A DNA stretch of 64,000 nucleotides from Candidatus Poribacteria bacterium (GCA_965205025.1 CBDBFU010000014.1:320001-384000), one strand, 5' to 3'. Numbered from the stretch's first letter, positions 1-64,000 are shown. Made by a program: numbers and translations. Notes: generated by a model from the letters alone, not told the origin.

Positions 1-1325
1 GGGTTCGGGTAGTTCGCTAAAAGTGCTGTTGACATAGGAACAGCGGTGTGTGAAGGAGCACCTGGTGGAATGGTAATGTCAAGACTTAAACTTCCACCAG
101 CTGCCTCAATTGCTGCTTTGAGTCTACGGAGTGGTCCGTAATCTGTAATCGAATTTCCAGAGATGTATAGGGTTGTTAGCGAAGTTAAATCTTCAAGCGC
201 ACTGACATCACTGATGGAATTGCCACCCAGATCGAGATATGTCAACGAAGTCAACTTAGAAAGTGTAGATATATCACTGATGGAATTGCTATTCAGATAG
301 AGCCATGTCAACGATGTCAACCCTGAAAGTGCTGATATATCACTGATGGAAGTGCTATTCAGATAGAGCGTTGTCAACGAAGTCAACCCAGAAACCGCTG
401 ATATATCACTGATGGAATTGCCACCCAGATCGAGACGTGTCAACGATGTCAACCCTGAAAGTGCGGATATATCACTGATGGAATTGCCACCCAGACCGAG
501 CCATGTCAACGAAGTCAACCCAGAAACCACTGATATATCACTGATTTGAATAGCATCCAGATCGAGTTCTGTCAGATGAGTCAACCCAGAAAGCGCTGAT
601 ATATCGCTGATGGAATTGCTATTCAGAGCGAGCGTTGTCAGATGAGTCAACCCTGAAAGTGCTGATATATCACTGATGGAATTGTGATTCAGAGCGAGCC
701 ATGTCAGATGAGTCAACCCTGAAAGTGCTGATATATCACTGATGGAATTGCCACCCAGATCGAGATGTGTCAACGAAGTCAACCCAGAAAGCGCTGATAT
801 ATCGCTGATGGAATTGCTATTCAGAGCGAGCGTTGTCAGTTGTGTCGCATATTCTAATCCTGATATGTTGCTTATCGCAGAATAACCAGCAGATAGTCCT
901 GTTAATTCTTGCAGTGTCTGCTGTGTGAGAGCATCACCTGCTTGCAGCCCAAGAGCTTTTCGCACCGCAGCGCGTAACTCCGCATCCGGCATCCACTCCT
1001 CCGCGCTATCGGCAATCGACGCAGCTCCAATGTCAACATCTATGCTTATTTCATGGGTAGTCTTTGCTTGTAGACTATGGAGCGGTGCATAATCTGTGAT
1101 CTGATTTCCTGCAAGACTTAATGATATGAGGGCTGTCAAACCTTCAAGTGAACTGACATCGTTGATGGAATTATAACTTAGACTAAGTCCTGTCAGCGAA
1201 GTCAACCCTGAAAGTGCTGATATATCACTGATGGAATTGTTTCGCAGATAGAGTTCTGTCAGATTGGTTAATCCAGAAAGCGCAGATATATCACTTATGT
1301 TATTAACATATAGATATAAATACTG
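1..1325 (-). pseudogene. C-terminal part of the giant surface protein (rest of LRR block 1, LRR block 2, start of the C-terminal NYPNP sorting/FlgD-Ig-like domain), cut off by the IS; runs off the window
   Basis: Manual translation is open from 1325 to 1: YLYLYVNNISDISALSGLTNL...WMPDAELRAAVRKALGL...STALLANYPNP. Removing the IS and one TACTG copy fuses it in frame with 2416..6881 (SLTSLQ-YLYLYVNN). Confidence 0.9.
145..840 (-). repeat. Tandem 66-bp (22-aa) internalin/SDS22-like LRR array, about 11 units
   Basis: gatatatcactgatggaattg recurs with a 66-bp period; the units translate as LTxLxLxxNSISDISALSGLTS. Confidence 0.93.
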
Positions 1326-2415
1326 CAGGACTTACGCAAAATTACAAAATGTGTTATTCTTATTGATTATGAACACATTTACACATTCTAAAAAGAAGCA
1401 AGACTTATTTTCCGATTATTGTCAATATTTGTTTTCAAGTTTCACTAATTTTACACAAACTTATTTTGCTAAACATACAGACCGTTGGAGCCACGATCAA
1501 CTCAATCGCTTTCTGAGAGACGAAAACATTCCTACAAGTGAACTCTGGGCATCCGTCAAAGACGACATCGACTTTGATGAAGAAGGATACCTGATTTTTG
1601 ATGATGTTGTGCTGTCAAAAATACATTCTAAACGGATTGAAATAGTACGCTCTCAATGGAGTGGTAGTGACAGAAAGGTGATTCAAGGTATCGGTATTGT
1701 CACCTGTCTCTATGTCAACCCTAAGACACAGGAATATTGGGTCATTGATTACCGTATTTTTGACAGAGATCATGACGGTAAAACCAAAATCGATCATTTA
1801 TTGGATATGTTGCACGATGCTTATTCTAAGAAACAACTCCCATTCCGGACAGTCTTGATGGACTCTTGGTATGCGTCCATGAAAGTGATGAAAGCGATTG
1901 ATAGACTTTCTAAGATCTATTATGTTCCGTTGAAACGAAACCGTCTTGTGAATGATACCAAAGGTGTAGAACCTCACAAGGCAGTCAAAGATCTATCTTG
2001 GTCTCAAGCAGAAAAGAAAAGCGGTAAACGCGTACATCTCAAAAACTTTCCGAAAGGTTCTGTCGTAAAGTTATTCCGGTTTGTGTCTGATACCGGACGC
2101 ACGGAATATATAGTGACAAACGATTTGACACAATCAAATGTGGATATGACTCACCAAAAGTGTCGTCTCCGTTGGAAGATTGAACTCCTTCATCGTGAGA
2201 TGAAACAAGTAACCGGTATTGGTAAATGCCAATGTCGTAAGATGCGTGCCCAGAGAAATCATATTGCGTGTAGTTTCCAAGTATGGGTCTTTATGACGCG
2301 TGTTGTACGTGCTGTTGGACAAAAGATTTACAAGTTTAAAGATGGTTTATTGAGTGATTACTTAAAACATCAACTCTCAAATCCTTCAATAAAATTTAAA
2401 ACTGCGTAAGTCCTG
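1326..2415 (+). mobile_element. IS701-family-like insertion sequence, 1090 bp, intact
   Basis: Perfect 13-bp TIRs CAGGACTTACGCA (1326-1338) and TGCGTAAGTCCTG (2403-2415); 5-bp TSD TACTG (1321-1325, 2416-2420); one transposase ORF. Confidence 0.95.
1369..2409 (+). CDS. DDE transposase (IS701-like)
   Basis: Motifs IFDD, VLMDSWYA, RWKIELLHREMKQVTGIGKCQCR. The ORF-track start (1264) lies outside the TIR, so ATG 1369 is preferred. The stop codon is inside the right TIR. Confidence 0.88.
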   Translation: MNTFTHSKKKQDLFSDYCQYLFSSFTNFTQTYFAKHTDRWSHDQLNRFLRDENIPTSELWASVKDDIDFDEEGYLIFDDVVLSKIHSKRIEIVRSQWSGSDRKVIQGIGIVTCLYVNPKTQEYWVIDYRIFDRDHDGKTKIDHLLDMLHDAYSKKQLPFRTVLMDSWYASMKVMKAIDRLSKIYYVPLKRNRLVNDTKGVEPHKAVKDLSWSQAEKKSGKRVHLKNFPKGSVVKLFRFVSDTGRTEYIVTNDLTQSNVDMTHQKCRLRWKIELLHREMKQVTGIGKCQCRKMRAQRNHIACSFQVWVFMTRVVRAVGQKIYKFKDGLLSDYLKHQLSNPSIKFKTA

Positions 2416-5400
2416 TACTGTAAAGATGTCAAACTACCGAGCGCGCTAACATCACTGATGTTATTGTTAGCGAGATCTAAACTGGTTAAATTCGTAAAAT
2501 CTTTCAGTGGAGTGATATCACCACCGAATTGAATACTATCTATAAATAAACCAGTAAGTTTTAGTAAACTTTGTAGAGGTAAGATGTCGTCGATTGGATT
2601 GATACCAGCAGATAAATTCTCTAGTGATGTCAACCCCGCAAGTGGTTGGATGTTACTGATATTATTGCCATCGATAGATAACTGACGGAGTTTCGTTAAA
2701 TCTTTCAGAGGTGTGATATCACTGATGGAATTGTTCCCCAGATCTAGCGATGTCAGTTGTGTCGCATATTCTAATCCTGATATATCACGTATTGCAGAAT
2801 CTCTGGCAGATAGTTCTGTTAATCCTTTCAGTGCCTGCTGTGTCAGCTTTTCACCTTCCTGCAATCCGAGTACGGCGCGCACCTTAGTGCGTAAATTGGC
2901 ATCCGGCATCCAATCCAACCCGGAAAAGGCGGCATTAACAGAAATAGAGATGGTCTGCGTAGCAGTAAACTCGCCATCGCTGGCTGTTATTGTAATTGTT
3001 GCACTCCCTATTCCTATTGGCGTGATTGTAATTTGAGAACCAACCGCATTCACAGTCGCAACACTATTATTATCGGAACTTGTTGAATATGTGAGTGTAT
3101 TTTCATCAGGGTCCTGAAAGTTGTCGGAAACATCTAAAACTACGGCAGAATCCCCAACTGTTAGCGTCCGAGCAGAAATCGTACCCACTGTCACAGGTGC
3201 ACGATTCGCAATAGATGCATCGGTGATTGTAATGTAAACAGTCTGCGTAGCATAGAACTCCCCATCACTTGCTTCAATGGTAATGGTTGTAGTTCCATGA
3301 CTTATAGGGGTAATTTCGAGTTGAGAACCGAAAATGCTTGCGGTTGCGATGCTCCTATTATTAGAATATGCGGTGTATGTGAGCGTGTCATTCTCCGGAT
3401 CCGTGAAGTTGCCAGAAACATCTATTTGAACAGATGCATCCCCAATTCTCAGTGTATGATCAGAAATGGTGCCGACTGCGATAGGTGCTTGATTCAATGA
3501 CCCTACAGAAACAGAAATAGTCTGTGTAGCAGTAAACTCACCATCGCTGGCTGTCACGGTTATTGTTGTCTCTCCTTCACTCACAGGGGTGATGGTGACC
3601 TGTGAACCAGACACACTTGCGTCTGCCACACTGCTGTTACTGGAGCTGGTTGAATATGTGAGCGTATCTCCATCGGGGTCCTGAAAGTTGCTCGAAACAT
3701 CTAAAACCGAGGCAGAATCCCCAACTGTAAACGCCTGTTGAAAGATCGTCCCAACTGCTACCGGTGCACGATTCCGCTTTACCACAGAAACTGAAACAGT
3801 CTGCATTGCGGTCAACTCGCCATCACTGGCTGTCACGGTAATTGTTGCGATCCCTTCACTCACAGGCGTGATTCTGACCTGAGAACCCGACACAGTCACA
3901 GTTGCGATATGTCCATTATTTGAAGTTGCAGTATACGTCAGAGCGTCGTTATCCGGATCACGAAAGTTGCTGGAAACATCTATCTGAAGAGGGGAATCAC
4001 CAATGTTCAATGTCTGTGCAGAAATGCTTCCCACTGCTACCGGCGCGTAATTAGGACGCACAGTAATAGCAGCCGCTGCGGAGCAATTATTGTTACTATT
4101 ACTCTCATTTGTCACCCTTGATACACATGCCCCATAATAATAAACACCCGGTTCAGTCGGTGCTGTCAGTCTGATAGATTCATTGTCTGTCTCATTTGTA
4201 TCTAAACTTGACACAAAGTCATCGCCAACTTTTTTGTCACTGCTTGATATGCGGGCATCAGACGAAAGGTAATACGTTAGCCTTGTAGAAGATGTCGGTT
4301 CCCCTAATCCTTGATTACGGACAGTGGTACGTAGCGTAAATTCTTGACCGGGGTCAAGGGTCGGGCTGCTCACAGAAATAGATTCAACGAGATAGTCAGG
4401 AGAACCGGTAACCTCTACACGTTCTTCATCGGCAAGGTTGTTTCTTAGTGCGTGTTCATCCAAGTGATCCGTATTATCAGTGTTATGAATATTAGATCGC
4501 AACAGTGCACCATAATAATACCGATCAGGGGTCGTAGGTGCATCCACAGAAAGTGTTAACGTTGTGCTTCTACGTTCTTGGAGCGATGGCACGCGTAGTG
4601 ACCCAGCACTTCGTAAACCCCTTTCTACAGCTAACTCCTCAAGATTATCGTTACGACTGCCCGAATGATAATAAAAATAGACATTTGTTGCAGCGGACTC
4701 ACCGGGACCATTGTTGCGGATTTCAACTTCTAACTCAAATTCTTGTCCGAGGTTTACCTCATCGTCACTCACATCAAAGTCCCGAATTTTTAGGTCTGGC
4801 GGTTGGCGGAACAATAGTTGATCACCACCGACTGCTTCTGCACTCCATCCTTCTATATTTGCACGATCCCAGTCTATTTTCCACCATGTGAATCCATTCG
4901 CACTTCTGGGACCATCCTCAATAATCCCGGTAGCACCGTTACCCACAAGGTCTATTATGGCGTTGTTAGTTCCGGGACCACTTCTTACTCTAAGCGTATT
5001 TCCTTGAGCAAGTCCATCAACAATAACAGAAACACCTTCTCTCAATCCTTCAGCGCGAGGGTTGCTGCGATCAGGGACATTGAAGGTTGGATCCGTGTTC
5101 GTAGGAGGACGGACAATAACCGCACTGGTTTGGCTTACTACCACAGATATAGTCTGTATAGCAGTTAAATCCGTGTTCACCGTATCGCGTGCTGTAACTA
5201 CCACTGTTACAACCCCTCCTGATACAGGTGTAATCGTGACTCGTGAACCGGAAACAGATGTTTTTACAATGCCACTTGGATTTGATGCTGCTTCATAGGT
5301 AAGGTTATTTGAAGAAGAGAAATATTGTGAAACGTCCACTGTTGTAGCAGAACCGTCTTCTGTCAAAGTTTTAGACGGAATCGTACCTACAGCTCTCGGT

Positions 5401-6881
5401 GGGTTCGTTACGATCAACTGAGCGGACACAGTGACGTTGAAAGTTTGCGTAGCAGTGAGTTGACTATCGCTTGCTGTTACAGTAACTTGCGCGCTACCTT
5501 CACCCGTCGGTGAAATACTTATACTTGCAGTTCCTGTTCTCTGTGCACTCACAACGTTCGCATCGCTGGAGGTTACGGTGTATGTAAGCGCGTCACCATC
5601 TGGGTCACGAAAATAACCTGATACATCAATCGTTGTAGAAGAATCACCCATCCGCAGCGTTTGGGTAGAAATTGAATTAATAAGTCCAGGTGCTTGATTC
5701 GCCACGGGTGTAGGTGAAGTCTCTACGACAACAGAAAAAGTTTGCGCAACTGAATATTCTCCATCGCTTGCTGTTACGGTAAATGTTGCAGAACCTGCTT
5801 TTTTTGGGATGATTGCTAATCTATAATCTGATTCTTGCCATGGGCTCACTGGTAGGATCTCTATACGATTACTTGATGTCTTGTGCAACTGCAAATCTAT
5901 CACACCAGAATTCTGTCCAATCTCCACATTGTAGGTGAGTATATCGTCGTTTGGATCGCTAAAGTACTCAGACATATCCAGCGCATGGGCAAGATTCCCT
6001 ACTGTCATAGTGGGGAGTCGGATTGGTGCCTTGTTCTTTTTCAGAGTTGGTGCACGGTTTCCCTGAACAACAAAAATGTTCCATGTAAATTCCGCCCTTC
6101 CTCCCGCTTTGGTTTCGATTGTAGCAGTTACGGTTTTTTTACCACCTATGTCCCAACTGTACTTTGTAGAATGTGTGCGTGAGGGATTTAATAACGAAGC
6201 TCCCCAACCTTTTCGGTCTGCATCTGTACCATGAGAGTTAAATTCAATGTAGCGAATTTTATCATCGCTTTTTGCTGTGATCTTGAATGTCGTATCAACT
6301 CCTTCCTGAGTTTGCCATGTCTCCACAGAATTTAAAACTAAATAGTCCGCACCTGAAAGAATATCTGTCCCTTCGCTTTCCTTGACGTATTTAAGATTCG
6401 GAACTACTTTTGTTATTTCCGGTGGGGGTATAGCTACATTCACTGTCCAAGTCAAAGTGGCTGGAGCATATTGCTGATTTTTGGAGTGAACGGTAGCAGT
6501 TACTATGTAACTTCCAACTGTATTCCATGTATACTTAACTTTATGCACATGACTGGCACAAAAAGTAGCACACGTGTCTTCTTCTTTCCCATCTACTTGC
6601 GGATATTCTTCTTCAGTAATCGGATTTAAATCATCAACTGAAGAAACAGAAAATACGATTTTATCAATAGGATTTGCAATCCCAGACCCTTCCCCTTTAA
6701 CTTTAAATTCCGTTTTTTTACCCAGTTTTAATTGAACCGAAGTATTCGTTGGTTTTACTCTTTCGATTGTCACTGCACTGCCAGTCTTCGGCAAAATGAG
6801 AATTAACAATAGAAGGCTTAATACACCAATAATATTTTTGACATTTACTTTCCAATTTTTTGATAAATGATAAAAAGACAT
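2416..6881 (-). pseudogene. N-terminal part of a giant secreted/surface protein: signal peptide, ~7 cadherin/Ig-like repeats, bacterial SH3-like domain, two CARDB-like domains, first LRR block; interrupted by the IS
   Basis: Hydrophobic leader; repeats NxAPVAVG..DVSxNFxDPDxDxLTY..ITVTASDG; LRVRSGPGT..GFTWWKI; VRNQGLG..YYYGACV; LRRs. The ORF reads into the IS end (RTYAV...). Confidence 0.88.
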
Positions 6882-7110
6882 AGATATTCTCCTTATTTAT
6901 ACTTATGCAGCATATATTTTAGATCAGCTGATTTCAATACGTTAACATCTGTATACGATAACCAAAACTAAATCGTTCTGGTCAACATCATTTTCTATAG
7001 ACAAGGCTTATGTAAATTTAGCGCGCAGATCAAGATTTTTGACTTCACCCTCAATCTCCGCATATTATCAAAAGAATTACCTGTTGTTGGATATAAGAGT
7101 GGTGTTCTAT

Positions 7111-8490
7111 TTATTTCGGAATAACGAAAGCAAAGCGACCTTCATGGTCCATATCCATAAGATCGGATGCATCAAACAGTCTGTTCGGATTTTCCTCATC
7201 TACGACATTAGCGGTACCATTTGCAATCAACCATAGACCGATACCGGTATCAGGGTGTGGGAATATATCATCCCGCACGACACTGAAAATCTTCGGAAGA
7301 CCCTCACGCGTAAGAGTAAACGGTTCACTCATCACGAAAAATTCTCCCAGACGTTCTCCAGTACTCCAGTCCGGTTGATTGAGAAATTGAAGACGCAGCT
7401 GCACAGCAGTCTCAACAGGACAAGCTTCAAGTCCCATCCCTTTTGCGCGTTGATAAATGGTATCAAGCGTAGCAAGCTCACCCTCAGCAAACCCCAACTC
7501 CAGCATAGAAACAACAACTATATCGACCGTTATTCCCTCTGCCATCACCGGAAAATCCGGATGTTCAAGGGCTTGCCTGGACCATAGACTGACCAAGCAT
7601 TTTTCTTCGATCAGTGCTTCTAAAAGATCAACACCAGTCCTATGGGTTCCGAGTGTTACGGTAAAATCAGCTTCAAAACTCACTTCATCTTTTGTATCTT
7701 CACTATTATTTACAAAGTTATTACTGTCCTGTTTTTGCATATTTGCAAGGTATTGAGTACTAACACTGTAAATCACCAGGATTGATAAAACCAAAACAGT
7801 TGCAATCCCTATCCACGGCAAGAACCGATCCCATTTCGAAGAGGGTGTAGGTTTCAGGTCAACAATTCTTCGCATGATGTTCTGCTTGATACTTGATGAT
7901 ATCTGCACGGCACCAAGAACTTCTTGAACCAAGAGTTCCTCTTCTTCACGTAATCGCTTACGAGCACGGGACATACGCGTTCTAATCGTTTCCACTGAAG
8001 TTCCTAAGAATTTACCTATCTCATTCGTAGTCAATTCACCAAGATAATAGAGCGTCATCACTGTCCGCTCACCCTCCGGCAATTTTTCCAACAGTTTATT
8101 CACGATCTCAAAACGATGTTCAGTTGCTTCTGTTTCTCGTTGCTCCGATACATACCGTGCATAATCAGATTTCACTACTTCTTCCATCGGTGTATCCTCC
8201 AATGATTGTAATTGTTTCGCATGTTTTTGTTTACGCAACCAATTTAGACAAAGTCGATTTGCAATAACATACAACCAGTTAAGAAATTGGTCTTTATTTT
8301 TTAAGGTAGAAAGTTTCTGATATGCGCGGAGGAAAGTATCCTGTGTAATTTCTTCTGCGTAGTGAAAATCACCGATTTTCCGCCACGCAATGGCGTGAAT
8401 ACTTTTTTGGTATTTTTCAACTAAAATGGCGAATGCTGAGTCGTCACCTGATAAGACATCATGAATCAATTGAACATCGTCTCTTTCCAT
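7111..8490 (-). CDS. ECF sigma-70 factor fused via a TM helix to a C-terminal domain
   Basis: Region 2 AEEITQDTFLRAY..WLYVIANRLCLNWLRK; region 4 LPEGERTV..ETIRTRMSRARKRLR; TM FLPWIGIATVLVLSILVIYSV; ~190-aa tail. Confidence 0.88.
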   Translation of the reverse strand: MERDDVQLIHDVLSGDDSAFAILVEKYQKSIHAIAWRKIGDFHYAEEITQDTFLRAYQKLSTLKNKDQFLNWLYVIANRLCLNWLRKQKHAKQLQSLEDTPMEEVVKSDYARYVSEQRETEATEHRFEIVNKLLEKLPEGERTVMTLYYLGELTTNEIGKFLGTSVETIRTRMSRARKRLREEEELLVQEVLGAVQISSSIKQNIMRRIVDLKPTPSSKWDRFLPWIGIATVLVLSILVIYSVSTQYLANMQKQDSNNFVNNSEDTKDEVSFEADFTVTLGTHRTGVDLLEALIEEKCLVSLWSRQALEHPDFPVMAEGITVDIVVVSMLELGFAEGELATLDTIYQRAKGMGLEACPVETAVQLRLQFLNQPDWSTGERLGEFFVMSEPFTLTREGLPKIFSVVRDDIFPHPDTGIGLWLIANGTANVVDEENPNRLFDASDLMDMDHEGRFAFVIPK

Positions 8491-8621
8491 GGAGTACCCT
8501 CACACCTGTATATATGGCCGCATTTACATCCACTGAAACATCCAAATTAAGCACTGAGAATCAGATTATTGCCATGCAATACTATAGTTATGCTATATGA
8601 TTATTATCATCCCATTAGTTA

Positions 8622-8649
8622 AGACACATTATTTTTCCAAAACGTTACA
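8622..8649 (-). promoter_or_regulatory. Possible ECF-type autoregulatory promoter (TGTAAC...GTCT)
   Basis: Minus strand reads tgtaac-gttttggaaaaataatgt-gtct, ~130 bp upstream of the sigma ATG. Motif resemblance only. Confidence 0.3.
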
Positions 8650-8752
8650 TCATGCGAAAAAAAATAGAGTTTATCTTAAATAAATGTGCAAAACCTTCAA
8701 ATCGATTAACACACCAAATAGAGTATAGCCGTCAATTCTGTACCACAAACTT

Positions 8753-9329
8753 ATGAAGATTAATAAAATATTTCGGTAATCCAGTCCATAAACTTATCGT
8801 AGGGGCGGGGTTAACCCGCCCGTATATTACCGAATTTAAAAGTTAATCTTGATTACGCATTCCTCGGAACTGTATCCGTTCTAAAGACACATGGGTTTCT
8901 TCAATAGACCTGTCTACGAAATATTTATAGAAGATATATTTGAACCAAATTCTTGAGTCCCATAGGGACGGAATGTTTATAGCAAAGATGCTTGCTTCAT
9001 ATTCTTGAGTCCCGTAGGGACGGAATGTGTATTGAAGTCGTTATTTCCAATATTCTAAGCCCCGGTGAATGCCATAAGGCATTCATACCCGGGGAACGCC
9101 CACAGGCGTTCATACCGTTGATTCCTTGATTTGCGGGGCGAAAGGTGTGTAGAAAACGTACTAAACCACTAAACCTAAGCCCCGGTGAATGCCATAAGGC
9201 ATTCATACCCGGGGAACGCCCACAGGCGTTCATACCGTTGATTCCTTGATTTGCGGGGCGAAAGGTGTATCCTTAACCAGTATAATACCGATAACCCGTA
9301 TAATACCGAATTAATATATTAATCTTCAT
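8753..9329. mobile_element. ATGAAG-ended MITE composite inside a split GTACCACAAAC...GTTTGTG hairpin; carries REP hairpins and a 120-bp tandem duplication
   Basis: Left end ATGAAGATTAA..TTCGGTAAT at 8753; right ends ..ACCGAA..TTAATCTT(G/C)AT at ~8853 and 9329; host arms at 8740-8752 and 9330-9340. Confidence 0.65.
9055..9268. repeat. 120-bp-period tandem duplication, each unit holding two nested hairpin micro-elements
   Basis: 9055-9148 is identical to 9175-9268. Confidence 0.9.
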
Positions 9330-9542
9330 TTAGTTTGTGATATTACTCCTTACCCTCTCCAAAACTATTATCCGTGAAATCCGCGTAATCTATGTAATCT
9401 GTGATTCAGACAACTAACTGATAGCCGAAAGCCAAAAGCTAAAAAATTATGAACAAAAATAAACTAATTAGCAACAAATATAAAAACTATCAGATAGATA
9501 ATTAAAACCATTTGCGTTGTTTCAATTATTAAATGATAAGAA

Positions 9543-9664
9543 CAGGACTTACGCATTTCATCTTAAAGTCCCCCTGATAAGGGGGATTTAGGGGGTTAAA
9601 ACACCGAAATGACGGCTTTTTAAGTCAAAATTTACCTTTTTCTGCTTAAGTTGCGTAAGTCCTA
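9543..9664. mobile_element. 122-bp MITE with the TIRs of the IS701-like element
   Basis: CAGGACTTACGCA...TGCGTAAGTCCTA with 5-bp TSD AAGAA (9538-9542, 9665-9669); internal CCCCCTGATAAGGGGGATTTAGGGGG. Confidence 0.9.
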
Positions 9665-9764
9665 AAGAATTAAGAATATAGGCACCTTGACAAGCATTTA
9701 GTCAGTCAACTTTAATTTACTAACAACGTCTATATGTATATAGATATAGAAATAGGTATACCTT

Positions 9765-10697
9765 ATGAATCCACCAAAAGTTACCGTTGTAGGGAGTGCT
9801 AATGTTGATTTGGTAATTCGTTCAGAACGAATACCTGAAAAAGGAGAAACTATATTCGGTGATTCTTTTGATATATTCACAGGAGGTAAAGGTTTTAACC
9901 AAGCCACAGCCGCAGCCAGATTAGGAGCAGATGCAACTTTTATTAGTAAAGTGGGAAATGACAGCTTTGGAAAGATGCTTCGTGATGCCATGTCATCTGA
10001 GAACATTAATACACATCATGTTACTATAGATAAGGATGTTGGAACCGGTATAGCGAACATATTGGTTGATCCAAACGGTGAGAATAGTATTATAGTTATT
10101 CCTCGTGCAAATATGTGCATTAATATAACCGAAATTGACAAGGCAGCAGAGAGTATATCGGAAGCCGATATACTCTTGTTACAATTAGAAACACCTATTG
10201 ATGCTTCAATCCGTGCTACAGAAATAGCAAAAGCAAACAATACAACTGTGATCCTTGATCCGGCTCCAGCTAAACCATTACCTAAACATTTTCTATCACA
10301 GATAGATGTATTGACACCGAATACATCAGAAACCGAACATCTATCAGGTATACCTACAAATTCAATTGATTTATGTATTGATGCAGCGAAAGTATTGCAA
10401 CAGAAGTTATCTCAGGATAGATTCGCTGCAGTTGTAATGACACTTGGGAAGAAAGGTGTGCTACTTGTGACAAATAACCAAACTGAACATATATCTCCAG
10501 TTTCTGTTGATACAGTAGATACAACTGGGGCAGGTGATGCGTTCACTGGTGCATTAGCTACATCTCTTGCGAAATCAAAAACATTGATGGATTCTGTTCA
10601 TTTTGCAAATGCTGCCGGAGCAGCTGCCGTTACTGTCCTTGGCGCAACACCATCAATGCCAAATCCTTCAAAAATCGAATCATTAATGACAATGTAA
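9765..10697 (+). CDS. rbsK: Ribokinase (PfkB family)
   Basis: VVGSANVDL, GGKGFNQATAAARLG, LLLQLETP, DTTGAGDAF. Confidence 0.9.
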   Translation: MNPPKVTVVGSANVDLVIRSERIPEKGETIFGDSFDIFTGGKGFNQATAAARLGADATFISKVGNDSFGKMLRDAMSSENINTHHVTIDKDVGTGIANILVDPNGENSIIVIPRANMCINITEIDKAAESISEADILLLQLETPIDASIRATEIAKANNTTVILDPAPAKPLPKHFLSQIDVLTPNTSETEHLSGIPTNSIDLCIDAAKVLQQKLSQDRFAAVVMTLGKKGVLLVTNNQTEHISPVSVDTVDTTGAGDAFTGALATSLAKSKTLMDSVHFANAAGAAAVTVLGATPSMPNPSKIESLMTM

Positions 10698-10726
10698 TAC
10701 CATTTCTGATAATTAAAGTCTCTTTT

Positions 10727-10783
10727 AATGTAGCATAAACTTCCAGTTTGTGCTTTTCAATGTAGCATAAACTTCCAGTTTGT
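10727..10783. repeat. Tandem pair of GTAG-hairpin (REP-like) units
   Basis: aatgtagcataaacttccagtttgt twice, 32-bp period; related hairpins at ~17540 and ~57534. Confidence 0.75.
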
Positions 10784-10833
10784 CCAGTATTTCAAAAAAT
10801 GCTAAACAACTGTTCATGAGGCAAACATTTATA

Positions 10834-11014
10834 ATGAAGTATAAGAAAATATTTCGGTAATTCTAATTTTCCCAAACCCGGTAGGCGGGGAATGCCCTAA
10901 GGCATTCATACCGTTGATTTGGCGGTTTCCTAACCACGGGGAATGCTAAATAGCATTCATACCGTTGATTTGGATATTTCTCCAAAATTACCGAATAAAT
11001 AAATTAATCTTCAT
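10834..11014. mobile_element. ATGAAG-ended MITE containing a REP hairpin hit twice by the micro-element
   Basis: ATGAAGT..TTCGGTAATT and AATTACCGAA..TTAATCTTCAT; uninterrupted homologue at 19902-20016; TA on both flanks. Confidence 0.75.
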
Positions 11015-11066
11015 TAGAAATGGTATAATATAGAAAATTCATACAAAATATAATTTGGAGACTGAA

Positions 11067-13940
11067 ATGAAAAAAATAACTACATCAATAATCATCGGAA
11101 TTACATTTCTCTTAATTACTTCAATCACCATAGCACAAGAGAAATGGGAAATAAATATGAGGAAAGACTTTGAGAAAGTGTTGAAAACAAATAAGAACGC
11201 AACAGAGAAACATAGAGATTTAATAGATAAGTGGAAAGAGGAAGGACACCTGGCTGATCTTACAACTCTATATGAATCTGAAAAACCGAATAAACAAGAT
11301 GATGCTCCATTCTTCTATGGATTAGGTTATGTCTATGTTCTTACAAATCCAAATCTCAAAGCAACTACCGATGAAAAGGCAATTCACAATTTTGAAACTG
11401 CAATACAGATTGATCCTTCCCTTTTTTGGGCACATTATAGTTTAGGGGCTGTCTTTAAAAAGCAGGAAAGATATGATGAAGCCTTAGCAAAATTTAAGAC
11501 CTGTCTCACACTCAACCCAGACTATTATCCTGCACATTACTATATCGGTGAAATACAACTGAAACAGGGGAATCATTCTGACGCACTTTCTTCATTTCAA
11601 TTCGCTCAATCCTTGAATCCTAAATGGGAATACCCAATTTATGGAACAGGTTTAGTTTATCTTGACCAAGGTGATCGAAATCAAGCACGAGAAACTTTTG
11701 AACGTGCAATTCAATATAATCCAAAATTTGCACCTGCATATATTAAATTAGGACAAATCCTTGCAATGGATAAATTCTATGATGATGCACTGCAAGAATA
11801 TCAGAAATCATCTGAATACCAACCCTATACAGGAAATGATGTTTTTGAGTTAGCGGTCATTTTTGCTGATACTGGAAATGCAGATGGAGCTATACAATTA
11901 TATCAACGAACTCTTGAACTCGATCCTACTCACGCTCCCGCACATTTGGCAGTTGCTGATATTTTATATTCTCAAGGTGATACGAAAACTGCTGCCATTC
12001 ACTACCAAAAGGCAATTGAGCAAGACCCCACACTCAAAGATCATATCTTTAAACCCTTAGAACCATATTATGTTGGAATTATGAGTGCGGAGGAAGCACG
12101 CCAACATCTCGAAAAAATTATGTCTATATTACCTAATGACCCTCGACCTTATTTCTATTTAGGTAAATTGGAAGCAGATTCTGGGAATATACCACAGGCA
12201 ATTGAAAACTACAATAAGACACGGGAAATTGTAGAATTAGAACCCAATTTTCTGGAGATGGAACTACCACTTGGACAATTTAATGATGTCTATTTTATTC
12301 TCGGTGAACTTTATTATAAACAAGATAAGAAAGAAGAAGCATCGATTAATTTTAAACGTGCATTACAAGTGGATCCAACCCTAAGAACACGATTCTTGGA
12401 TGAAGGTAAAAATGCCTTTGATAATGAAAATTATAAAGAGTCTATTCTTCCGTTAAACAAACACCTACTTCTTTTTCCAAATGAAATAAAGGCAATCTAC
12501 CTGTTAGGACAGAGTTACGAAGCAGATGGAAATACGGAAAATGCTCTCCAATATTATAATAGGTCTATTGAATTGGATCCAAACAGATCTGATATTTTAT
12601 ATAAGATGGTACATATTTATCGAGAAACTGAATCACATCAGAATGCACTCGATACATTAAAGAAACTAATTATTTTAGATGCGAATGATTCTGAAGCACA
12701 CTACCTATCTGCCCTAACATATCTATCATTAGGTAATCAAGAAGAAGCCTTGAATGCTTTTCTGGAGACTATAAGATTGACGCCTGACAATGTGGCTGCA
12801 CAATATCAAACTGGATTGCTATATGAAGACAAAGGTGATCTGGACAATGCGCTTATATATTATGAAGAAACTATAAAATTAGATCCTGAAAACCCAGAAC
12901 CCTTTTTCAAACTCGGTGCTATCTATTTAAATCGTAATGATGAAGATAATATGATTAGAATTTATGAACCTGCGTTAATACTGGAACCCAACCATCCTGA
13001 GATACATTATAAGATGGCTACAATCTTTGAAAAACGGAGTAAAACTGATTCGGAAGGATTCAATTCTGATATTATACTCAAAGCTTTTCATCACTACGGC
13101 TTAGCAAATGAACATGATCCAGAACAATATGAGTGGCATTACCAATTCGCCAGATTATTGGATACCTACGCAGAAACACTTGAGGATTTTGTGAAATACG
13201 CTGAAATGGCTGTTAGTGAATATACGACAACTATTGCTCTCAAACCAGATTTTGCTGATGCATACTACTATAGAGCAATGATTACAAATCGCTATAAACG
13301 TATTGGTGAAAAACTTTACAGAAGTAGTCAGATCCTTGAAGATTTTAACCAAGTTGTTGAATTAGATCCAAAGAACGTTGACGCGTTATTCCATATTGGA
13401 ACACTTCAACTTTGGATTGAAAAATACAAACTCGCAGAAGAGACTTTTAAGAAGGTCATCAAACTTGATCCAACCTATAAAGGTGTCCATTCTCAATTAG
13501 GAGAACTTGCTGAAAGAAATCAGGAGTTTAAGAAAGCTATTCAATTATATGAAAAAGAGTTAACCTTAGATGATAAGGCAGTTGTCGCATATCAACGCCT
13601 CGGTGATCTTTATTACAATTCTGAAATGCAATTGAATAAAGCTAATGATATGTTAGAAAAGGCACTTGAGCTTAGTGAGAGACATGTTCCTACAATTCTT
13701 GTTTATGCAAATGTTCTGTATAGTATGGACAAACTCGGAGCAGCTGCAGATCAATTTGAACGGGCAATTCAATTTGAGCCACGCAATCTAACAGCAAACT
13801 ATAATCTTGCATTAATGTATCAATATTCTGAACGTATTAAATTAGCTACAGAACAATGGAAGCATTTTCTGACATTGAACCCTCCAGAACAGTGGAAAAT
13901 AGAAGCAGAAAACAATCTTAGAGATATTGAAAACAAATAA
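11067..13940 (+). CDS. Large multi-TPR protein with N-terminal signal peptide
   Basis: MKKITTSIIIGITFLLITSITIA leader after a GGAG RBS; many TPR units (AHYxLG..A..F..A..LxP). Confidence 0.9.
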   Translation: MKKITTSIIIGITFLLITSITIAQEKWEINMRKDFEKVLKTNKNATEKHRDLIDKWKEEGHLADLTTLYESEKPNKQDDAPFFYGLGYVYVLTNPNLKATTDEKAIHNFETAIQIDPSLFWAHYSLGAVFKKQERYDEALAKFKTCLTLNPDYYPAHYYIGEIQLKQGNHSDALSSFQFAQSLNPKWEYPIYGTGLVYLDQGDRNQARETFERAIQYNPKFAPAYIKLGQILAMDKFYDDALQEYQKSSEYQPYTGNDVFELAVIFADTGNADGAIQLYQRTLELDPTHAPAHLAVADILYSQGDTKTAAIHYQKAIEQDPTLKDHIFKPLEPYYVGIMSAEEARQHLEKIMSILPNDPRPYFYLGKLEADSGNIPQAIENYNKTREIVELEPNFLEMELPLGQFNDVYFILGELYYKQDKKEEASINFKRALQVDPTLRTRFLDEGKNAFDNENYKESILPLNKHLLLFPNEIKAIYLLGQSYEADGNTENALQYYNRSIELDPNRSDILYKMVHIYRETESHQNALDTLKKLIILDANDSEAHYLSALTYLSLGNQEEALNAFLETIRLTPDNVAAQYQTGLLYEDKGDLDNALIYYEETIKLDPENPEPFFKLGAIYLNRNDEDNMIRIYEPALILEPNHPEIHYKMATIFEKRSKTDSEGFNSDIILKAFHHYGLANEHDPEQYEWHYQFARLLDTYAETLEDFVKYAEMAVSEYTTTIALKPDFADAYYYRAMITNRYKRIGEKLYRSSQILEDFNQVVELDPKNVDALFHIGTLQLWIEKYKLAEETFKKVIKLDPTYKGVHSQLGELAERNQEFKKAIQLYEKELTLDDKAVVAYQRLGDLYYNSEMQLNKANDMLEKALELSERHVPTILVYANVLYSMDKLGAAADQFERAIQFEPRNLTANYNLALMYQYSERIKLATEQWKHFLTLNPPEQWKIEAENNLRDIENK

Positions 13941-14020
13941 AAAACATGTCAGATATCTCTAATTTCGAACTAATTAAAAATTTACCACATGTCTATGGAT
14001 ACAGACAATAAATCTTCAAC

Positions 14021-14130
14021 ATTTCCTCTTAAAGTCCCCCTGATAAGGGGGATTTAGGGGGTTAAAAACATTAAATAAACGATTTTATATGCAAATATAT
14101 CCGTTCTCCGTTCAAATTGCATTTGTCCTG
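14021..14130. mobile_element. Degenerate copy of the IS701-derived MITE
   Basis: Same core aaagtccccctgataagggggatttagggggttaaa; decayed right end tgcatttgtcctg. Confidence 0.7.
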
Positions 14131-14155
14131 TTAATTATCAAACTCACGTTACAAC

Positions 14156-14845
14156 ATGTCTATAAATTCAGACAATAAATCTTCAACATTTCCATTGACA
14201 CATTTTCAGGAAACACTTAATACAGATCTGATTGGCAGGTCTGGCATACAATTCTACAATGAAGTATCATCAACAAACGATGCTGCAATCCAGCAAGGTA
14301 AGATGTATGGAGCACAGGAAGGAAAACTTTTCATAGCTGATTACCAAACTGCCGGACGCGGACGATATGGTCGCAAATGGAATGCTTTACATGGGAAGTG
14401 TCTCTTAGTTTCTATTATCTTTACACATCGTCTGAAAAAGGATGAAGTACATTTACCCAATCTGATAGGGGCACTCTCTATCGCACAAGCCATCAGTTCA
14501 TTTTTGACCCTACATGCAAGGATAAAACATCCAAACGATGTCCGTATAAATAAAAAGAAAGTTGCTGGAGTCTTAACCGAGATTCAATATGATAAAAACA
14601 AACATCCATTTTTCGTATTAGGTTTTGGGGTCAATGTCAATATCACATTACAGGAATTTCCAACTTCGCTCCAAAAAACTGCAACATCATTATTCATAGA
14701 ATCTAAACTTCAAAATGATGATATGTGTAGAGGGGAAATACTCAATCAGATTTTGACCTATCTTGAGAAAAATTATCTTCTTCTAAAATCCGGAAATGTC
14801 CAGCAAATCAAATCTGATTTAAGTAAGTGGGAAGAGGTATCATGA
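14156..14845 (+). CDS. birA: Biotin--[acetyl-CoA carboxylase] ligase, no HTH domain
   Basis: SSTND, QTAGRGRYGRKW, IKHPNDV, KKVAGVLTE, GFGVNVN. Confidence 0.9.
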   Translation: MSINSDNKSSTFPLTHFQETLNTDLIGRSGIQFYNEVSSTNDAAIQQGKMYGAQEGKLFIADYQTAGRGRYGRKWNALHGKCLLVSIIFTHRLKKDEVHLPNLIGALSIAQAISSFLTLHARIKHPNDVRINKKKVAGVLTEIQYDKNKHPFFVLGFGVNVNITLQEFPTSLQKTATSLFIESKLQNDDMCRGEILNQILTYLEKNYLLLKSGNVQQIKSDLSKWEEVS

Positions 14846-15279
14846 AAATCATTGTCAGTGCATGCCTTCTTGGCACAAATTGTCGCTATGACGGTGGGAA
14901 CAGTAAAAACTTGAAGGTAATAAACCTGACTAAGAAAGATGACCTAATACCTGTGTGTCCAGAAGAAGCAGGAGGGTTACCTACTCCTCGTCCCGCAGTT
15001 GAAATCGTCGGTGGGGATGGTGATGATGTCTTGGATGGAAAGGCGAAAGTACTTACATCAGATGGAGAAGATAAAACAGCTGAATTCATAAAAGGTGCAC
15101 AATATGCTCTCGAATTGATCCAATCTGAAGGAGCAACGAAAGTAATACTTAAATCAAGAAGTCCATCATGTGGTTGTGGAGAAATCTATGACGGATCGTT
15201 TTCTGGATCTCTCATTTCAGGAAATGGAGTCACGACTGCTCTCTTAAAAAGACATGGAATAGAGGTAATTTCAATATAA
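14842..15279 (+). CDS. DUF523 family (TudS/2-thiouracil desulfurase-like) Fe-S protein
   Basis: SACLLGxxCRYDG, VCPEExGGLxTPR, LKSRSPSCG; ATGA overlap with the birA stop. Confidence 0.85.
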   Translation: MKIIVSACLLGTNCRYDGGNSKNLKVINLTKKDDLIPVCPEEAGGLPTPRPAVEIVGGDGDDVLDGKAKVLTSDGEDKTAEFIKGAQYALELIQSEGATKVILKSRSPSCGCGEIYDGSFSGSLISGNGVTTALLKRHGIEVISI

Positions 15280-15300
15280 AGACCTGAATTTGAAATATAC

Positions 15301-16074
15301 CTATCCCATCAACTTAATTATCTGTTCACCAATTTCTGGACTTCGCATCAGTGATTCCCCCACCAATATAGCATTTAAACCAACCTGTTCTAACTTTTTT
15401 ACATCCTCACGTGAAAGAATGCCACTTTCACTAATGACAACTTTATCGTCCGGTATTAATTCATACAATCTAAATGTTGTTTCCAAATCTGTATGAAATG
15501 TCTTCAAATTCCTATTATTTATCCCAATAATCTCAGCACCTACATCTAAAGCAATTTCAAGATCTTCTTCTGTATGGACTTCAACAACAGATGCCATAGT
15601 GAGAGATGAAGCAATATCTATAAATTCTTGTAATTGACTTGATGTTAATGCAGCAACAATTAAGAGAATAGCATCCGCCCCTCCAACGCGAGCTTGATAA
15701 ATGTGGTACGGATCAATAGTGAAATCTTTTCTCAGTAAAGGTACATCAACAACTTCTCTAATTGAGGTAAGATAATCAAGTTTACCATCAAAGAATCTTA
15801 CATCAGTCAATACAGATATAGCAGCAGCACCATATTCAGCATAGGTTTCAGCAATTCGAATAGGATCAAATGACGCACGGATAATACCCTTACTCGGAGA
15901 TTTCTTCTTAACCTCGGCTATAAGGCTCATCTCCTCAGTTATTGAAATTGCTTCCATAAAGTCTTTCGTTGGGTGAATGGAGTTTAACTTACTATGTAGT
16001 GTCGAAAGTGGCACTGAATTCTTATCAAATTCCAATTCTTTCAGTTTATGTCCAATTATTGTTTCTAATATCAA
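15301..16074 (-). CDS. trpC: Indole-3-glycerol phosphate synthase
   Basis: IAEVKKKSPSKG, LLRKDF, GINNRNL, SESGI. Confidence 0.95.
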   Translation of the reverse strand: MILETIIGHKLKELEFDKNSVPLSTLHSKLNSIHPTKDFMEAISITEEMSLIAEVKKKSPSKGIIRASFDPIRIAETYAEYGAAAISVLTDVRFFDGKLDYLTSIREVVDVPLLRKDFTIDPYHIYQARVGGADAILLIVAALTSSQLQEFIDIASSLTMASVVEVHTEEDLEIALDVGAEIIGINNRNLKTFHTDLETTFRLYELIPDDKVVISESGILSREDVKKLEQVGLNAILVGESLMRSPEIGEQIIKLMG

Positions 16075-16132
16075 TGGAATACCTACTTTATAAATTTAAA
16101 TCATGATATTGACCTAAACATTTTATTTTAGA

Positions 16133-17143
16133 TTACTCGTTTGAAATCACCCTTAATTCTTCAAGTTTTTCAAAAGCACGTCCTGAATCAATCGAATCAA
16201 TTGCCAGTTTCATTCCCACCTCAAGGTTTTCTGCCTTTCCACCTGCAACAATTGCAGCCCCAGCATTTAATAAAACTATATCACGTTTAGGTCCCATTTG
16301 ACCCTTTAGTATATTCGTGGTAATTTCAGCATTCTCTTCAGGTGTACCACCAAGGAGTGATTCTTGTTCTGTCTTTGGGATACCAAGCGTTGTCGGATCA
16401 AGTGTGTATGTATTCACATCACCATTCTTTAATTCCGATATTCGAGTTGTTGTTGTAGTAGTAATTTCATCTAACCCATCAGCACCGTGGACAATAAATG
16501 CATGTATTGTACCAAGATTCTTAAGCACATGTGCATGTGTTTCAGTAAGTTCAGAAGAATATACTCCTAATACTTGAGCCTTTGCACCTGCAGGATTTGT
16601 CAGAGGACCAATAGCATTGAATATCGTTCGAATCCCAATTTCTCTCCTCGGACCGATAGCATGTTTCATCGCACCATGTAATAGTGGGGCAAACAGAAAA
16701 CCAACCCCTACTTCATCAATACACTTTCCAACCTGTTCGGGGGATATCTCAATGTTTACACCAAGAGCCATTAACACATTAGCACTTCCACTTTGACGAG
16801 TTACACCTCTATTCCCATGTTTTGCAACTGAAATACCTGCACCAGCAACCACAAAAGCAGAGGTTGTTGATATATTAAATGAATGTAATCCTGTACCTCC
16901 TGTACTACAAGTATCAACAACAAGAGGATGTTTTGTAGTAATCTTTGTTGCTTTTTCACGCATCACGCGCACTGCCCCAGTAATTTCTTCTACTGTCTCT
17001 CCTTTCAGTCGCAAGGCAGTAAGAAAACACGCAATTTGGGCATCTGTGGCATCCCCTTCCATGATTTCACTCATGGCTCCAACCATTTCTACTTCTTCTA
17101 AGTCGTTCCCCTCAACAACCTTCTGTATTGCATCTTGGATCAC
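16133..17143 (-). CDS. trpD: Anthranilate phosphoribosyltransferase
   Basis: DTCSTGG, FNIST, VAKHGNR, RTIFNAIGPLTNP, GLDEI. Confidence 0.95.
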   Translation of the reverse strand: MIQDAIQKVVEGNDLEEVEMVGAMSEIMEGDATDAQIACFLTALRLKGETVEEITGAVRVMREKATKITTKHPLVVDTCSTGGTGLHSFNISTTSAFVVAGAGISVAKHGNRGVTRQSGSANVLMALGVNIEISPEQVGKCIDEVGVGFLFAPLLHGAMKHAIGPRREIGIRTIFNAIGPLTNPAGAKAQVLGVYSSELTETHAHVLKNLGTIHAFIVHGADGLDEITTTTTTRISELKNGDVNTYTLDPTTLGIPKTEQESLLGGTPEENAEITTNILKGQMGPKRDIVLLNAGAAIVAGGKAENLEVGMKLAIDSIDSGRAFEKLEELRVISNE

Positions 17144-17247
17144 CTAAACACCTCCATAGTTAACCATATATCATACATTGTAGTAAACCATCATATTATA
17201 ACCAAAAAACACCTATAATTCAAGAATAGATACACATATTCTCCTCT

Positions 17248-17312
17248 TCTCTTCTGTAGGAGCGATTTCCGATTCCCAACTCTCCTCTTCTGTAGGAGCG
17301 ATCTCCGAGATT
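17248..17312. repeat. Tandem GTAGGAG REP-like units, 36-bp period
   Basis: cttctgtaggagcgat(t/c)tccga twice; same family at 58378-58446. Confidence 0.7.
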
Positions 17313-17474
17313 CAAAAAAATACCTCTTTGTACCACAAACTTTCAGTTTGTGACCTGAAAAATGACTAATATAATAACCGCCTAATGAGACAATAATTTA
17401 TGGAAATGGTATAAGAACATAATAACCAAAATTATTGAAGAAAACCAAATCATAATACAACTAAAGATATAAAT

Positions 17475-17597
17475 AACATCAGTTTGATAATAAAAAATGT
17501 CAGTTCGATAGACAGAATTTTGTCCTGAAGATAGTCTTTGTAGCACAAACTTTCCAGTTTGTGCACTCTGGTGTTAACTAAAGGTTCGGGTTACAAT
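17475..17597. repeat. 123-bp dispersed repeat (copy at 57469-57591)
   Basis: Near-identical aacatcagtttgataa...gtagcacaaactttccagtttgtgc...gggttacaat. Confidence 0.85.
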
Positions 17598-18520
17598 ATA
17601 ATAATACAATCAAACATAGAAAAAATAGCGATGGGCTTCAATGGTCAGAAGATACAGAAAAACCAGAAAAGAACACAAAAATCAAAATTCTCAAATTTCA
17701 TGAAAATAACCATAAACCCAGTCTACTACAAGGATTAGAACAATATTACAAAGTTACACCATGTAACGAAAAGTGTAACTTTTTCATTTTACTCTCTTTC
17801 GTTTTACTAAAGAGTATCACATTAATACAGTTCCTCTTCGTAGGGACGGGGTCTCCCCGTCCGTATTTTCGATATATTATACCTGGCAAGAACAATGAAT
17901 CCTCCAAATCTATGATTAATGGGGTATGTTCTAATGTCTTGTCAAAATGGATGGAGAAGATAAATTACATTCAAACAATCCAAAATTTATGGATTAGCGG
18001 AAAAGCAAAAGACACAAAATTCATCATTTTAGAGAATTCTCGTAACCTTAAAAAAGTGGCTATGAACATAGTGTAGTACTGACGGGATAGAGGTTTTATC
18101 AATGTCACACCATGTGACAAAAAGTGTAACAATTTAAACTAATAGATAATATATATATTGCAATTTGTAAACCATTAAAAAGGGGTGCGTAAAGTAATTG
18201 TCACTTTACTTAACACCAATGAAATCTCAATTCCAATTCATACAGTCTGAATTTCGAGATTTACAGCTTATTTTTCACTACTATAATTTTGACAATTCTA
18301 TTTCAGGGAAACTGAGAATCTAATGATAAGTCTATTTTTTGGAGTTTTCTATATCAAAAATACCGTACTCCAGCGGAGTACTATGTCTATAGAAAACAAT
18401 ATCGGAACAATCTGGTACTCCAGATGAAGTTAAAAAAATAAATAGGTAATTTGGACCCAGAGCTGGTAGGTGCGGTTTCCTAACCACGGGGAATGCTAAA
18501 TAGCATTCATACCGTTGATC

Positions 18521-18997
18521 CATAGGCGTCAATTTAAGGAGAAGTACGCTATAAATTTCAGGTCGGTAGGTTCGGTTTCCTAACCGAACCGGGTTTGTTC
18601 CAATTGCGTTCATAAAGTTTTTCGCGAAGGATCCAGTGCGATTAGGAAATCGCACTATTAGCGTCAATTTAGACTATGATTTATTGGTTTTGAGTCCCGG
18701 GGAATGCCTAAATGGCATTCATACCGTTGATTTGGTAGGGACGGAATGTCTATAGAAGTGGTTATCACCAATATCCCAAGCCCCGGTGAATGCCATAAGG
18801 CATTCATACCGTTGATTCGCGGGGCGAAAGGTTTGTAGAAAACGTAATAAACACAAAACACTAAGCCCCGGGGAATGACTAAATGTCATTCATACCGTTG
18901 ATTCGCGGGGCGAAAGGTGTATCCTAAATTGATGCCTATGGTGCGATTAGGAAATCGCACCTACCGGCCTGGGAAAACCACTAAATTGACGCCTATA
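18521..18997. mobile_element. CATAGGCGTCAATTTA-ended non-autonomous element (outer copy)
   Basis: TIRs cataggcgtcaattta and taaattgacgcctata; right flank gtgcggtttcctaaccgcac; the left copy of that palindrome (from 18470) is interrupted by a micro-element. Confidence 0.75.
18656..18940. mobile_element. CATAGG-family element (inner copy) with a 20-bp palindromic direct repeat on both sides
   Basis: tattagcgtcaatttag and ctaaattgatgcctatg; gtgcgattaggaaatcgcac at 18636-18655 and 18941-18960. Confidence 0.8.
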
Positions 18998-19901
18998 GTG
19001 CGGTTTCCTAACCGCACCGGATTCTACAAGAAACTGGAAATTACCCGAATAAATTCTTTAACTTCATGCGGAGTGCTATGCCCAAATACACTATGGATGA
19101 AAAACATATAAGTACATAATACACACTTAAGTTATAATATGGTTAACGTATGTGATTCACGGAAAATTGGTATAATTGAAATTATAAACCCTTATAGGAT
19201 AAGGGCTCGTAAAATTGCTCCGTGAAGGTTTCCGTGAAAGTGCTATCATTTCAAAACGATAGATATTAACACTTTTTTACATTCACATTATCCATTCATC
19301 CAACAGAATTAGGTGTTCGATCTCACATTGAAAGCAAGAGTAACATTGTTTGTAAAATGATTTCCGAGATAAATATTGGGATCCACATACTATTGCAGCG
19401 TAATGGTTAGTGGCAAATACTTTACATACCCCTAAACATTCTGATTCTGGTAATGTATAGAGTATTGTGATATACTTACTTCAATGAAGTAATGTATGTT
19501 TTTGTCATTTTAGTTGGAACATAGATAACTCTATTGATTACTCATACTGAAGAATTATCTTAATATTAAATGAAAACAAGATCAGAACTCCCATCTTCCA
19601 CGCCTCTTGATATCCGTCACCTATTCAACAATTCGAATATCCAATTCCTACATCCAGTCGGATGGCAACTGCTTCCCCCAACCAACATGGGTTTATATAT
19701 CAAGCGGAAGCAATTCATAGATGTCTCGCTGCTGGATTACATCAGTGTCCACAATACAACAAGGAAGAATCACTTCATTCGATGAATCTATTAACGGAGA
19801 TTAATTCATCAAGATTCTCAAAGCAGTGATATTGGAAATATATTCAATTAACCTAATACCATTTCTAATTGAAAATGTCTCTTTTTTGTACCACAAACTT
19901 T

Positions 19902-20016
19902 ATGAGGATTAAATAAATAGTTCTGTAAGCCTAATTTTCCCAAACCCGGTAGGTGCGGTTTCCTAACCGCACTGAATATTTCTCCAAAACTGCCGAATTA
20001 AATAATTAATCTTTAT
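19902..20016. mobile_element. ATGAAG-family MITE (115 bp) in the loop of a GTACCACAAAC hairpin
   Basis: Empty-site paralogue at 17329-17415 (gtaccacaaactttcagtttgtgacctgaaaaatgact...). Confidence 0.8.
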
Positions 20017-20157
20017 TCAGTTTGTGACCTGAAAAATGACTACCATAATAACCACCTAATGATATAATAATTTATAGAAATAGTATAAGTTATCAATACA
20101 GTAAAATTCTATTGTGCCAAATTTTGTATGCAATAAAATTATGAATTAGGAAGTAAT

Positions 20158-21492
20158 ATGAACAAACCAAATATAATCTATATTCATTCTCATGATACTG
20201 GACGATATGTACAACCCTATGGTCACGCGATTCCTACGCCAAACATTCAAAAATTAGCCGAAGAAGGTGTCCTATTCAGAAATGCCTTCTGTGCAAATCC
20301 AACATGTTCACCTTCTCGCGCATCACTTCTAACTGGACAGTGGGCACATAGTTGTGGCATGGGTGGTTTAGCAAATCGAGGATGGAGTTTACCTGTTCCT
20401 GAACATCTCATACCTCATACTTTAAATAGTGCAGGTTATGAAACTGCATTAGCAGGATTCCAGCATGTCGTACGCAACGTTGAGGATACAGGTTATCAAC
20501 GGATCTTATCAAAAGAATATGGAAAGTCAGGGGCTGAAGAACGTGCATGTGCATTTCTATCTGAAAAGCATAATTCTCCCTTCTTCTTAGATATCGGGTT
20601 TGGAGAAACACACAGGAAGGCAAAAGGTTTTGATCCACCCCCAGACGGTGAACCGAAAACCGATCCACGTTATGTGAAACCACCACCGACCTTCCCAGAT
20701 ACACCTGATACAAGAAAAGATATGGCAGAATACATCGATTCAGCGCGCAGATTAGATTGGAAAATGGGGAAGGTATTTGATACTTTAGAGAATAATGGAC
20801 TCGCAGAAAACACTTTGGTGATATGTACAACTGACCACGGTCTGGCTTTCCCTCGAATGAAATGTCATGTCACTGATCACGGTATCGGTGTAATGCTAAT
20901 TATACGGGGTCCCGGTGGTTTTGATGACGGTAAAGTGATTGATGGATTGGTCAGTCAGATAGATCTATTCCCAACTATCTGTGAATTAGCAGAAATTGAT
21001 CCACCGGACTGGTTACAAGGATATTCTGTTTTGCCACTTGTAGGTGGTAAAGAGAATGAAATCAGAGACGCTATCTATGCAGAGGTAAATTACCACTGTT
21101 GCTATGAACCACAACGAGCAATCCGCACCAAACGATGGAAATATATCCGTCGATATGATAACGCTAAACTGTGGGCATTACCAAACTGTGATGATAGTAT
21201 CAGTAAGACATTTATGATGGATAACGGTTGGACAGATCAACCAGTGGAATCTGAACGCTTGTATGATGTTGTATTTGATTCCTCAGAAGCACATAATCTT
21301 GCTGAAGATCCTGAGTATAATGATGTATTGCTTGAGATGCGTGGAAAATTGGAACAGTGGAGATCTGAAACAAACGATCCAGTTACTGACACCCAAATTA
21401 TGATACCGCCTGATACAGCAGTACTCAATGACCCATCAGATGTTTCTCCTGGAGACAAACATTATCCTGCATCAGAGATAGTAAATAATTGA
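20158..21492 (+). CDS. Sulfatase (Cys-type; sulfamidase-like)
   Basis: CSPSRASLLTG, TTDHG, SQIDLFPT. Confidence 0.9.
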   Translation: MNKPNIIYIHSHDTGRYVQPYGHAIPTPNIQKLAEEGVLFRNAFCANPTCSPSRASLLTGQWAHSCGMGGLANRGWSLPVPEHLIPHTLNSAGYETALAGFQHVVRNVEDTGYQRILSKEYGKSGAEERACAFLSEKHNSPFFLDIGFGETHRKAKGFDPPPDGEPKTDPRYVKPPPTFPDTPDTRKDMAEYIDSARRLDWKMGKVFDTLENNGLAENTLVICTTDHGLAFPRMKCHVTDHGIGVMLIIRGPGGFDDGKVIDGLVSQIDLFPTICELAEIDPPDWLQGYSVLPLVGGKENEIRDAIYAEVNYHCCYEPQRAIRTKRWKYIRRYDNAKLWALPNCDDSISKTFMMDNGWTDQPVESERLYDVVFDSSEAHNLAEDPEYNDVLLEMRGKLEQWRSETNDPVTDTQIMIPPDTAVLNDPSDVSPGDKHYPASEIVNN

Positions 21493-21524
21493 GGGAAATT
21501 ACTTAGTCTGGAATCGTTACAATA

Positions 21525-21673
21525 ACGTGAGTTTGATAATAGGCAAATAAGCTTTATTTTTCAAAAATATTACTTCTATACGCCCGGTAGGTGCGGTTTC
21601 CTAACCACGGGAATGCTAAATAGCATTCATACCGTTGATTCAAACATAAAAATCTGATTTTTCAAACTCACGT
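21525..21673. mobile_element. 149-bp MITE with ACGTGAGTT ends (IS982-like) and a 7-bp TSD
   Basis: acgtgagtttga...tcaaactcacgt; TACAATA at 21518-21524 and 21674-21680. It contains a REP and a micro-element. The family assignment is tentative. Confidence 0.8.
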
Positions 21674-21845
21674 TACAATATAATCATGCATACGATATTT
21701 CTTACAAATCGTGTGCAAGTGTAATCTGGATCTAATCGGAATATAATCATACTCCATAAGGTGCAATTAATACTATTTGTAACACTCTTTTCACTTGTCT
21801 ATTTCAACTGAAAGTGATAAGATAATTATATACTGATGATTTACG

Positions 21846-21866
21846 ACTGGGTAAGATTTACCCAGT
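21846..21866. promoter_or_regulatory. Perfect 9-bp-arm palindrome, candidate operator
   Basis: actgggtaa-gat-ttacccagt directly upstream of the AAGGAG RBS of the PhyH gene. Confidence 0.4.
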
Positions 21867-21890
21867 AGATTCTTAAAGGAGAATACGTAA

Positions 21891-22697
21891 ATGCGGCACG
21901 AACTTACTGCCGAACAAATCGAATTCTATAGAGAGAATGGATTTCTGGTAATTGAGAATTTTCTGGACGAAATTGAATTAGCTGAGTGGCGAAGGTGTAC
22001 CGATGAAGCAGTAACAGAACGACTTGGAAACTCAGTTGAAAATATGACAAACCAACTGGATCCAAAGAATTTTTATGCACGTGTTTTTACACAATGTTTA
22101 AGACTTTCAGATTCACACACTGGAATGCGAAAGTTGGTACATGATCCAAAAATTGGTCGCATGGCAACACAATTAGCAGGTGTTGACGGTATGCGAATAT
22201 GGCACGATCAAGCATTAATTAAACCCCCCAACGGCAATCCTACAGCATGGCATCTTGATGTACCCTATTGGTCATTTGATTCACAGCACGCAGTTTCATT
22301 CTGGGTTGCATTAGACGATGCAACTCTTGAGAATGGTTGTATGTGGTATTTACCAGGGACACAAAAGACTGCTCGTTTTGACAATGTTGGAATTGGAGAG
22401 AATATTGGTGCTTTGTTTGATGTCTATCCTGAATGGAAAAAGCTTACACCCCAATCAGCACCATGTCCTGCAGGATCAATGGCATGGCATAATGGGTTAG
22501 TTGCACATGGGGCAGGTGCTAATATGACTTTCTCTCACCGTAGAGCCATGACTTGCGGCTTTATGCCAGATGGATGTACTTTTAATGGAAAGAAGAATAT
22601 CCTGCCAGAACCCTATTTCAGTTCACTTACAATTGGTGATGTTCTGGACAACAATGAGCAGAATACTCTTGTTTGGCATAAAGATTGGGAAAAGTAA
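21891..22697 (+). CDS. Phytanoyl-CoA dioxygenase (PhyH) family Fe/2OG enzyme
   Basis: YRENGFLVIENFL, WHLD, WVALDDATLENGCM, HGAGAN, RRAM. Confidence 0.9.
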   Translation: MRHELTAEQIEFYRENGFLVIENFLDEIELAEWRRCTDEAVTERLGNSVENMTNQLDPKNFYARVFTQCLRLSDSHTGMRKLVHDPKIGRMATQLAGVDGMRIWHDQALIKPPNGNPTAWHLDVPYWSFDSQHAVSFWVALDDATLENGCMWYLPGTQKTARFDNVGIGENIGALFDVYPEWKKLTPQSAPCPAGSMAWHNGLVAHGAGANMTFSHRRAMTCGFMPDGCTFNGKKNILPEPYFSSLTIGDVLDNNEQNTLVWHKDWEK

Positions 22698-22751
22698 TTC
22701 GTTATCAATACTGTAAAGATGAAGTAATTGGATAGAAAAGGAGAGATAAGT

Positions 22752-24149
22752 ATGGCAAAAAAGCCAAATATCGTATTGATGGGTGTTGATTCACTTCTGG
22801 CAACCCATATGAGTTGTTATGGATACCATAGACATACCACTCCTCATATTGATCGATTTGCACAAGATGGAACACTCTTTGAAAAAACATATAGTGCACA
22901 TATACCAACCACAAGTGCGTATGCATCTATGCTTACAGGAATGGACACTTTTAGCACACAGGTTGTCGCACTAAGACATAAAGGACCTCTCAGAGAGGAA
23001 ATTAAAACACTACCTGAAATCCTTCGAGAGGAAGGATATGATACAACTTGTGTAGGTTTTGGAAATCCAAGTGGACGCGGATTCGATACATATCTTGAAT
23101 TTTCTGGATGGGGACCAGACGAAAGTGGACGGAGTCCAAAAGCAGAAAACCTTAATAAGACTACACTTCCTGAGCTTGATCGATTAATTAAACAGAGTGA
23201 TGACAAACCTTTTTTCCTATTTCTACGTCATATGGACCCACATTCACCCTATTTACCACCAGCACCTTATGAACGAATGTTCTATCACGGGGATGAATGT
23301 GACCCCAGTAATACATCTATGGAACCTGTGATGTCATTTAAACCTTTCTGCGACTACTTTGCATCTTGGATGCCTGTAGGAATCACTGATAAAGATTATG
23401 TCATCGCACAATATGATGGTGCTATTGCTTATATGGATGCTTGTATACAAACACTCTTTAACGCTCTTGAAACCCATGGGGTTATGGATGAAACCATCGT
23501 TGTTATAAATGGTGATCATGGTGAAACACTCTATGATCACGAATGTTGGTTTGACCATCATGGACTATATGATGTAACTCTTCACGTCCCTTTGATAATT
23601 AGATATCCAGGACGAATTCCTGCTGGAAAACGGGTCTCAGGTTATAATCAGCATAAAGATCTTGTTCCAACACTTCTTGAGTTAGCTGATATTGAAACAG
23701 ATATAGATTTCGATGGAGATAGTCTCTTGCAATTAATAAATGGAGAAATTACATCATACGAGAGTGAATTCTACATTACTGAATGTACTTGGATGCGAAA
23801 GCACGGATGGCGTACACCCGAATGGAAGTTAATAGTTGCACTTGAACCAGATTTTCACTACAAACCTCCCGTTGAATTATATAATCTAATTCAAGATCCA
23901 GATGAAAATGAAAATCTGGCAGATTCACATCCAGATATCGTCAATGTACTTGAAACCAGAATGCACAGATGGATTGAGAAAAGGAAAGAAGAAACAGGTC
24001 TACCAAACCCAATTATGAACCAAGGTGATTGGCACGGACATAATGGGATAGGTCCCTTTAAGAGTTCTGATCAAGCATACAATACAATGCATATTGGTAA
24101 TCCTGGAGAAGCAGCACGGCTTCAAGCTAAACCTAAGGACGAAGAATAA
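22752..24149 (+). CDS. Sulfatase/alkaline-phosphatase superfamily hydrolase without the C/S-x-P-x-R motif
   Basis: PNIVLMGVDSL, PTTSAYASMLTG, DPHSPY, GDHGE, HVPLII. Confidence 0.85.
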   Translation: MAKKPNIVLMGVDSLLATHMSCYGYHRHTTPHIDRFAQDGTLFEKTYSAHIPTTSAYASMLTGMDTFSTQVVALRHKGPLREEIKTLPEILREEGYDTTCVGFGNPSGRGFDTYLEFSGWGPDESGRSPKAENLNKTTLPELDRLIKQSDDKPFFLFLRHMDPHSPYLPPAPYERMFYHGDECDPSNTSMEPVMSFKPFCDYFASWMPVGITDKDYVIAQYDGAIAYMDACIQTLFNALETHGVMDETIVVINGDHGETLYDHECWFDHHGLYDVTLHVPLIIRYPGRIPAGKRVSGYNQHKDLVPTLLELADIETDIDFDGDSLLQLINGEITSYESEFYITECTWMRKHGWRTPEWKLIVALEPDFHYKPPVELYNLIQDPDENENLADSHPDIVNVLETRMHRWIEKRKEETGLPNPIMNQGDWHGHNGIGPFKSSDQAYNTMHIGNPGEAARLQAKPKDEE

Positions 24150-24207
24150 TTCACTTTGAATTACAATCAAACTTATTCATATCCCATTTTATGAAAGGAC
24201 AATTTTG

Positions 24208-25029
24208 ATGCCAGATTATACAAGGACTGAGGTGTTGGCAAGACTACGGACAGAATTAGACTCTGGAAATACCCTACTTGCTGTAGGAGCAGGTACAGGT
24301 ATTACTGCAAAATTCGCTGAAAAAGGTGGGGCAGATCTAATTGTTATATATAATTCTGGACGATACCGTATGTCCGGTTTTGGTTCATGTGCAGGACTCC
24401 TTGCTTATGGGGATGCAAATGCTATTGTGATGCAGATGGGTGAGCGAGAGGTATTACCTGTTGTGAACGAAACACCTGTAATCGCTGGTGTAAATGGAAC
24501 AGACCCAACTCGTCGTATGAGCAACTTTTTGAAACAGGTTAGAGATGTAGGATTTGACGGTGTAAATAACTTCCCTACAGTTGGTGTGATTGACGGTACA
24601 TTTCGAATCACTCTTGAAGAAACTGGTATGGGTTTCTATAAGGAAGTTGAGACAATAGGTATTGCTCATGATATGGATTTATTCACCATAGTTTATGTCT
24701 TTAATCCTGAAGAATCAGAGAATATGGCAAAAGTCGGCGCGGATGTTATAATCGCACATATGGGAACAACAATCGGTGGAACAATTGGAGCAGAAACCGC
24801 ATTTACTCTCGAAGATGCAGCAGTGAAAGTTCAGGAAATCTGTGATGCAGCACAATCACAGAATCCAGATGTAATCTGTCTGGCACATGGAGGACCAATC
24901 TCAAAAGCCCCAGAAGCAAAGTATATCAATGATAATACTGATACTGTGGGTTTTGTAGGTGCATCCAGCATTGAACGGTTCGCTTGTGAAGAGAGTATAC
25001 CGCGGGTAACGGCTTCATTTAAGGAATAA
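24208..25029 (+). CDS. TIM-barrel signal transduction protein (Tm-1-like/PEP hydrolase family)
   Basis: GAGTGITAK, YNSGRYRM, GTDP, NFPTVG, HGGPI, GASSIER. Confidence 0.85.
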   Translation: MPDYTRTEVLARLRTELDSGNTLLAVGAGTGITAKFAEKGGADLIVIYNSGRYRMSGFGSCAGLLAYGDANAIVMQMGEREVLPVVNETPVIAGVNGTDPTRRMSNFLKQVRDVGFDGVNNFPTVGVIDGTFRITLEETGMGFYKEVETIGIAHDMDLFTIVYVFNPEESENMAKVGADVIIAHMGTTIGGTIGAETAFTLEDAAVKVQEICDAAQSQNPDVICLAHGGPISKAPEAKYINDNTDTVGFVGASSIERFACEESIPRVTASFKE

Positions 25030-25036
25030 ATTAGAA

Positions 25037-25156
25037 AAGGATTTAGGCAAATTGAACAGAGAAAGTATCTATTTTACTGAAAAGTTGTTATTTCATTTTA
25101 TTTAACCCGCTAAATCCCTTATCAGGTGAACTTTAAGGGGAAATGCGTAAGTCCTA
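25037..25156 (-). mobile_element. Inverted, degenerate IS701-derived MITE
   Basis: aaggatttaggca...aacccgctaaatcccttatcagg...tgcgtaagtccta. Confidence 0.7.
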
Positions 25157-25785
25157 TTAGCATTAAATCTCTTAAACAAGTGTCGTTATTAAATTAAGCA
25201 CATTGTGCGTCGATGACGGGCGGGAAACCCTTGAAGAAACACACAACAAAAAACCCTTATGGGTTCAGTGCCTGCTGGAAAATCGGAAAATTGATAAGTT
25301 ATTTTTAATATTGCTTAGACTATCTATGCTATAGTTTGGAAATTTCTTTAGAGTCCGTGTGTGAAAATAGATGTAGGTGTTTTGCTTGGGTGTTTCTCTC
25401 AGGTTGAGAAGTAAAAGTTCAGTTTTCTCTCATTTCTACGGAAAATACGGTCCGTTGATGTTTTGTTCCGGCAACCCAGCGATTGCGAACCTCGACAAGC
25501 AGGCGGCTCTATAAACAAAAGAACGTTGCGTTTCACTCGCAATTTGGGGATTGACAGGTTTCGATGAACTGTGAAATTGATTTTCTCCCTTCACTTGTTT
25601 TGTAGCATTCTTTCAACCCAATCTACAAGTTATATGCGATACCTTCTACTGCCATAGGAGATTCCATTCAAGTAGTTGGATATTTTAGCACAATCTTGGT
25701 TTAGAGAGTGGTTTAAATTTCCGATGGCAGTACAACTCTTAACTTTTTGATTATAAAGAAAAGGTTGAAAAGAAAAGGGAAAACT

Positions 25786-26566
25786 ATGAATCGTTGGACG
25801 CAGCTAAGCATTGAGTTTGCCAATCAGAGAAACTATCTTGATGAATTGTTTAGCGTTTATCCAACAATTCCCGAAGGAATTCGAGATATTGATGAAGATT
25901 TATGGGAACAAGTAGAGCAGTCATTTCAGGAAAAAGACAATACCGCGCTGTTAAAGGCATTGCTCAAATTAGACTTGTTCCCAATAAAAGATTCCTATGT
26001 TGCGTATCTGAAAAAGGACGAGAGTGCAATAAGGAAAAACCCAAATACAGTTGATAGATTATGTGGTAGACTTTATGAAATGGGATTAAAGAAAATTTAC
26101 GAACGTTCCTCTGAACCGAAAGAAAACAAATAGGCAAATTGGTCCCTTATTTAGACGCTGGTTAAACAAAGGGGTATTGGGTGTTCAACCCATTTCTCTT
26201 GAAGATTTTCTTGCGTCAGACGATAATGCTGTCTTGGATGCAAGCGACGCTCAAATGATGGAATTTGCTAGAGAACAATTGAACTACACGCGTAACAAAG
26301 GATTAGATTTTCTCGCAAGATTTAACGGTAAATATGTAATCGGCGAAGCCAAATTTTTAACCGACATCGGAGGGCATCAAAACGCGCAATTTAATGATGC
26401 GATAGGTGTTGTCGAAACGGAAGTCAACGCTGTTTCAGTTGCCATTTTAGATGGAGTTCTCTATATCAGAGGTCGTTCAAAAATGTATCGTGCGATTACC
26501 CAAGAATTAACCCAGTATAACATCATGAGTGCATTGGTTTTAAGAGAGTTTTTATTTCAACTCTAA
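25786..26566 (+). pseudogene. Tsp45I-like type II restriction endonuclease split by a +1 A (possibly an assembly error)
   Basis: MNRWTQLSIEFANQRNYLDELF..YPTIPEGIRDI; removing one A at 26123-26126 gives PKETNRQIGPLF and joins the KGLDF..IGEAKFLTDIGGHQNAQ catalytic half. Family recalled from memory. Confidence 0.72.
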
Positions 26567-26577
26567 AGGGTTATCAA

Positions 26578-27597
26578 ATGCAGAATTTGATTATAGAAGG
26601 CGACAACATCAAAGGACTTGAATATCTTCTGAATGAAAGAGATCTAAAGGAAAGGATTGATTTGGTCTATATAGATCCTCCCTTTGCCACCAATAGTCAT
26701 TTTACAATTACAGATGAAAGAGCATCTACGATAAGCAGTTCCCGAAAAGGTGATGTTGCTTATTCAGACAGATTGACCGGAAAACAATTTATTGAGTTTT
26801 TAAGAGATAGATTACTGTTGCTCAAAGAACTGCTGTCAGATGAAGGTTCTATTTATTTGCATATTGACTACAAAGTTGGGCATTATGTAAAGGTTATGAT
26901 GGATGAAGTATTTGGAATGAATAATTTCAGAAATGACATCACCAGGATAAAGTGTAACCCCAAAAATTTCAAGCGAACAGGATACGGAAATATAAAAGAC
27001 TTGATCTTATTCTATTCTAAATCTTCAAAACCTATATGGAATGAACCGAAAGAGCCGTATACGCCAGAAGATTTAGAGCGATTATTTCCTAAAGTCAAAA
27101 AAGGAAGAAGGTATACTACAGTGCCGATTCATGCGCCGGGAGAAACTGAAAATGGTGAAACAAGCAAAACATTCAAAGGATTATCTCCTCCGAAGGGACG
27201 GCATTGGCGAACAGATGTACAGACTTTAGAAAAATGGGATGAGGCGGGTCTGATAGAGTGGTCATCAAGGGGAAACCCTAGAAAAATAATCTTTGCGGAT
27301 GAACAGATAGGTAAAAGGGTTCAAGATATTTGGGAGTATAAAGACCCGCAATCCCCAACATATCCAACGGAAAAAAATCCAGACCTGTTAGACAGAATTA
27401 TTAGAACTTCCTCTAATCCTGAAAGTGTGGTTTTGGATTGTTTTTGTGGTTCAGGAACAACTCTGAAATCTGCACATCTGTTAAATAGAAGGTGGATAGG
27501 CATAGACCAATCAGAACAGGCTATAAAAACAACAATTGATAAATTGAGTGCAGTTGACTGCCTACTCACTAAATATGAGTTCATATCTTTGCTTTGA
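26578..27597 (+). CDS. N6-adenine/N4-cytosine DNA methyltransferase (beta class), cognate of the upstream REase
   Basis: IYIDPPF-type motif (VYIDPPF) precedes YPTEK and DCFCGSGTT. Confidence 0.92.
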   Translation: MQNLIIEGDNIKGLEYLLNERDLKERIDLVYIDPPFATNSHFTITDERASTISSSRKGDVAYSDRLTGKQFIEFLRDRLLLLKELLSDEGSIYLHIDYKVGHYVKVMMDEVFGMNNFRNDITRIKCNPKNFKRTGYGNIKDLILFYSKSSKPIWNEPKEPYTPEDLERLFPKVKKGRRYTTVPIHAPGETENGETSKTFKGLSPPKGRHWRTDVQTLEKWDEAGLIEWSSRGNPRKIIFADEQIGKRVQDIWEYKDPQSPTYPTEKNPDLLDRIIRTSSNPESVVLDCFCGSGTTLKSAHLLNRRWIGIDQSEQAIKTTIDKLSAVDCLLTKYEFISLL

Positions 27598-27696
27598 TGT
27601 GGTTGAATGAATAAGGAGGGCAAGTGTGTCCTACCATCAGAAATTCCTGCCCTGTCTAAACCAAGATTGTAATAAAATAGACATTATAATAGTTTA

Positions 27697-27829
27697 TAGG
27701 ACACACGAATTCCCTCTTAAAGTACCCCTGATACGGGGATTTAGAGGGTAAAAAAAAACGAAATACTCTCCCAGCAAGACTCTTTTGCGTAAAATATGAT
27801 CCGTTTCTGCTCAATTTGCGTAGGTCATG
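27697..27829. mobile_element. Degenerate IS701-derived MITE inside another inverted-repeat pair (~27678-27870)
   Basis: taggacacacgaa..aaagtacccctgatacggggatttagaggg..tgcgtaggtcatg; outer tagacattataa and ttataatgtcta. Confidence 0.6.
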
Positions 27830-27925
27830 GTTAAGTGACATAACGCGTACTTAAATCGTTATAATGTCTAATGACAATCTAAATGATTTGCAGCAAAATC
27901 TCATCAAAAAGACGACGATTAAATA

Positions 27926-30334
27926 GTGGAGAAATTAATGTCAAATACGGTTAAAGAAATAGAGATCCTCAAGGCATCTGATGATGAACTCATACGTATC
28001 AGCCGAGAAGGCACATTGTCCTTAAACCTAAAAGAGATGCAGACCATTCAAGCACATTTTAGGTCATTACAACGTAATCCTACAGATGTAGAACTTGAGA
28101 CAATAGCACAGACTTGGTCAGAACATTGTGTTCATAAGACCTTTAAATGTATCATTGAATACTCCGAACCAGAGAAAAATACTGAACGTATTGAAGGACT
28201 ATTCCCAACCTACATACAACGTGCAACAGAAAAAATAAATAAACCGTGGTGTGTATCTGTCTTTTCAGATAATGCTGGGATAATAGAATTCGATGAAGAA
28301 AATAACCTGGTGTTTAAAGTAGAAACTCACAACCATCCATCTGCAATTGAACCTTATGGGGGAGCAGGTACAGGTATTGGAGGAGTCATAAGGGATTCAT
28401 TAGGAACTGGACTTGGTGCAAAACCTATATTAAATACAGATGTCTTCTGTTTTGGCTTACCCGATATGGCGTATGAAGATTTACCAAAAGGCACATTACA
28501 TCCGAAACGAGTATTTAAAGGAGTTGTTTCTGGTGTACGAGATTATGGAAATCGTATGGGGATACCAACTGCCAATGGAGCAATACTGTTTGATTCAAGA
28601 TATACGGCTAACCCACTTGTTTTCTGTGGAAATGTAGGATTAATTCCCAGAGATAGATGTGATAAATCGGTTGAACCTGGGGACCTCATAGTTGCTATTG
28701 GGGGACGGACAGGACGTGATGGAATCCATGGTGCTACATTCTCATCGGCTGAATTAGATGATACATCCGAAAACCTTGGAAGTGTTGTACAAATTGGCAA
28801 CCCCATTATGGAAAAGAAGATTGTTGATGCATTATTACAAGCACGTGACCAAAATCTATATCGATCAATCACCGATTGTGGAGCAGGTGGGTTTTCTTCG
28901 GCAGTAGGTGAGATGGGGGAGGACACCGGTGCGGAGGTACATTTAGAGAATATACCCTTAAAATATGATGGATTAGCTCCATGGGAGATCTGGTTATCGG
29001 AAGCACAGGAACGAATGGTAATAGCTGTACCACCTGAAAATCTTGATGAACTTATGAAGATATGTGACTCAGAGATGGTTGAAGCAACCGTACTCGGCAA
29101 CTTTACAGATTCACACAGATTACAGGTTTTTTATCAAGACAATATAGTTGGGGACTTAGATATGGGTTTTCTACATAAAGGTCTACCCCAAATTGTCAAG
29201 CAGGCTGTATGGCAACCACCACAACACACTGAGATGCCATCACGTGATAACGATACCGATCATTATTCCGATGACCTATTACATCTTCTTGCCAGTCCAA
29301 ATATTGCCAGTAAAGAATCTGTGATCCGTCAGTATGACCATGAAGTACAAGGTGGGGTTGTCATCAAACCACTTGTTGGAATAGAAAATGATGGGCCAAG
29401 TGATGCCTGTGTTGTTACACCAGTCATAGGAAAACCTACAGCTGTCATTGTTGCAAATGGTATTAATCCGAGATATAGTGATGTTGATCCATACCATAGT
29501 GCCGCAGGGGCAATAGATGAAACCTTACGGAATATAATTGCAGTTGGAGGATCACTTGAGAAAACTGCTTTATTGGACAATTTCTGTTGGGGAAATCCAG
29601 ATAAACCGGATAGACTTGGTGAATTAGTTAGAGCAGCAAAAGCATGTTATGACATTGCTACTGCCTATGAAACACCTTTTATTTCTGGTAAAGACAGTCT
29701 ATATAACGAATATAGGGACACAACGACTGGTGAACAAAGGGCAATTCCTGCTACTCTCTTAATATCGGGGATCTGTGTAATACCTGATGTAAATTGTGCC
29801 ATTACTATGGATGTAAAATCTGCCGCGAATCTCATATATGTTGTAGGTAACACATATTCTGAATTAGGTGGTTCACACTACTTCGGAATACATGATTATA
29901 TAGGTAATAGTGCACCTAAAGTTCGTCCTGATGAAGGCAAAAAGGTTATGGGGTCATTGAGTAGAGCGATCCACTTGAGTTTGGTTCGTTCTTGCCATGA
30001 TTGTTCTGAAGGTGGAATAGGCGTCGCAGCTGCTGAAATGTCTTTTTCTGGTGGGTTTGGGATGGAATTAAGTCTTGAACATGTCCCTATTGCTGAAGAT
30101 ATTCCCTATGATGATTTTCGACTATTCTCTGAGTCTAATAGTCGATTCATTGTTGAAGTAGAACCTGGAGATCAAAACGAGTTTGAAAATCAAATGAATG
30201 GTGTATCTATTGGTTATCTCGGAAAGACCATTGAGTCTAACGAGTTTATAATACACGGAATAAAAAGTAATCGTATTGTTGATACTACTATTGAGAAGCT
30301 TAAGTCCGCATGGCAGACACCATTACATTCGTAA
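27926..30334 (+). CDS. purL: FGAM synthase subunit PurL
   Basis: QTWSEHCVHK, KVETHNHPSAIEP, DCGAGG, LSEAQERM, QYDHEVQ, ISGKDSL, LFSESNSR. Confidence 0.95.
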   Translation: MEKLMSNTVKEIEILKASDDELIRISREGTLSLNLKEMQTIQAHFRSLQRNPTDVELETIAQTWSEHCVHKTFKCIIEYSEPEKNTERIEGLFPTYIQRATEKINKPWCVSVFSDNAGIIEFDEENNLVFKVETHNHPSAIEPYGGAGTGIGGVIRDSLGTGLGAKPILNTDVFCFGLPDMAYEDLPKGTLHPKRVFKGVVSGVRDYGNRMGIPTANGAILFDSRYTANPLVFCGNVGLIPRDRCDKSVEPGDLIVAIGGRTGRDGIHGATFSSAELDDTSENLGSVVQIGNPIMEKKIVDALLQARDQNLYRSITDCGAGGFSSAVGEMGEDTGAEVHLENIPLKYDGLAPWEIWLSEAQERMVIAVPPENLDELMKICDSEMVEATVLGNFTDSHRLQVFYQDNIVGDLDMGFLHKGLPQIVKQAVWQPPQHTEMPSRDNDTDHYSDDLLHLLASPNIASKESVIRQYDHEVQGGVVIKPLVGIENDGPSDACVVTPVIGKPTAVIVANGINPRYSDVDPYHSAAGAIDETLRNIIAVGGSLEKTALLDNFCWGNPDKPDRLGELVRAAKACYDIATAYETPFISGKDSLYNEYRDTTTGEQRAIPATLLISGICVIPDVNCAITMDVKSAANLIYVVGNTYSELGGSHYFGIHDYIGNSAPKVRPDEGKKVMGSLSRAIHLSLVRSCHDCSEGGIGVAAAEMSFSGGFGMELSLEHVPIAEDIPYDDFRLFSESNSRFIVEVEPGDQNEFENQMNGVSIGYLGKTIESNEFIIHGIKSNRIVDTTIEKLKSAWQTPLHS

Positions 30335-30378
30335 CTATTTAGGTAGAAATGTGTTCTAATAAGTATAGGAGAAAGAGA

Positions 30379-31195
30379 TTGAAACCAAAAGTACTTATTC
30401 TTCGAACAGCAGGAACAAACTGTGATTCTGAAAACAGATGTAGCCTTTAAACTGGCAGGTGGACATACAGATTTAGTCCATATACAGAACCTTATTTCAG
30501 GTAAGGTAAATCTCTCAGACTATCATATTCTTGCAATTCCAGGTGGATTTTCATACGGTGATGACATTGCAGCAGGGATACTACTCGCAATTGAGATGAG
30601 ACATAAACTGAGTGAAGTCTTAGAAGAATTTGTTGCTGAAAATAAACTGATAATTGGAATATGTAACGGATTTCAAGTACTTGTTAGGACAGGATTATTG
30701 CCAGGATTATCAAAAGAAAAGACTACAACAAATACAGATGTCCCACAACGTGCTACATTGGCAATGAATACATCAACAAAATTTGAATGTCGCTGGGTTG
30801 ATCTTAAAACGGAAGAGAGTCAATGTGTCTTCACCAAAGGTATTAAACCAAATCTCTATCTCCCAGTTGCCCATGCCGAAGGACGATTTACTGCCCACCA
30901 AGAGGTATTAGACGAATTAGTTGACAATAAACAAGTTGTATTTCGATATACTAATGGTTCACTCCCTTCGTCAGACAACATTGAGTATCCATATAATCCA
31001 AATGGGTCTGATTTCAATATTGCAGGTATTTGTGATAAAACAGGTAGAATATTCGGTTTGATGCCACATCCAGAGCGATTTCTTACAAAATGGAATCACC
31101 CACGATGGACAAGAGAGGACCTTCCAGAAGAAGGTGATGGTTTGGTATTATTCAAAAACGCAATTGATTATGCAAAAGCGACTTTTTATGAGTGA
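30379..31195 (+). CDS. purQ: FGAM synthase glutaminase subunit PurQ, with an apparent +1 A at 30431-30434
   Basis: TTG after AGGAG gives MKPKVLILRTAGTNCDSE; the next frame has PGGFSYGD, GICNGFQ, AHAEG, MPHPER. Confidence 0.9.
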
Positions 31196-31622
31196 ACAGC
31201 TCAACAGACGATTACTCCCTTTCTATATGAAACTACCTGTCTTTTGGGTATTTATCATTTTGACTTTAGTAGGTCAGGTGTTATGGGTAGCATATATTTC
31301 CAAGGATCCTCAAATAGATTTACGTTGGTCAAGTTTTGGATATGGATTTGGTATTGTACTCGGTTTTATGCAAGGAAAGTGGACATCAAGATTATGGGAT
31401 AGGTCGTATCTACAAGTATTGAGACGTGAGATTATATTCTGGCAAGCAAAAGGTGCAAAAACTCTGACATATTTTACCTGTTTTGCTCTTGGACTACCGG
31501 TAACTGGAATTCTATTGATTAAATCAACTGTACAATTAACAGGTATCCAATCCTATGTTTTTGGGTTTATTGGTGGAATGAATGTAGCACTGATGTTATG
31601 GGTACGTCGGATACCAAAATAA
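31188..31622 (+). CDS. Hypothetical membrane protein (about 4 TM)
   Basis: Hydrophobic segments; overlaps the purQ stop. Confidence 0.7.
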   Translation: MSEQLNRRLLPFYMKLPVFWVFIILTLVGQVLWVAYISKDPQIDLRWSSFGYGFGIVLGFMQGKWTSRLWDRSYLQVLRREIIFWQAKGAKTLTYFTCFALGLPVTGILLIKSTVQLTGIQSYVFGFIGGMNVALMLWVRRIPK

Positions 31623-31672
31623 GTATCAACACATCTCACTGTTCTCTAACTAACAATCCATTCCTACCATTA

Positions 31673-32163
31673 CAATACCTTCGCCAATTATCTTGGATTT
31701 AGTTCTGGCTGTGTGGGATGAATAGCACCGATAAAACCGGGATCGCTTTCCCATACAATCAGGAAAAGAAACGATCTAAACCATAAGTCTCTTGTACCGA
31801 TTTTGATATGATGATTTCGTCTGCGGTGATAGTCACTTTCAGGATTAAACAAATAGTTATTGAAAGAGCCAACAATCATATACCAAGACAGAATCGTGTT
31901 ATAGAAACGTTGTATCGCTCGGTAGCTACCTTCTTTTAATGTCCAACGGGAGATATTTAACATTGTACCCCGACCTGTCATCGCAAGCAGGATTAATACA
32001 ACTTGACATAACTGTCGGATCGTAGTTGTGGATAAACATGGACTAAGAACAGTAACAGTGCTATAATTTCTGACATAGATGTTAGTCCATTTTGAGTTAT
32101 GGTTAACTGTGATAACTTTAAGACAAACACTCAGTTTTATTAAAGTATTTTGGCAAGGTATTG
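31673..32163 (-). mobile_element. Internally deleted IS (IS4-superfamily-like) with a decayed transposase N-terminus
   Basis: IRs caataccttcgccaa and ttggcaaggtattg; the minus strand encodes ..MTGRGTMLNISRWT..GSYRAIQRFY.. followed by frameshifts. Confidence 0.7.
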
Positions 32164-32318
32164 ATTGTTAGATTGATGTAATATGTTCTTAAAATTGAGT
32201 CCTGTATGCACGGAATGTCTGTAGAAAATTATTTGTTTTTATGAGTCCTATAGTTAACTGTTATACATTATAGGTGGCAACTATGATTATAATTTCTAAA
32301 TTAAAGAAGGATTAACTT

Positions 32319-33923
32319 ATGAGTGAAAATCAAAAACCGAATATCGTTCTAATTTTAAATGACGATATGGGTTTTTCTGATCTGGGTTGTTACGGTGGGG
32401 AAGTCAACACCCCAAACCTTGACAAACTTGCTTCCGGTGGTCTTCGTTTTACACAATTCTATAATACAGCAAGGTGTTGTCCTTCCCGTGCCTCCATGCT
32501 TACAGGACTTCATCCACATCAGACTGGTGTTGGACATATGATGGGAGACGACGGTTTAGAAGGTTATAGAGGTGATCTAAATGATCGTTGTATCACAATT
32601 GCAGATGCACTCCGTCCGGAAGGTTACGGGACATATATGAGCGGAAAATGGCATATCTCCAGACACACCGGTCCAGATGGTCCCAAACATAGTTGGCCCT
32701 GCCAACGCGGATTCGATGAATTCTATGGAATTATCACTGGGGCTGCGAATTTCTGGAAACCCAGAACACTCACAAGGGACAACACACAGTTGGATAGTGA
32801 GGACCTGCCGGAAGGATACTTCTTCACTGATGCAGTGAGTGATGAAGCTGTTAAGTATATCCACGAACATCATCATCAGAAAGCCGATGACCCATTTTTT
32901 ACTTATGTCGCATACACTGCACCCCATTGGCCTCTACATGCTCATGAAGAGGATATCTCTCCATACAATGGACGTTTCGCAGCAGGTTGGGATGAATTAC
33001 GCCAAGAACGTCTATCGCGAATGCGGGAAATCAAGTTATTGGATGAATCATGGAGACTGACCGATCGTGATGCATCACAACTACCTTGGGAAGATGCTGA
33101 ATATAAAGAGTGGAACCAACGTCGAATGGAAGTGTACGCAGCACAAATCACTCGAATGGATGCTGGAATCGGACGAATCATCAACGCACTTGAAGAAACA
33201 GGGGAATTAGACAATACTCTGATTATGTTCTTGGCTGATAATGGAGGATGTGCAGAGGAACTGGGTGGTCCTCCAGCAAAACGCGATAGCGGATCACTTA
33301 TCAGCACAGAAACAACGTCTGATGGTAAACCTGTCTACCGTGGGAATGATCCAAGTATTATGCCTGGTCCCGAAACTACATATCAGAGTTATGGTGTGCC
33401 TTGGGCAAATCTATCAAATACACCTTTCCGACTATATAAGCATTGGGTACATGAAGGTGGAATCGCAACTCCATTAATTGTACATTGGCCTGATGCTATT
33501 AAGAATGTAGGTGAGTTACGACATCAACCCGGACAACTTCCTGACATTATGGCTACCTGTCTTGAGGTATCAGGAGCAGCCTATCCAGAAGAGCATGATG
33601 GGAAACAAATTTTACCTTTAGAAGGTACAAGTCTATTACCTATTTTTGATGGAAAAGATAATGGAAAAGAAATCCTACTGTGGGAACACGAAGGGAATTG
33701 TGCTGTTCGTCGAGATGATTGGAAATTGGTCTGCCGATTCCCAGGAGAATGGGAACTTTACAATCTGCAAGATGAACGCACTGAGATAAACAATCTTGCT
33801 GACAAACACCCACAAATGGTACAGGAATTGGATGGTATATATCAAGATTGGGCAGAACGTTGTTTTATTTATTCTTGGGATAAACTACAAGAACATCGTA
33901 GGCAACGTAGACAGAAGAGATAA
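32319..33923 (+). CDS. Arylsulfatase (Cys-type)
   Basis: DDMGFSDLGCYG, RCCPSRASMLTG, GKWH, APHWPL, DNGG. Confidence 0.92.
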   Translation: MSENQKPNIVLILNDDMGFSDLGCYGGEVNTPNLDKLASGGLRFTQFYNTARCCPSRASMLTGLHPHQTGVGHMMGDDGLEGYRGDLNDRCITIADALRPEGYGTYMSGKWHISRHTGPDGPKHSWPCQRGFDEFYGIITGAANFWKPRTLTRDNTQLDSEDLPEGYFFTDAVSDEAVKYIHEHHHQKADDPFFTYVAYTAPHWPLHAHEEDISPYNGRFAAGWDELRQERLSRMREIKLLDESWRLTDRDASQLPWEDAEYKEWNQRRMEVYAAQITRMDAGIGRIINALEETGELDNTLIMFLADNGGCAEELGGPPAKRDSGSLISTETTSDGKPVYRGNDPSIMPGPETTYQSYGVPWANLSNTPFRLYKHWVHEGGIATPLIVHWPDAIKNVGELRHQPGQLPDIMATCLEVSGAAYPEEHDGKQILPLEGTSLLPIFDGKDNGKEILLWEHEGNCAVRRDDWKLVCRFPGEWELYNLQDERTEINNLADKHPQMVQELDGIYQDWAERCFIYSWDKLQEHRRQRRQKR

Positions 33924-34191
33924 TTGGCAGATGTCAACTTCTGATCTCAATAGTTTCGGTGTTCTGAGGAAATGCATATTCTGATTCTATGCTAATTATC
34001 CGATTCGATTATATATATATGATGAGTGAAACAACACTTACGACAATGTATTTATAGTATATTTTGTAGATAAATAGACACTTTCTTTTCATAGTAGATA
34101 CGGTTTCCCGCACTGGAACTGAGAGTAAAATTAATTCCACAATCTACTATAGTCTAATATTAATGACACTATCAATCAAAGGAGATTTATA

Positions 34192-34653
34192 ATGGTAGAA
34201 ATTTCTGGAAAGACATTCGAAACAACTGACCATTTACGGGAGTTTGTTTTTGAAATTCTAAATACTGCCCCAATTGATGAATCCCTGCCAGAAGAAGATA
34301 GCCAAATGCTTCTTGAACTCTTCATGTGCCATCCTGAAGCAGAAGATAAAATTGATGGGAAGCAGGTACAGTATATTAAAGTTGGGAAACATGCGCAAGC
34401 AGGAGCTCGGGCATTTTGTATCGTCCGTGATGATGACTCAGAGGAAACTTTCAGTATCAAGAAATGTCTGTCAGCCTGGACGAGGAAAAACCAGCCACCT
34501 GAACAAAAGAAACCTAAAAAACAAAAAAATGTTTCTACGAAATCTACTGAACCAACAGGGATAAATACTCAACTTAAGCAAATTATTTCTTTATACAATG
34601 AACTTGGAAGAGAAATTGCAAAAATGCAAAAGTTATTAGCAGACAAAAAATGA
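34192..34653 (+). CDS. DUF3223/DCL-family protein with a coiled-coil tail
   Basis: LLELFMCHPEAEDKI..IKVGKH..RAFCIVRDDDSEETFSIKKCL matches the DCL pattern (HP..KIG..F.IVR.DG..EDFSY.KC). Confidence 0.75.
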   Translation: MVEISGKTFETTDHLREFVFEILNTAPIDESLPEEDSQMLLELFMCHPEAEDKIDGKQVQYIKVGKHAQAGARAFCIVRDDDSEETFSIKKCLSAWTRKNQPPEQKKPKKQKNVSTKSTEPTGINTQLKQIISLYNELGREIAKMQKLLADKK

Positions 34654-34662
34654 GTAAGATTA

Positions 34663-34706
34663 GAAAGTAGATACAGATACTGAGATTGGAATCTGTATCT
34701 ACTTTC
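34663..34706. terminator. 16-bp-stem hairpin between convergent genes (likely bidirectional terminator)
   Basis: gaaagtagatacagat and atctgtatctactttc. Confidence 0.7.
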
Positions 34707-34751
34707 AATCAAACTTTTGATTGGGACTGCTACACAAACCAAATGTGTATA

Positions 34752-35846
34752 CTAACTGATTGGATGCATTTTTAAGCAAACAGGTGATGGAACTTCAGTT
34801 TCATTACCTGTGTCAGTTAACTGACCCGTTTCAACATCAACCGCAAATGAAACTATGTTGTTTGTCTGTTGATTCGCAGCCAAGAGAAGGGTTCCATCGG
34901 GATTTAGTCCGAAATTTCGTGGTGTCTGTCCCCGTGTAGATTCACATCCGATGAAATCCAACATACCACTATCATTATCAATCGCACAAATAGCAATACT
35001 ATCATGTCCACGGTTTGACCCATATAAGTACTTACCCGATGGATGGACGTGAATATCAGCACAATGGCTTGTGCCGTCAAAGTCTTCTGGAAGTGTGGAA
35101 AGTGTTTGGATTTCTGTGAGGGATCCTGTTTCTTCATCATATAGGAATGCTGTAAAAGTTGAATCTAATTCATTAATTACATACGCAAAATTGCCATTTG
35201 GATGAAAATCAAGATGGCGTGGACCTGCCCCCGGATGAACACGTACCCAAGGTTGTTCATTAGGTATCAGTTTTCCACTGTCTAAATCTATCTTATATAT
35301 GAGTATCTTATCAAGACCAAGATCAGGAGAAAAAGCATATTGATTGCTACCATCAATCATAATCGCATGGGCATGTGGTCCCGATTGGCGACTTTCATTC
35401 ACACTGGAACCTTGATGTTGAACAAAACTGGAAGCTTGATCTAATCTTCCATCTTTTCCGATAGGAAAAGCAGCTACACTACCACCACCATAGTTTGCAA
35501 CAAGTAGATATTTACCAGTATCATCTACACTCACATGACACGGAGCTCCACCACCTGTTGCTTGTTGGTTGAGGAAGCTTAACTCTCCCGTATTATCATG
35601 AATGTAAAATGCTGTAACGGCACCACTTGCTTTACCTTCATAATCTCCAATCTCATTCACTGAGAATAGATAACGACCACTGGGATGAATATCCAAAAAT
35701 GAAGGATTATCTACTCCTGTAATCTTACTGGAATATTCTAAAGCACCAGTCTGATTATCTAATTCATACACATAAATTCCTTCACTATCTCCATGTGTGT
35801 AAGTGCCTACGTATACATAGTATTTCTCATTCTTCTCTTGAGCCAT
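34752..35846 (-). CDS. pgl: 6-phosphogluconolactonase (beta-propeller lactonase)
   Basis: YVGTYT, NPSFL, ANYGGG, PHAH, GAGPRH, SNRGHDSI, TPRNF. Confidence 0.88.
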   Translation of the reverse strand: MAQEKNEKYYVYVGTYTHGDSEGIYVYELDNQTGALEYSSKITGVDNPSFLDIHPSGRYLFSVNEIGDYEGKASGAVTAFYIHDNTGELSFLNQQATGGGAPCHVSVDDTGKYLLVANYGGGSVAAFPIGKDGRLDQASSFVQHQGSSVNESRQSGPHAHAIMIDGSNQYAFSPDLGLDKILIYKIDLDSGKLIPNEQPWVRVHPGAGPRHLDFHPNGNFAYVINELDSTFTAFLYDEETGSLTEIQTLSTLPEDFDGTSHCADIHVHPSGKYLYGSNRGHDSIAICAIDNDSGMLDFIGCESTRGQTPRNFGLNPDGTLLLAANQQTNNIVSFAVDVETGQLTDTGNETEVPSPVCLKMHPIS

Positions 35847-35928
35847 TAGGATGTATTCTCCTTATATGAAAATTGATAAATTTATAGAAATATTACTATT
35901 ATATTTTATCGAAATAACGGTAGATTCT

Positions 35929-37533
35929 TTATATAACTGTAAAAGACAGTGAATTCTCTTCACTCTCTTTATACCCTATTCGTATTGCTTTTGTTCTAAC
36001 AGTGGTTTCACCTTTAGGTAAACGTAATGGTTCGGTATACAACTTCCATCTTACGTCATCTCCATTCTCAGTAGTATAAGCTATTGAGGCACCCTGCGTG
36101 GAACAATGTAATTGTAAAAGCAGTGGGGCATCCCACTCCCCAGACTCTTGAGTAGCTTCCCTACCAAGGTTGGTTGCGTTTATCGGTATAAAAATAGGAG
36201 ATGCAGTTTGTGGTTGAATTCCGTTAGGATACCATTGTGAAACCATCTGTTCTTCAGAAACACTCCCCAAATCACCATAGTTAGATTGCCATTCTGCAAG
36301 GGTGTTACGCATCCTGTCAAGTATAGTTGTATGTGACGCATCTTCTACCAAATTATTCAGTTCATATTTGTCATTTTCCACATCATATAGTTCTTCAGTA
36401 GGACGGGGATATTGGAACATTACAGTTTGGTCTCCCTCCAGTTTGTCTTCAGCATATAGTCGCCACATTTCCTGCATAATTGGATGACGATTTCGGTAAG
36501 GAATCCAAAGCAGATACGGTTTTTCAGGATAGTAATTTCTTATATATTTATACTTTTTATCGCGTACAGCACGAATCATATCATAGGATTCATCATACCG
36601 ATCCCTTGTAGCAAAGATATAATCCCGTTCATCCTTATCTGGTCCCAGAAATGGTTGTCCTTGTAAATGTTGTGGTGCTTCCACTCCACATAACGATAGA
36701 ACTGTAGGTCCAAGGTCAATTAAACTGACTAATTGTTCATTGACACTACCAGCACTTACTTCACCATTCCATCGAACGATCAAAGGAATTCGAATTCCAG
36801 CATCATAAGGCCATCTTTTACCACGTGGGAGTCCTTCTCCATGGTCACTCCACAAGAATACAATAGTATTTTCTGTAAGACCATCTTCGTCTAATTCATC
36901 CAAAAGTTCACCGACACGTGCATCCGCTATTGCAAGATTATCATAGTGTCGTGCCAACGCTTCACGGGATTTTCGTGTATCCGGCAAGTATGGAGGTAAT
37001 TCAACATCATCTGGATTGGTTATCAAAGGTCTTTCGTTACGTTCCCACATTCCACTTTCATGGGTAACAGTTGGGTTGAAAACAGAGAAGAAAGGCTGAC
37101 CACTTTCACGATTCCGCCAATGACCTTTGTTGCTACAGTCATCCCATGCAGTTACAGGTGGAGTGAACTGGTAATCTGTCTTACTATTATTGCTACAATA
37201 ATAACCTGCACCTCTAAGGTATTCTGTAAATGTTTTCACATAAGGCGGAGGTACAGCCGAATAGGGTGTAGGCATATCTGGAGTATGTTTATTTGTATGT
37301 GCTGTCCGCATATGGTGTGTACCAATAGAGGTTTGATACATCCCGGTAATGATTGCGGAACGGCTGGGTGCACAGACACCAGCAGTCGAAAACGCATTCG
37401 GAAACCTACAGCCACCGGATGCAAACCGATCAATATTCGGTGTGCGTGCAATTGGGTCTCCGTAACAACCGAAACGTGGGGTCGTATCCTCTAACGAAAT
37501 CCAAAGAATATTCGGACGATCTGGTGTGCTCAT
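35929..37533 (-). CDS. Sulfatase with a C-terminal FN3/chitobiase-like domain
   Basis: VCAPSRSAIITG, SDHG; tail GASIAYTT..LYTEPL..TKAIRIGYKES. Confidence 0.9.
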   Translation of the reverse strand: MSTPDRPNILWISLEDTTPRFGCYGDPIARTPNIDRFASGGCRFPNAFSTAGVCAPSRSAIITGMYQTSIGTHHMRTAHTNKHTPDMPTPYSAVPPPYVKTFTEYLRGAGYYCSNNSKTDYQFTPPVTAWDDCSNKGHWRNRESGQPFFSVFNPTVTHESGMWERNERPLITNPDDVELPPYLPDTRKSREALARHYDNLAIADARVGELLDELDEDGLTENTIVFLWSDHGEGLPRGKRWPYDAGIRIPLIVRWNGEVSAGSVNEQLVSLIDLGPTVLSLCGVEAPQHLQGQPFLGPDKDERDYIFATRDRYDESYDMIRAVRDKKYKYIRNYYPEKPYLLWIPYRNRHPIMQEMWRLYAEDKLEGDQTVMFQYPRPTEELYDVENDKYELNNLVEDASHTTILDRMRNTLAEWQSNYGDLGSVSEEQMVSQWYPNGIQPQTASPIFIPINATNLGREATQESGEWDAPLLLQLHCSTQGASIAYTTENGDDVRWKLYTEPLRLPKGETTVRTKAIRIGYKESEENSLSFTVI

Positions 37534-37563
37534 TCCTACTCCCTTTTGCAGTGATTTACTATT

Positions 37564-38391
37564 TTAGTGCCAACATCCCTCTGTATACGCCTCGCGATCA
37601 AATAACTGCTGACGCAACGGTGTCGCCTGCGCCATCCATTCCTCAGGGATCTCCTGCGTGTAGCGATGCGGGGGTCCAGCTTCTTTAAAGATGTCTATTA
37701 CAAAGATGCGATAAAGTTGCGGAGAGTCCACAGGTTTTGCCTCAACAGCATGGAAGATGCGAGCATCAATATAGACCATACTACCGGGGGGTAAATCAAG
37801 ACGTCTTTCTTCCAATGTCCGTCCAGCTTCTTCATCAAACTCGCCCGCGAGCATCCGTTCAGGAGTTGCCTCTTTCGTCGGCGCGACCTTGTGGCTGCCC
37901 GATATAACTTTGAGATTCCGATCTCCACGTGTGAAGCCGTTCGGGTAATACAGTATCTGTATATAGTAATTATTTCGCTCCGCGAGGTTAATAGGATTCT
38001 CATGCTTCCAGTGGTGATGGTCCTGGTGGAATCCAATTGGACCGATCCCACGGGGAGCGATGTTGAGAGCAGAATGACAAAAATGATATGCATCACCGAT
38101 GGTCGCACGTATTAATGTCGTAATAAAGGGATCATCAATAAGCCGATCACTATATTCACGACGGTCGTTCCATGGACGAATAAAATACGCTCTATCCTGA
38201 GTAGCACCGTTATTCAACGTCTCAATATATGAACGTGTAGGTTCAAACTGTTGTGTAACCTCTTCAATTAACCCTTCTCTACCCTCATCGGTAAAAATAT
38301 CTGGATAAGCGATATACCCATCATTATGAAATGAATCAATATCTGACTGAGTAGGTTCATTTATGCGAAAAAGTGAATCAGTTCTATCCAT
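37564..38391 (-). CDS. PhyH-family dioxygenase
   Basis: FHNDGYI, FHQD, GSH, PGSMV..RIFHA. Confidence 0.8.
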   Translation of the reverse strand: MDRTDSLFRINEPTQSDIDSFHNDGYIAYPDIFTDEGREGLIEEVTQQFEPTRSYIETLNNGATQDRAYFIRPWNDRREYSDRLIDDPFITTLIRATIGDAYHFCHSALNIAPRGIGPIGFHQDHHHWKHENPINLAERNNYYIQILYYPNGFTRGDRNLKVISGSHKVAPTKEATPERMLAGEFDEEAGRTLEERRLDLPPGSMVYIDARIFHAVEAKPVDSPQLYRIFVIDIFKEAGPPHRYTQEIPEEWMAQATPLRQQLFDREAYTEGCWH

Positions 38392-38403
38392 AATTCGTTC
38401 CCT

Positions 38404-39879
38404 TTATATTCTACTGTGTCCTTGAGTTTTAAATTTATCAAGTAATAACGTTAACTGTTCTACAATTTCAGGGTGTGTTTCCCACAAATTGTTTGTTTCA
38501 GATGGGTCATCAAAAATATGATACAACTGTCCTGGCGTCCCTGGCTTCGGTCCTCTGTCTGATGGAGGAGGCCACCCTCCGGAACCTTCTGTTTCCAGAA
38601 TCAATTTCCACTCTCTATGTCGGATAGAAAATACACCTGCACTGGAATGATGGACGATTGCCTCTCGACAGGCGTATCCCGTTTCTTCACCTAATAGAAC
38701 TGGTAAAATATTACAACTATCTTGTCCAGCATCATTGGGTACATCGGTTTCAACTATGGCTGCACAAGTAGACATTAGGTCTGTCAGACAAATCAATGCA
38801 TCAGTTATAGTGTTAGGTTGAATTACACCGGGCCATCTTGCGATTAAGGGTTCACGATGTCCACCTTCCCATATATGGGCTTTATATCCACGCCAATCTC
38901 CACAAGATTTGTGATTATACAGATTGTATGGCATAGCACTATTATCTCCTTGAATTCGATCACCCGGTAATGCACCATTGTCACTCGTAACAAAAATCAA
39001 AGTATTATCAGTTTTACCAGTCCTATCCAAAGCCTGCATCACCTCTCCCACCATCCAGTCTACTAACCAGACCAGATCGCCACGAGGACCGGCATCGCTC
39101 TTTCTCCGTGCAAATTCTGGTACTACCTCTTCAGTGCAGGGTTCATGTGGAGCGGAAGGGGTAAGATAGAGGAAAAAAGGATCATCTAACTCGGATTGAG
39201 ATTCTATATATTCTACAGCTTTCTGTGAAATTTTCGGATCCGCATCTTTATGTTGCCAACTTGGGGCTGTCATCCCTGCACGCCCAGTAAAATCAGGCTT
39301 TTCACGATATTCACTCGGAATTTCAACAAATGTATCCTGTTCAATAAATCCGTACGGAGGTTGACAGGTTGGACATCCAGAGGTACCATAGAAATAATCA
39401 AAACCAAGTTTAGTTGGACCCCCGGTCACTGGGGCAGTGAAATCTATATTATCCTCCAATTCACGTTTCGCATTCCCCCATGGCAGCGGAGCATCAAAAT
39501 CATAGTTGTAACCAGACTTTGTCGAGAATCCAAGCCCTAAATGCCATTTACCAACACACGCTGTATTGTACCCTACATCTTTTAGTAAACCGGCTACAGT
39601 TAATCGTTCGGGTTGGATGAGAGAGGGTTCGTATCCGTAAAGCACACCCCGTTTCAATCGACTTCGCCAACAATATCTGCCTGTTAACACACCATAACGG
39701 GTCGGTGTGCAGACAGCTGATGGGGAATGGGCATCGGTACAGCGGATTCCTTCTTGGGCAAGTTGGTCCATATTCGGGGTCGGAATTTTTGAATCTGAAT
39801 TATAGCATCCAACGTCACCATAACCCATATCGTCTGCCATGATAAAAACTATGTTTGGAAAGTTTTGTATATTCATCAA
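38404..39879 (-). CDS. Arylsulfatase A-like sulfatase
   Basis: ADDMGYGD, VCTPTRYGVLTGRY, GKWHLG, SDNG, EGGHREP. Confidence 0.92.
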   Translation of the reverse strand: MMNIQNFPNIVFIMADDMGYGDVGCYNSDSKIPTPNMDQLAQEGIRCTDAHSPSAVCTPTRYGVLTGRYCWRSRLKRGVLYGYEPSLIQPERLTVAGLLKDVGYNTACVGKWHLGLGFSTKSGYNYDFDAPLPWGNAKRELEDNIDFTAPVTGGPTKLGFDYFYGTSGCPTCQPPYGFIEQDTFVEIPSEYREKPDFTGRAGMTAPSWQHKDADPKISQKAVEYIESQSELDDPFFLYLTPSAPHEPCTEEVVPEFARRKSDAGPRGDLVWLVDWMVGEVMQALDRTGKTDNTLIFVTSDNGALPGDRIQGDNSAMPYNLYNHKSCGDWRGYKAHIWEGGHREPLIARWPGVIQPNTITDALICLTDLMSTCAAIVETDVPNDAGQDSCNILPVLLGEETGYACREAIVHHSSAGVFSIRHREWKLILETEGSGGWPPPSDRGPKPGTPGQLYHIFDDPSETNNLWETHPEIVEQLTLLLDKFKTQGHSRI

Positions 39880-39956
39880 TTATCAAATGTAAATTAATAC
39901 AAATTTCACTATTATCAGTAGGTTTCAAATCCAATTGGATAGGAATAATTAATTAA

Positions 39957-41021
39957 CTATAGTGATGGTACTGTTACTTCTACTTCGCGTCCACCTGCTT
40001 CTGAAGAATCAATAACACCTTGTATAATTACGTTTGTCAACATAATTTCATAAGGATCTATTGGTGAAGGTTTACCTTCTCTAACAGCATCAATAAATGC
40101 ACTATCTTCTTCATGGAACACACTTACCGATTCAAACTCAGTATAAGTCTTATCATTGATTTCACCATCTTTATCACCGTAAACACGAACACCATCTTGC
40201 GGACCACGGACTTCACCAATCCCGATTCGTAATCCCGCTTTTTTACCAAGAAAAATCGTCCCACCCAAAGAATCCATATTCATACACCAACAGGTTTTGA
40301 ATACTAAGCGTGCACCATTATCAAAAACTACCCATCCAACTCCGAAATCTTCTACTTCAGTTTGTTTGAGGGACTCATTCCAAGTGTTATGAAGACTTAA
40401 ATAGTTAGAGGTAATTCCTGAGACTGCTACAGGTTTAGGATGTCCCATTAAATACAGCGCAGTATCAAGGGCATAAACGCCTATGTCTGCTGATGCCCCC
40501 AGTCCTGCAGTTGCTTTACGAATAAAACTACCTCCAGGGTTTCCTCGTCGACGATCTGCGACTGTTTCGGCATAATAGATGTCCCCAAGAGTTCCCGCAT
40601 CCACAATTTCTTTTGCTTTGATTACTTGTGGTGAATAACGAAGTTTTAGACCTATCATCAGGATTCTATCGTTTTCCACAGAAGCACGCCACATGGCCTC
40701 TGCGCCCTTAAGTGTGGCTTCCATCGGTTTTTCACAGAACACGTGCTTACCAGCATTTAATGAGGCAACAGATGGTGCCGCATGGACACCTGTTGGAGTA
40801 CATACATACACTGCCTCGATTTCGTCCATTTTCAACATTTCATTATAATCTTCAAAAGTGTGTTTTATACCCCAATTTTCCTTAGCTCTTTCTAAATTTG
40901 ATGGAACTAAATCTGCTACCGCAATAATTTCTGCCCCTTCGATTTCTGCAAGTGTCCTACAATGTGCTCCTGAAATACCACCAGCACCTATTAAACCTAA
41001 TTTAACTGTTCGCATTATCAT
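39957..41021 (-). CDS. Gfo/Idh/MocA oxidoreductase
   Basis: GLIGAGGI, GKHVFCEKP, DIGVYALD. Confidence 0.9.
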   Translation of the reverse strand: MIMRTVKLGLIGAGGISGAHCRTLAEIEGAEIIAVADLVPSNLERAKENWGIKHTFEDYNEMLKMDEIEAVYVCTPTGVHAAPSVASLNAGKHVFCEKPMEATLKGAEAMWRASVENDRILMIGLKLRYSPQVIKAKEIVDAGTLGDIYYAETVADRRRGNPGGSFIRKATAGLGASADIGVYALDTALYLMGHPKPVAVSGITSNYLSLHNTWNESLKQTEVEDFGVGWVVFDNGARLVFKTCWCMNMDSLGGTIFLGKKAGLRIGIGEVRGPQDGVRVYGDKDGEINDKTYTEFESVSVFHEEDSAFIDAVREGKPSPIDPYEIMLTNVIIQGVIDSSEAGGREVEVTVPSL

Positions 41022-41255
41022 CTCCTCAAAACTATATTATTCAATAGATTCTATCCTAATTATCCTTTGCAATCAAGGAATTTCCATGTCTGCAAGTAGA
41101 GGTTATCATTGAGTGAAAATGACCTTGCTATTCAAAAGTAATTCTGTTACAATTCGTATGAGGAATGTCTATTGACATAATTTGTCTATTACTTCCACAG
41201 TATTATCGTTTGTAAGTCAATTTTACTTTATCAGATAATTTGTGCTGAAACTCAA

Positions 41256-41873
41256 TTGGAGATAAACATCGTGGCAGCAAACGCAATTACCCTTTTCCGT
41301 CTATTGATAACATTCGTTGTCATCGCTGTTTTCAATCAGCATGCTTACATTGATATCGTTTGTATTGTAACCATCATAATTATTTTTTATCTTGATTCAG
41401 TAGATGGTATAGTCGCACGTAAACGAAACGAAACATCTGCTTTTGGGGCTGTATTTGATATCGCGGCAGACAGGATAATTGAGATAGTATTCTGGATTTA
41501 TTTTTCAGTGGTTACTGATATAATTCCATATTGGATGCCGATTATAGTGATAACGCGCGGATTACTGACTGATAGTGTCCGAAGTATGGCGATGCAAGAT
41601 GACAAAACTCCCTTTGAAATGATGACAATTCCATGGACTCGGGCTTTGACAAGTTCCAGATTCTCACGCGGATTTTATGGGGGAATAAAATTACTCACTT
41701 TCGTTCTCCTACCTTCCTTGACCTTTCTTAGACAATATCATCCCAATATACCTATTCTTCCAACACTTTCCATTGTTACGGTTATCTTCGCATATGCCAC
41801 AGTAGCTGTGTGTCTTATCCGAGGATTTCCTGTATTTGTTGATGGTTGGAAGTATATAAAAGCAAATCAGTAA
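41256..41873 (+). CDS. CDP-alcohol phosphatidyltransferase
   Basis: ANAITLFR, DSVDGIVARKRNETSAFGAVFDIAADR. Confidence 0.9.
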   Translation: MEINIVAANAITLFRLLITFVVIAVFNQHAYIDIVCIVTIIIIFYLDSVDGIVARKRNETSAFGAVFDIAADRIIEIVFWIYFSVVTDIIPYWMPIIVITRGLLTDSVRSMAMQDDKTPFEMMTIPWTRALTSSRFSRGFYGGIKLLTFVLLPSLTFLRQYHPNIPILPTLSIVTVIFAYATVAVCLIRGFPVFVDGWKYIKANQ

Positions 41874-42048
41874 TTGTATTAATTGTTCATTTTTGTTTGA
41901 CATTCATACTATTTCTGTATTCTATGTTAGTATGAAATATCCTGTAGGTATGACTTGATAATAACAATAATTATCTATCATCAATACCAATTGACATGTA
42001 CTTCTGACTGTGTTATTTTTAAATCCTAATTGCATAGTGGAGATGATA

Positions 42049-43089
42049 ATGAAAGCAGCACAATTTTATGGTGGAAAAGATATACGAGTTGAGACTGTAC
42101 CTGACCCAATACCTGAAAATGAACAGGTATTGGTGAAAGTAGATGCAGCAGGTATTTGTGGAAGTGATCTTCACGGATATCACCATCAACCCGATAAACC
42201 GCAATCACCTCGAATAGGTGGTCATGAGTTAACTGGTCATATAATTGACATTGGTAAAGATGTATCTGATTATAAGTCCGGAGATCGAGTTGCCGTTGAA
42301 CCTATTTCTCCTTGTAACAATTGTCCAGAATGCTACAACGGATACTATAACATTTGTGCTAATCTTCGTCATGCTGGGGGTGGTTTCGCAGAATTTATGG
42401 TAAGTAGAACTTCAAATGTCTATTCGTTACCTGAATCTGTTTCCGTTGAAGGTGGAGCATTGGCAGAGGTATATGCTGTTGCTGTTCATGCTGTTAACAG
42501 GGCAATGGTATCTCCTGGAGATCGAGTTGCTATTATTGGAAGCGGACCGGTTGGCTTGACAATAGCTCAAGTAGCTGATACTGCCGGGGCATCATCTATC
42601 ATTATGTTAGGAAAACCAGATAATCCTCTATCAATTGCCAATAAAGCAGTAGGTGCTGTCCCGATAAATGTTGATAAAACATGTGCTGTTGAAGCTGTCA
42701 TGGAATGGAGTAATGGACGTGGTGCAGATATCGTCTTTGAGGCAGTAGGGGGAAATGCAAATACCTTAGAACAGGCTACAGAGATTGCAGCAAAACGTGG
42801 TCGTATATGTATGGTTGGTGGACATCGTTCCCCACTTACATTTTCTGAGCAGTTTGCACGCAGTCGAGAATTGACGGTCATTTGGTCCTTCTGTTATGGT
42901 AGACATGGTGGTAGAACAGAATTCCAAATCGCTATTGATCTCCTTGCAGCTGGCAAACTGGATCCGAATCCTCTTATCACACACCGATTCAATTTAGCTG
43001 AAATTAACCAAGCTTTCGCTGTGGCAGCAGGTCGAGATGAACACGGTTCAGTGAAAGTACTTGTTTATCCAAATGAAAATAGGAGTTAA
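42049..43089 (+). CDS. Zn-dependent alcohol/sugar-alcohol dehydrogenase (MDR)
   Basis: GICGSDLH, GHE, CNNCPEC..NIC, GSGPVG. Confidence 0.9.
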   Translation: MKAAQFYGGKDIRVETVPDPIPENEQVLVKVDAAGICGSDLHGYHHQPDKPQSPRIGGHELTGHIIDIGKDVSDYKSGDRVAVEPISPCNNCPECYNGYYNICANLRHAGGGFAEFMVSRTSNVYSLPESVSVEGGALAEVYAVAVHAVNRAMVSPGDRVAIIGSGPVGLTIAQVADTAGASSIIMLGKPDNPLSIANKAVGAVPINVDKTCAVEAVMEWSNGRGADIVFEAVGGNANTLEQATEIAAKRGRICMVGGHRSPLTFSEQFARSRELTVIWSFCYGRHGGRTEFQIAIDLLAAGKLDPNPLITHRFNLAEINQAFAVAAGRDEHGSVKVLVYPNENRS

Positions 43090-43091
43090 AT

Positions 43092-43727
43092 ATGGATAGT
43101 CTCAAATCGCTTGTTTTTGTAGGAACTGAAGGGATTTATCATGACCATGATGGGAATGGACAATTCTTAACTGAACTGCTAAATAAAACAGGGAATGTAG
43201 TTGCTGATTTCTCACAAGACTATGATATTCTCAGTAATGGTCTAAATTCTTACCAATCTATACTTTTTTATACTGATGTTGGTGAACTAACATCGGAACA
43301 AGAGTTAGGATTACTTCAATATATAGAATCTGGTGGTGGATTCTTTGGCTTGCACACTGCAGCTGCATCTTTTAGGGAATCAGATGGATATCATGGAATG
43401 CTTAACGGATTCTTCAACGGTCATAGTCCATATATGGATTTTACTGTTAATGTAACTGAATCTGAACATCCAATTACAGTTGGATTAACTGACTTCGATG
43501 TAAAGGATGAACTCTATTATTTAATTCACAATCCAGATAATTCAAACCATCTCATGTCTGCCTATGACGATACAAAAGATCAGACCCATGTAATGGCTTT
43601 TTATCATATGTATGGTAAAGGGAGAGTATTTTATTTTGCCTTGGGTCATGATATGGTAGTACTTGAGAATCCAACATTTCAAGAGGTTATTCATAGAGGT
43701 GTTCTATGGGCAGGAAATCGGATCTGA
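43092..43727 (+). CDS. ThuA-like domain protein
   Basis: GGGFFGLH, HPIT, DELY, YGKGRVFYFALGHD. Confidence 0.85.
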   Translation: MDSLKSLVFVGTEGIYHDHDGNGQFLTELLNKTGNVVADFSQDYDILSNGLNSYQSILFYTDVGELTSEQELGLLQYIESGGGFFGLHTAAASFRESDGYHGMLNGFFNGHSPYMDFTVNVTESEHPITVGLTDFDVKDELYYLIHNPDNSNHLMSAYDDTKDQTHVMAFYHMYGKGRVFYFALGHDMVVLENPTFQEVIHRGVLWAGNRI

Positions 43728-43805
43728 AAGCCATAGACGAATTAGCTATGCCTACCTGAATTACACTAATGAAAGTCTAACTATAGGAAGAAATAAGGAA
43801 GGATT

Positions 43806-44750
43806 TTATTGAGTAATGACTTGGGATTGTTGGGCAAGGATCTCATTGGCAGCAACGATATCTCTATTAATCTGTTGTCTTAAGGCGTGTATTGTTGAGA
43901 ATTTACGTTCGCTACGTATTTTCTCGATAAAAAATATCTCAAGGGTTTTCCCATAGACAATCTCGTCAAAATCAAATAAGTGACTTTCTACCTGAAATTC
44001 AGTTCCATTAAAGGTTGGTCGAATACCTATATTCACAACACCATTCAGCCAATGATCCTCTAATTTGGCATGAATAGCATACACTCCGTTTGGCGGACAA
44101 AGTTGTTCACCTGTATCTATATTCGCTGTTGGAAATCCTAACTGTTTACCACGTCCATCTCCCTGAATAATAGTTCCAATAACAGAATAGACCCTACCTA
44201 ATAATTGTGAGACTAAGCCAAGATCCCCTCGTGCTATAGATTGTCGTATTCGTGTACTATGTACGGGTAATCCATTTAACTGTGTTGGTGGTACAACCGA
44301 AACACCAAATCCTGATTTCTCTCCAATGGTTTTTAACAACTGTGCATTCCCTTGTCTGTCTTTTCCAAATTGACATGCATAACCGACAACGACGTGTTTT
44401 GCACGACACATATCACGGAGAATGGTATTAACAAAGGTGTCTGGAGACATTGAAGCAATACTCTCATCAAAGTTTACAAAGATTGTTATATCAATTCCAA
44501 GCTGCCTTAGAATCTCAATCCGTTTAGGTAAACACATTAAGACAGGGGGACATTTTTCTGGAGCAAGATGCGATAATGGGTGTGGATAGAATCCAAAAAG
44601 AATGCTTGTCAGAACTTCAGTATCTGCAATCGAACGGACTTCATGAAGAACATCTTGGTGACCAATATGTAATCCATCGAATACACCAAATGTTACCACA
44701 GAATCTTGACAAAATTCTGAAATGGATTCTAAATTATAAAATGATTGCAT
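43806..44750 (-). CDS. ribF: Bifunctional riboflavin kinase/FAD synthetase
   Basis: GVFDGLHIGHQ, STRIR, GFPTAN, NIGIRPTF, ESHLFDF. Confidence 0.95.
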   Translation of the reverse strand: MQSFYNLESISEFCQDSVVTFGVFDGLHIGHQDVLHEVRSIADTEVLTSILFGFYPHPLSHLAPEKCPPVLMCLPKRIEILRQLGIDITIFVNFDESIASMSPDTFVNTILRDMCRAKHVVVGYACQFGKDRQGNAQLLKTIGEKSGFGVSVVPPTQLNGLPVHSTRIRQSIARGDLGLVSQLLGRVYSVIGTIIQGDGRGKQLGFPTANIDTGEQLCPPNGVYAIHAKLEDHWLNGVVNIGIRPTFNGTEFQVESHLFDFDEIVYGKTLEIFFIEKIRSERKFSTIHALRQQINRDIVAANEILAQQSQVITQ

Positions 44751-44945
44751 TCATCATCTCCGCAAGTTCTTGTGATAGCAATTCTTTAGAACTTAGTAGA
44801 ACATCTGAAAAAGGTGGTATATAAACTGTGAATATCTGTATATGTATACAGAAGTTTATACCCAGTGTTCTACAATAATAATTTATCCCCAAGTATCTGA
44901 ATTACTCAACGTAGGAAAACATTATTGGTAATATAAATAGTGTTC

Positions 44946-45923
44946 TTATATAGTATTTATTCGTCGTTTTGCACTTTCGACAAGTATTGTTATTGCGGAT
45001 GTATAAGGCAGGTTAATTCTACACCCAGAGGCACGTTCGTGTCCTCCCCCATTGAATTCAGCGGCTAATTCAGCCACATCCACACTACCTTCACTGCGTA
45101 AACTTATTTTTGAGTTTCCATCAGGTAATTCGCACACACAGATCGCTACTTCAACATTTTCGATTGCTTGAATCTGGTTTACAAATCCTTCTACATCATC
45201 AAAGGTAGTTTTAGTGTCATTAAACATAGCCTGAGTCACCAATACCCAAGCGATTTTACCATCAGGAGTTAGTTTCAACGTCCTTAATGTTTGTCCTAAT
45301 AAACGGATTTTTTCCAGAGAAACATGTTCATATACATAACGATAGATCTCATCAGGGGCAAAATTACCAATTTCAATTAAATTTGCTGCTATCCTATGTG
45401 TATCAGAGACTGCATTACTAAAACGAAAACAACCGGTATCAAACATTAGACCCGTATACAAACATAACGCACAAGCTTCATCAATCTCATAATTTGCCGA
45501 TTGAATTAGATTATATATGATTTCAGCAGTGGATGAAGCAGAAGGGATGATGATATTGTAATCCCCGAATTCTTCCGCAGTTATATGGTGATCGATATTT
45601 ACAACTGCATGTGTCGGAATAAGGCATTTACTAAGAAAAGGTCCGATCCGTTCACGTGAACTGGCATCCACAACGATTAAGATTTCTGGACTAAATGCTA
45701 CAGAAGCTTCTGCATTTTCAATTGTCTCCCAATTAGGGAGGAACTGATATTTATTTGGAACAACATCTGTATTAAAAATACGTACATTTTTCCCCAGTTT
45801 CTTGAGAACGAGGAAAAGAGCTAATTCAGAGCCAATCGCATCACCATCTGGACTCACATGTGTGGAAATAGCAAATGAACGATGTTGCTCAAATAAGGTG
45901 AGGACGGAGCGAAAACTATCCAT
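44946..45923 (-). CDS. nrnA: DHH/DHHA1 phosphoesterase (nanoRNase A-like)
   Basis: HVSPDGDAIGS, IDHH, DTGCF, SLRS, GGGHERASG. Confidence 0.88.
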   Translation of the reverse strand: MDSFRSVLTLFEQHRSFAISTHVSPDGDAIGSELALFLVLKKLGKNVRIFNTDVVPNKYQFLPNWETIENAEASVAFSPEILIVVDASSRERIGPFLSKCLIPTHAVVNIDHHITAEEFGDYNIIIPSASSTAEIIYNLIQSANYEIDEACALCLYTGLMFDTGCFRFSNAVSDTHRIAANLIEIGNFAPDEIYRYVYEHVSLEKIRLLGQTLRTLKLTPDGKIAWVLVTQAMFNDTKTTFDDVEGFVNQIQAIENVEVAICVCELPDGNSKISLRSEGSVDVAELAAEFNGGGHERASGCRINLPYTSAITILVESAKRRINTI

Positions 45924-45928
45924 GGAAT

Positions 45929-46309
45929 CTAAATGTCGTGTACAGAATCTTCCGGTAAGTCATCGTCTGTTTCAATCTGTTTCAGTAAACCATCTATCTT
46001 CATCAGATGGTCTACTGAATCGTCTAAACCGAACCGGAGTTCAGGTGAATATCTGAGTGCCAATCGACGACTTATCTCTCGTCTCAAAAAACCTGCAGCA
46101 CTTTTTAGTCCAGCTAATGTTTCTTTTCTTTGTTCTGGACTTCCAATGACGCTCACTTTCACATCAACATATTTTAAGTCAGAGGACACTTCTGCATGGG
46201 TTACAGTACAAAATGCAATTCGCGGATCTTTTAATACACGTTGAATTACTTCACTCAATTCTCTCTGAATAAGTGCGGAGACACGATCCTGTCTTCTATT
46301 TTCTACCAT
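45929..46309 (-). CDS. rbfA: Ribosome-binding factor A
   Basis: LKDPRI, VSSDL, LRYSPELRF; operon position. Confidence 0.95.
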   Translation of the reverse strand: MVENRRQDRVSALIQRELSEVIQRVLKDPRIAFCTVTHAEVSSDLKYVDVKVSVIGSPEQRKETLAGLKSAAGFLRREISRRLALRYSPELRFGLDDSVDHLMKIDGLLKQIETDDDLPEDSVHDI

Positions 46310-46435
46310 GATTTTATCCTCTAATTGGTGGGAGATTAATAGTAATTATATTGGAAACTGATTATACACAAATACATCTTTACTTCAAGATATAGTTCAA
46401 TATAAAGTAAAATCTTACAACACGAATCCCAACTA

Positions 46436-46720
46436 TTAGAAGAAAAATTCTGTTTCGTAATCAGTCATAATCGCGGATGAATTTTCTTCAATGAATTTAA
46501 CGCATTGCGATAAAATTTGATTCACGAATTTTACTTCATTTGACACTGATACTACTCCTATAATTGCAGTCTGATGAATATCTTGTGCTTCAATTTCGGC
46601 GATGGCAATATTAAACTTATTTTTTAGTCGATCAATAATACTTTTTATTATTCTCCGTTTGTCCTTCAACGACTGGCATTCAGGTAAGTATAGCTTGATC
46701 TTACATACGCCGATGTGCAT
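46436..46720 (-). CDS. ylxP: DUF503 protein
   Basis: SLKDKRRIIKSI..KFNIAIAE; lies between infB and rbfA. Confidence 0.88.
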   Translation of the reverse strand: MHIGVCKIKLYLPECQSLKDKRRIIKSIIDRLKNKFNIAIAEIEAQDIHQTAIIGVVSVSNEVKFVNQILSQCVKFIEENSSAIMTDYETEFFF

Positions 46721-46856
46721 CTCTATGTTTATATTTTCAGAATTAAAATTAAAAGTTAAATCTCAATTAACTTCACCAAAAAGTAAATTGCTTGTTATAA
46801 AGATACTCAATGGTGGGTTAAAAAAACTCAGTCATTCTTGGAAATATCAGTAGATT

Positions 46857-49019
46857 TTATTGATTCCCTGATTGGAGTGTACGTGCCACTTCCTCATGTA
46901 CATAACATTCTAACACATCCCCAACTTTAATATCGTCAAATTCTTCAATACCGATGCCACATTCGTAATTTGCTTGTACTTCTGTGACATTATCTTTAAA
47001 TCGTCTAAGTGAGTCAACTTTTCCTTCAAATATTAATCTATTCTGTCGTAAGATACGAAGTGGTTGATTAAATGAAATTCGACCCCAATTAACATAACTA
47101 CCAGCAACCAATCCACTACGAGGCACCCTAAATATCTCTCTTACTTCAGCACGGCCAATGATGACTTCTCGTACTTCTGGTTCTAATAATCCTTCCATAG
47201 CGGATTGAATATCTGAAAGAATATCATAGATGACAGAATATGTGCGTACATCTATTCCTTCTGTTTCCGTTGCCTTCACAGCTTCTGTGGTTGGATGGAC
47301 ATTAAAACCCACAACAATCGCATCGGATGCAGAAGCCAGTAGAATATCTGTTTCTGTTATACCTCCAGTTGCTTCGTGAATGATATTAATCTTCACTTCA
47401 GTTGAACTGAGTTTTTGCAATGATTCAGTTATTGCTTGTACTGAACCCTGTACATCACCTTTTATTATAAGATTGAGATCCTTTATATCCCCCTCTTGAA
47501 TCTGTTGGTATAAATCGTCAAGACTTACATGACTATTAGTACCGAGTTGAGATATACGATATTTATCTTGTCTCTCCTCGCTGATAGTTCGCGCATCCTT
47601 TTCAGATTCAACAGCATAGAAGAGATTTCCAGCTTCTGGAACTCCTGTAAACCCAAGCACTTCTACAGGGGTGGATGGTTGTGCTTCTTTTAGACGTATT
47701 CCATCATCACTCATCATTGCTCGGACTCTACCGGAATATCGTCCAGACACAAATGAATCGCCAACCCGTAATGTACCACTTTGAACTAAGACTGTCGCTA
47801 CGGCCCCCCGACCTTTATCAACTTGTGCTTCAATAACAACACCTCGAGCAGGTTTGTTAGGATTGGCTTTTAATTCCAAAAGTGCAGCTTCAAGTAAAAT
47901 CATCTCAAGGAGTAAGTCAATACCGGTTCCTTCCATTGCGGATACTTCAACACAAATTGTTTGTCCACCCCAATCTTCTGGTACTAAATCGTTATCAACT
48001 AACTGCTGTTTGACAAAATCAGATCTTGCCCCAGGTACATCAATCTTATTTATTGCCACAACAATAGGTACCTTAGCAGCTTTGGCATGATTTATTGCCT
48101 CAATTGTTTGGGGCATTACCCCATCGTCCGCAGCAACAATCAAGACAACAAGATCGGTTACTTGAGCACCGCGAGCACGCATAGCAGTAAATGCTGCGTG
48201 ACCAGGTGTGTCAAGAAATACGATATTTCCATTTTCTAATTCAACATGGTATGCACCTATATGTTGAGTGATATTTCCTGCTTCAGATTCGCTAATATTT
48301 GATTCTCGTATAGAGTCCAATAATGAGGTCTTACCATGATCTACATGCCCCATTATAGTAACAACAGGGGCGCGAGGGACTAATGATTCCGGTGGGTCTT
48401 CATCTATGCTAAACAGTTCTTCTTCAAGCGTTTTCTCCTGTATAATTACAAAATTATACTCCTTACTTAGTGCTATCAGTGTTTCATGATCTAAGCTCTG
48501 GTTGATTGCTGCCATGACTTTTAATTTCATCAATTGCATAATCAACTGGTTTGGTTGTAAATTAAGCTGAGATGCTAATGCACCCACTGTTATACCTTCT
48601 TGAATTTGTAAGATGGAGTCTTCTGGCTTATCGGGTTCAGGTACGGGTTCTAATTCATCCTGTCTTGTATCATCTGAGACGTTTACCTTATCTACTTTGT
48701 CTTCTGATTCAATCTCAACAATTTCAGTATCCTCACTTTCGTCCTTTTCATCAGATTTCGATTCAATGTTGATTGCCTCTTGTTCTTGTTCATTAGAAAC
48801 CATTGTTTCTTGTGGATGTAATTCTGCTTCAACTAAAATTATCGTCTCTGGATCTAAAGTACTCATGTGGTTTTTAATTGGCACACCGAGTTCGACTAAT
48901 ATCTCTATTAGTTCCTTACTACTTAACTCATAACGTTTAGCCAATTCATAAACCCTAACATTGGGACTTTGAGATGTTTTTACTTCAGATGTATCTGATT
49001 GTGGTTTCTGTTTACCCAT
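46857..49019 (-). CDS. infB: Translation initiation factor IF-2
   Basis: [32 protein letters not shown]; start at MGKQK overlaps the ylxR end. Confidence 0.96.
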
Positions 49020-49299
49020 CGGCGGTCGCCTCCTTATCAAGGATTGCCTGTTCGAATTCGGTGATAACGGATTTTGGTAATTGTACACGTAGCAACGTAT
49101 TTATCCGTTTTGGTTCTTTAAATGCTCTTTGTATACACACTTTAGATCTACATATATATGCTCCACGCCCAGGAAGTCTCTTGAATCCATCAATTTGTAA
49201 GAACTTACCTGTGGAACACACAAAACGGATTAATGTCTTCTGTGGGAATTTACCCCGGCACCCTATACAGGTACGTATGGGTACATTAAGATTATCCAT
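49012..49299 (-). CDS. ylxR: YlxR/DUF448 RNA-binding protein
   Basis: PIRTCIGC, GRGAYIC..C. Confidence 0.9.
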   Translation of the reverse strand: MDNLNVPIRTCIGCRGKFPQKTLIRFVCSTGKFLQIDGFKRLPGRGAYICRSKVCIQRAFKEPKRINTLLRVQLPKSVITEFEQAILDKEATADG

Positions 49300-49385
49300 T
49301 AATTATGTTACAAAGCGGTTACCTATGAATCTTTCTACATTAATATAAGCAGTAGGTAATAATCCTATTATTCCTTTGATACTTC

Positions 49386-50666
49386 TTAAATATTTTCCTC
49401 TGAATCAGCTAATTTATCATCAGCACCTTCAGATTCCGAATCACTTGAATTGTGGGTATTATTAACTTCCTCATCAAATATATCACTATTTTCCAATGGC
49501 AATTCTTCTGATTCTGATGTGATAGCATTTTCATCGGATCCAGCAACTGTTTCTTCATTAACTTCATCTTTAAACAATGTATCCAATGAAACAGGTACTT
49601 CGGATTCACTCTTGATGTCTATATGCCACCCTGTCAATTTCGCTGCTAGCCGAGCGTTTTGTCCTCTTCTTCCTATAGCAAGTGATAATTGATCGTCTGG
49701 AACTATGACGTTTGCAGTCATTTCTTCCTCATTTAGCTCAACTCTCCGTATCATTGCAGTTTTTAATTTTAGTGAGTTAGTGATATATGTTATCGGATCT
49801 TCACTCCATTCAATGATATCAATTTTTTCATTTTTTAATTCTCGGACCATTGTCTGAACTCGGGCACCTCTAACACCAACACATGTTCCAACTGCATCTA
49901 TACCTTCTTCGTTAGCAGTAACTGCAACCTTTGCCCGATGTCCTGGATCACGAACAACAGCCATGACACGAACCTGTCCATCATAAACCTCTGGAACTTC
50001 ATGCTCAAATAACATTGTTATCAGATCGGCATGTGTTCGGGAGACGACAATTTGCTCCCCAGTCACACTATTCTTTACTTCTAAAATAAGACAACGAATG
50101 GCATCACCCCGGTTATACCTATGTGTAGGTGGAATCTGACTGGCAGGTAGCAATGCTTCAGTTCGTAGGACATCGGTCCGTTCTAAATCAACAATTGCAT
50201 TTGGTCCATCATAACGTTGAAGATAGCAGACGACCACCTCACCCTCGCGACCTTCAAATTCTTTGTATATCAAGTCACGTTCAGCTTCTCGTAGTTTTCC
50301 AAGAAGGATTTGCCGTCCTAACTGAGCCTGAATCCTTCCAAATTCTTCGGGATTAATTTCAACTTCAAGGATATCACCGATTTTTGCATCAGGATCAAGC
50401 TTTTCCGCCTCCTCAATTGGTATCTCCGTTGAAAAGTCGTGCATAATATCTACAACTTCTTTAGGAACATGACATTTAATTTCTTCAGAGTCAAGTTCAA
50501 TATCTATTGATACCTTAGCCTCAGGTCCGTAATGACGTAAGGCAATTACATGTAGGGCATCCTCAATTGCTTGTATGAAAACGTCCTCAGGTAAGTCTGT
50601 GTGTCCCATCAGTTGACGTATAGATTGTTGTAAACTTTCTCTTCTTTCTTCTTTTCTCTGTTTCAT
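49386..50666 (-). CDS. nusA: Transcription termination factor NusA
   Basis: FGRI, EVPEV, RDPGHRAKVAV, CVGVRGARV, LAIGRRGQNARLAAKLTGW. Confidence 0.96.
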   Translation of the reverse strand: MKQRKEERRESLQQSIRQLMGHTDLPEDVFIQAIEDALHVIALRHYGPEAKVSIDIELDSEEIKCHVPKEVVDIMHDFSTEIPIEEAEKLDPDAKIGDILEVEINPEEFGRIQAQLGRQILLGKLREAERDLIYKEFEGREGEVVVCYLQRYDGPNAIVDLERTDVLRTEALLPASQIPPTHRYNRGDAIRCLILEVKNSVTGEQIVVSRTHADLITMLFEHEVPEVYDGQVRVMAVVRDPGHRAKVAVTANEEGIDAVGTCVGVRGARVQTMVRELKNEKIDIIEWSEDPITYITNSLKLKTAMIRRVELNEEEMTANVIVPDDQLSLAIGRRGQNARLAAKLTGWHIDIKSESEVPVSLDTLFKDEVNEETVAGSDENAITSESEELPLENSDIFDEEVNNTHNSSDSESEGADDKLADSEENI

Positions 50667-50703
50667 AATACTCCCACATCATGCATAACTGGCAACTAAT
50701 TTA

Positions 50704-51176
50704 TCATTCTATTGATTGCCAATCTAATTGAATCTGCCCTTTTAAGATCTGTGAAAATTCAATATGGACGGTTTCACCCGATGCTTGTTTAATAATTAGG
50801 ATTCCGTCTTTTATATCAATCACCTCTCCAAGTACATCGTTATGTTGTTTGTCTGATGTATATGTATCAACTTTTACTGTCCTTCCTTTATTTCTCTGAA
50901 AATCTGCTTCTGTAATTAATGGACGGTCAATTCCTGGTGAAGCGATTTCGAGATGCTTGTATTTGGACATTATCTGGTTTACTTCCAATATTGGGAGCAC
51001 AACTTTATTCACATTTTGGCAATCGGATATTGAGAGTCCACCCGGTTTGTGTATCAATAATCTGAGTATCTGATTTCTTTTACCACCAGATGTCTCAACG
51101 GCTACTAATTCATATCCTTCTATATTTAAAAGGATGTCAACATCTCCGCGACCATATTCTCATTGCCTTCAGACAT
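50704..51176 (-). CDS. rimP: Ribosome maturation factor RimP, with an apparent 1-nt deletion at 51128-51131
   Basis: ATG 51176 after AGGGGTG gives MSEGNENMVAEMLTSF; the other frame continues LNIEGYELV..LEIASPGIDRPL. Confidence 0.88.
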
Positions 51177-51192
51177 TTTACACCCCTATATA

Positions 51193-51232
51193 AAACAAAA
51201 AACGAGAACTTTCTCATAATGGAGAGCCTCGC
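51193..51232 (-). promoter_or_regulatory. Hairpin plus U-tract leader upstream of rimP
   Basis: Minus strand gcgaggctctcc..gagaaagttctcg-ttttttgtttt just before the RBS; resembles the conserved rimP leader. Confidence 0.45.
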
Positions 51233-51568
51233 GGTTCAGTGAATTATTTGCTGATTATATAGAGTCGTAAGACTACTACTGCATCAGCAGATTAGTAAAT
51301 TTGACCTGAATGACTATATATTACATGGTATCCCTATCCTTTTGTAAACAAAGTCAAATTCATGAACGACTCACCTATGGTCAAACAATCTATAATCACT
51401 GTCTTGTTTTAAACACGATTTATATCTCACATTTCTTGAGTATAACAGTTTAACCTATTCAATATACATTTGTCAAGATTTATTTTCTCAAGTCCATTAG
51501 CATTCAATTGTGAAATATAGATACATTCTCATATACCTTTTTACATATCACAAAGATATGTTATACTA

Positions 51569-52195
51569 ATGACTATGAGTATGTTTCGTGAACACTGGAT
51601 AGGTGGTTTAACTGCCTATAGCGTCTTTTTTATAGTTTCACTTATAACCACACTTACAGTTTCTATTTTTTATGGATCACCTTTTGACTGGAATCCTACA
51701 ATAACTCTAAATCCATTGGAAATTGTTGGATGTTTCGTAATTGCTTTGCTTTTTGGACTGTGGCCAGATGTTGATATTACAAGCAAAAGTCAGAAGATTT
51801 TTTATGGTGTGTTATTTGTAGTCAATTTCTCTCTTATTCTGTTCCTTCGTAGATATCTGGAATCCGCAATTATTGGATTGCTTGCAATGCTGCCTATTCT
51901 GAGCAAACATCGCGGATGGACGCATTCAAAAGTAACAATGTTATTATTACCTATGTTGTTTATGTTGATTCCAATATACACAGAATATCCTGATAGACAT
52001 TGGAGTATGAATTGGGATATATTATCAGAGCAAATAGTATCATTAGTCACTTGGGAACGACTTCCAACGGTAGCACAAAAAGGAATTGCTTTCTATCTTG
52101 CAGGTTTAATTGGTTATGCATCACATCTCTATCTTGATGGGATTTTATTTGTCTCACGCAAAACTAAACGAAAGAAAGCATATACTATGTTATGA
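51569..52195 (+). CDS. Membrane-bound metal-dependent hydrolase (YdjM-like)
   Basis: H..GG, PDVD, KHRGWTHS, GYASHLYLD. Confidence 0.82.
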   Translation: MTMSMFREHWIGGLTAYSVFFIVSLITTLTVSIFYGSPFDWNPTITLNPLEIVGCFVIALLFGLWPDVDITSKSQKIFYGVLFVVNFSLILFLRRYLESAIIGLLAMLPILSKHRGWTHSKVTMLLLPMLFMLIPIYTEYPDRHWSMNWDILSEQIVSLVTWERLPTVAQKGIAFYLAGLIGYASHLYLDGILFVSRKTKRKKAYTML

Positions 52196-53493
52196 ATCAA
52201 GTGGTTGTCGAAACTAAAGAATTGCAGTTGAATCCTTCCATTAAAATGCTTGATATTTTTGCAGAAGATAGGAACGTCCCTCTCTTTCTTGTTGGAGGAA
52301 GTGTGCGAGATCTACTTCTCAAGAGATCTACAAATGATTATGATTTTACATTGGCTTCTGATGCAATTGAGTTTGCAAAAGCTTTTTCAGAAAGTATAAA
52401 TGCACCTTTTATACAATTAGAGGAAAAACCTGCTACGGCGCGCGTGATTGCAAACTATTCTAAAGTTGGTGATAATCAGTTTACTATTGACTTTGCTCAA
52501 TATAGGGCACAATCTTTGGTAGAAGATCTACAATTACGGGATCTCACGATTAATGCAATGGCTATTCCGCTTAAGTCTTTACTTAGATCTGAGCAACCTG
52601 AACTAATAGATCCTTGTGATGGAAGAAATGATTTAGATAATGAAATACTCAAATTTCCCTCTGAAGAAGTCATACTTCATGACCCTCATCGTTTACTAAG
52701 GATTTTTAGATTCGCTGCACAATTGGATTTTCAAATTTCCCAAGTCTCTATGTCTTATGTCAATAAGCATCAATATAGGTTAGCAGAAGTATCTAAGGAA
52801 AGAATCCGTGATGAGTTTTTGAAAATACTCAATACCAAAAACTCAATTAAATACCTTCTGGAAATGTTAAATGTTGGACTATTATCACAAGTTCTACCCA
52901 CAATCAAAGAATCTGATAATTTGAAAGCAGCCCTTATGAATTATGAAGATAACACAATTCCTGATGAAATTAGTCAATATAAGCGTAAAATTCAATTATA
53001 TCTCAGGGAAGAATTAGGTGCAGAAGCTACCAGAAATGCATTAATTAAACTATCTCTCCTCATGATAGATAATAAAGATATTGGAAAATTACTTCGTCTC
53101 AGTAGAATTGCAATAAAGTTCACCGAAACTGTTATTGAGGGTTATCACTTTATTCAAGAATCTCATTTAACAGAGAAGAAAATAATAAATCTACTAAGAA
53201 GTTCACATATAGATTTATGGGGTGTGCTCTTATTTCTGCTGCTCTAAACCCGAATTTAACGCATCAATTCAAGAGAATAGTGAATACCTATTACAACCAT
53301 TTTTCTACCGATTATGAAACAAGGACGACTCATCACAGGAAAAGACATTATTAATGAGTTTCAGTTGAAGGGAGGAAAAAAAGTGGGGGCAATTTTGAAG
53401 GTGATTGAAGATAAACAATTTTATGGCGAGATTAAGACTCGAGCTGAAGCATTGGCTGTAGTTGAAACACTTATCTACGAACAGAGAAAATGA
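52192..53493 (+). CDS. CCA tRNA nucleotidyltransferase/poly(A) polymerase family, with two compensating apparent indels (~53233, ~53300)
   Basis: VGGSVRD, DYDF, RDLTINAMA, DPHRLLRIFRFAAQL, ERIRDE; the C-terminal LITGKDII..G..VGAIL is in the original frame up to TGA 53491-53493. Confidence 0.85.
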
Positions 53494-53497
53494 TAAA

Positions 53498-54181
53498 TTA
53501 ATCATTGATTTGTATATCGTGTCGTTTCTTTAGAACTCTTGGAATAAGTGATACTAATACAATTAGAACTCCTGCACCAGATAAATATAGTAGAGTCTTC
53601 TTTAGACTCCCCTCACCACTTACAAGAGCACCCCCTATTTGGACATAAGCAATTGTTCCCGGTAACATAAAAATACCCGAAACAATTACATAGGTAATGA
53701 ATTTTATTCCCGTCAATCCGTAGGCATAATTTTGTAGATTAAAAGGAAAAATAGGTACTAAACGCGTAAACATCAGAATACGCCACCCCTCTTGTTCTAA
53801 TCTTTCATCAATTTTCTGAAATTGAGGATTACCTTCAACCCAACTCTCAACCAAGTCTCGAGCAGCATAACGTGCAACAAGGAATGCAAGAGATACACCA
53901 ATAATTGCACCAATCACAGCGTATATTACACCAAACACTGGTCCAAATGCTACCCCAGATAGAACTGTTATAGGTAAGCCGGGGAGGAAGAATAGAGTTC
54001 CTACTATATAAAAACAGATATATATAACAGGGGCAATAATACCATATCCCGAAACCCATTCTTTGATCTGATATACATTCTTAAGATCAATGTACTTGGT
54101 GACACCAAAAACTCTTAACAGAATGTATACTATACCTATAAGTCCGAGAGCAATAAGAAGTTTGATGAATTTATTGTTCAT
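53498..54181 (-). CDS. TVP38/TMEM64 (DedA/VTT) membrane protein
   Basis: FLPG, FLVARY, RLVPIFPFNLQNYAYG. Confidence 0.9.
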   Translation of the reverse strand: MNNKFIKLLIALGLIGIVYILLRVFGVTKYIDLKNVYQIKEWVSGYGIIAPVIYICFYIVGTLFFLPGLPITVLSGVAFGPVFGVIYAVIGAIIGVSLAFLVARYAARDLVESWVEGNPQFQKIDERLEQEGWRILMFTRLVPIFPFNLQNYAYGLTGIKFITYVIVSGIFMLPGTIAYVQIGGALVSGEGSLKKTLLYLSGAGVLIVLVSLIPRVLKKRHDIQIND

Positions 54182-55636
54182 TGATTTTGTTAATTGTCTC
54201 TAAATACGCCTTGATTTGTGTTCGGTACTTAACTGGTATTCGGTTTGTCTGGATTGCTTGGGCATATTCACGTTGTGCATTGAGTACAACATCACTAAAT
54301 GGCAAATAGTCTGATTCATCCACAGCATCCCTGTTATTACCACTGAAAACTCTCGATGAGGGATTTAGTTCAGATATCGAATTGGAGTTTAGTATTATAT
54401 CTTTTCCATCAATTCCAATAGATGGTATTTGATCTCCTGTGAGGGGTTCAGTTAACTCTGTATTATCTACATTCGATTCTTCATTACTTTCAGATTTTAA
54501 AGAATTTGCCGTGTCATTATTCACTAATGTTCCTTGAGTTTCATTATTAGCGGATTCATCACCAGGAGCACTATCACTACCGGCAAGTCCTCCATTTGAT
54601 TGTTCAAATTCTAAGCCAGCCAAAGCAATGTCTTTTCTACTTTCTGTGAGTTGCTTCTCAAGATCATTCAGTTGATTCAATTGATCTAATGAATTCAGAA
54701 TTTCCTGGAGTGTTTCTTCAGAAACATTTTCTGTTTGTGCCTTCTGTAATGTATTACTCAATATACCTCCTGCCATATTGTCTGAGAGTTTCTCGAGTAA
54801 TTTCCTAATATCTGCCTGAGTTCAGGAGTAAGTTCTGGTTGATTTAGTAATTTTTCAAACTCATTTGCAAGTTCATCAGCATTCATACCCTTAAAGTTTT
54901 GCGTTGCTTGTGTAGCATCTTGAATTGTTGTTTCATCAGGAAGATTCGCTTTTTGTTCTTGAACAATTCTATTTAACTCACGTAAATGTTCTTGTGCAGA
55001 TGAAACATCTTTTACGTTTTTAAGTTTACTTACAGTCTCATTTATCTCATCTTTTAATCTTGGATCCATGATGGAGTTCAACATATTTTCAAGGTTTATA
55101 TATGTAGAATCAATTGCAATTTGTTCTTTAGATGATGGTGGTTCAGGAAGTGTGTATTGCCGTGGAATTGCAAAGGATACACCAATAATTAACAGTGGAA
55201 TAGGTAACCACTTAATAGACTTTGGTAATGAATATGGGAGAACTTTCTGTTGATCTAAGTTTATGATACACTCAGATGTGTTGTGAATTTGCTGTTGTGC
55301 CACTTCATCATCTCTATTTTCTTTTATGAGATTTAGGGCAGTACTAACACGTTCCTTTAATTTTTGGTGTCTATCAACAAGGTGTGCCATATACTGAATT
55401 GATTTTCTATTAAAAAAACTTAGAACTATGCCAAATAGAATGGCACCAATGATAAATATTGATGTTCCTATAGTTATTGAATATGGAAAATTGATAAACC
55501 GTATTCCAACGAATAGTATTGCAAGTATAAACATCACACATAACATCAATAACGACACATGATGTATTATTACCTGTAGGTGTGCTTTTTTTCGCAGATT
55601 GTGTAAATAGTTTATGATATATCTTGAGGGTTCCAT
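54171..55636 (-). CDS. Hypothetical membrane-anchored coiled-coil protein; one gene split near 54802
   Basis: Adding one A gives ILGKLLEKLSDNMAGG, joining 54758..55636 to 54171..54776; LKERVSTAL and IPVKYRTQIKAYL motifs. Confidence 0.65.
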
Positions 55637-56646
55637 TCCATCTTCTCCGTAGCAGAAAAAACTGTCTCAGGCTTTATCCATTCAAGATTTTGGTGTGCCA
55701 CATCAGCATATTCATCCCATTCTTTAGGAGTTAACGTCTTCATATACTCACACCCTTCCTTTGCAATCACAGTATGTTTCTTCCATGGAGGTCCCCATTG
55801 CGTAGGATTAGATCCTCCAAACAGAGCAATTGTTGGTGTCTTTACTGCTGTACTAAGATGCATCGGTCCTGTATCGTTACTGATATATAGATTGCATTTT
55901 TGTAGGATTGCAGCAAGTTGCATCGGTGTAACATTATCAAGTATTAATGGAGTATTTTTCAATCGTAATGATACTTGTTGTGCCAATTCACCTTCTCGCG
56001 GTCCTGTAGTAATCAGAATATGACAATCGTATGCATCATGAAGCATGTTCCCCAGTGTAGCAAATTTGTCGGCAGACCATCTTCGATAGGATGTGGCTGC
56101 TCCTGGATTGAATCCAATGATTGGTTTGTTATCATCCAGATTGTTGTTTTTTATATATTCATCAACCCATACCTTGCCTGATTCATCTATAAATACTTCA
56201 GGTTCATCATCTTCAACATCAATACCAATAGATCGGACAACATCAAGATAGCGTTGTGTTTCGTGTTGGGAGGTATTATTCGGTACAGAGTGTATCAGCA
56301 ATCTTTTTCCACCAGTATTTGTTTTGAATCCGATACGTAATGGTATTCCTGCAATGAAAGTATGCAGGACTAAACGAAAAGTTGGTTGTAATACTACAGC
56401 TAACTGGAACTTCCTACGAACAAGTTGATATAATGACTTTGGGATTGAAGATTGATAGATTATGACTTCATCTAAGTGTGGATTTGCAGAAATTAAATCC
56501 TCACGGGTTGGTGCAACCAAATATGCAATATATGCATCTCGAAAGTGGTGTCTTAATGCTCGGATGACAGGAGTTGTCAACACCGTTTCTCCCAGTGGTG
56601 CATGTCTTATGATAAGGATTCGGTCAATTTCACCAGGAGCATACAT
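55612..56646 (-). CDS. Glycosyltransferase family 9 (heptosyltransferase-like)
   Basis: LGETVLTTP, NPGA..RRW, SNDTGPMHL, PTIALFG. Confidence 0.9.
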   Translation of the reverse strand: MYAPGEIDRILIIRHAPLGETVLTTPVIRALRHHFRDAYIAYLVAPTREDLISANPHLDEVIIYQSSIPKSLYQLVRRKFQLAVVLQPTFRLVLHTFIAGIPLRIGFKTNTGGKRLLIHSVPNNTSQHETQRYLDVVRSIGIDVEDDEPEVFIDESGKVWVDEYIKNNNLDDNKPIIGFNPGAATSYRRWSADKFATLGNMLHDAYDCHILITTGPREGELAQQVSLRLKNTPLILDNVTPMQLAAILQKCNLYISNDTGPMHLSTAVKTPTIALFGGSNPTQWGPPWKKHTVIAKEGCEYMKTLTPKEWDEYADVAHQNLEWIKPETVFSATEKMEWNPQDIS

Positions 56647-56731
56647 TGCAGTACTTCTTCTATAATCTTATAGGAATTGCTATAATCTAATCGCAAGTGT
56701 ATAATACACACAAAACGGATAGGATGTCAAG

Positions 56732-57454
56732 GTGAAAACATATCTGCAAAGACTTAAAGAGACATATCTACACGGATGGGAACGGCAAGAAACAGTCATA
56801 CTTCTAAGTTCTGCCTTCTTATTAACAATTCATAGAAAATATAGTCGAACTCGTATTTTTCGTACACATTTTTCAGAATATTTTATCGACTTCCCACTAT
56901 CTGAAAGTTACCCCTACTACTACTGGTTTCTATCAACTGCAATCACCCTATTTCTATTACCTATAATTGTCGGTTTAATCGGTACGAAAATGCCATTGAA
57001 AGAGTACGGCATTCGACTTGGAAATAGGAAAATTGGATTATTGGTTACCGTTGGTGCAGTTTTATTTATGATACCAGTAATTATGGTTGCTGTTGCAATT
57101 TATCCTGCTTTTTTAAAGAAATATCCGCTCAGTAAGGTTGTAGCAATCAGCTGGAAACCATTCCTTCTATACCAGTTGGCTTATGGTGTTTACATGTACT
57201 CTTGGGAGTTCTTTTTTAGAGGATATATGTTATTTGGTTTGGAGAAACGATTTGGTAATTATAGTATATTAATCCAGACTATTCCATTTGCTGTCATGCA
57301 CTTTTCCAAACCTTTTCCTGAAGCCATCGGTTCAATATTTGCAGGTGTGTTTTTGGGTGTTTTAGCACTCGAAACACGGTCTTTTATCTATGGTGCAACG
57401 ATACATTGGTTGGTTGCTATGACAATGGATATCGTGGCAACAAACTTTAGATGA
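56732..57454 (+). CDS. CPBP (CAAX/Abi) intramembrane protease-like protein
   Basis: WEFFFRG, FAVMH, IHW motifs; multiple TMs. Confidence 0.85.
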   Translation: MKTYLQRLKETYLHGWERQETVILLSSAFLLTIHRKYSRTRIFRTHFSEYFIDFPLSESYPYYYWFLSTAITLFLLPIIVGLIGTKMPLKEYGIRLGNRKIGLLVTVGAVLFMIPVIMVAVAIYPAFLKKYPLSKVVAISWKPFLLYQLAYGVYMYSWEFFFRGYMLFGLEKRFGNYSILIQTIPFAVMHFSKPFPEAIGSIFAGVFLGVLALETRSFIYGATIHWLVAMTMDIVATNFR

Positions 57455-57468
57455 TTTTATGCTATTTC

Positions 57469-57591
57469 AACATCAGTTTGATAACAAAAAATGTCAGTTC
57501 GATAAACAGAATTTTGTCCTGAATATAGTCTTTGTAGCACAAACTTTCCAGTTTGTGCACTCTGGTGTTAACTAAAAGTTCGGGTTACAAT
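57469..57591. repeat. Second copy of the 123-bp dispersed repeat
   Basis: Matches 17475-17597. Confidence 0.85.
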
Positions 57592-57815
57592 GTGTCATAT
57601 CAAACTCTCGTTATTTCAGTAATTGTTTTTACACTCATATACATTTATGTGGGTGTGTTTCTCTATGCAGACGGTAGGATTGTTTGTTCTGAAGTGTTTT
57701 AGGGGGTAGTGTTAGTGCGTTGGCGCGCTAAACTGCTATGAAGTTCTGATTTGATATATGGTAATTTACTGAAACTAATTGACACCTTATGTGTTCTAAT
57801 CAAGTGAAACCATTA

Positions 57816-58232
57816 CTATTCCTTCTCTGATTTACTCTCTCCTTCTTTTTTAAATTGTAACTCAGCCTTTAGGCGTTTATTTTCCTCTTGTAATCTCTTA
57901 TTTTCAGCCTCTAATGCTGCTCTTTGTTTTCGGTTTTCCCGGCTAATTTTGTATTTTTCCAAAGCGTCTTGAGCGAATTTAATACCTGATACAGTGAAAC
58001 CCATGAGAAGTCCTCCTATATGAATCACAAGTGATGATACTAATAAAAAAAGTGGAATAAGCGTGCTTATCTCTAATAAAGTCGTATTAAGATTCTGATT
58101 CTCAGGTTTTATGTAAATCCAATACGGATAAATTAAAATAGCTGCAATCCATATCGCAAATAGCGTCCAGTCATTTATGAATTGTCTGATTGAATGTTGA
58201 TCTTTTTCTTCAGTATCCTTTTTATTTTTCAT
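57816..58232 (-). CDS. Hypothetical 2-TM protein with a C-terminal coiled coil
   Basis: Two hydrophobic stretches; ENKRL repeated. Confidence 0.6.
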   Translation of the reverse strand: MKNKKDTEEKDQHSIRQFINDWTLFAIWIAAILIYPYWIYIKPENQNLNTTLLEISTLIPLFLLVSSLVIHIGGLLMGFTVSGIKFAQDALEKYKISRENRKQRAALEAENKRLQEENKRLKAELQFKKEGESKSEKE

Positions 58233-58377
58233 AATATATAAAAAATTATACGCGATATGTTTATAAAATTCAACAAATAATTAGGTGAAACCCAACATTT
58301 CCTGTATGTCCAGCGTTACATGTTGGGTTTCGTTCCTCAACCCCATAGGCATCAATTTAGTGAGATTCTTATATTTC

Positions 58378-58446
58378 TTCTCTTCTGTAGGAGGGAACTC
58401 CGATTCCCGACTCTTCTCTTCTGTAGGAGGGAACTCCGATCCCCGA
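58378..58446. repeat. Tandem GTAGGAGGGAACTCCGAT REP-like units, 36-bp period
   Basis: Two near-identical units, preceded by a CATAGGCATCAATTTAG end at 58344. Confidence 0.75.
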
Positions 58447-58593
58447 TCTTTCAAGAAGCTAATGCTAAATCTATACCATGGGAATCGATTGTTGTGATTA
58501 ACAGGAAATTATGATAGAATTTCGTCTATCAAAGACTTAATACACTCATATCAGAATGATATACACAAGGAAATTATACCCTTAGGAGTCATC

Positions 58594-59811
58594 ATGGCAG
58601 AGAAACAGTTCAAAGTTCGAGCAGCACATTGTGATTACAGGGCATCAGAAGAAGAGATATATCAGATTTTGCGTCGTATTACGGATCCTCTTACACGTGC
58701 TTGGAAACCTATTGAAGATGCTAAGAAGGTTGTCATTAAATTCAATATGATGAAACCGCATGAACGTATCATCTATTTTGAAGGTCGACGTCGGGAGCTT
58801 GTAGATGATGCTGTGTGCCGTGCTGTTCTCAGATTACTCAAAGAACATACAACTGCACAACTGATTGCAACTGATACAAACCCTTATACCCATGGTCATC
58901 GAATGCCTCCCGGCTTCAACTATGAACACCATCTGAAGGAGTTTGATGTCCAGTTCGTGGATTCAAACCTACCTCCGTTTAAGATATACGATGTCCCAGG
59001 TGGTGGTTCAATGTTTGATCGCTATACATTAAGTTCATGTTTTGAGGATGCAGATGCAGTGGTATCCGTTGCTAAGATGAAAAATCATGCTTTTATGGGT
59101 ATCACCTTATGTACTAAGAATCTTTTTGGTTTACCGCCGATGTTGTTACCTGAAGGTAGAACACGAAGTTATTATCATCATATTATTCGATTGTCGTACG
59201 TCTTGCCTGATCTCGCTTTGATTACAAAACCGTGTTTAAACATCATTGATGCACTCACAGGACAGTGGGGACGAGAATGGGGTGGCGAAGGAAGAATCTG
59301 TAACGCTCTAATTGCTGGGGATCATCCGATTTCCACAGACACAGTAGGTATGCATCTGATGGGTCATGATCCTACTTCTGATTGGCCAACACCTCCGTTT
59401 AAACGTGATAGAAACCATATTCTGATTGCAGCACAACGTGGGTATGGTACCGTCAACTTAGATGAAATTGATTGGGAAAGCGAAGTTAAAGCTCCACTGG
59501 CTGAATTTGATTCTGTTGAAACAGACAGTCAAGAAACGGTTGCAAATTGGCGTCGCACAACCTGTGAACAAGGATTGGTATATCTTGAAAACCAGAGAGA
59601 TATGGTTGATCGGTATCGAGGGGAGTTCATATATTTACAAGGTGGAGAGGTAGTGTGGAATGGACCGGATCCATCTAATCTTGGTAGTCGTCGTCAACTA
59701 AGTGGCCCACAGAAGGATAGTGCCCTTTGGCTTAAACTTGTTGATGCCGAAGAACTTGAAGGTGAACGTTTTGATGTATACGAAGATTGTTTAAAAACCT
59801 TTGCTGCGTAA
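58594..59811 (+). CDS. DUF362 family protein
   Basis: KVVIKFN, KMKNH..ITLCTKNLFG, IIDAL, D-T-V-G..MG; GGAG RBS. Confidence 0.8.
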   Translation: MAEKQFKVRAAHCDYRASEEEIYQILRRITDPLTRAWKPIEDAKKVVIKFNMMKPHERIIYFEGRRRELVDDAVCRAVLRLLKEHTTAQLIATDTNPYTHGHRMPPGFNYEHHLKEFDVQFVDSNLPPFKIYDVPGGGSMFDRYTLSSCFEDADAVVSVAKMKNHAFMGITLCTKNLFGLPPMLLPEGRTRSYYHHIIRLSYVLPDLALITKPCLNIIDALTGQWGREWGGEGRICNALIAGDHPISTDTVGMHLMGHDPTSDWPTPPFKRDRNHILIAAQRGYGTVNLDEIDWESEVKAPLAEFDSVETDSQETVANWRRTTCEQGLVYLENQRDMVDRYRGEFIYLQGGEVVWNGPDPSNLGSRRQLSGPQKDSALWLKLVDAEELEGERFDVYEDCLKTFAA

Positions 59812-59904
59812 TCAACCTGTTAGTATTGATATATTTGGATTCTCTATCCACCTATTTATGGTGAATTTTGAAAATAAATATACACTTTTCTGCCTTGGTA
59901 GGTA

Positions 59905-60151
59905 TTGAGTCCCGGGGAATGCCTAAATGGCATTCATACCCGGGGAATGCCTAAATGTCATTCATACCGTTGATTCCTTGATTACTTGATTTGGTATGGG
60001 CGGAATGTCTATAGAAAAATTGATAGATTTACATTATGATTTAAGTAAAACAGGGACAATCATACAGATAATTGAGTCCCGTAGGGACGGAATGTCTATA
60101 GCAAAAGTGTATACCCCATAATTGAGTCCCGTAGGGACGGAATGTCTATAG
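59905..60151. repeat. GAGTCCCGTAGGGACGGAATGT hairpin repeats (3 copies); the first is filled with self-nested micro-elements
   Basis: Empty copies at ~60073 and ~60123; interrupted copy at 59905-60014. Confidence 0.85.
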
Positions 60152-60242
60152 AATACCGTTTAAACTAAATTGGCTTTTCCGATCTCTATTAATGTAATCA
60201 AATTAAGTAAAATTGGTATTAGATAGTCCAGGAGTATGAATT

Positions 60243-60995
60243 ATGAGTATTTCTGAATCTCAAAAGAAACAGTTAGATGAACAAGGGTGTATTGTCATAC
60301 CTGATGTGTTTTCAGAGGAAGAAATAGAGATGTATAGAGCAGATATCCTCCGAATCGCTGAGGAAGAGAAACAGGATGGTTCTGCATTACGGCATACTGA
60401 AGGCTACGGTCAACATGTACGTTGGTTGATGAATAAGGGGGAGATATATGAACGGATGGTTGCTCACCCTAAGGTCATGCCTTTCTTTGAACATCTACTT
60501 GGCGCGGACTACACCTTAAGTACACTTACATCTAATATCATTGATCCCGGTGCTCCTGATGGTGGATATCATGTTGATAGTGTGTTAGGTGGAATGCCAG
60601 AGCCACTCCCAAGTTTTCCATTAGTTGCCAATAGTTTGTGGTTACTTGATGATTTCACACCAGAGAATGGCGGTACACGTCATGTGCCGGGGATTCATTT
60701 ACAAAGGATAAAACCTCCACCCGGAACAACACACCATCCTGAAGAAGTACGACTATCCGCTCCAAAGGGTTCTGTGTTTTTATTCAATGGAGCGATATGG
60801 CATTCTGCCGGTGCCAATAATACAGATCGTCAACGGATTGCTTTGATATGTTTCTGTTGTCGATCATTTGTGAAACCGATGTTTGATTTTGTTCATCATC
60901 TGAAACCTGATGTTTTTGAACGTGCCACCCCAACGATGCGTCGTATTTACGGATTTGACTCCCAACCTCGACCACCCGACAAACCTAATCAGTAG
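60243..60995 (+). CDS. PhyH-family dioxygenase
   Basis: YHVD, LWLLDDFTPENGGT, WHSAGAN, RIAL. Confidence 0.9.
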   Translation: MSISESQKKQLDEQGCIVIPDVFSEEEIEMYRADILRIAEEEKQDGSALRHTEGYGQHVRWLMNKGEIYERMVAHPKVMPFFEHLLGADYTLSTLTSNIIDPGAPDGGYHVDSVLGGMPEPLPSFPLVANSLWLLDDFTPENGGTRHVPGIHLQRIKPPPGTTHHPEEVRLSAPKGSVFLFNGAIWHSAGANNTDRQRIALICFCCRSFVKPMFDFVHHLKPDVFERATPTMRRIYGFDSQPRPPDKPNQ

Positions 60996-61021
60996 AGATT
61001 AACCAAAGGAGGTAACACATA

Positions 61022-61249
61022 ATGGCTAAAGAGAAAAAGTCAACCCAACAATCCAATAAAAAAGTTGGCGGAGAAAGAATAAACAAATCATGGCTTACGC
61101 CCTCTCGTCCAATAACGCCAACCCCTGAAGGTTCTGTACCCCCTGATACACCATCACAACCTGCACCAAAGACTACGGATACACCGTCAAAGCCAGCACC
61201 AAAACCTACGGATACATCGGCGAAACCACAACCTCGCGAAAAAAAATAG
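61022..61249 (+). CDS. Small Pro/Thr/Lys-rich protein
   Basis: Strong RBS AAGGAGG; DTPSxPAPK-like repeats. Confidence 0.65.
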   Translation: MAKEKKSTQQSNKKVGGERINKSWLTPSRPITPTPEGSVPPDTPSQPAPKTTDTPSKPAPKPTDTSAKPQPREKK

Positions 61250-61385
61250 TTATATTCGTGGAAAACAAGCATAAGGCACGGCTCATTCATTGTGGACGTG
61301 CCTATTCACCTGCAATTCCCTCCACTTGACACAATCCCATCCTTCATGCTATCCTTTTCAAAATAACACAGCATGGAAAACACCA

Positions 61386-63041
61386 ATGACACAAAACTTC
61401 CCCGACAACGCACTATACGAAATGGATAATCTTTCCGTGCTACGCGGCATGAACAGCGAAACCGTTGATCTTATTGCAACCGACCCACCCTTCAACATCA
61501 AACGCAACCGCAGTGGCACCGCTGGCCACTATGTAGACAACTGGAAATGGGGAGACTCCGGCATATTGCCAGACCAATGGAAATGGAATGAAGTACATCC
61601 AAAATGGCTTGAAGAAATCAAAGACAATCACACCGCCTTATACCATGCCATAGACGCTGCGAAACATTGTCAAGGCGAAGATACCGCTGCATTCCTGTGC
61701 TTTCTCAGTGTTAGACTCATTGAAATGCACCGTATTCTAAAAGAGACAGGTAGCATCTATTTGCATTGTGATCCCACCGCAAGCCACTACATCAAAATGT
61801 GTATGGATGCTATCTTTGATCGGAAAAACTTTAGGTCTGAGATTACCTGGAAGCGTGCAACGTCTACACAAAAAGGATCTCAACATCGAAGTAAAAGATG
61901 GGGAAACAACGCGGATATCATTTTCTATTATGCAGCATCTTCTTCCACATCATTGTCTCCAGAGAGAGAGTTGACGGAAACCGAAATCTTAGAGAAATTC
62001 AAGCTTACAGACAAGAATGGACAATTGTATTACGACGACTCCGCCCATATTTGGAGTACTCCAAATATGGGCGCGCGTCCGAACCTTTGTTATGAGTGGC
62101 GCGGTTTCGTGAATCCGCATCCCTCTGGGTGGAGGTTAAGCAAAGAACGTTTGGAGGAAGAATATCAAAAAGGGAATTTCGTTATTCGTCCTGATGGAAA
62201 ACTGGAACGGAGGAAATATCTAAAGGATTACAAAGGCGCGTCTTTTGGTAATATTTGGGATGACGTGCCTCCACCCAGCGGAGAAGAACGCACCGGCTCT
62301 CCCGACCAAAAACCACTTGCCCTCTATGAACGCATTATCAAAGCGAGTAGTAATGAAGGTGATCTTGTATTAGACCCATTCTGCGGATGTGCAACAACGA
62401 TTATCGCTGCCAATAATCTCAAACGTCGCTGGGTCGGTATTGATAGACGTGTGGATGCTCGTTACCACATTATCACTCGACTGATGGGTATTAGCAAAAA
62501 AGAACGCGAAGATCTTGAAAAACTTGCACAGGATGTAGATTGGGTCAACGACTTTCTTGAAAAACAGACTCAGAAATATGAAATCCACTATCAAACAGAT
62601 CCTCCCGTCCGTAACGATGACGAAACCGAACAAGACAATTCCCCGCAGTTATCCCATGTCTATCAGCACCATCTCGAACCGCTGCATAGCCATGCAGAGA
62701 TGCACCAATTCCTTGTTGATCAGTTCGGATTGAAATGTTGGGGGTGCAACTATGTCCCACCCGATAAACGCTATTTACACCTTGACCATATCATTCCGAA
62801 AAGCGATGGTGGTTCGAATGACATAGACAATCGCGCACTCTTATGTCAACCGTGCAATAGTAAGAAATCTAATACGATGAGTCTCACATCGCTACGCAGA
62901 CAAAACAAAAAAGAAGGATATATCCAACAGGGTGAAGCGATAGACCTCCAAGCTGCTTTAGCGTGGACGCGATCCCTTTTAGTCCAAACACTCCGCGAAA
63001 CACCCTATCAACAGCCACTCCCCCTTGAAAGTGAAAGGTAG
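61386..63041 (+). CDS. N6-adenine/N4-cytosine DNA methyltransferase fused to a C-terminal HNH endonuclease
   Basis: TDPPFN, QKPLAL, DPFCGC; CWGC..LHLDHIIPKSDGGSNDIDNRALLCQPCNSKK. Confidence 0.9.
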   Translation: MTQNFPDNALYEMDNLSVLRGMNSETVDLIATDPPFNIKRNRSGTAGHYVDNWKWGDSGILPDQWKWNEVHPKWLEEIKDNHTALYHAIDAAKHCQGEDTAAFLCFLSVRLIEMHRILKETGSIYLHCDPTASHYIKMCMDAIFDRKNFRSEITWKRATSTQKGSQHRSKRWGNNADIIFYYAASSSTSLSPERELTETEILEKFKLTDKNGQLYYDDSAHIWSTPNMGARPNLCYEWRGFVNPHPSGWRLSKERLEEEYQKGNFVIRPDGKLERRKYLKDYKGASFGNIWDDVPPPSGEERTGSPDQKPLALYERIIKASSNEGDLVLDPFCGCATTIIAANNLKRRWVGIDRRVDARYHIITRLMGISKKEREDLEKLAQDVDWVNDFLEKQTQKYEIHYQTDPPVRNDDETEQDNSPQLSHVYQHHLEPLHSHAEMHQFLVDQFGLKCWGCNYVPPDKRYLHLDHIIPKSDGGSNDIDNRALLCQPCNSKKSNTMSLTSLRRQNKKEGYIQQGEAIDLQAALAWTRSLLVQTLRETPYQQPLPLESER

Positions 63042-63281
63042 CATCATCCAAAACATCTTGTAGAAAGATGAAATTTGGAAAGCTCTCCTAAAAAAACAGA
63101 TACATTGTTGGAATCAAGTTACGCTGCAGTCCGCAGGTTTAAGGTTGTAACTATACCCATCACGTTTTTGAAGCAAACGGATTTCGGTAACATCATGGTA
63201 AAGACTCCGATAAGTTGTTGAAACTGCCACCGCTTGCGAACCCGTGGATAGGTAAAGCCATGCCACAGCCAAGTTTGTTTG

Positions 63282-63596
63282 ATGATGTTAACACAGAATA
63301 AACTGGTTAAAACATAGGGTGTATCCATCAAAACGAAAAGAAACTGGAAACAATTTATACTTCGCATTGTATGGGTTCTGTCATCAATAGGTGGAGTAGT
63401 TGGGTTAGTAATACCTATCGTAATGATCTCTGAACCCGGTGCAAATATCTCAGAGTTCGATTTGGAAATCCTTGGTTTTTTTATATTTATTCCCTTATAC
63501 TTGTTCGCTCTTCCTTGGCTATTCTATTTTGTTGGTTACTTTATCATCTATAAAATAATCTTATGGATAATACAAGGACTAAACGAAGAAGATTAA
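63282..63596 (+). pseudogene. Small 2-TM membrane protein with an in-frame TAG at codon 12
   Basis: MMLTQNKLVKT*GVSIKTKRNWKQFILRIVWVLSSIGG...LWIIQGLNEED (manual translation). Confidence 0.45.
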
Positions 63597-63651
63597 ACAT
63601 AATCTAAAAATACATTAATGTATTGCGATAAGGTTGTATAACGCAAGTTAC

Positions 63652-63710
63652 TTGACATGCATTACTATATTTACTATAATTGTAATATAATTAATTATAC
63701 TATAGTATAA
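63652..63710 (+). promoter_or_regulatory. Consensus sigma70 promoter plus a 16-bp palindromic candidate operator
   Basis: TTGACA(63652)-17 bp-TATAAT(63675); TTATACTATAGTATAA at 63695-63710 just before AGGAG. Confidence 0.7.
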
Positions 63711-63723
63711 AAAGGAGATACCC

Positions 63724-64000
63724 ATGACGAATTACGGACCAATGTCTTATGAAGACCATTGGAGTTCTCCGGTGGCTATGGATCTTTTCGGGCAATGGCT
63801 ATCTTTACGAGAAGTGGTAGAAAAAAAAACCGATCAAGTATCATTTACCGATTTGTCCTTTGAGAAGAAATCAGAATTGGTTGTGGAACGTATTCGGTTA
63901 CGTCCACAATTTGAGATGAGCGTGATAGGTAAAGAAATTATTGACAAAAAACGGGCCATCAAAGAAGTGAAACGTCGAACGTCCTTGGGTCGCACCTTAA
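63724..64000 (+). CDS. Hypothetical protein, runs off the window
   Basis: AGGAG RBS; open frame MTNYGPMSYEDHWSSP...EVKRRTSLGRTL. Confidence 0.7.
   Translation, partial: MTNYGPMSYEDHWSSPVAMDLFGQWLSLREVVEKKTDQVSFTDLSFEKKSELVVERIRLRPQFEMSVIGKEIIDKKRAIKEVKRRTSLGRTL

Follow-up and report, generated by a model that had tools for sequence, protein, structure and literature searches.

How does a hairpin of about 36 nt come to lie, over and over, inside other hairpin repeats and inside copies of itself? The question is raised by a 64,000-nt stretch of a Candidatus Poribacteria genome (the window, meaning the whole stretch analysed), in which 13 copies of the unit, all on the + strand, could be read directly from the sequence. 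The consensus, C-GG(G/T)-GAA-stem-loop-stem-TTC-ATACC-GTTGATT-Y (~36 nt), consists of a head, which is a 27-28-nt bulged hairpin (C-GG(G/T)-GAA-NNNN-loop-NNNN-TTC-AT-ACC) closed by G, followed by a TTGATT(Y) tail. Within the window, TTCATACCGTTGAT occurred 10 times, always on +, against an expected 0.98 ± 1.12, and 0 of 100 shuffles reached 10; the 3 copies without it are the outer heads of doubles, with the second head next to them. Each unit, folded as DNA, formed a single 7-bp hairpin (z -2.7 to -4.9) and lacked a second end structure; CGGT variants formed an extra 3-bp outer stem past a 2-nt bulge. Among the 238 first heads of the genome the prefix was CGGG in 174 and CGGT in 31. Compensatory stem changes were found in 162 distinct units, pre-selected for at most one stem mismatch, at pair 4 (T-A 141, C-G 16), pair 6 (C-G 123, A-T 15, T-A 8) and pair 7 (C-G 113, T-A 35). 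A first-pass annotation of this DNA had listed the 13 copies, their covarying stems and the CGGT outer stem; all of these held on re-examination, with the single amendment that the copy at 21608 is one G short in its prefix.

We found that every window copy lies inside a lineage-specific REP or MITE insertion, in agreement with the earlier statement that the copies sit within other repeats. A nested array with two heads and two tails (GTTGATT and CCTTGATT) is located at 9063..9131 (+) inside a GCCCC..GGGGC hairpin repeat (hairpin-B). Its heads, both on +, are a GCC/ATAA variant (9063-9089) and a CGCC/CACA variant (9090-9116), and the same array recurs at 9183..9251 (+; heads at 9183 and 9210) in the second copy of a 120-bp tandem duplication. 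One REP-C hairpin carries two single units, the first after GGTAGG at its 5′ foot (context D; 10886..10919, +) and the second, of the GCT/AAAT variant, in its 3′ arm (context C2; 10937..10970, +). Both are inside a host MITE of ~331 bp (10700..11030, no strand assigned) which, unlike the unit, has terminal inverted repeats (ATACCATTTCT..) as well as a target-site duplication, and which was absent from the orthologous site in the relatives G004, G018 and G042. A composite repeat (18420..19080, +), whose near-identical paralogues vary in unit presence at five sites, holds four units: a GCT/AAAT unit in context C2 (18487..18520, +), filled in 3 and empty in 1 of the 4 paralogues with this segment; a GCC/TAAAT unit in REP-A between GAGTCCC and GTAGGGAC (18698..18734, +), where paralogues have 0, 1 or 2 heads; a GCC/ATAA unit with the CGGT prefix, replacing an A in the loop of an AAGCCCC-AGC-GGGGC hairpin (18784..18818, +); and a GAC/TAAAT unit in the loop of a second hairpin-B copy (18869..18904, +). 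The GCT/AAAT unit at 21608..21641 (+) again occupies context C2, and the MITE around it has terminal inverted repeats of the AACGTGAGTTTGA type. A nested array in REP-A with two heads (59913 and 59941) and three tails (GTTGATT, CCTTGATT and ACTTGATT) spans 59913..59991 (+). Empty sites are present in the same window, for REP-A (GAGTCCCGTAGGGAC) at 60074..60088 (+) and further at 8955, 9007 and 60124, and for REP-C (GTAGGTGCGGTTTCCTAACCGCAC) at 19949..19972 (+). Separately, we observed a 2.2-kb pile of repeats between two genes whose spacing in relatives is 150-190 bp.

Comparison of filled and empty sites shows that the unit is a discrete insertion. The five to six paralogues of the composite repeat are near-identical and differ at five sites by exactly the unit, and at two of these (s3 and s4) all four filled/empty combinations were seen. 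A scan of the 5.66-Mb genome for the motif gave 273 heads in 238 arrays, and an exact empty twin with identical 12+12-nt flanks was found for 87 of 219 tailed arrays. Tabulation of the junctions identified at least 11 target types: REP-A, two hairpin-B types, the loop, 5′ foot and 3′ arm of REP-C, context E, two F types, and the loop and foot of the unit itself; tandem insertions were also found behind the TTGATT of a sister element. Most of these sites are hairpin loops or feet. The junctions are independent, and the copies are not fixed parts of one larger MITE. On the left, the insertion point is preceded by CC, GG or TTGATT. Whatever the context, the inserted segment starts with C-GGG and finishes with GTTGATT, and it always points the same way with respect to a given host repeat. 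At each insertion 1-3 target bases (once 5) were replaced and 0-2 extra bases follow GTTGATT; neither terminal inverted repeats nor a target-site duplication was present in the filled/empty pairs, as had been noted at first sight. For REP-A, 198 of 232 left-right pairs are empty and, because of this and of the mismatch between host repeat and unit in G003 and G004 described below, the empty state is probably the older one.

The self-insertion proposed earlier for 9063-9131 and 59913-59991 was seen in both arrays and recurred across the genome. With every self-insertion the array gains a head and an 8-nt tail, so that past events can be read from the tails. Heads and tails were equal in number in 149 arrays with one of each, 20 with two and 1 with three, and 45 further arrays had more tails than heads; tail arrays of at least two units had an attached head in 78 cases and none in 7. 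In REP-A doubles the outer head was constant and at least five different inner heads were present, and REP-A arrays with one head and two tails carried non-standard or chimeric heads. No single uninterrupted insert accounts for a nested insertion, because the outer GTTGATT has its G changed to C. One array of five identical heads was also seen.

The unit was then followed through the family, where 93 of 111 other genomes carry it, at 0-395 copies per genome. It was present in 38 of 39 genomes of genus g1 and 55 of 65 of genus g13, and was found in 0 of 7 genomes in four other genera of the family and 0 of 16 in three other families. REP-A was detected in one of five relatives searched and the unit in four of those five; G003 has 244 copies of REP-C and 0 units, and G004 has 132 units and only 4 copies of REP-C. 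These results indicate that the unit has spread through the family without depending on any single host repeat. Units of the relatives occupy other contexts, and of 94 heads in them 14 are nested. Arrays are direct and nested, with mixed strands at only 2 of 154 loci. Adjacent pairs in the genome under study (G000) switched strand in 35 of 124 cases, compared with 54.9 ± 4.2; same-strand runs occur in G000, in part of G017 and in host REPs alike and were not seen in G021 or G022, and GC skew tracks gene strand, not replication, which limits a lagging-strand reading of these runs.

Most copies have multiplied by hitch-hiking in their REP or MITE hosts and not by insertion of their own. Many can be recognised as hitch-hikers because context and head variant are strongly linked, one variant accounting for 47 of 58 C2 arrays and 19 of 28 REP-A arrays; gene conversion could move head variants between contexts. 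The filled/empty polymorphism between related genomes that the first-pass annotation suggested looking for did not emerge: no orthologous site with an insertion of the unit alone was caught in the nearest relatives G004, G018 and G042, because whole host repeats are missing from them. Public contigs are broken at the repeats.

Based on these results, we favour, with confidence slightly above even, the reading that the element is a non-coding, non-autonomous mobile DNA unit of ~36 nt, which inserts into hairpin repeats and into itself and then hitch-hikes. The unit would insert, always the same way round, where hairpin repeats have short unpaired stretches, be it in the loops and feet of REPs, in the cores of MITEs or in the loop and 3′ foot of the unit itself, usually after CC or GG, with replacement of 1-3 target bases and no duplication. 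An older copy that is hit would gain a head plus one CCTTGATT octamer; recombination may later collapse the tandem heads, and the tail octamers would stay as a count of past events. Afterwards the unit would multiply passively with its REP or MITE hosts and be shuffled by gene conversion. We infer that the substrate is probably single-stranded DNA, with a single-stranded tail, and that a hairpin-recognising enzyme may act in trans. The structure-targeted parasite of the earlier annotation thus stands as far as discreteness, hairpin targeting and fixed orientation are concerned, but not as an account of how most copies arose, since these ride in REPs and MITEs.

The hairpin might instead be immobile, one component of mosaic repeats of the BIME or BOX kind, spread by transposition of REP-A, hairpin-B and REP-C-bearing MITEs together with short-patch gene conversion and tandem slippage. 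The lineage-specific host insertions around every window copy and the strong link between context and head variant are what such a module would give, conversion would fit the four combinations at s3 and s4, and slippage the array of five identical heads. However, at least 11 contexts unrelated in sequence hold the unit and have exact empty twins, doubles of one outer context carry several inner heads, host repeat and unit are uncoupled in G003, G004 and the five relatives searched for REP-A, and the first copy in a new context is beyond conversion. We thus consider a purely passive origin unlikely.

The first-pass annotation had also proposed an HUH/Y1 enzyme acting in trans, and here the evidence is divided. 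An IS200-like Y1 gene is present in three intact copies in the genome, all flanked by REP-A arrays in REPtron fashion, with a head-less GTTGATT 60 nt upstream of each, and in homologues from G044, G021 and G016 the complement of GTTGATT directly follows the stop codon. The protein scored 84.3 bits with the IS200 profile (cut-off 55) and 32.7 with REP_Tyr_transpos (cut-off 80). It is of the subclass 1.2 type, which is said to occur mostly in cyanobacteria and Bacteroidetes (PMC6006769). On the other side, junctions are imprecise, the unit has one hairpin, and copy number does not track close Y1 homologues (median 49 in 21 genomes with, 89.5 in 18 without); no PF01797 match was found in G010, G023 and G001, which hold 108, 145 and 90 units, and G003 has the Y1 gene and lacks the unit. 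The Y1 protein is the only HUH candidate in the genome, and a doubtful one, as mover of the unit.

Copying without an enzyme is another possibility, in which replication would stall at an extruded hairpin and the nascent strand would switch, copy the unit and return, leaving a templated insertion with small replacements. Imprecise junctions, targets at hairpin loops or feet, and a copy number unlinked to Y1, with 90-145 copies in three Y1-less genomes, would all be expected of it. Nevertheless, the constant C-GGG and GTTGATT ends fit end recognition better than microhomology, GG-ending targets share no microhomology with CC-flanked donors, and orientation to each host repeat does not vary, so that we regard this route as improbable too. 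A functional cis-element under selection, that is, a protein-binding or RNA-level hairpin such as a terminator, mRNA stabiliser or nucleoid site, is very improbable: 236 of 238 arrays are outside crude ORFs, the 3′-side gene is co-oriented in 158 of 227 cases and the unit persists across two genera, yet close relatives differ from 0 to 395 copies, copies lie inside repeats and are self-nested and not at fixed gene-relative positions, no U-run follows the hairpin at the window copies, and Rfam gave no match at E ≤ 1 for window positions 8800-22000.

To return to the mobile unit, the known elements that come closest to it are cyanobacterial SDRs and REP/RAYT systems. The small dispersed repeats SDR1-8 of Nostocaceae cyanobacteria, reportedly described by Elhai et al. 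in 2008 (Genome Res 18:1484), are likewise very small, non-coding, dispersed and thought to be mobile, with hairpin-forming families among them. They are also found nested in themselves and in association with short tandem repeats. Compared by description only, the unit shares with them self-nesting and insertion at defined points of short palindromes, but differs in its Poribacteria host, its length (36 nt against 21-27), its TTGATT tail that leaves octamer scars, its many target types and the replacement of 1-3 target bases. According to the passages cited here, SDR5 goes precisely into the short palindrome HIP1, between its nt 3 and nt 4 (PMC4390886), no SDR-like repeat is reported from HIP1-rich cyanobacteria outside Nostocaceae (PMC5861425), and the origin and mover of SDRs are still called unresolved (PMC3116915). 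HIP1 has 9 copies per strand in the Poribacteria genome, against ~86 expected.

REP, BIME and REPIN sequences with RAYT (TnpA-REP) resemble the unit as short extragenic hairpins of hundreds of copies that persist vertically in a clade, and the flanking of the Y1 gene by inverted arrays of the host repeat REP-A adds to the likeness; complex self-complementary loops inside GTAG REPs are described in part of a further study (PMC3733652). However, the unit lacks GTAG/GTGG at the 5′ hairpin foot, inserts into REPs instead of being one, and forms no inverted doublets; the Y1 gene adjoins REP-A and a head-less tail, not the unit, and its protein scores as IS200 and not as a RAYT. With IS200/IS605 elements (IS608, ISDra2) the unit shares the lack of terminal inverted repeats and target-site duplication, a bulged hairpin of subterminal type whose foot is preceded on the 5′ side by a tetranucleotide and which has a short 3′ extension, and insertion after a short motif, as in the tandem arrays of G021, where new units lie directly 3′ of TTGATT. 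TTGAT is the target of ISDra2. In contrast to these elements, the unit has one hairpin in place of a left and a right end, and what precedes it is mostly a CC or GG step within a hairpin and not a single conserved tetranucleotide. Y1 transposases cut precisely, as stated in the cited part of PMC6006769, whereas unit junctions are untidy. IS1397 and ISPpu9, named in PMC3116915 and PMC12288879, insert specifically into REP hairpins and are full-size, transposase-encoding and have defined ends, unlike a non-coding unit of 36 nt. A MITE was ruled out by the absence of terminal inverted repeats and target-site duplication. We tentatively propose a ~36-nt hairpin-into-hairpin class of DNA in two Poribacteria genera, with its history kept in tail octamers and moved either by an orphan Y1 of subclass 1.2 or by enzyme-free templated strand switching.

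At 36 bases, the unit is among the smallest apparently mobile DNA units seen, and it tests the minimum sequence for a genomic parasite. The movement of such small units has been an open matter since cyanobacterial SDRs were described, and the present material is unusually clean, with copies in the hundreds, filled sites matched by exact empty twins in one genome, many target types and a built-in scar count in the tail octamers. The 112 related genomes, with 0-395 copies and with or without a Y1 gene, are a natural experiment. If the Y1 protein were the mover, this would be the first function for subclass 1.2 and might point to the mover of the cyanobacterial SDRs. For annotation, it matters that unit arrays break short-read assemblies; for the biology of these sponge symbionts, that their intergenic DNA grows by repeats stacked in repeats.

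All 13 copies of the hairpin repeat that the first-pass annotation had listed were recovered in place by direct reading of the sequence, all on the + strand, and the empty sites that it had reported in the window are present. Ten occurrences of TTCATACCGTTGAT were counted in the window against 0.98 expected, and the other three of the 13 copies are outer heads in nested doubles, the head being the hairpin part of the unit and the tail being GTTGATT plus Y. A genome-wide parse of the assembly (5.66 Mb, 38% G+C, 33 contigs; the window is C14:320001-384000) yielded 238 arrays with 273 heads, one false positive (C1:21987) being kept among the 238 arrays, and 236 of the 238 lay outside crude ORFs. 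The head has the layout C-GG(G/T)-GAA-NNNN-loop(4-5)-NNNN-TTC-ATACC (27-28 nt) and is followed by GTTGATT, after which the next base is mostly C (in 147 arrays) or T (in 72). The claimed covariation of the stem was borne out at three pairs, with compensatory changes T-A/C-G, C-G/A-T/T-A and C-G/T-A among heads pre-selected for at most one stem mismatch. Folding of the unit as single-stranded DNA predicted a 7-bp hairpin (z -2.7 to -4.9) and, as had been proposed, three more pairs past a 2-nt bulge in the CGGT variants. No family in Rfam matched at E <= 1 in window 8800-22000.

The clearest evidence for the unit as a discrete insertion came from a composite repeat (window 18420-19080), of which five paralogues, on contigs C5, C22, C20, C7 and C18, are near-identical save for the presence or absence of the unit at five sites. 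These sites are the 3′ arm of REP-C, the loop of REP-C′ (TA replaced), REP-A (0, 1 or 2 heads) and two hairpin-B loops (A replaced), REP-A, REP-C and hairpin-B being host hairpin repeats that hold units. Two of the composite-repeat sites show all four presence/absence combinations among the paralogues, a pattern suggestive of gene conversion or of events that recurred. Across the genome, 87 of 219 tailed arrays proved to have an empty counterpart whose 12+12-nt flanks are the same, and 198 of 232 REP-A left-right pairs carried no unit. When the same head variant was compared across contexts, the common segment ran from the C before GGG through GTTGATT plus Y, ~36 nt. We consider it likely that the unit is a discrete mobile unit. 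Its targets are of at least 11 types. Most are loops or feet of other hairpins, among them the loop and the 3′ foot of the unit itself, and the left neighbour of most insertions is CC or GG. Neither TIR nor TSD was seen at unit insertions, in agreement with the first-pass annotation, and the replacement of host bases that it described amounted to 1-3 target bases per insertion and five at one site, with 0-2 extra bases after the tail. Single clean rules for the 3′ junction (an SS cut, a YR step or a fixed 2-nt loss) were tried, and none fits every context.

Self-nesting followed a regular pattern, in which each event added a single head together with a single CCTTGATT octamer. The commonest classes of heads by tails were (1,1) in 149 arrays, (2,2) in 20 and (3,3) in one; tails outnumbered heads in 45 further arrays, and heads outnumbered tails in only 3 tailed arrays. 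We found that in the doubles within REP-A the outer head was always identical and the inner heads were of at least five kinds, and that the heads of one-head, two-tail arrays in REP-A were non-standard or chimeric. These observations fit a scheme in which units would insert repeatedly and the tandem heads would then collapse, with the tails staying behind as scars. The possibility that pre-existing CCTTGATT arrays served as targets was ruled out, since octamer arrays were almost always attached to a head (78 with a head, 7 without), indicating that they are products rather than prior targets. Nesting as one contiguous insertion was likewise ruled out, whichever strand is read, since the outer GTTGATT has its G changed to C. 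In contrast to the nested arrays of the window's own genome (G000), the family member G021 carries head-to-tail tandem units with a period of 35-36 nt (L149, C1:410050-410500; L150, C1:4612950-4613300), in which head variants alternate and every new unit stands directly 3′ of TTGATT. Some units in G000 also stand directly behind a TTGATT, which there belongs to a sister family of hairpins. This family reads CGCCGAATGC..GCATTCGGCG followed directly by TTGATT, has the AATGC core and the tail in common with the unit, and often has a unit immediately behind its tail; examples are at C13 around 36922-36983 (- strand), C20 98990-99264 and C23 52836-52897. Separately, window 9058-9297 is a 120-bp tandem duplication that holds a complete nested array in duplicate.

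Most copies did not arrive singly but were carried inside host repeats. The head variant was strongly tied to its context (47 of 58 in one REP-C context, 19 of 28 in REP-A), and all window copies lie inside repeats that are themselves lineage-specific insertions. One of these is a ~331-bp MITE (window 10700-11030) between ribokinase and TPR genes, bounded by terminal inverted repeats (ATACCATTTCT..) and probably by a duplicated TAAT, whose orthologous site is empty in the three nearest relatives, G004, G018 and G042. Other copies of this MITE were found inserted in the TAAAT loop of the micro-element, indicating that nesting also occurs in the reverse direction. The same three genomes also lack a MITE at about 21490-21740 and a REP-A cluster at 59852-60217, and the interval of a 2.2-kb repeat pile (17235-19438) measures 146-186 bp in G004 and G018. 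The pile lies downstream of trpD and is built of repeats from four or more MITE or composite-repeat families; at window 19617/19618, ~785 bp present in both G004 and G018 are missing from G000. Because whole host repeats are missing from the three nearest relatives, these genomes yielded no orthologous site lacking just the micro-element. Contigs from four public runs over window 8500-22000 were broken at every repeat, bridged no unit and were uninformative on polymorphism, and a scan of metagenome contigs with a unique 26-mer beside the array at 59913 and with a conserved gene-end pattern gave no match.

The units also form same-strand runs, with 35 switches in 124 adjacent pairs in G000 against 54.9 +- 4.2, and with 40 of 40 units on the + strand between 1.27 and 2.95 Mb, a part of the genome, in G017. 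No runs were seen in G021 and G022, the strand strings of G021, G022 and G017 being off by 1-2 symbols. Given this absence and the equal strand runs of the host REPs, the runs lend no independent support to a replication-coupled mechanism. GC and AT skew track gene strand, and a replichore test located dnaA and saw no consistent strand flip.

The first-pass annotation had further likened the unit to HUH/Y1 substrates and proposed that it is mobilised in trans. Three intact copies of one IS200-like Y1 gene were identified in G000, all on C27 (53023-53493, - strand; 72619-73089, + strand; 86984-87454, + strand; loci L099-L102). The protein was scored by profiles as an IS200/IS605 transposase, not a RAYT, and has the Y---Q--HH signature given for subclass 1.2 in PMC6006769. 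Each copy has direct REP-A arrays upstream and inverted ones downstream, a REPtron-like layout that is unexpected here, since terminal hairpin structures are described as generally lacking in this subclass (PMC6006769). Homologues in other species have other REP types alongside (GCTCC-GCT-GGAGC). At 60 nt upstream, every G000 copy has a GTTGATT with no head, and these account for three of the only four head-less tails found adjoining a REP-A arm. Similarly, the complement AATCAAC directly follows the Y1 stop codon in G044, G021 and G016, beside a different REP. The tail motif beside Y1 genes is a lead on the mover. Downstream of Y1 at L106 in G055, a REP-A-like copy holds a small hairpin of another kind, GCCAAATGCG..CGCATTTGGC, whose GTTGATT-TG tail and insertion point are identical to those of the unit. 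However, the median number of units was 49 in genomes with a close Y1 homologue (n = 21) and 89.5 in those without (n = 18), G003 has a Y1 gene and zero units, and PF01797 had no match in G010, G023 and G001 despite their 108, 145 and 90 units, all of which weighs against Y1 as the mover. The untidy unit junctions also differ from the precise junction chemistry that PMC6006769 describes for Y1 transposases. We consider it less likely than not that the Y1 gene moves the unit.

Functionally, the unit would resemble the small dispersed repeats of Nostocaceae, a comparison that draws in part on papers citing their original description. It sits among REP/RAYT-type repeats and differs from REPs and REPINs, from MITEs and from two-ended IS200 derivatives in the tests that define each of them. 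A cyanobacterial origin was ruled out, HIP1 being rare in the genome, and three non-Poribacteria 17-mer matches were without the hairpin and due to chance. Among the matches listed, no literature joined Poribacteria with REP, MITE, IS200 or repeats.

We then compared the distribution of the unit with that of its hosts. Of the family's 111 other genomes, 93 carried the strict pattern, copy numbers across the set being 0-395, with 38 of 39 in genus g1, 55 of 65 in genus g13 and none of 7 in four other genera; none of 16 genomes from three other families of the order had the unit. The REP-C hairpin reads GTAGGTGCGGTTTCCTAACCGCAC; its copies in G003 include a same-strand run at about 2.0-2.87 Mb, and the hairpin is absent from G009. 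In G003, none of the 244 REP-C copies is filled and the unit is absent; G004 combines 132 units with 4 REP-C; and of five relatives searched for REP-A, only one had it. The contexts of units in relatives differ, and 14 of 94 heads are nested there. Given this distribution and the other contexts in relatives, the unit is an evolutionary entity of its own, spread across the family independently of any one host repeat.
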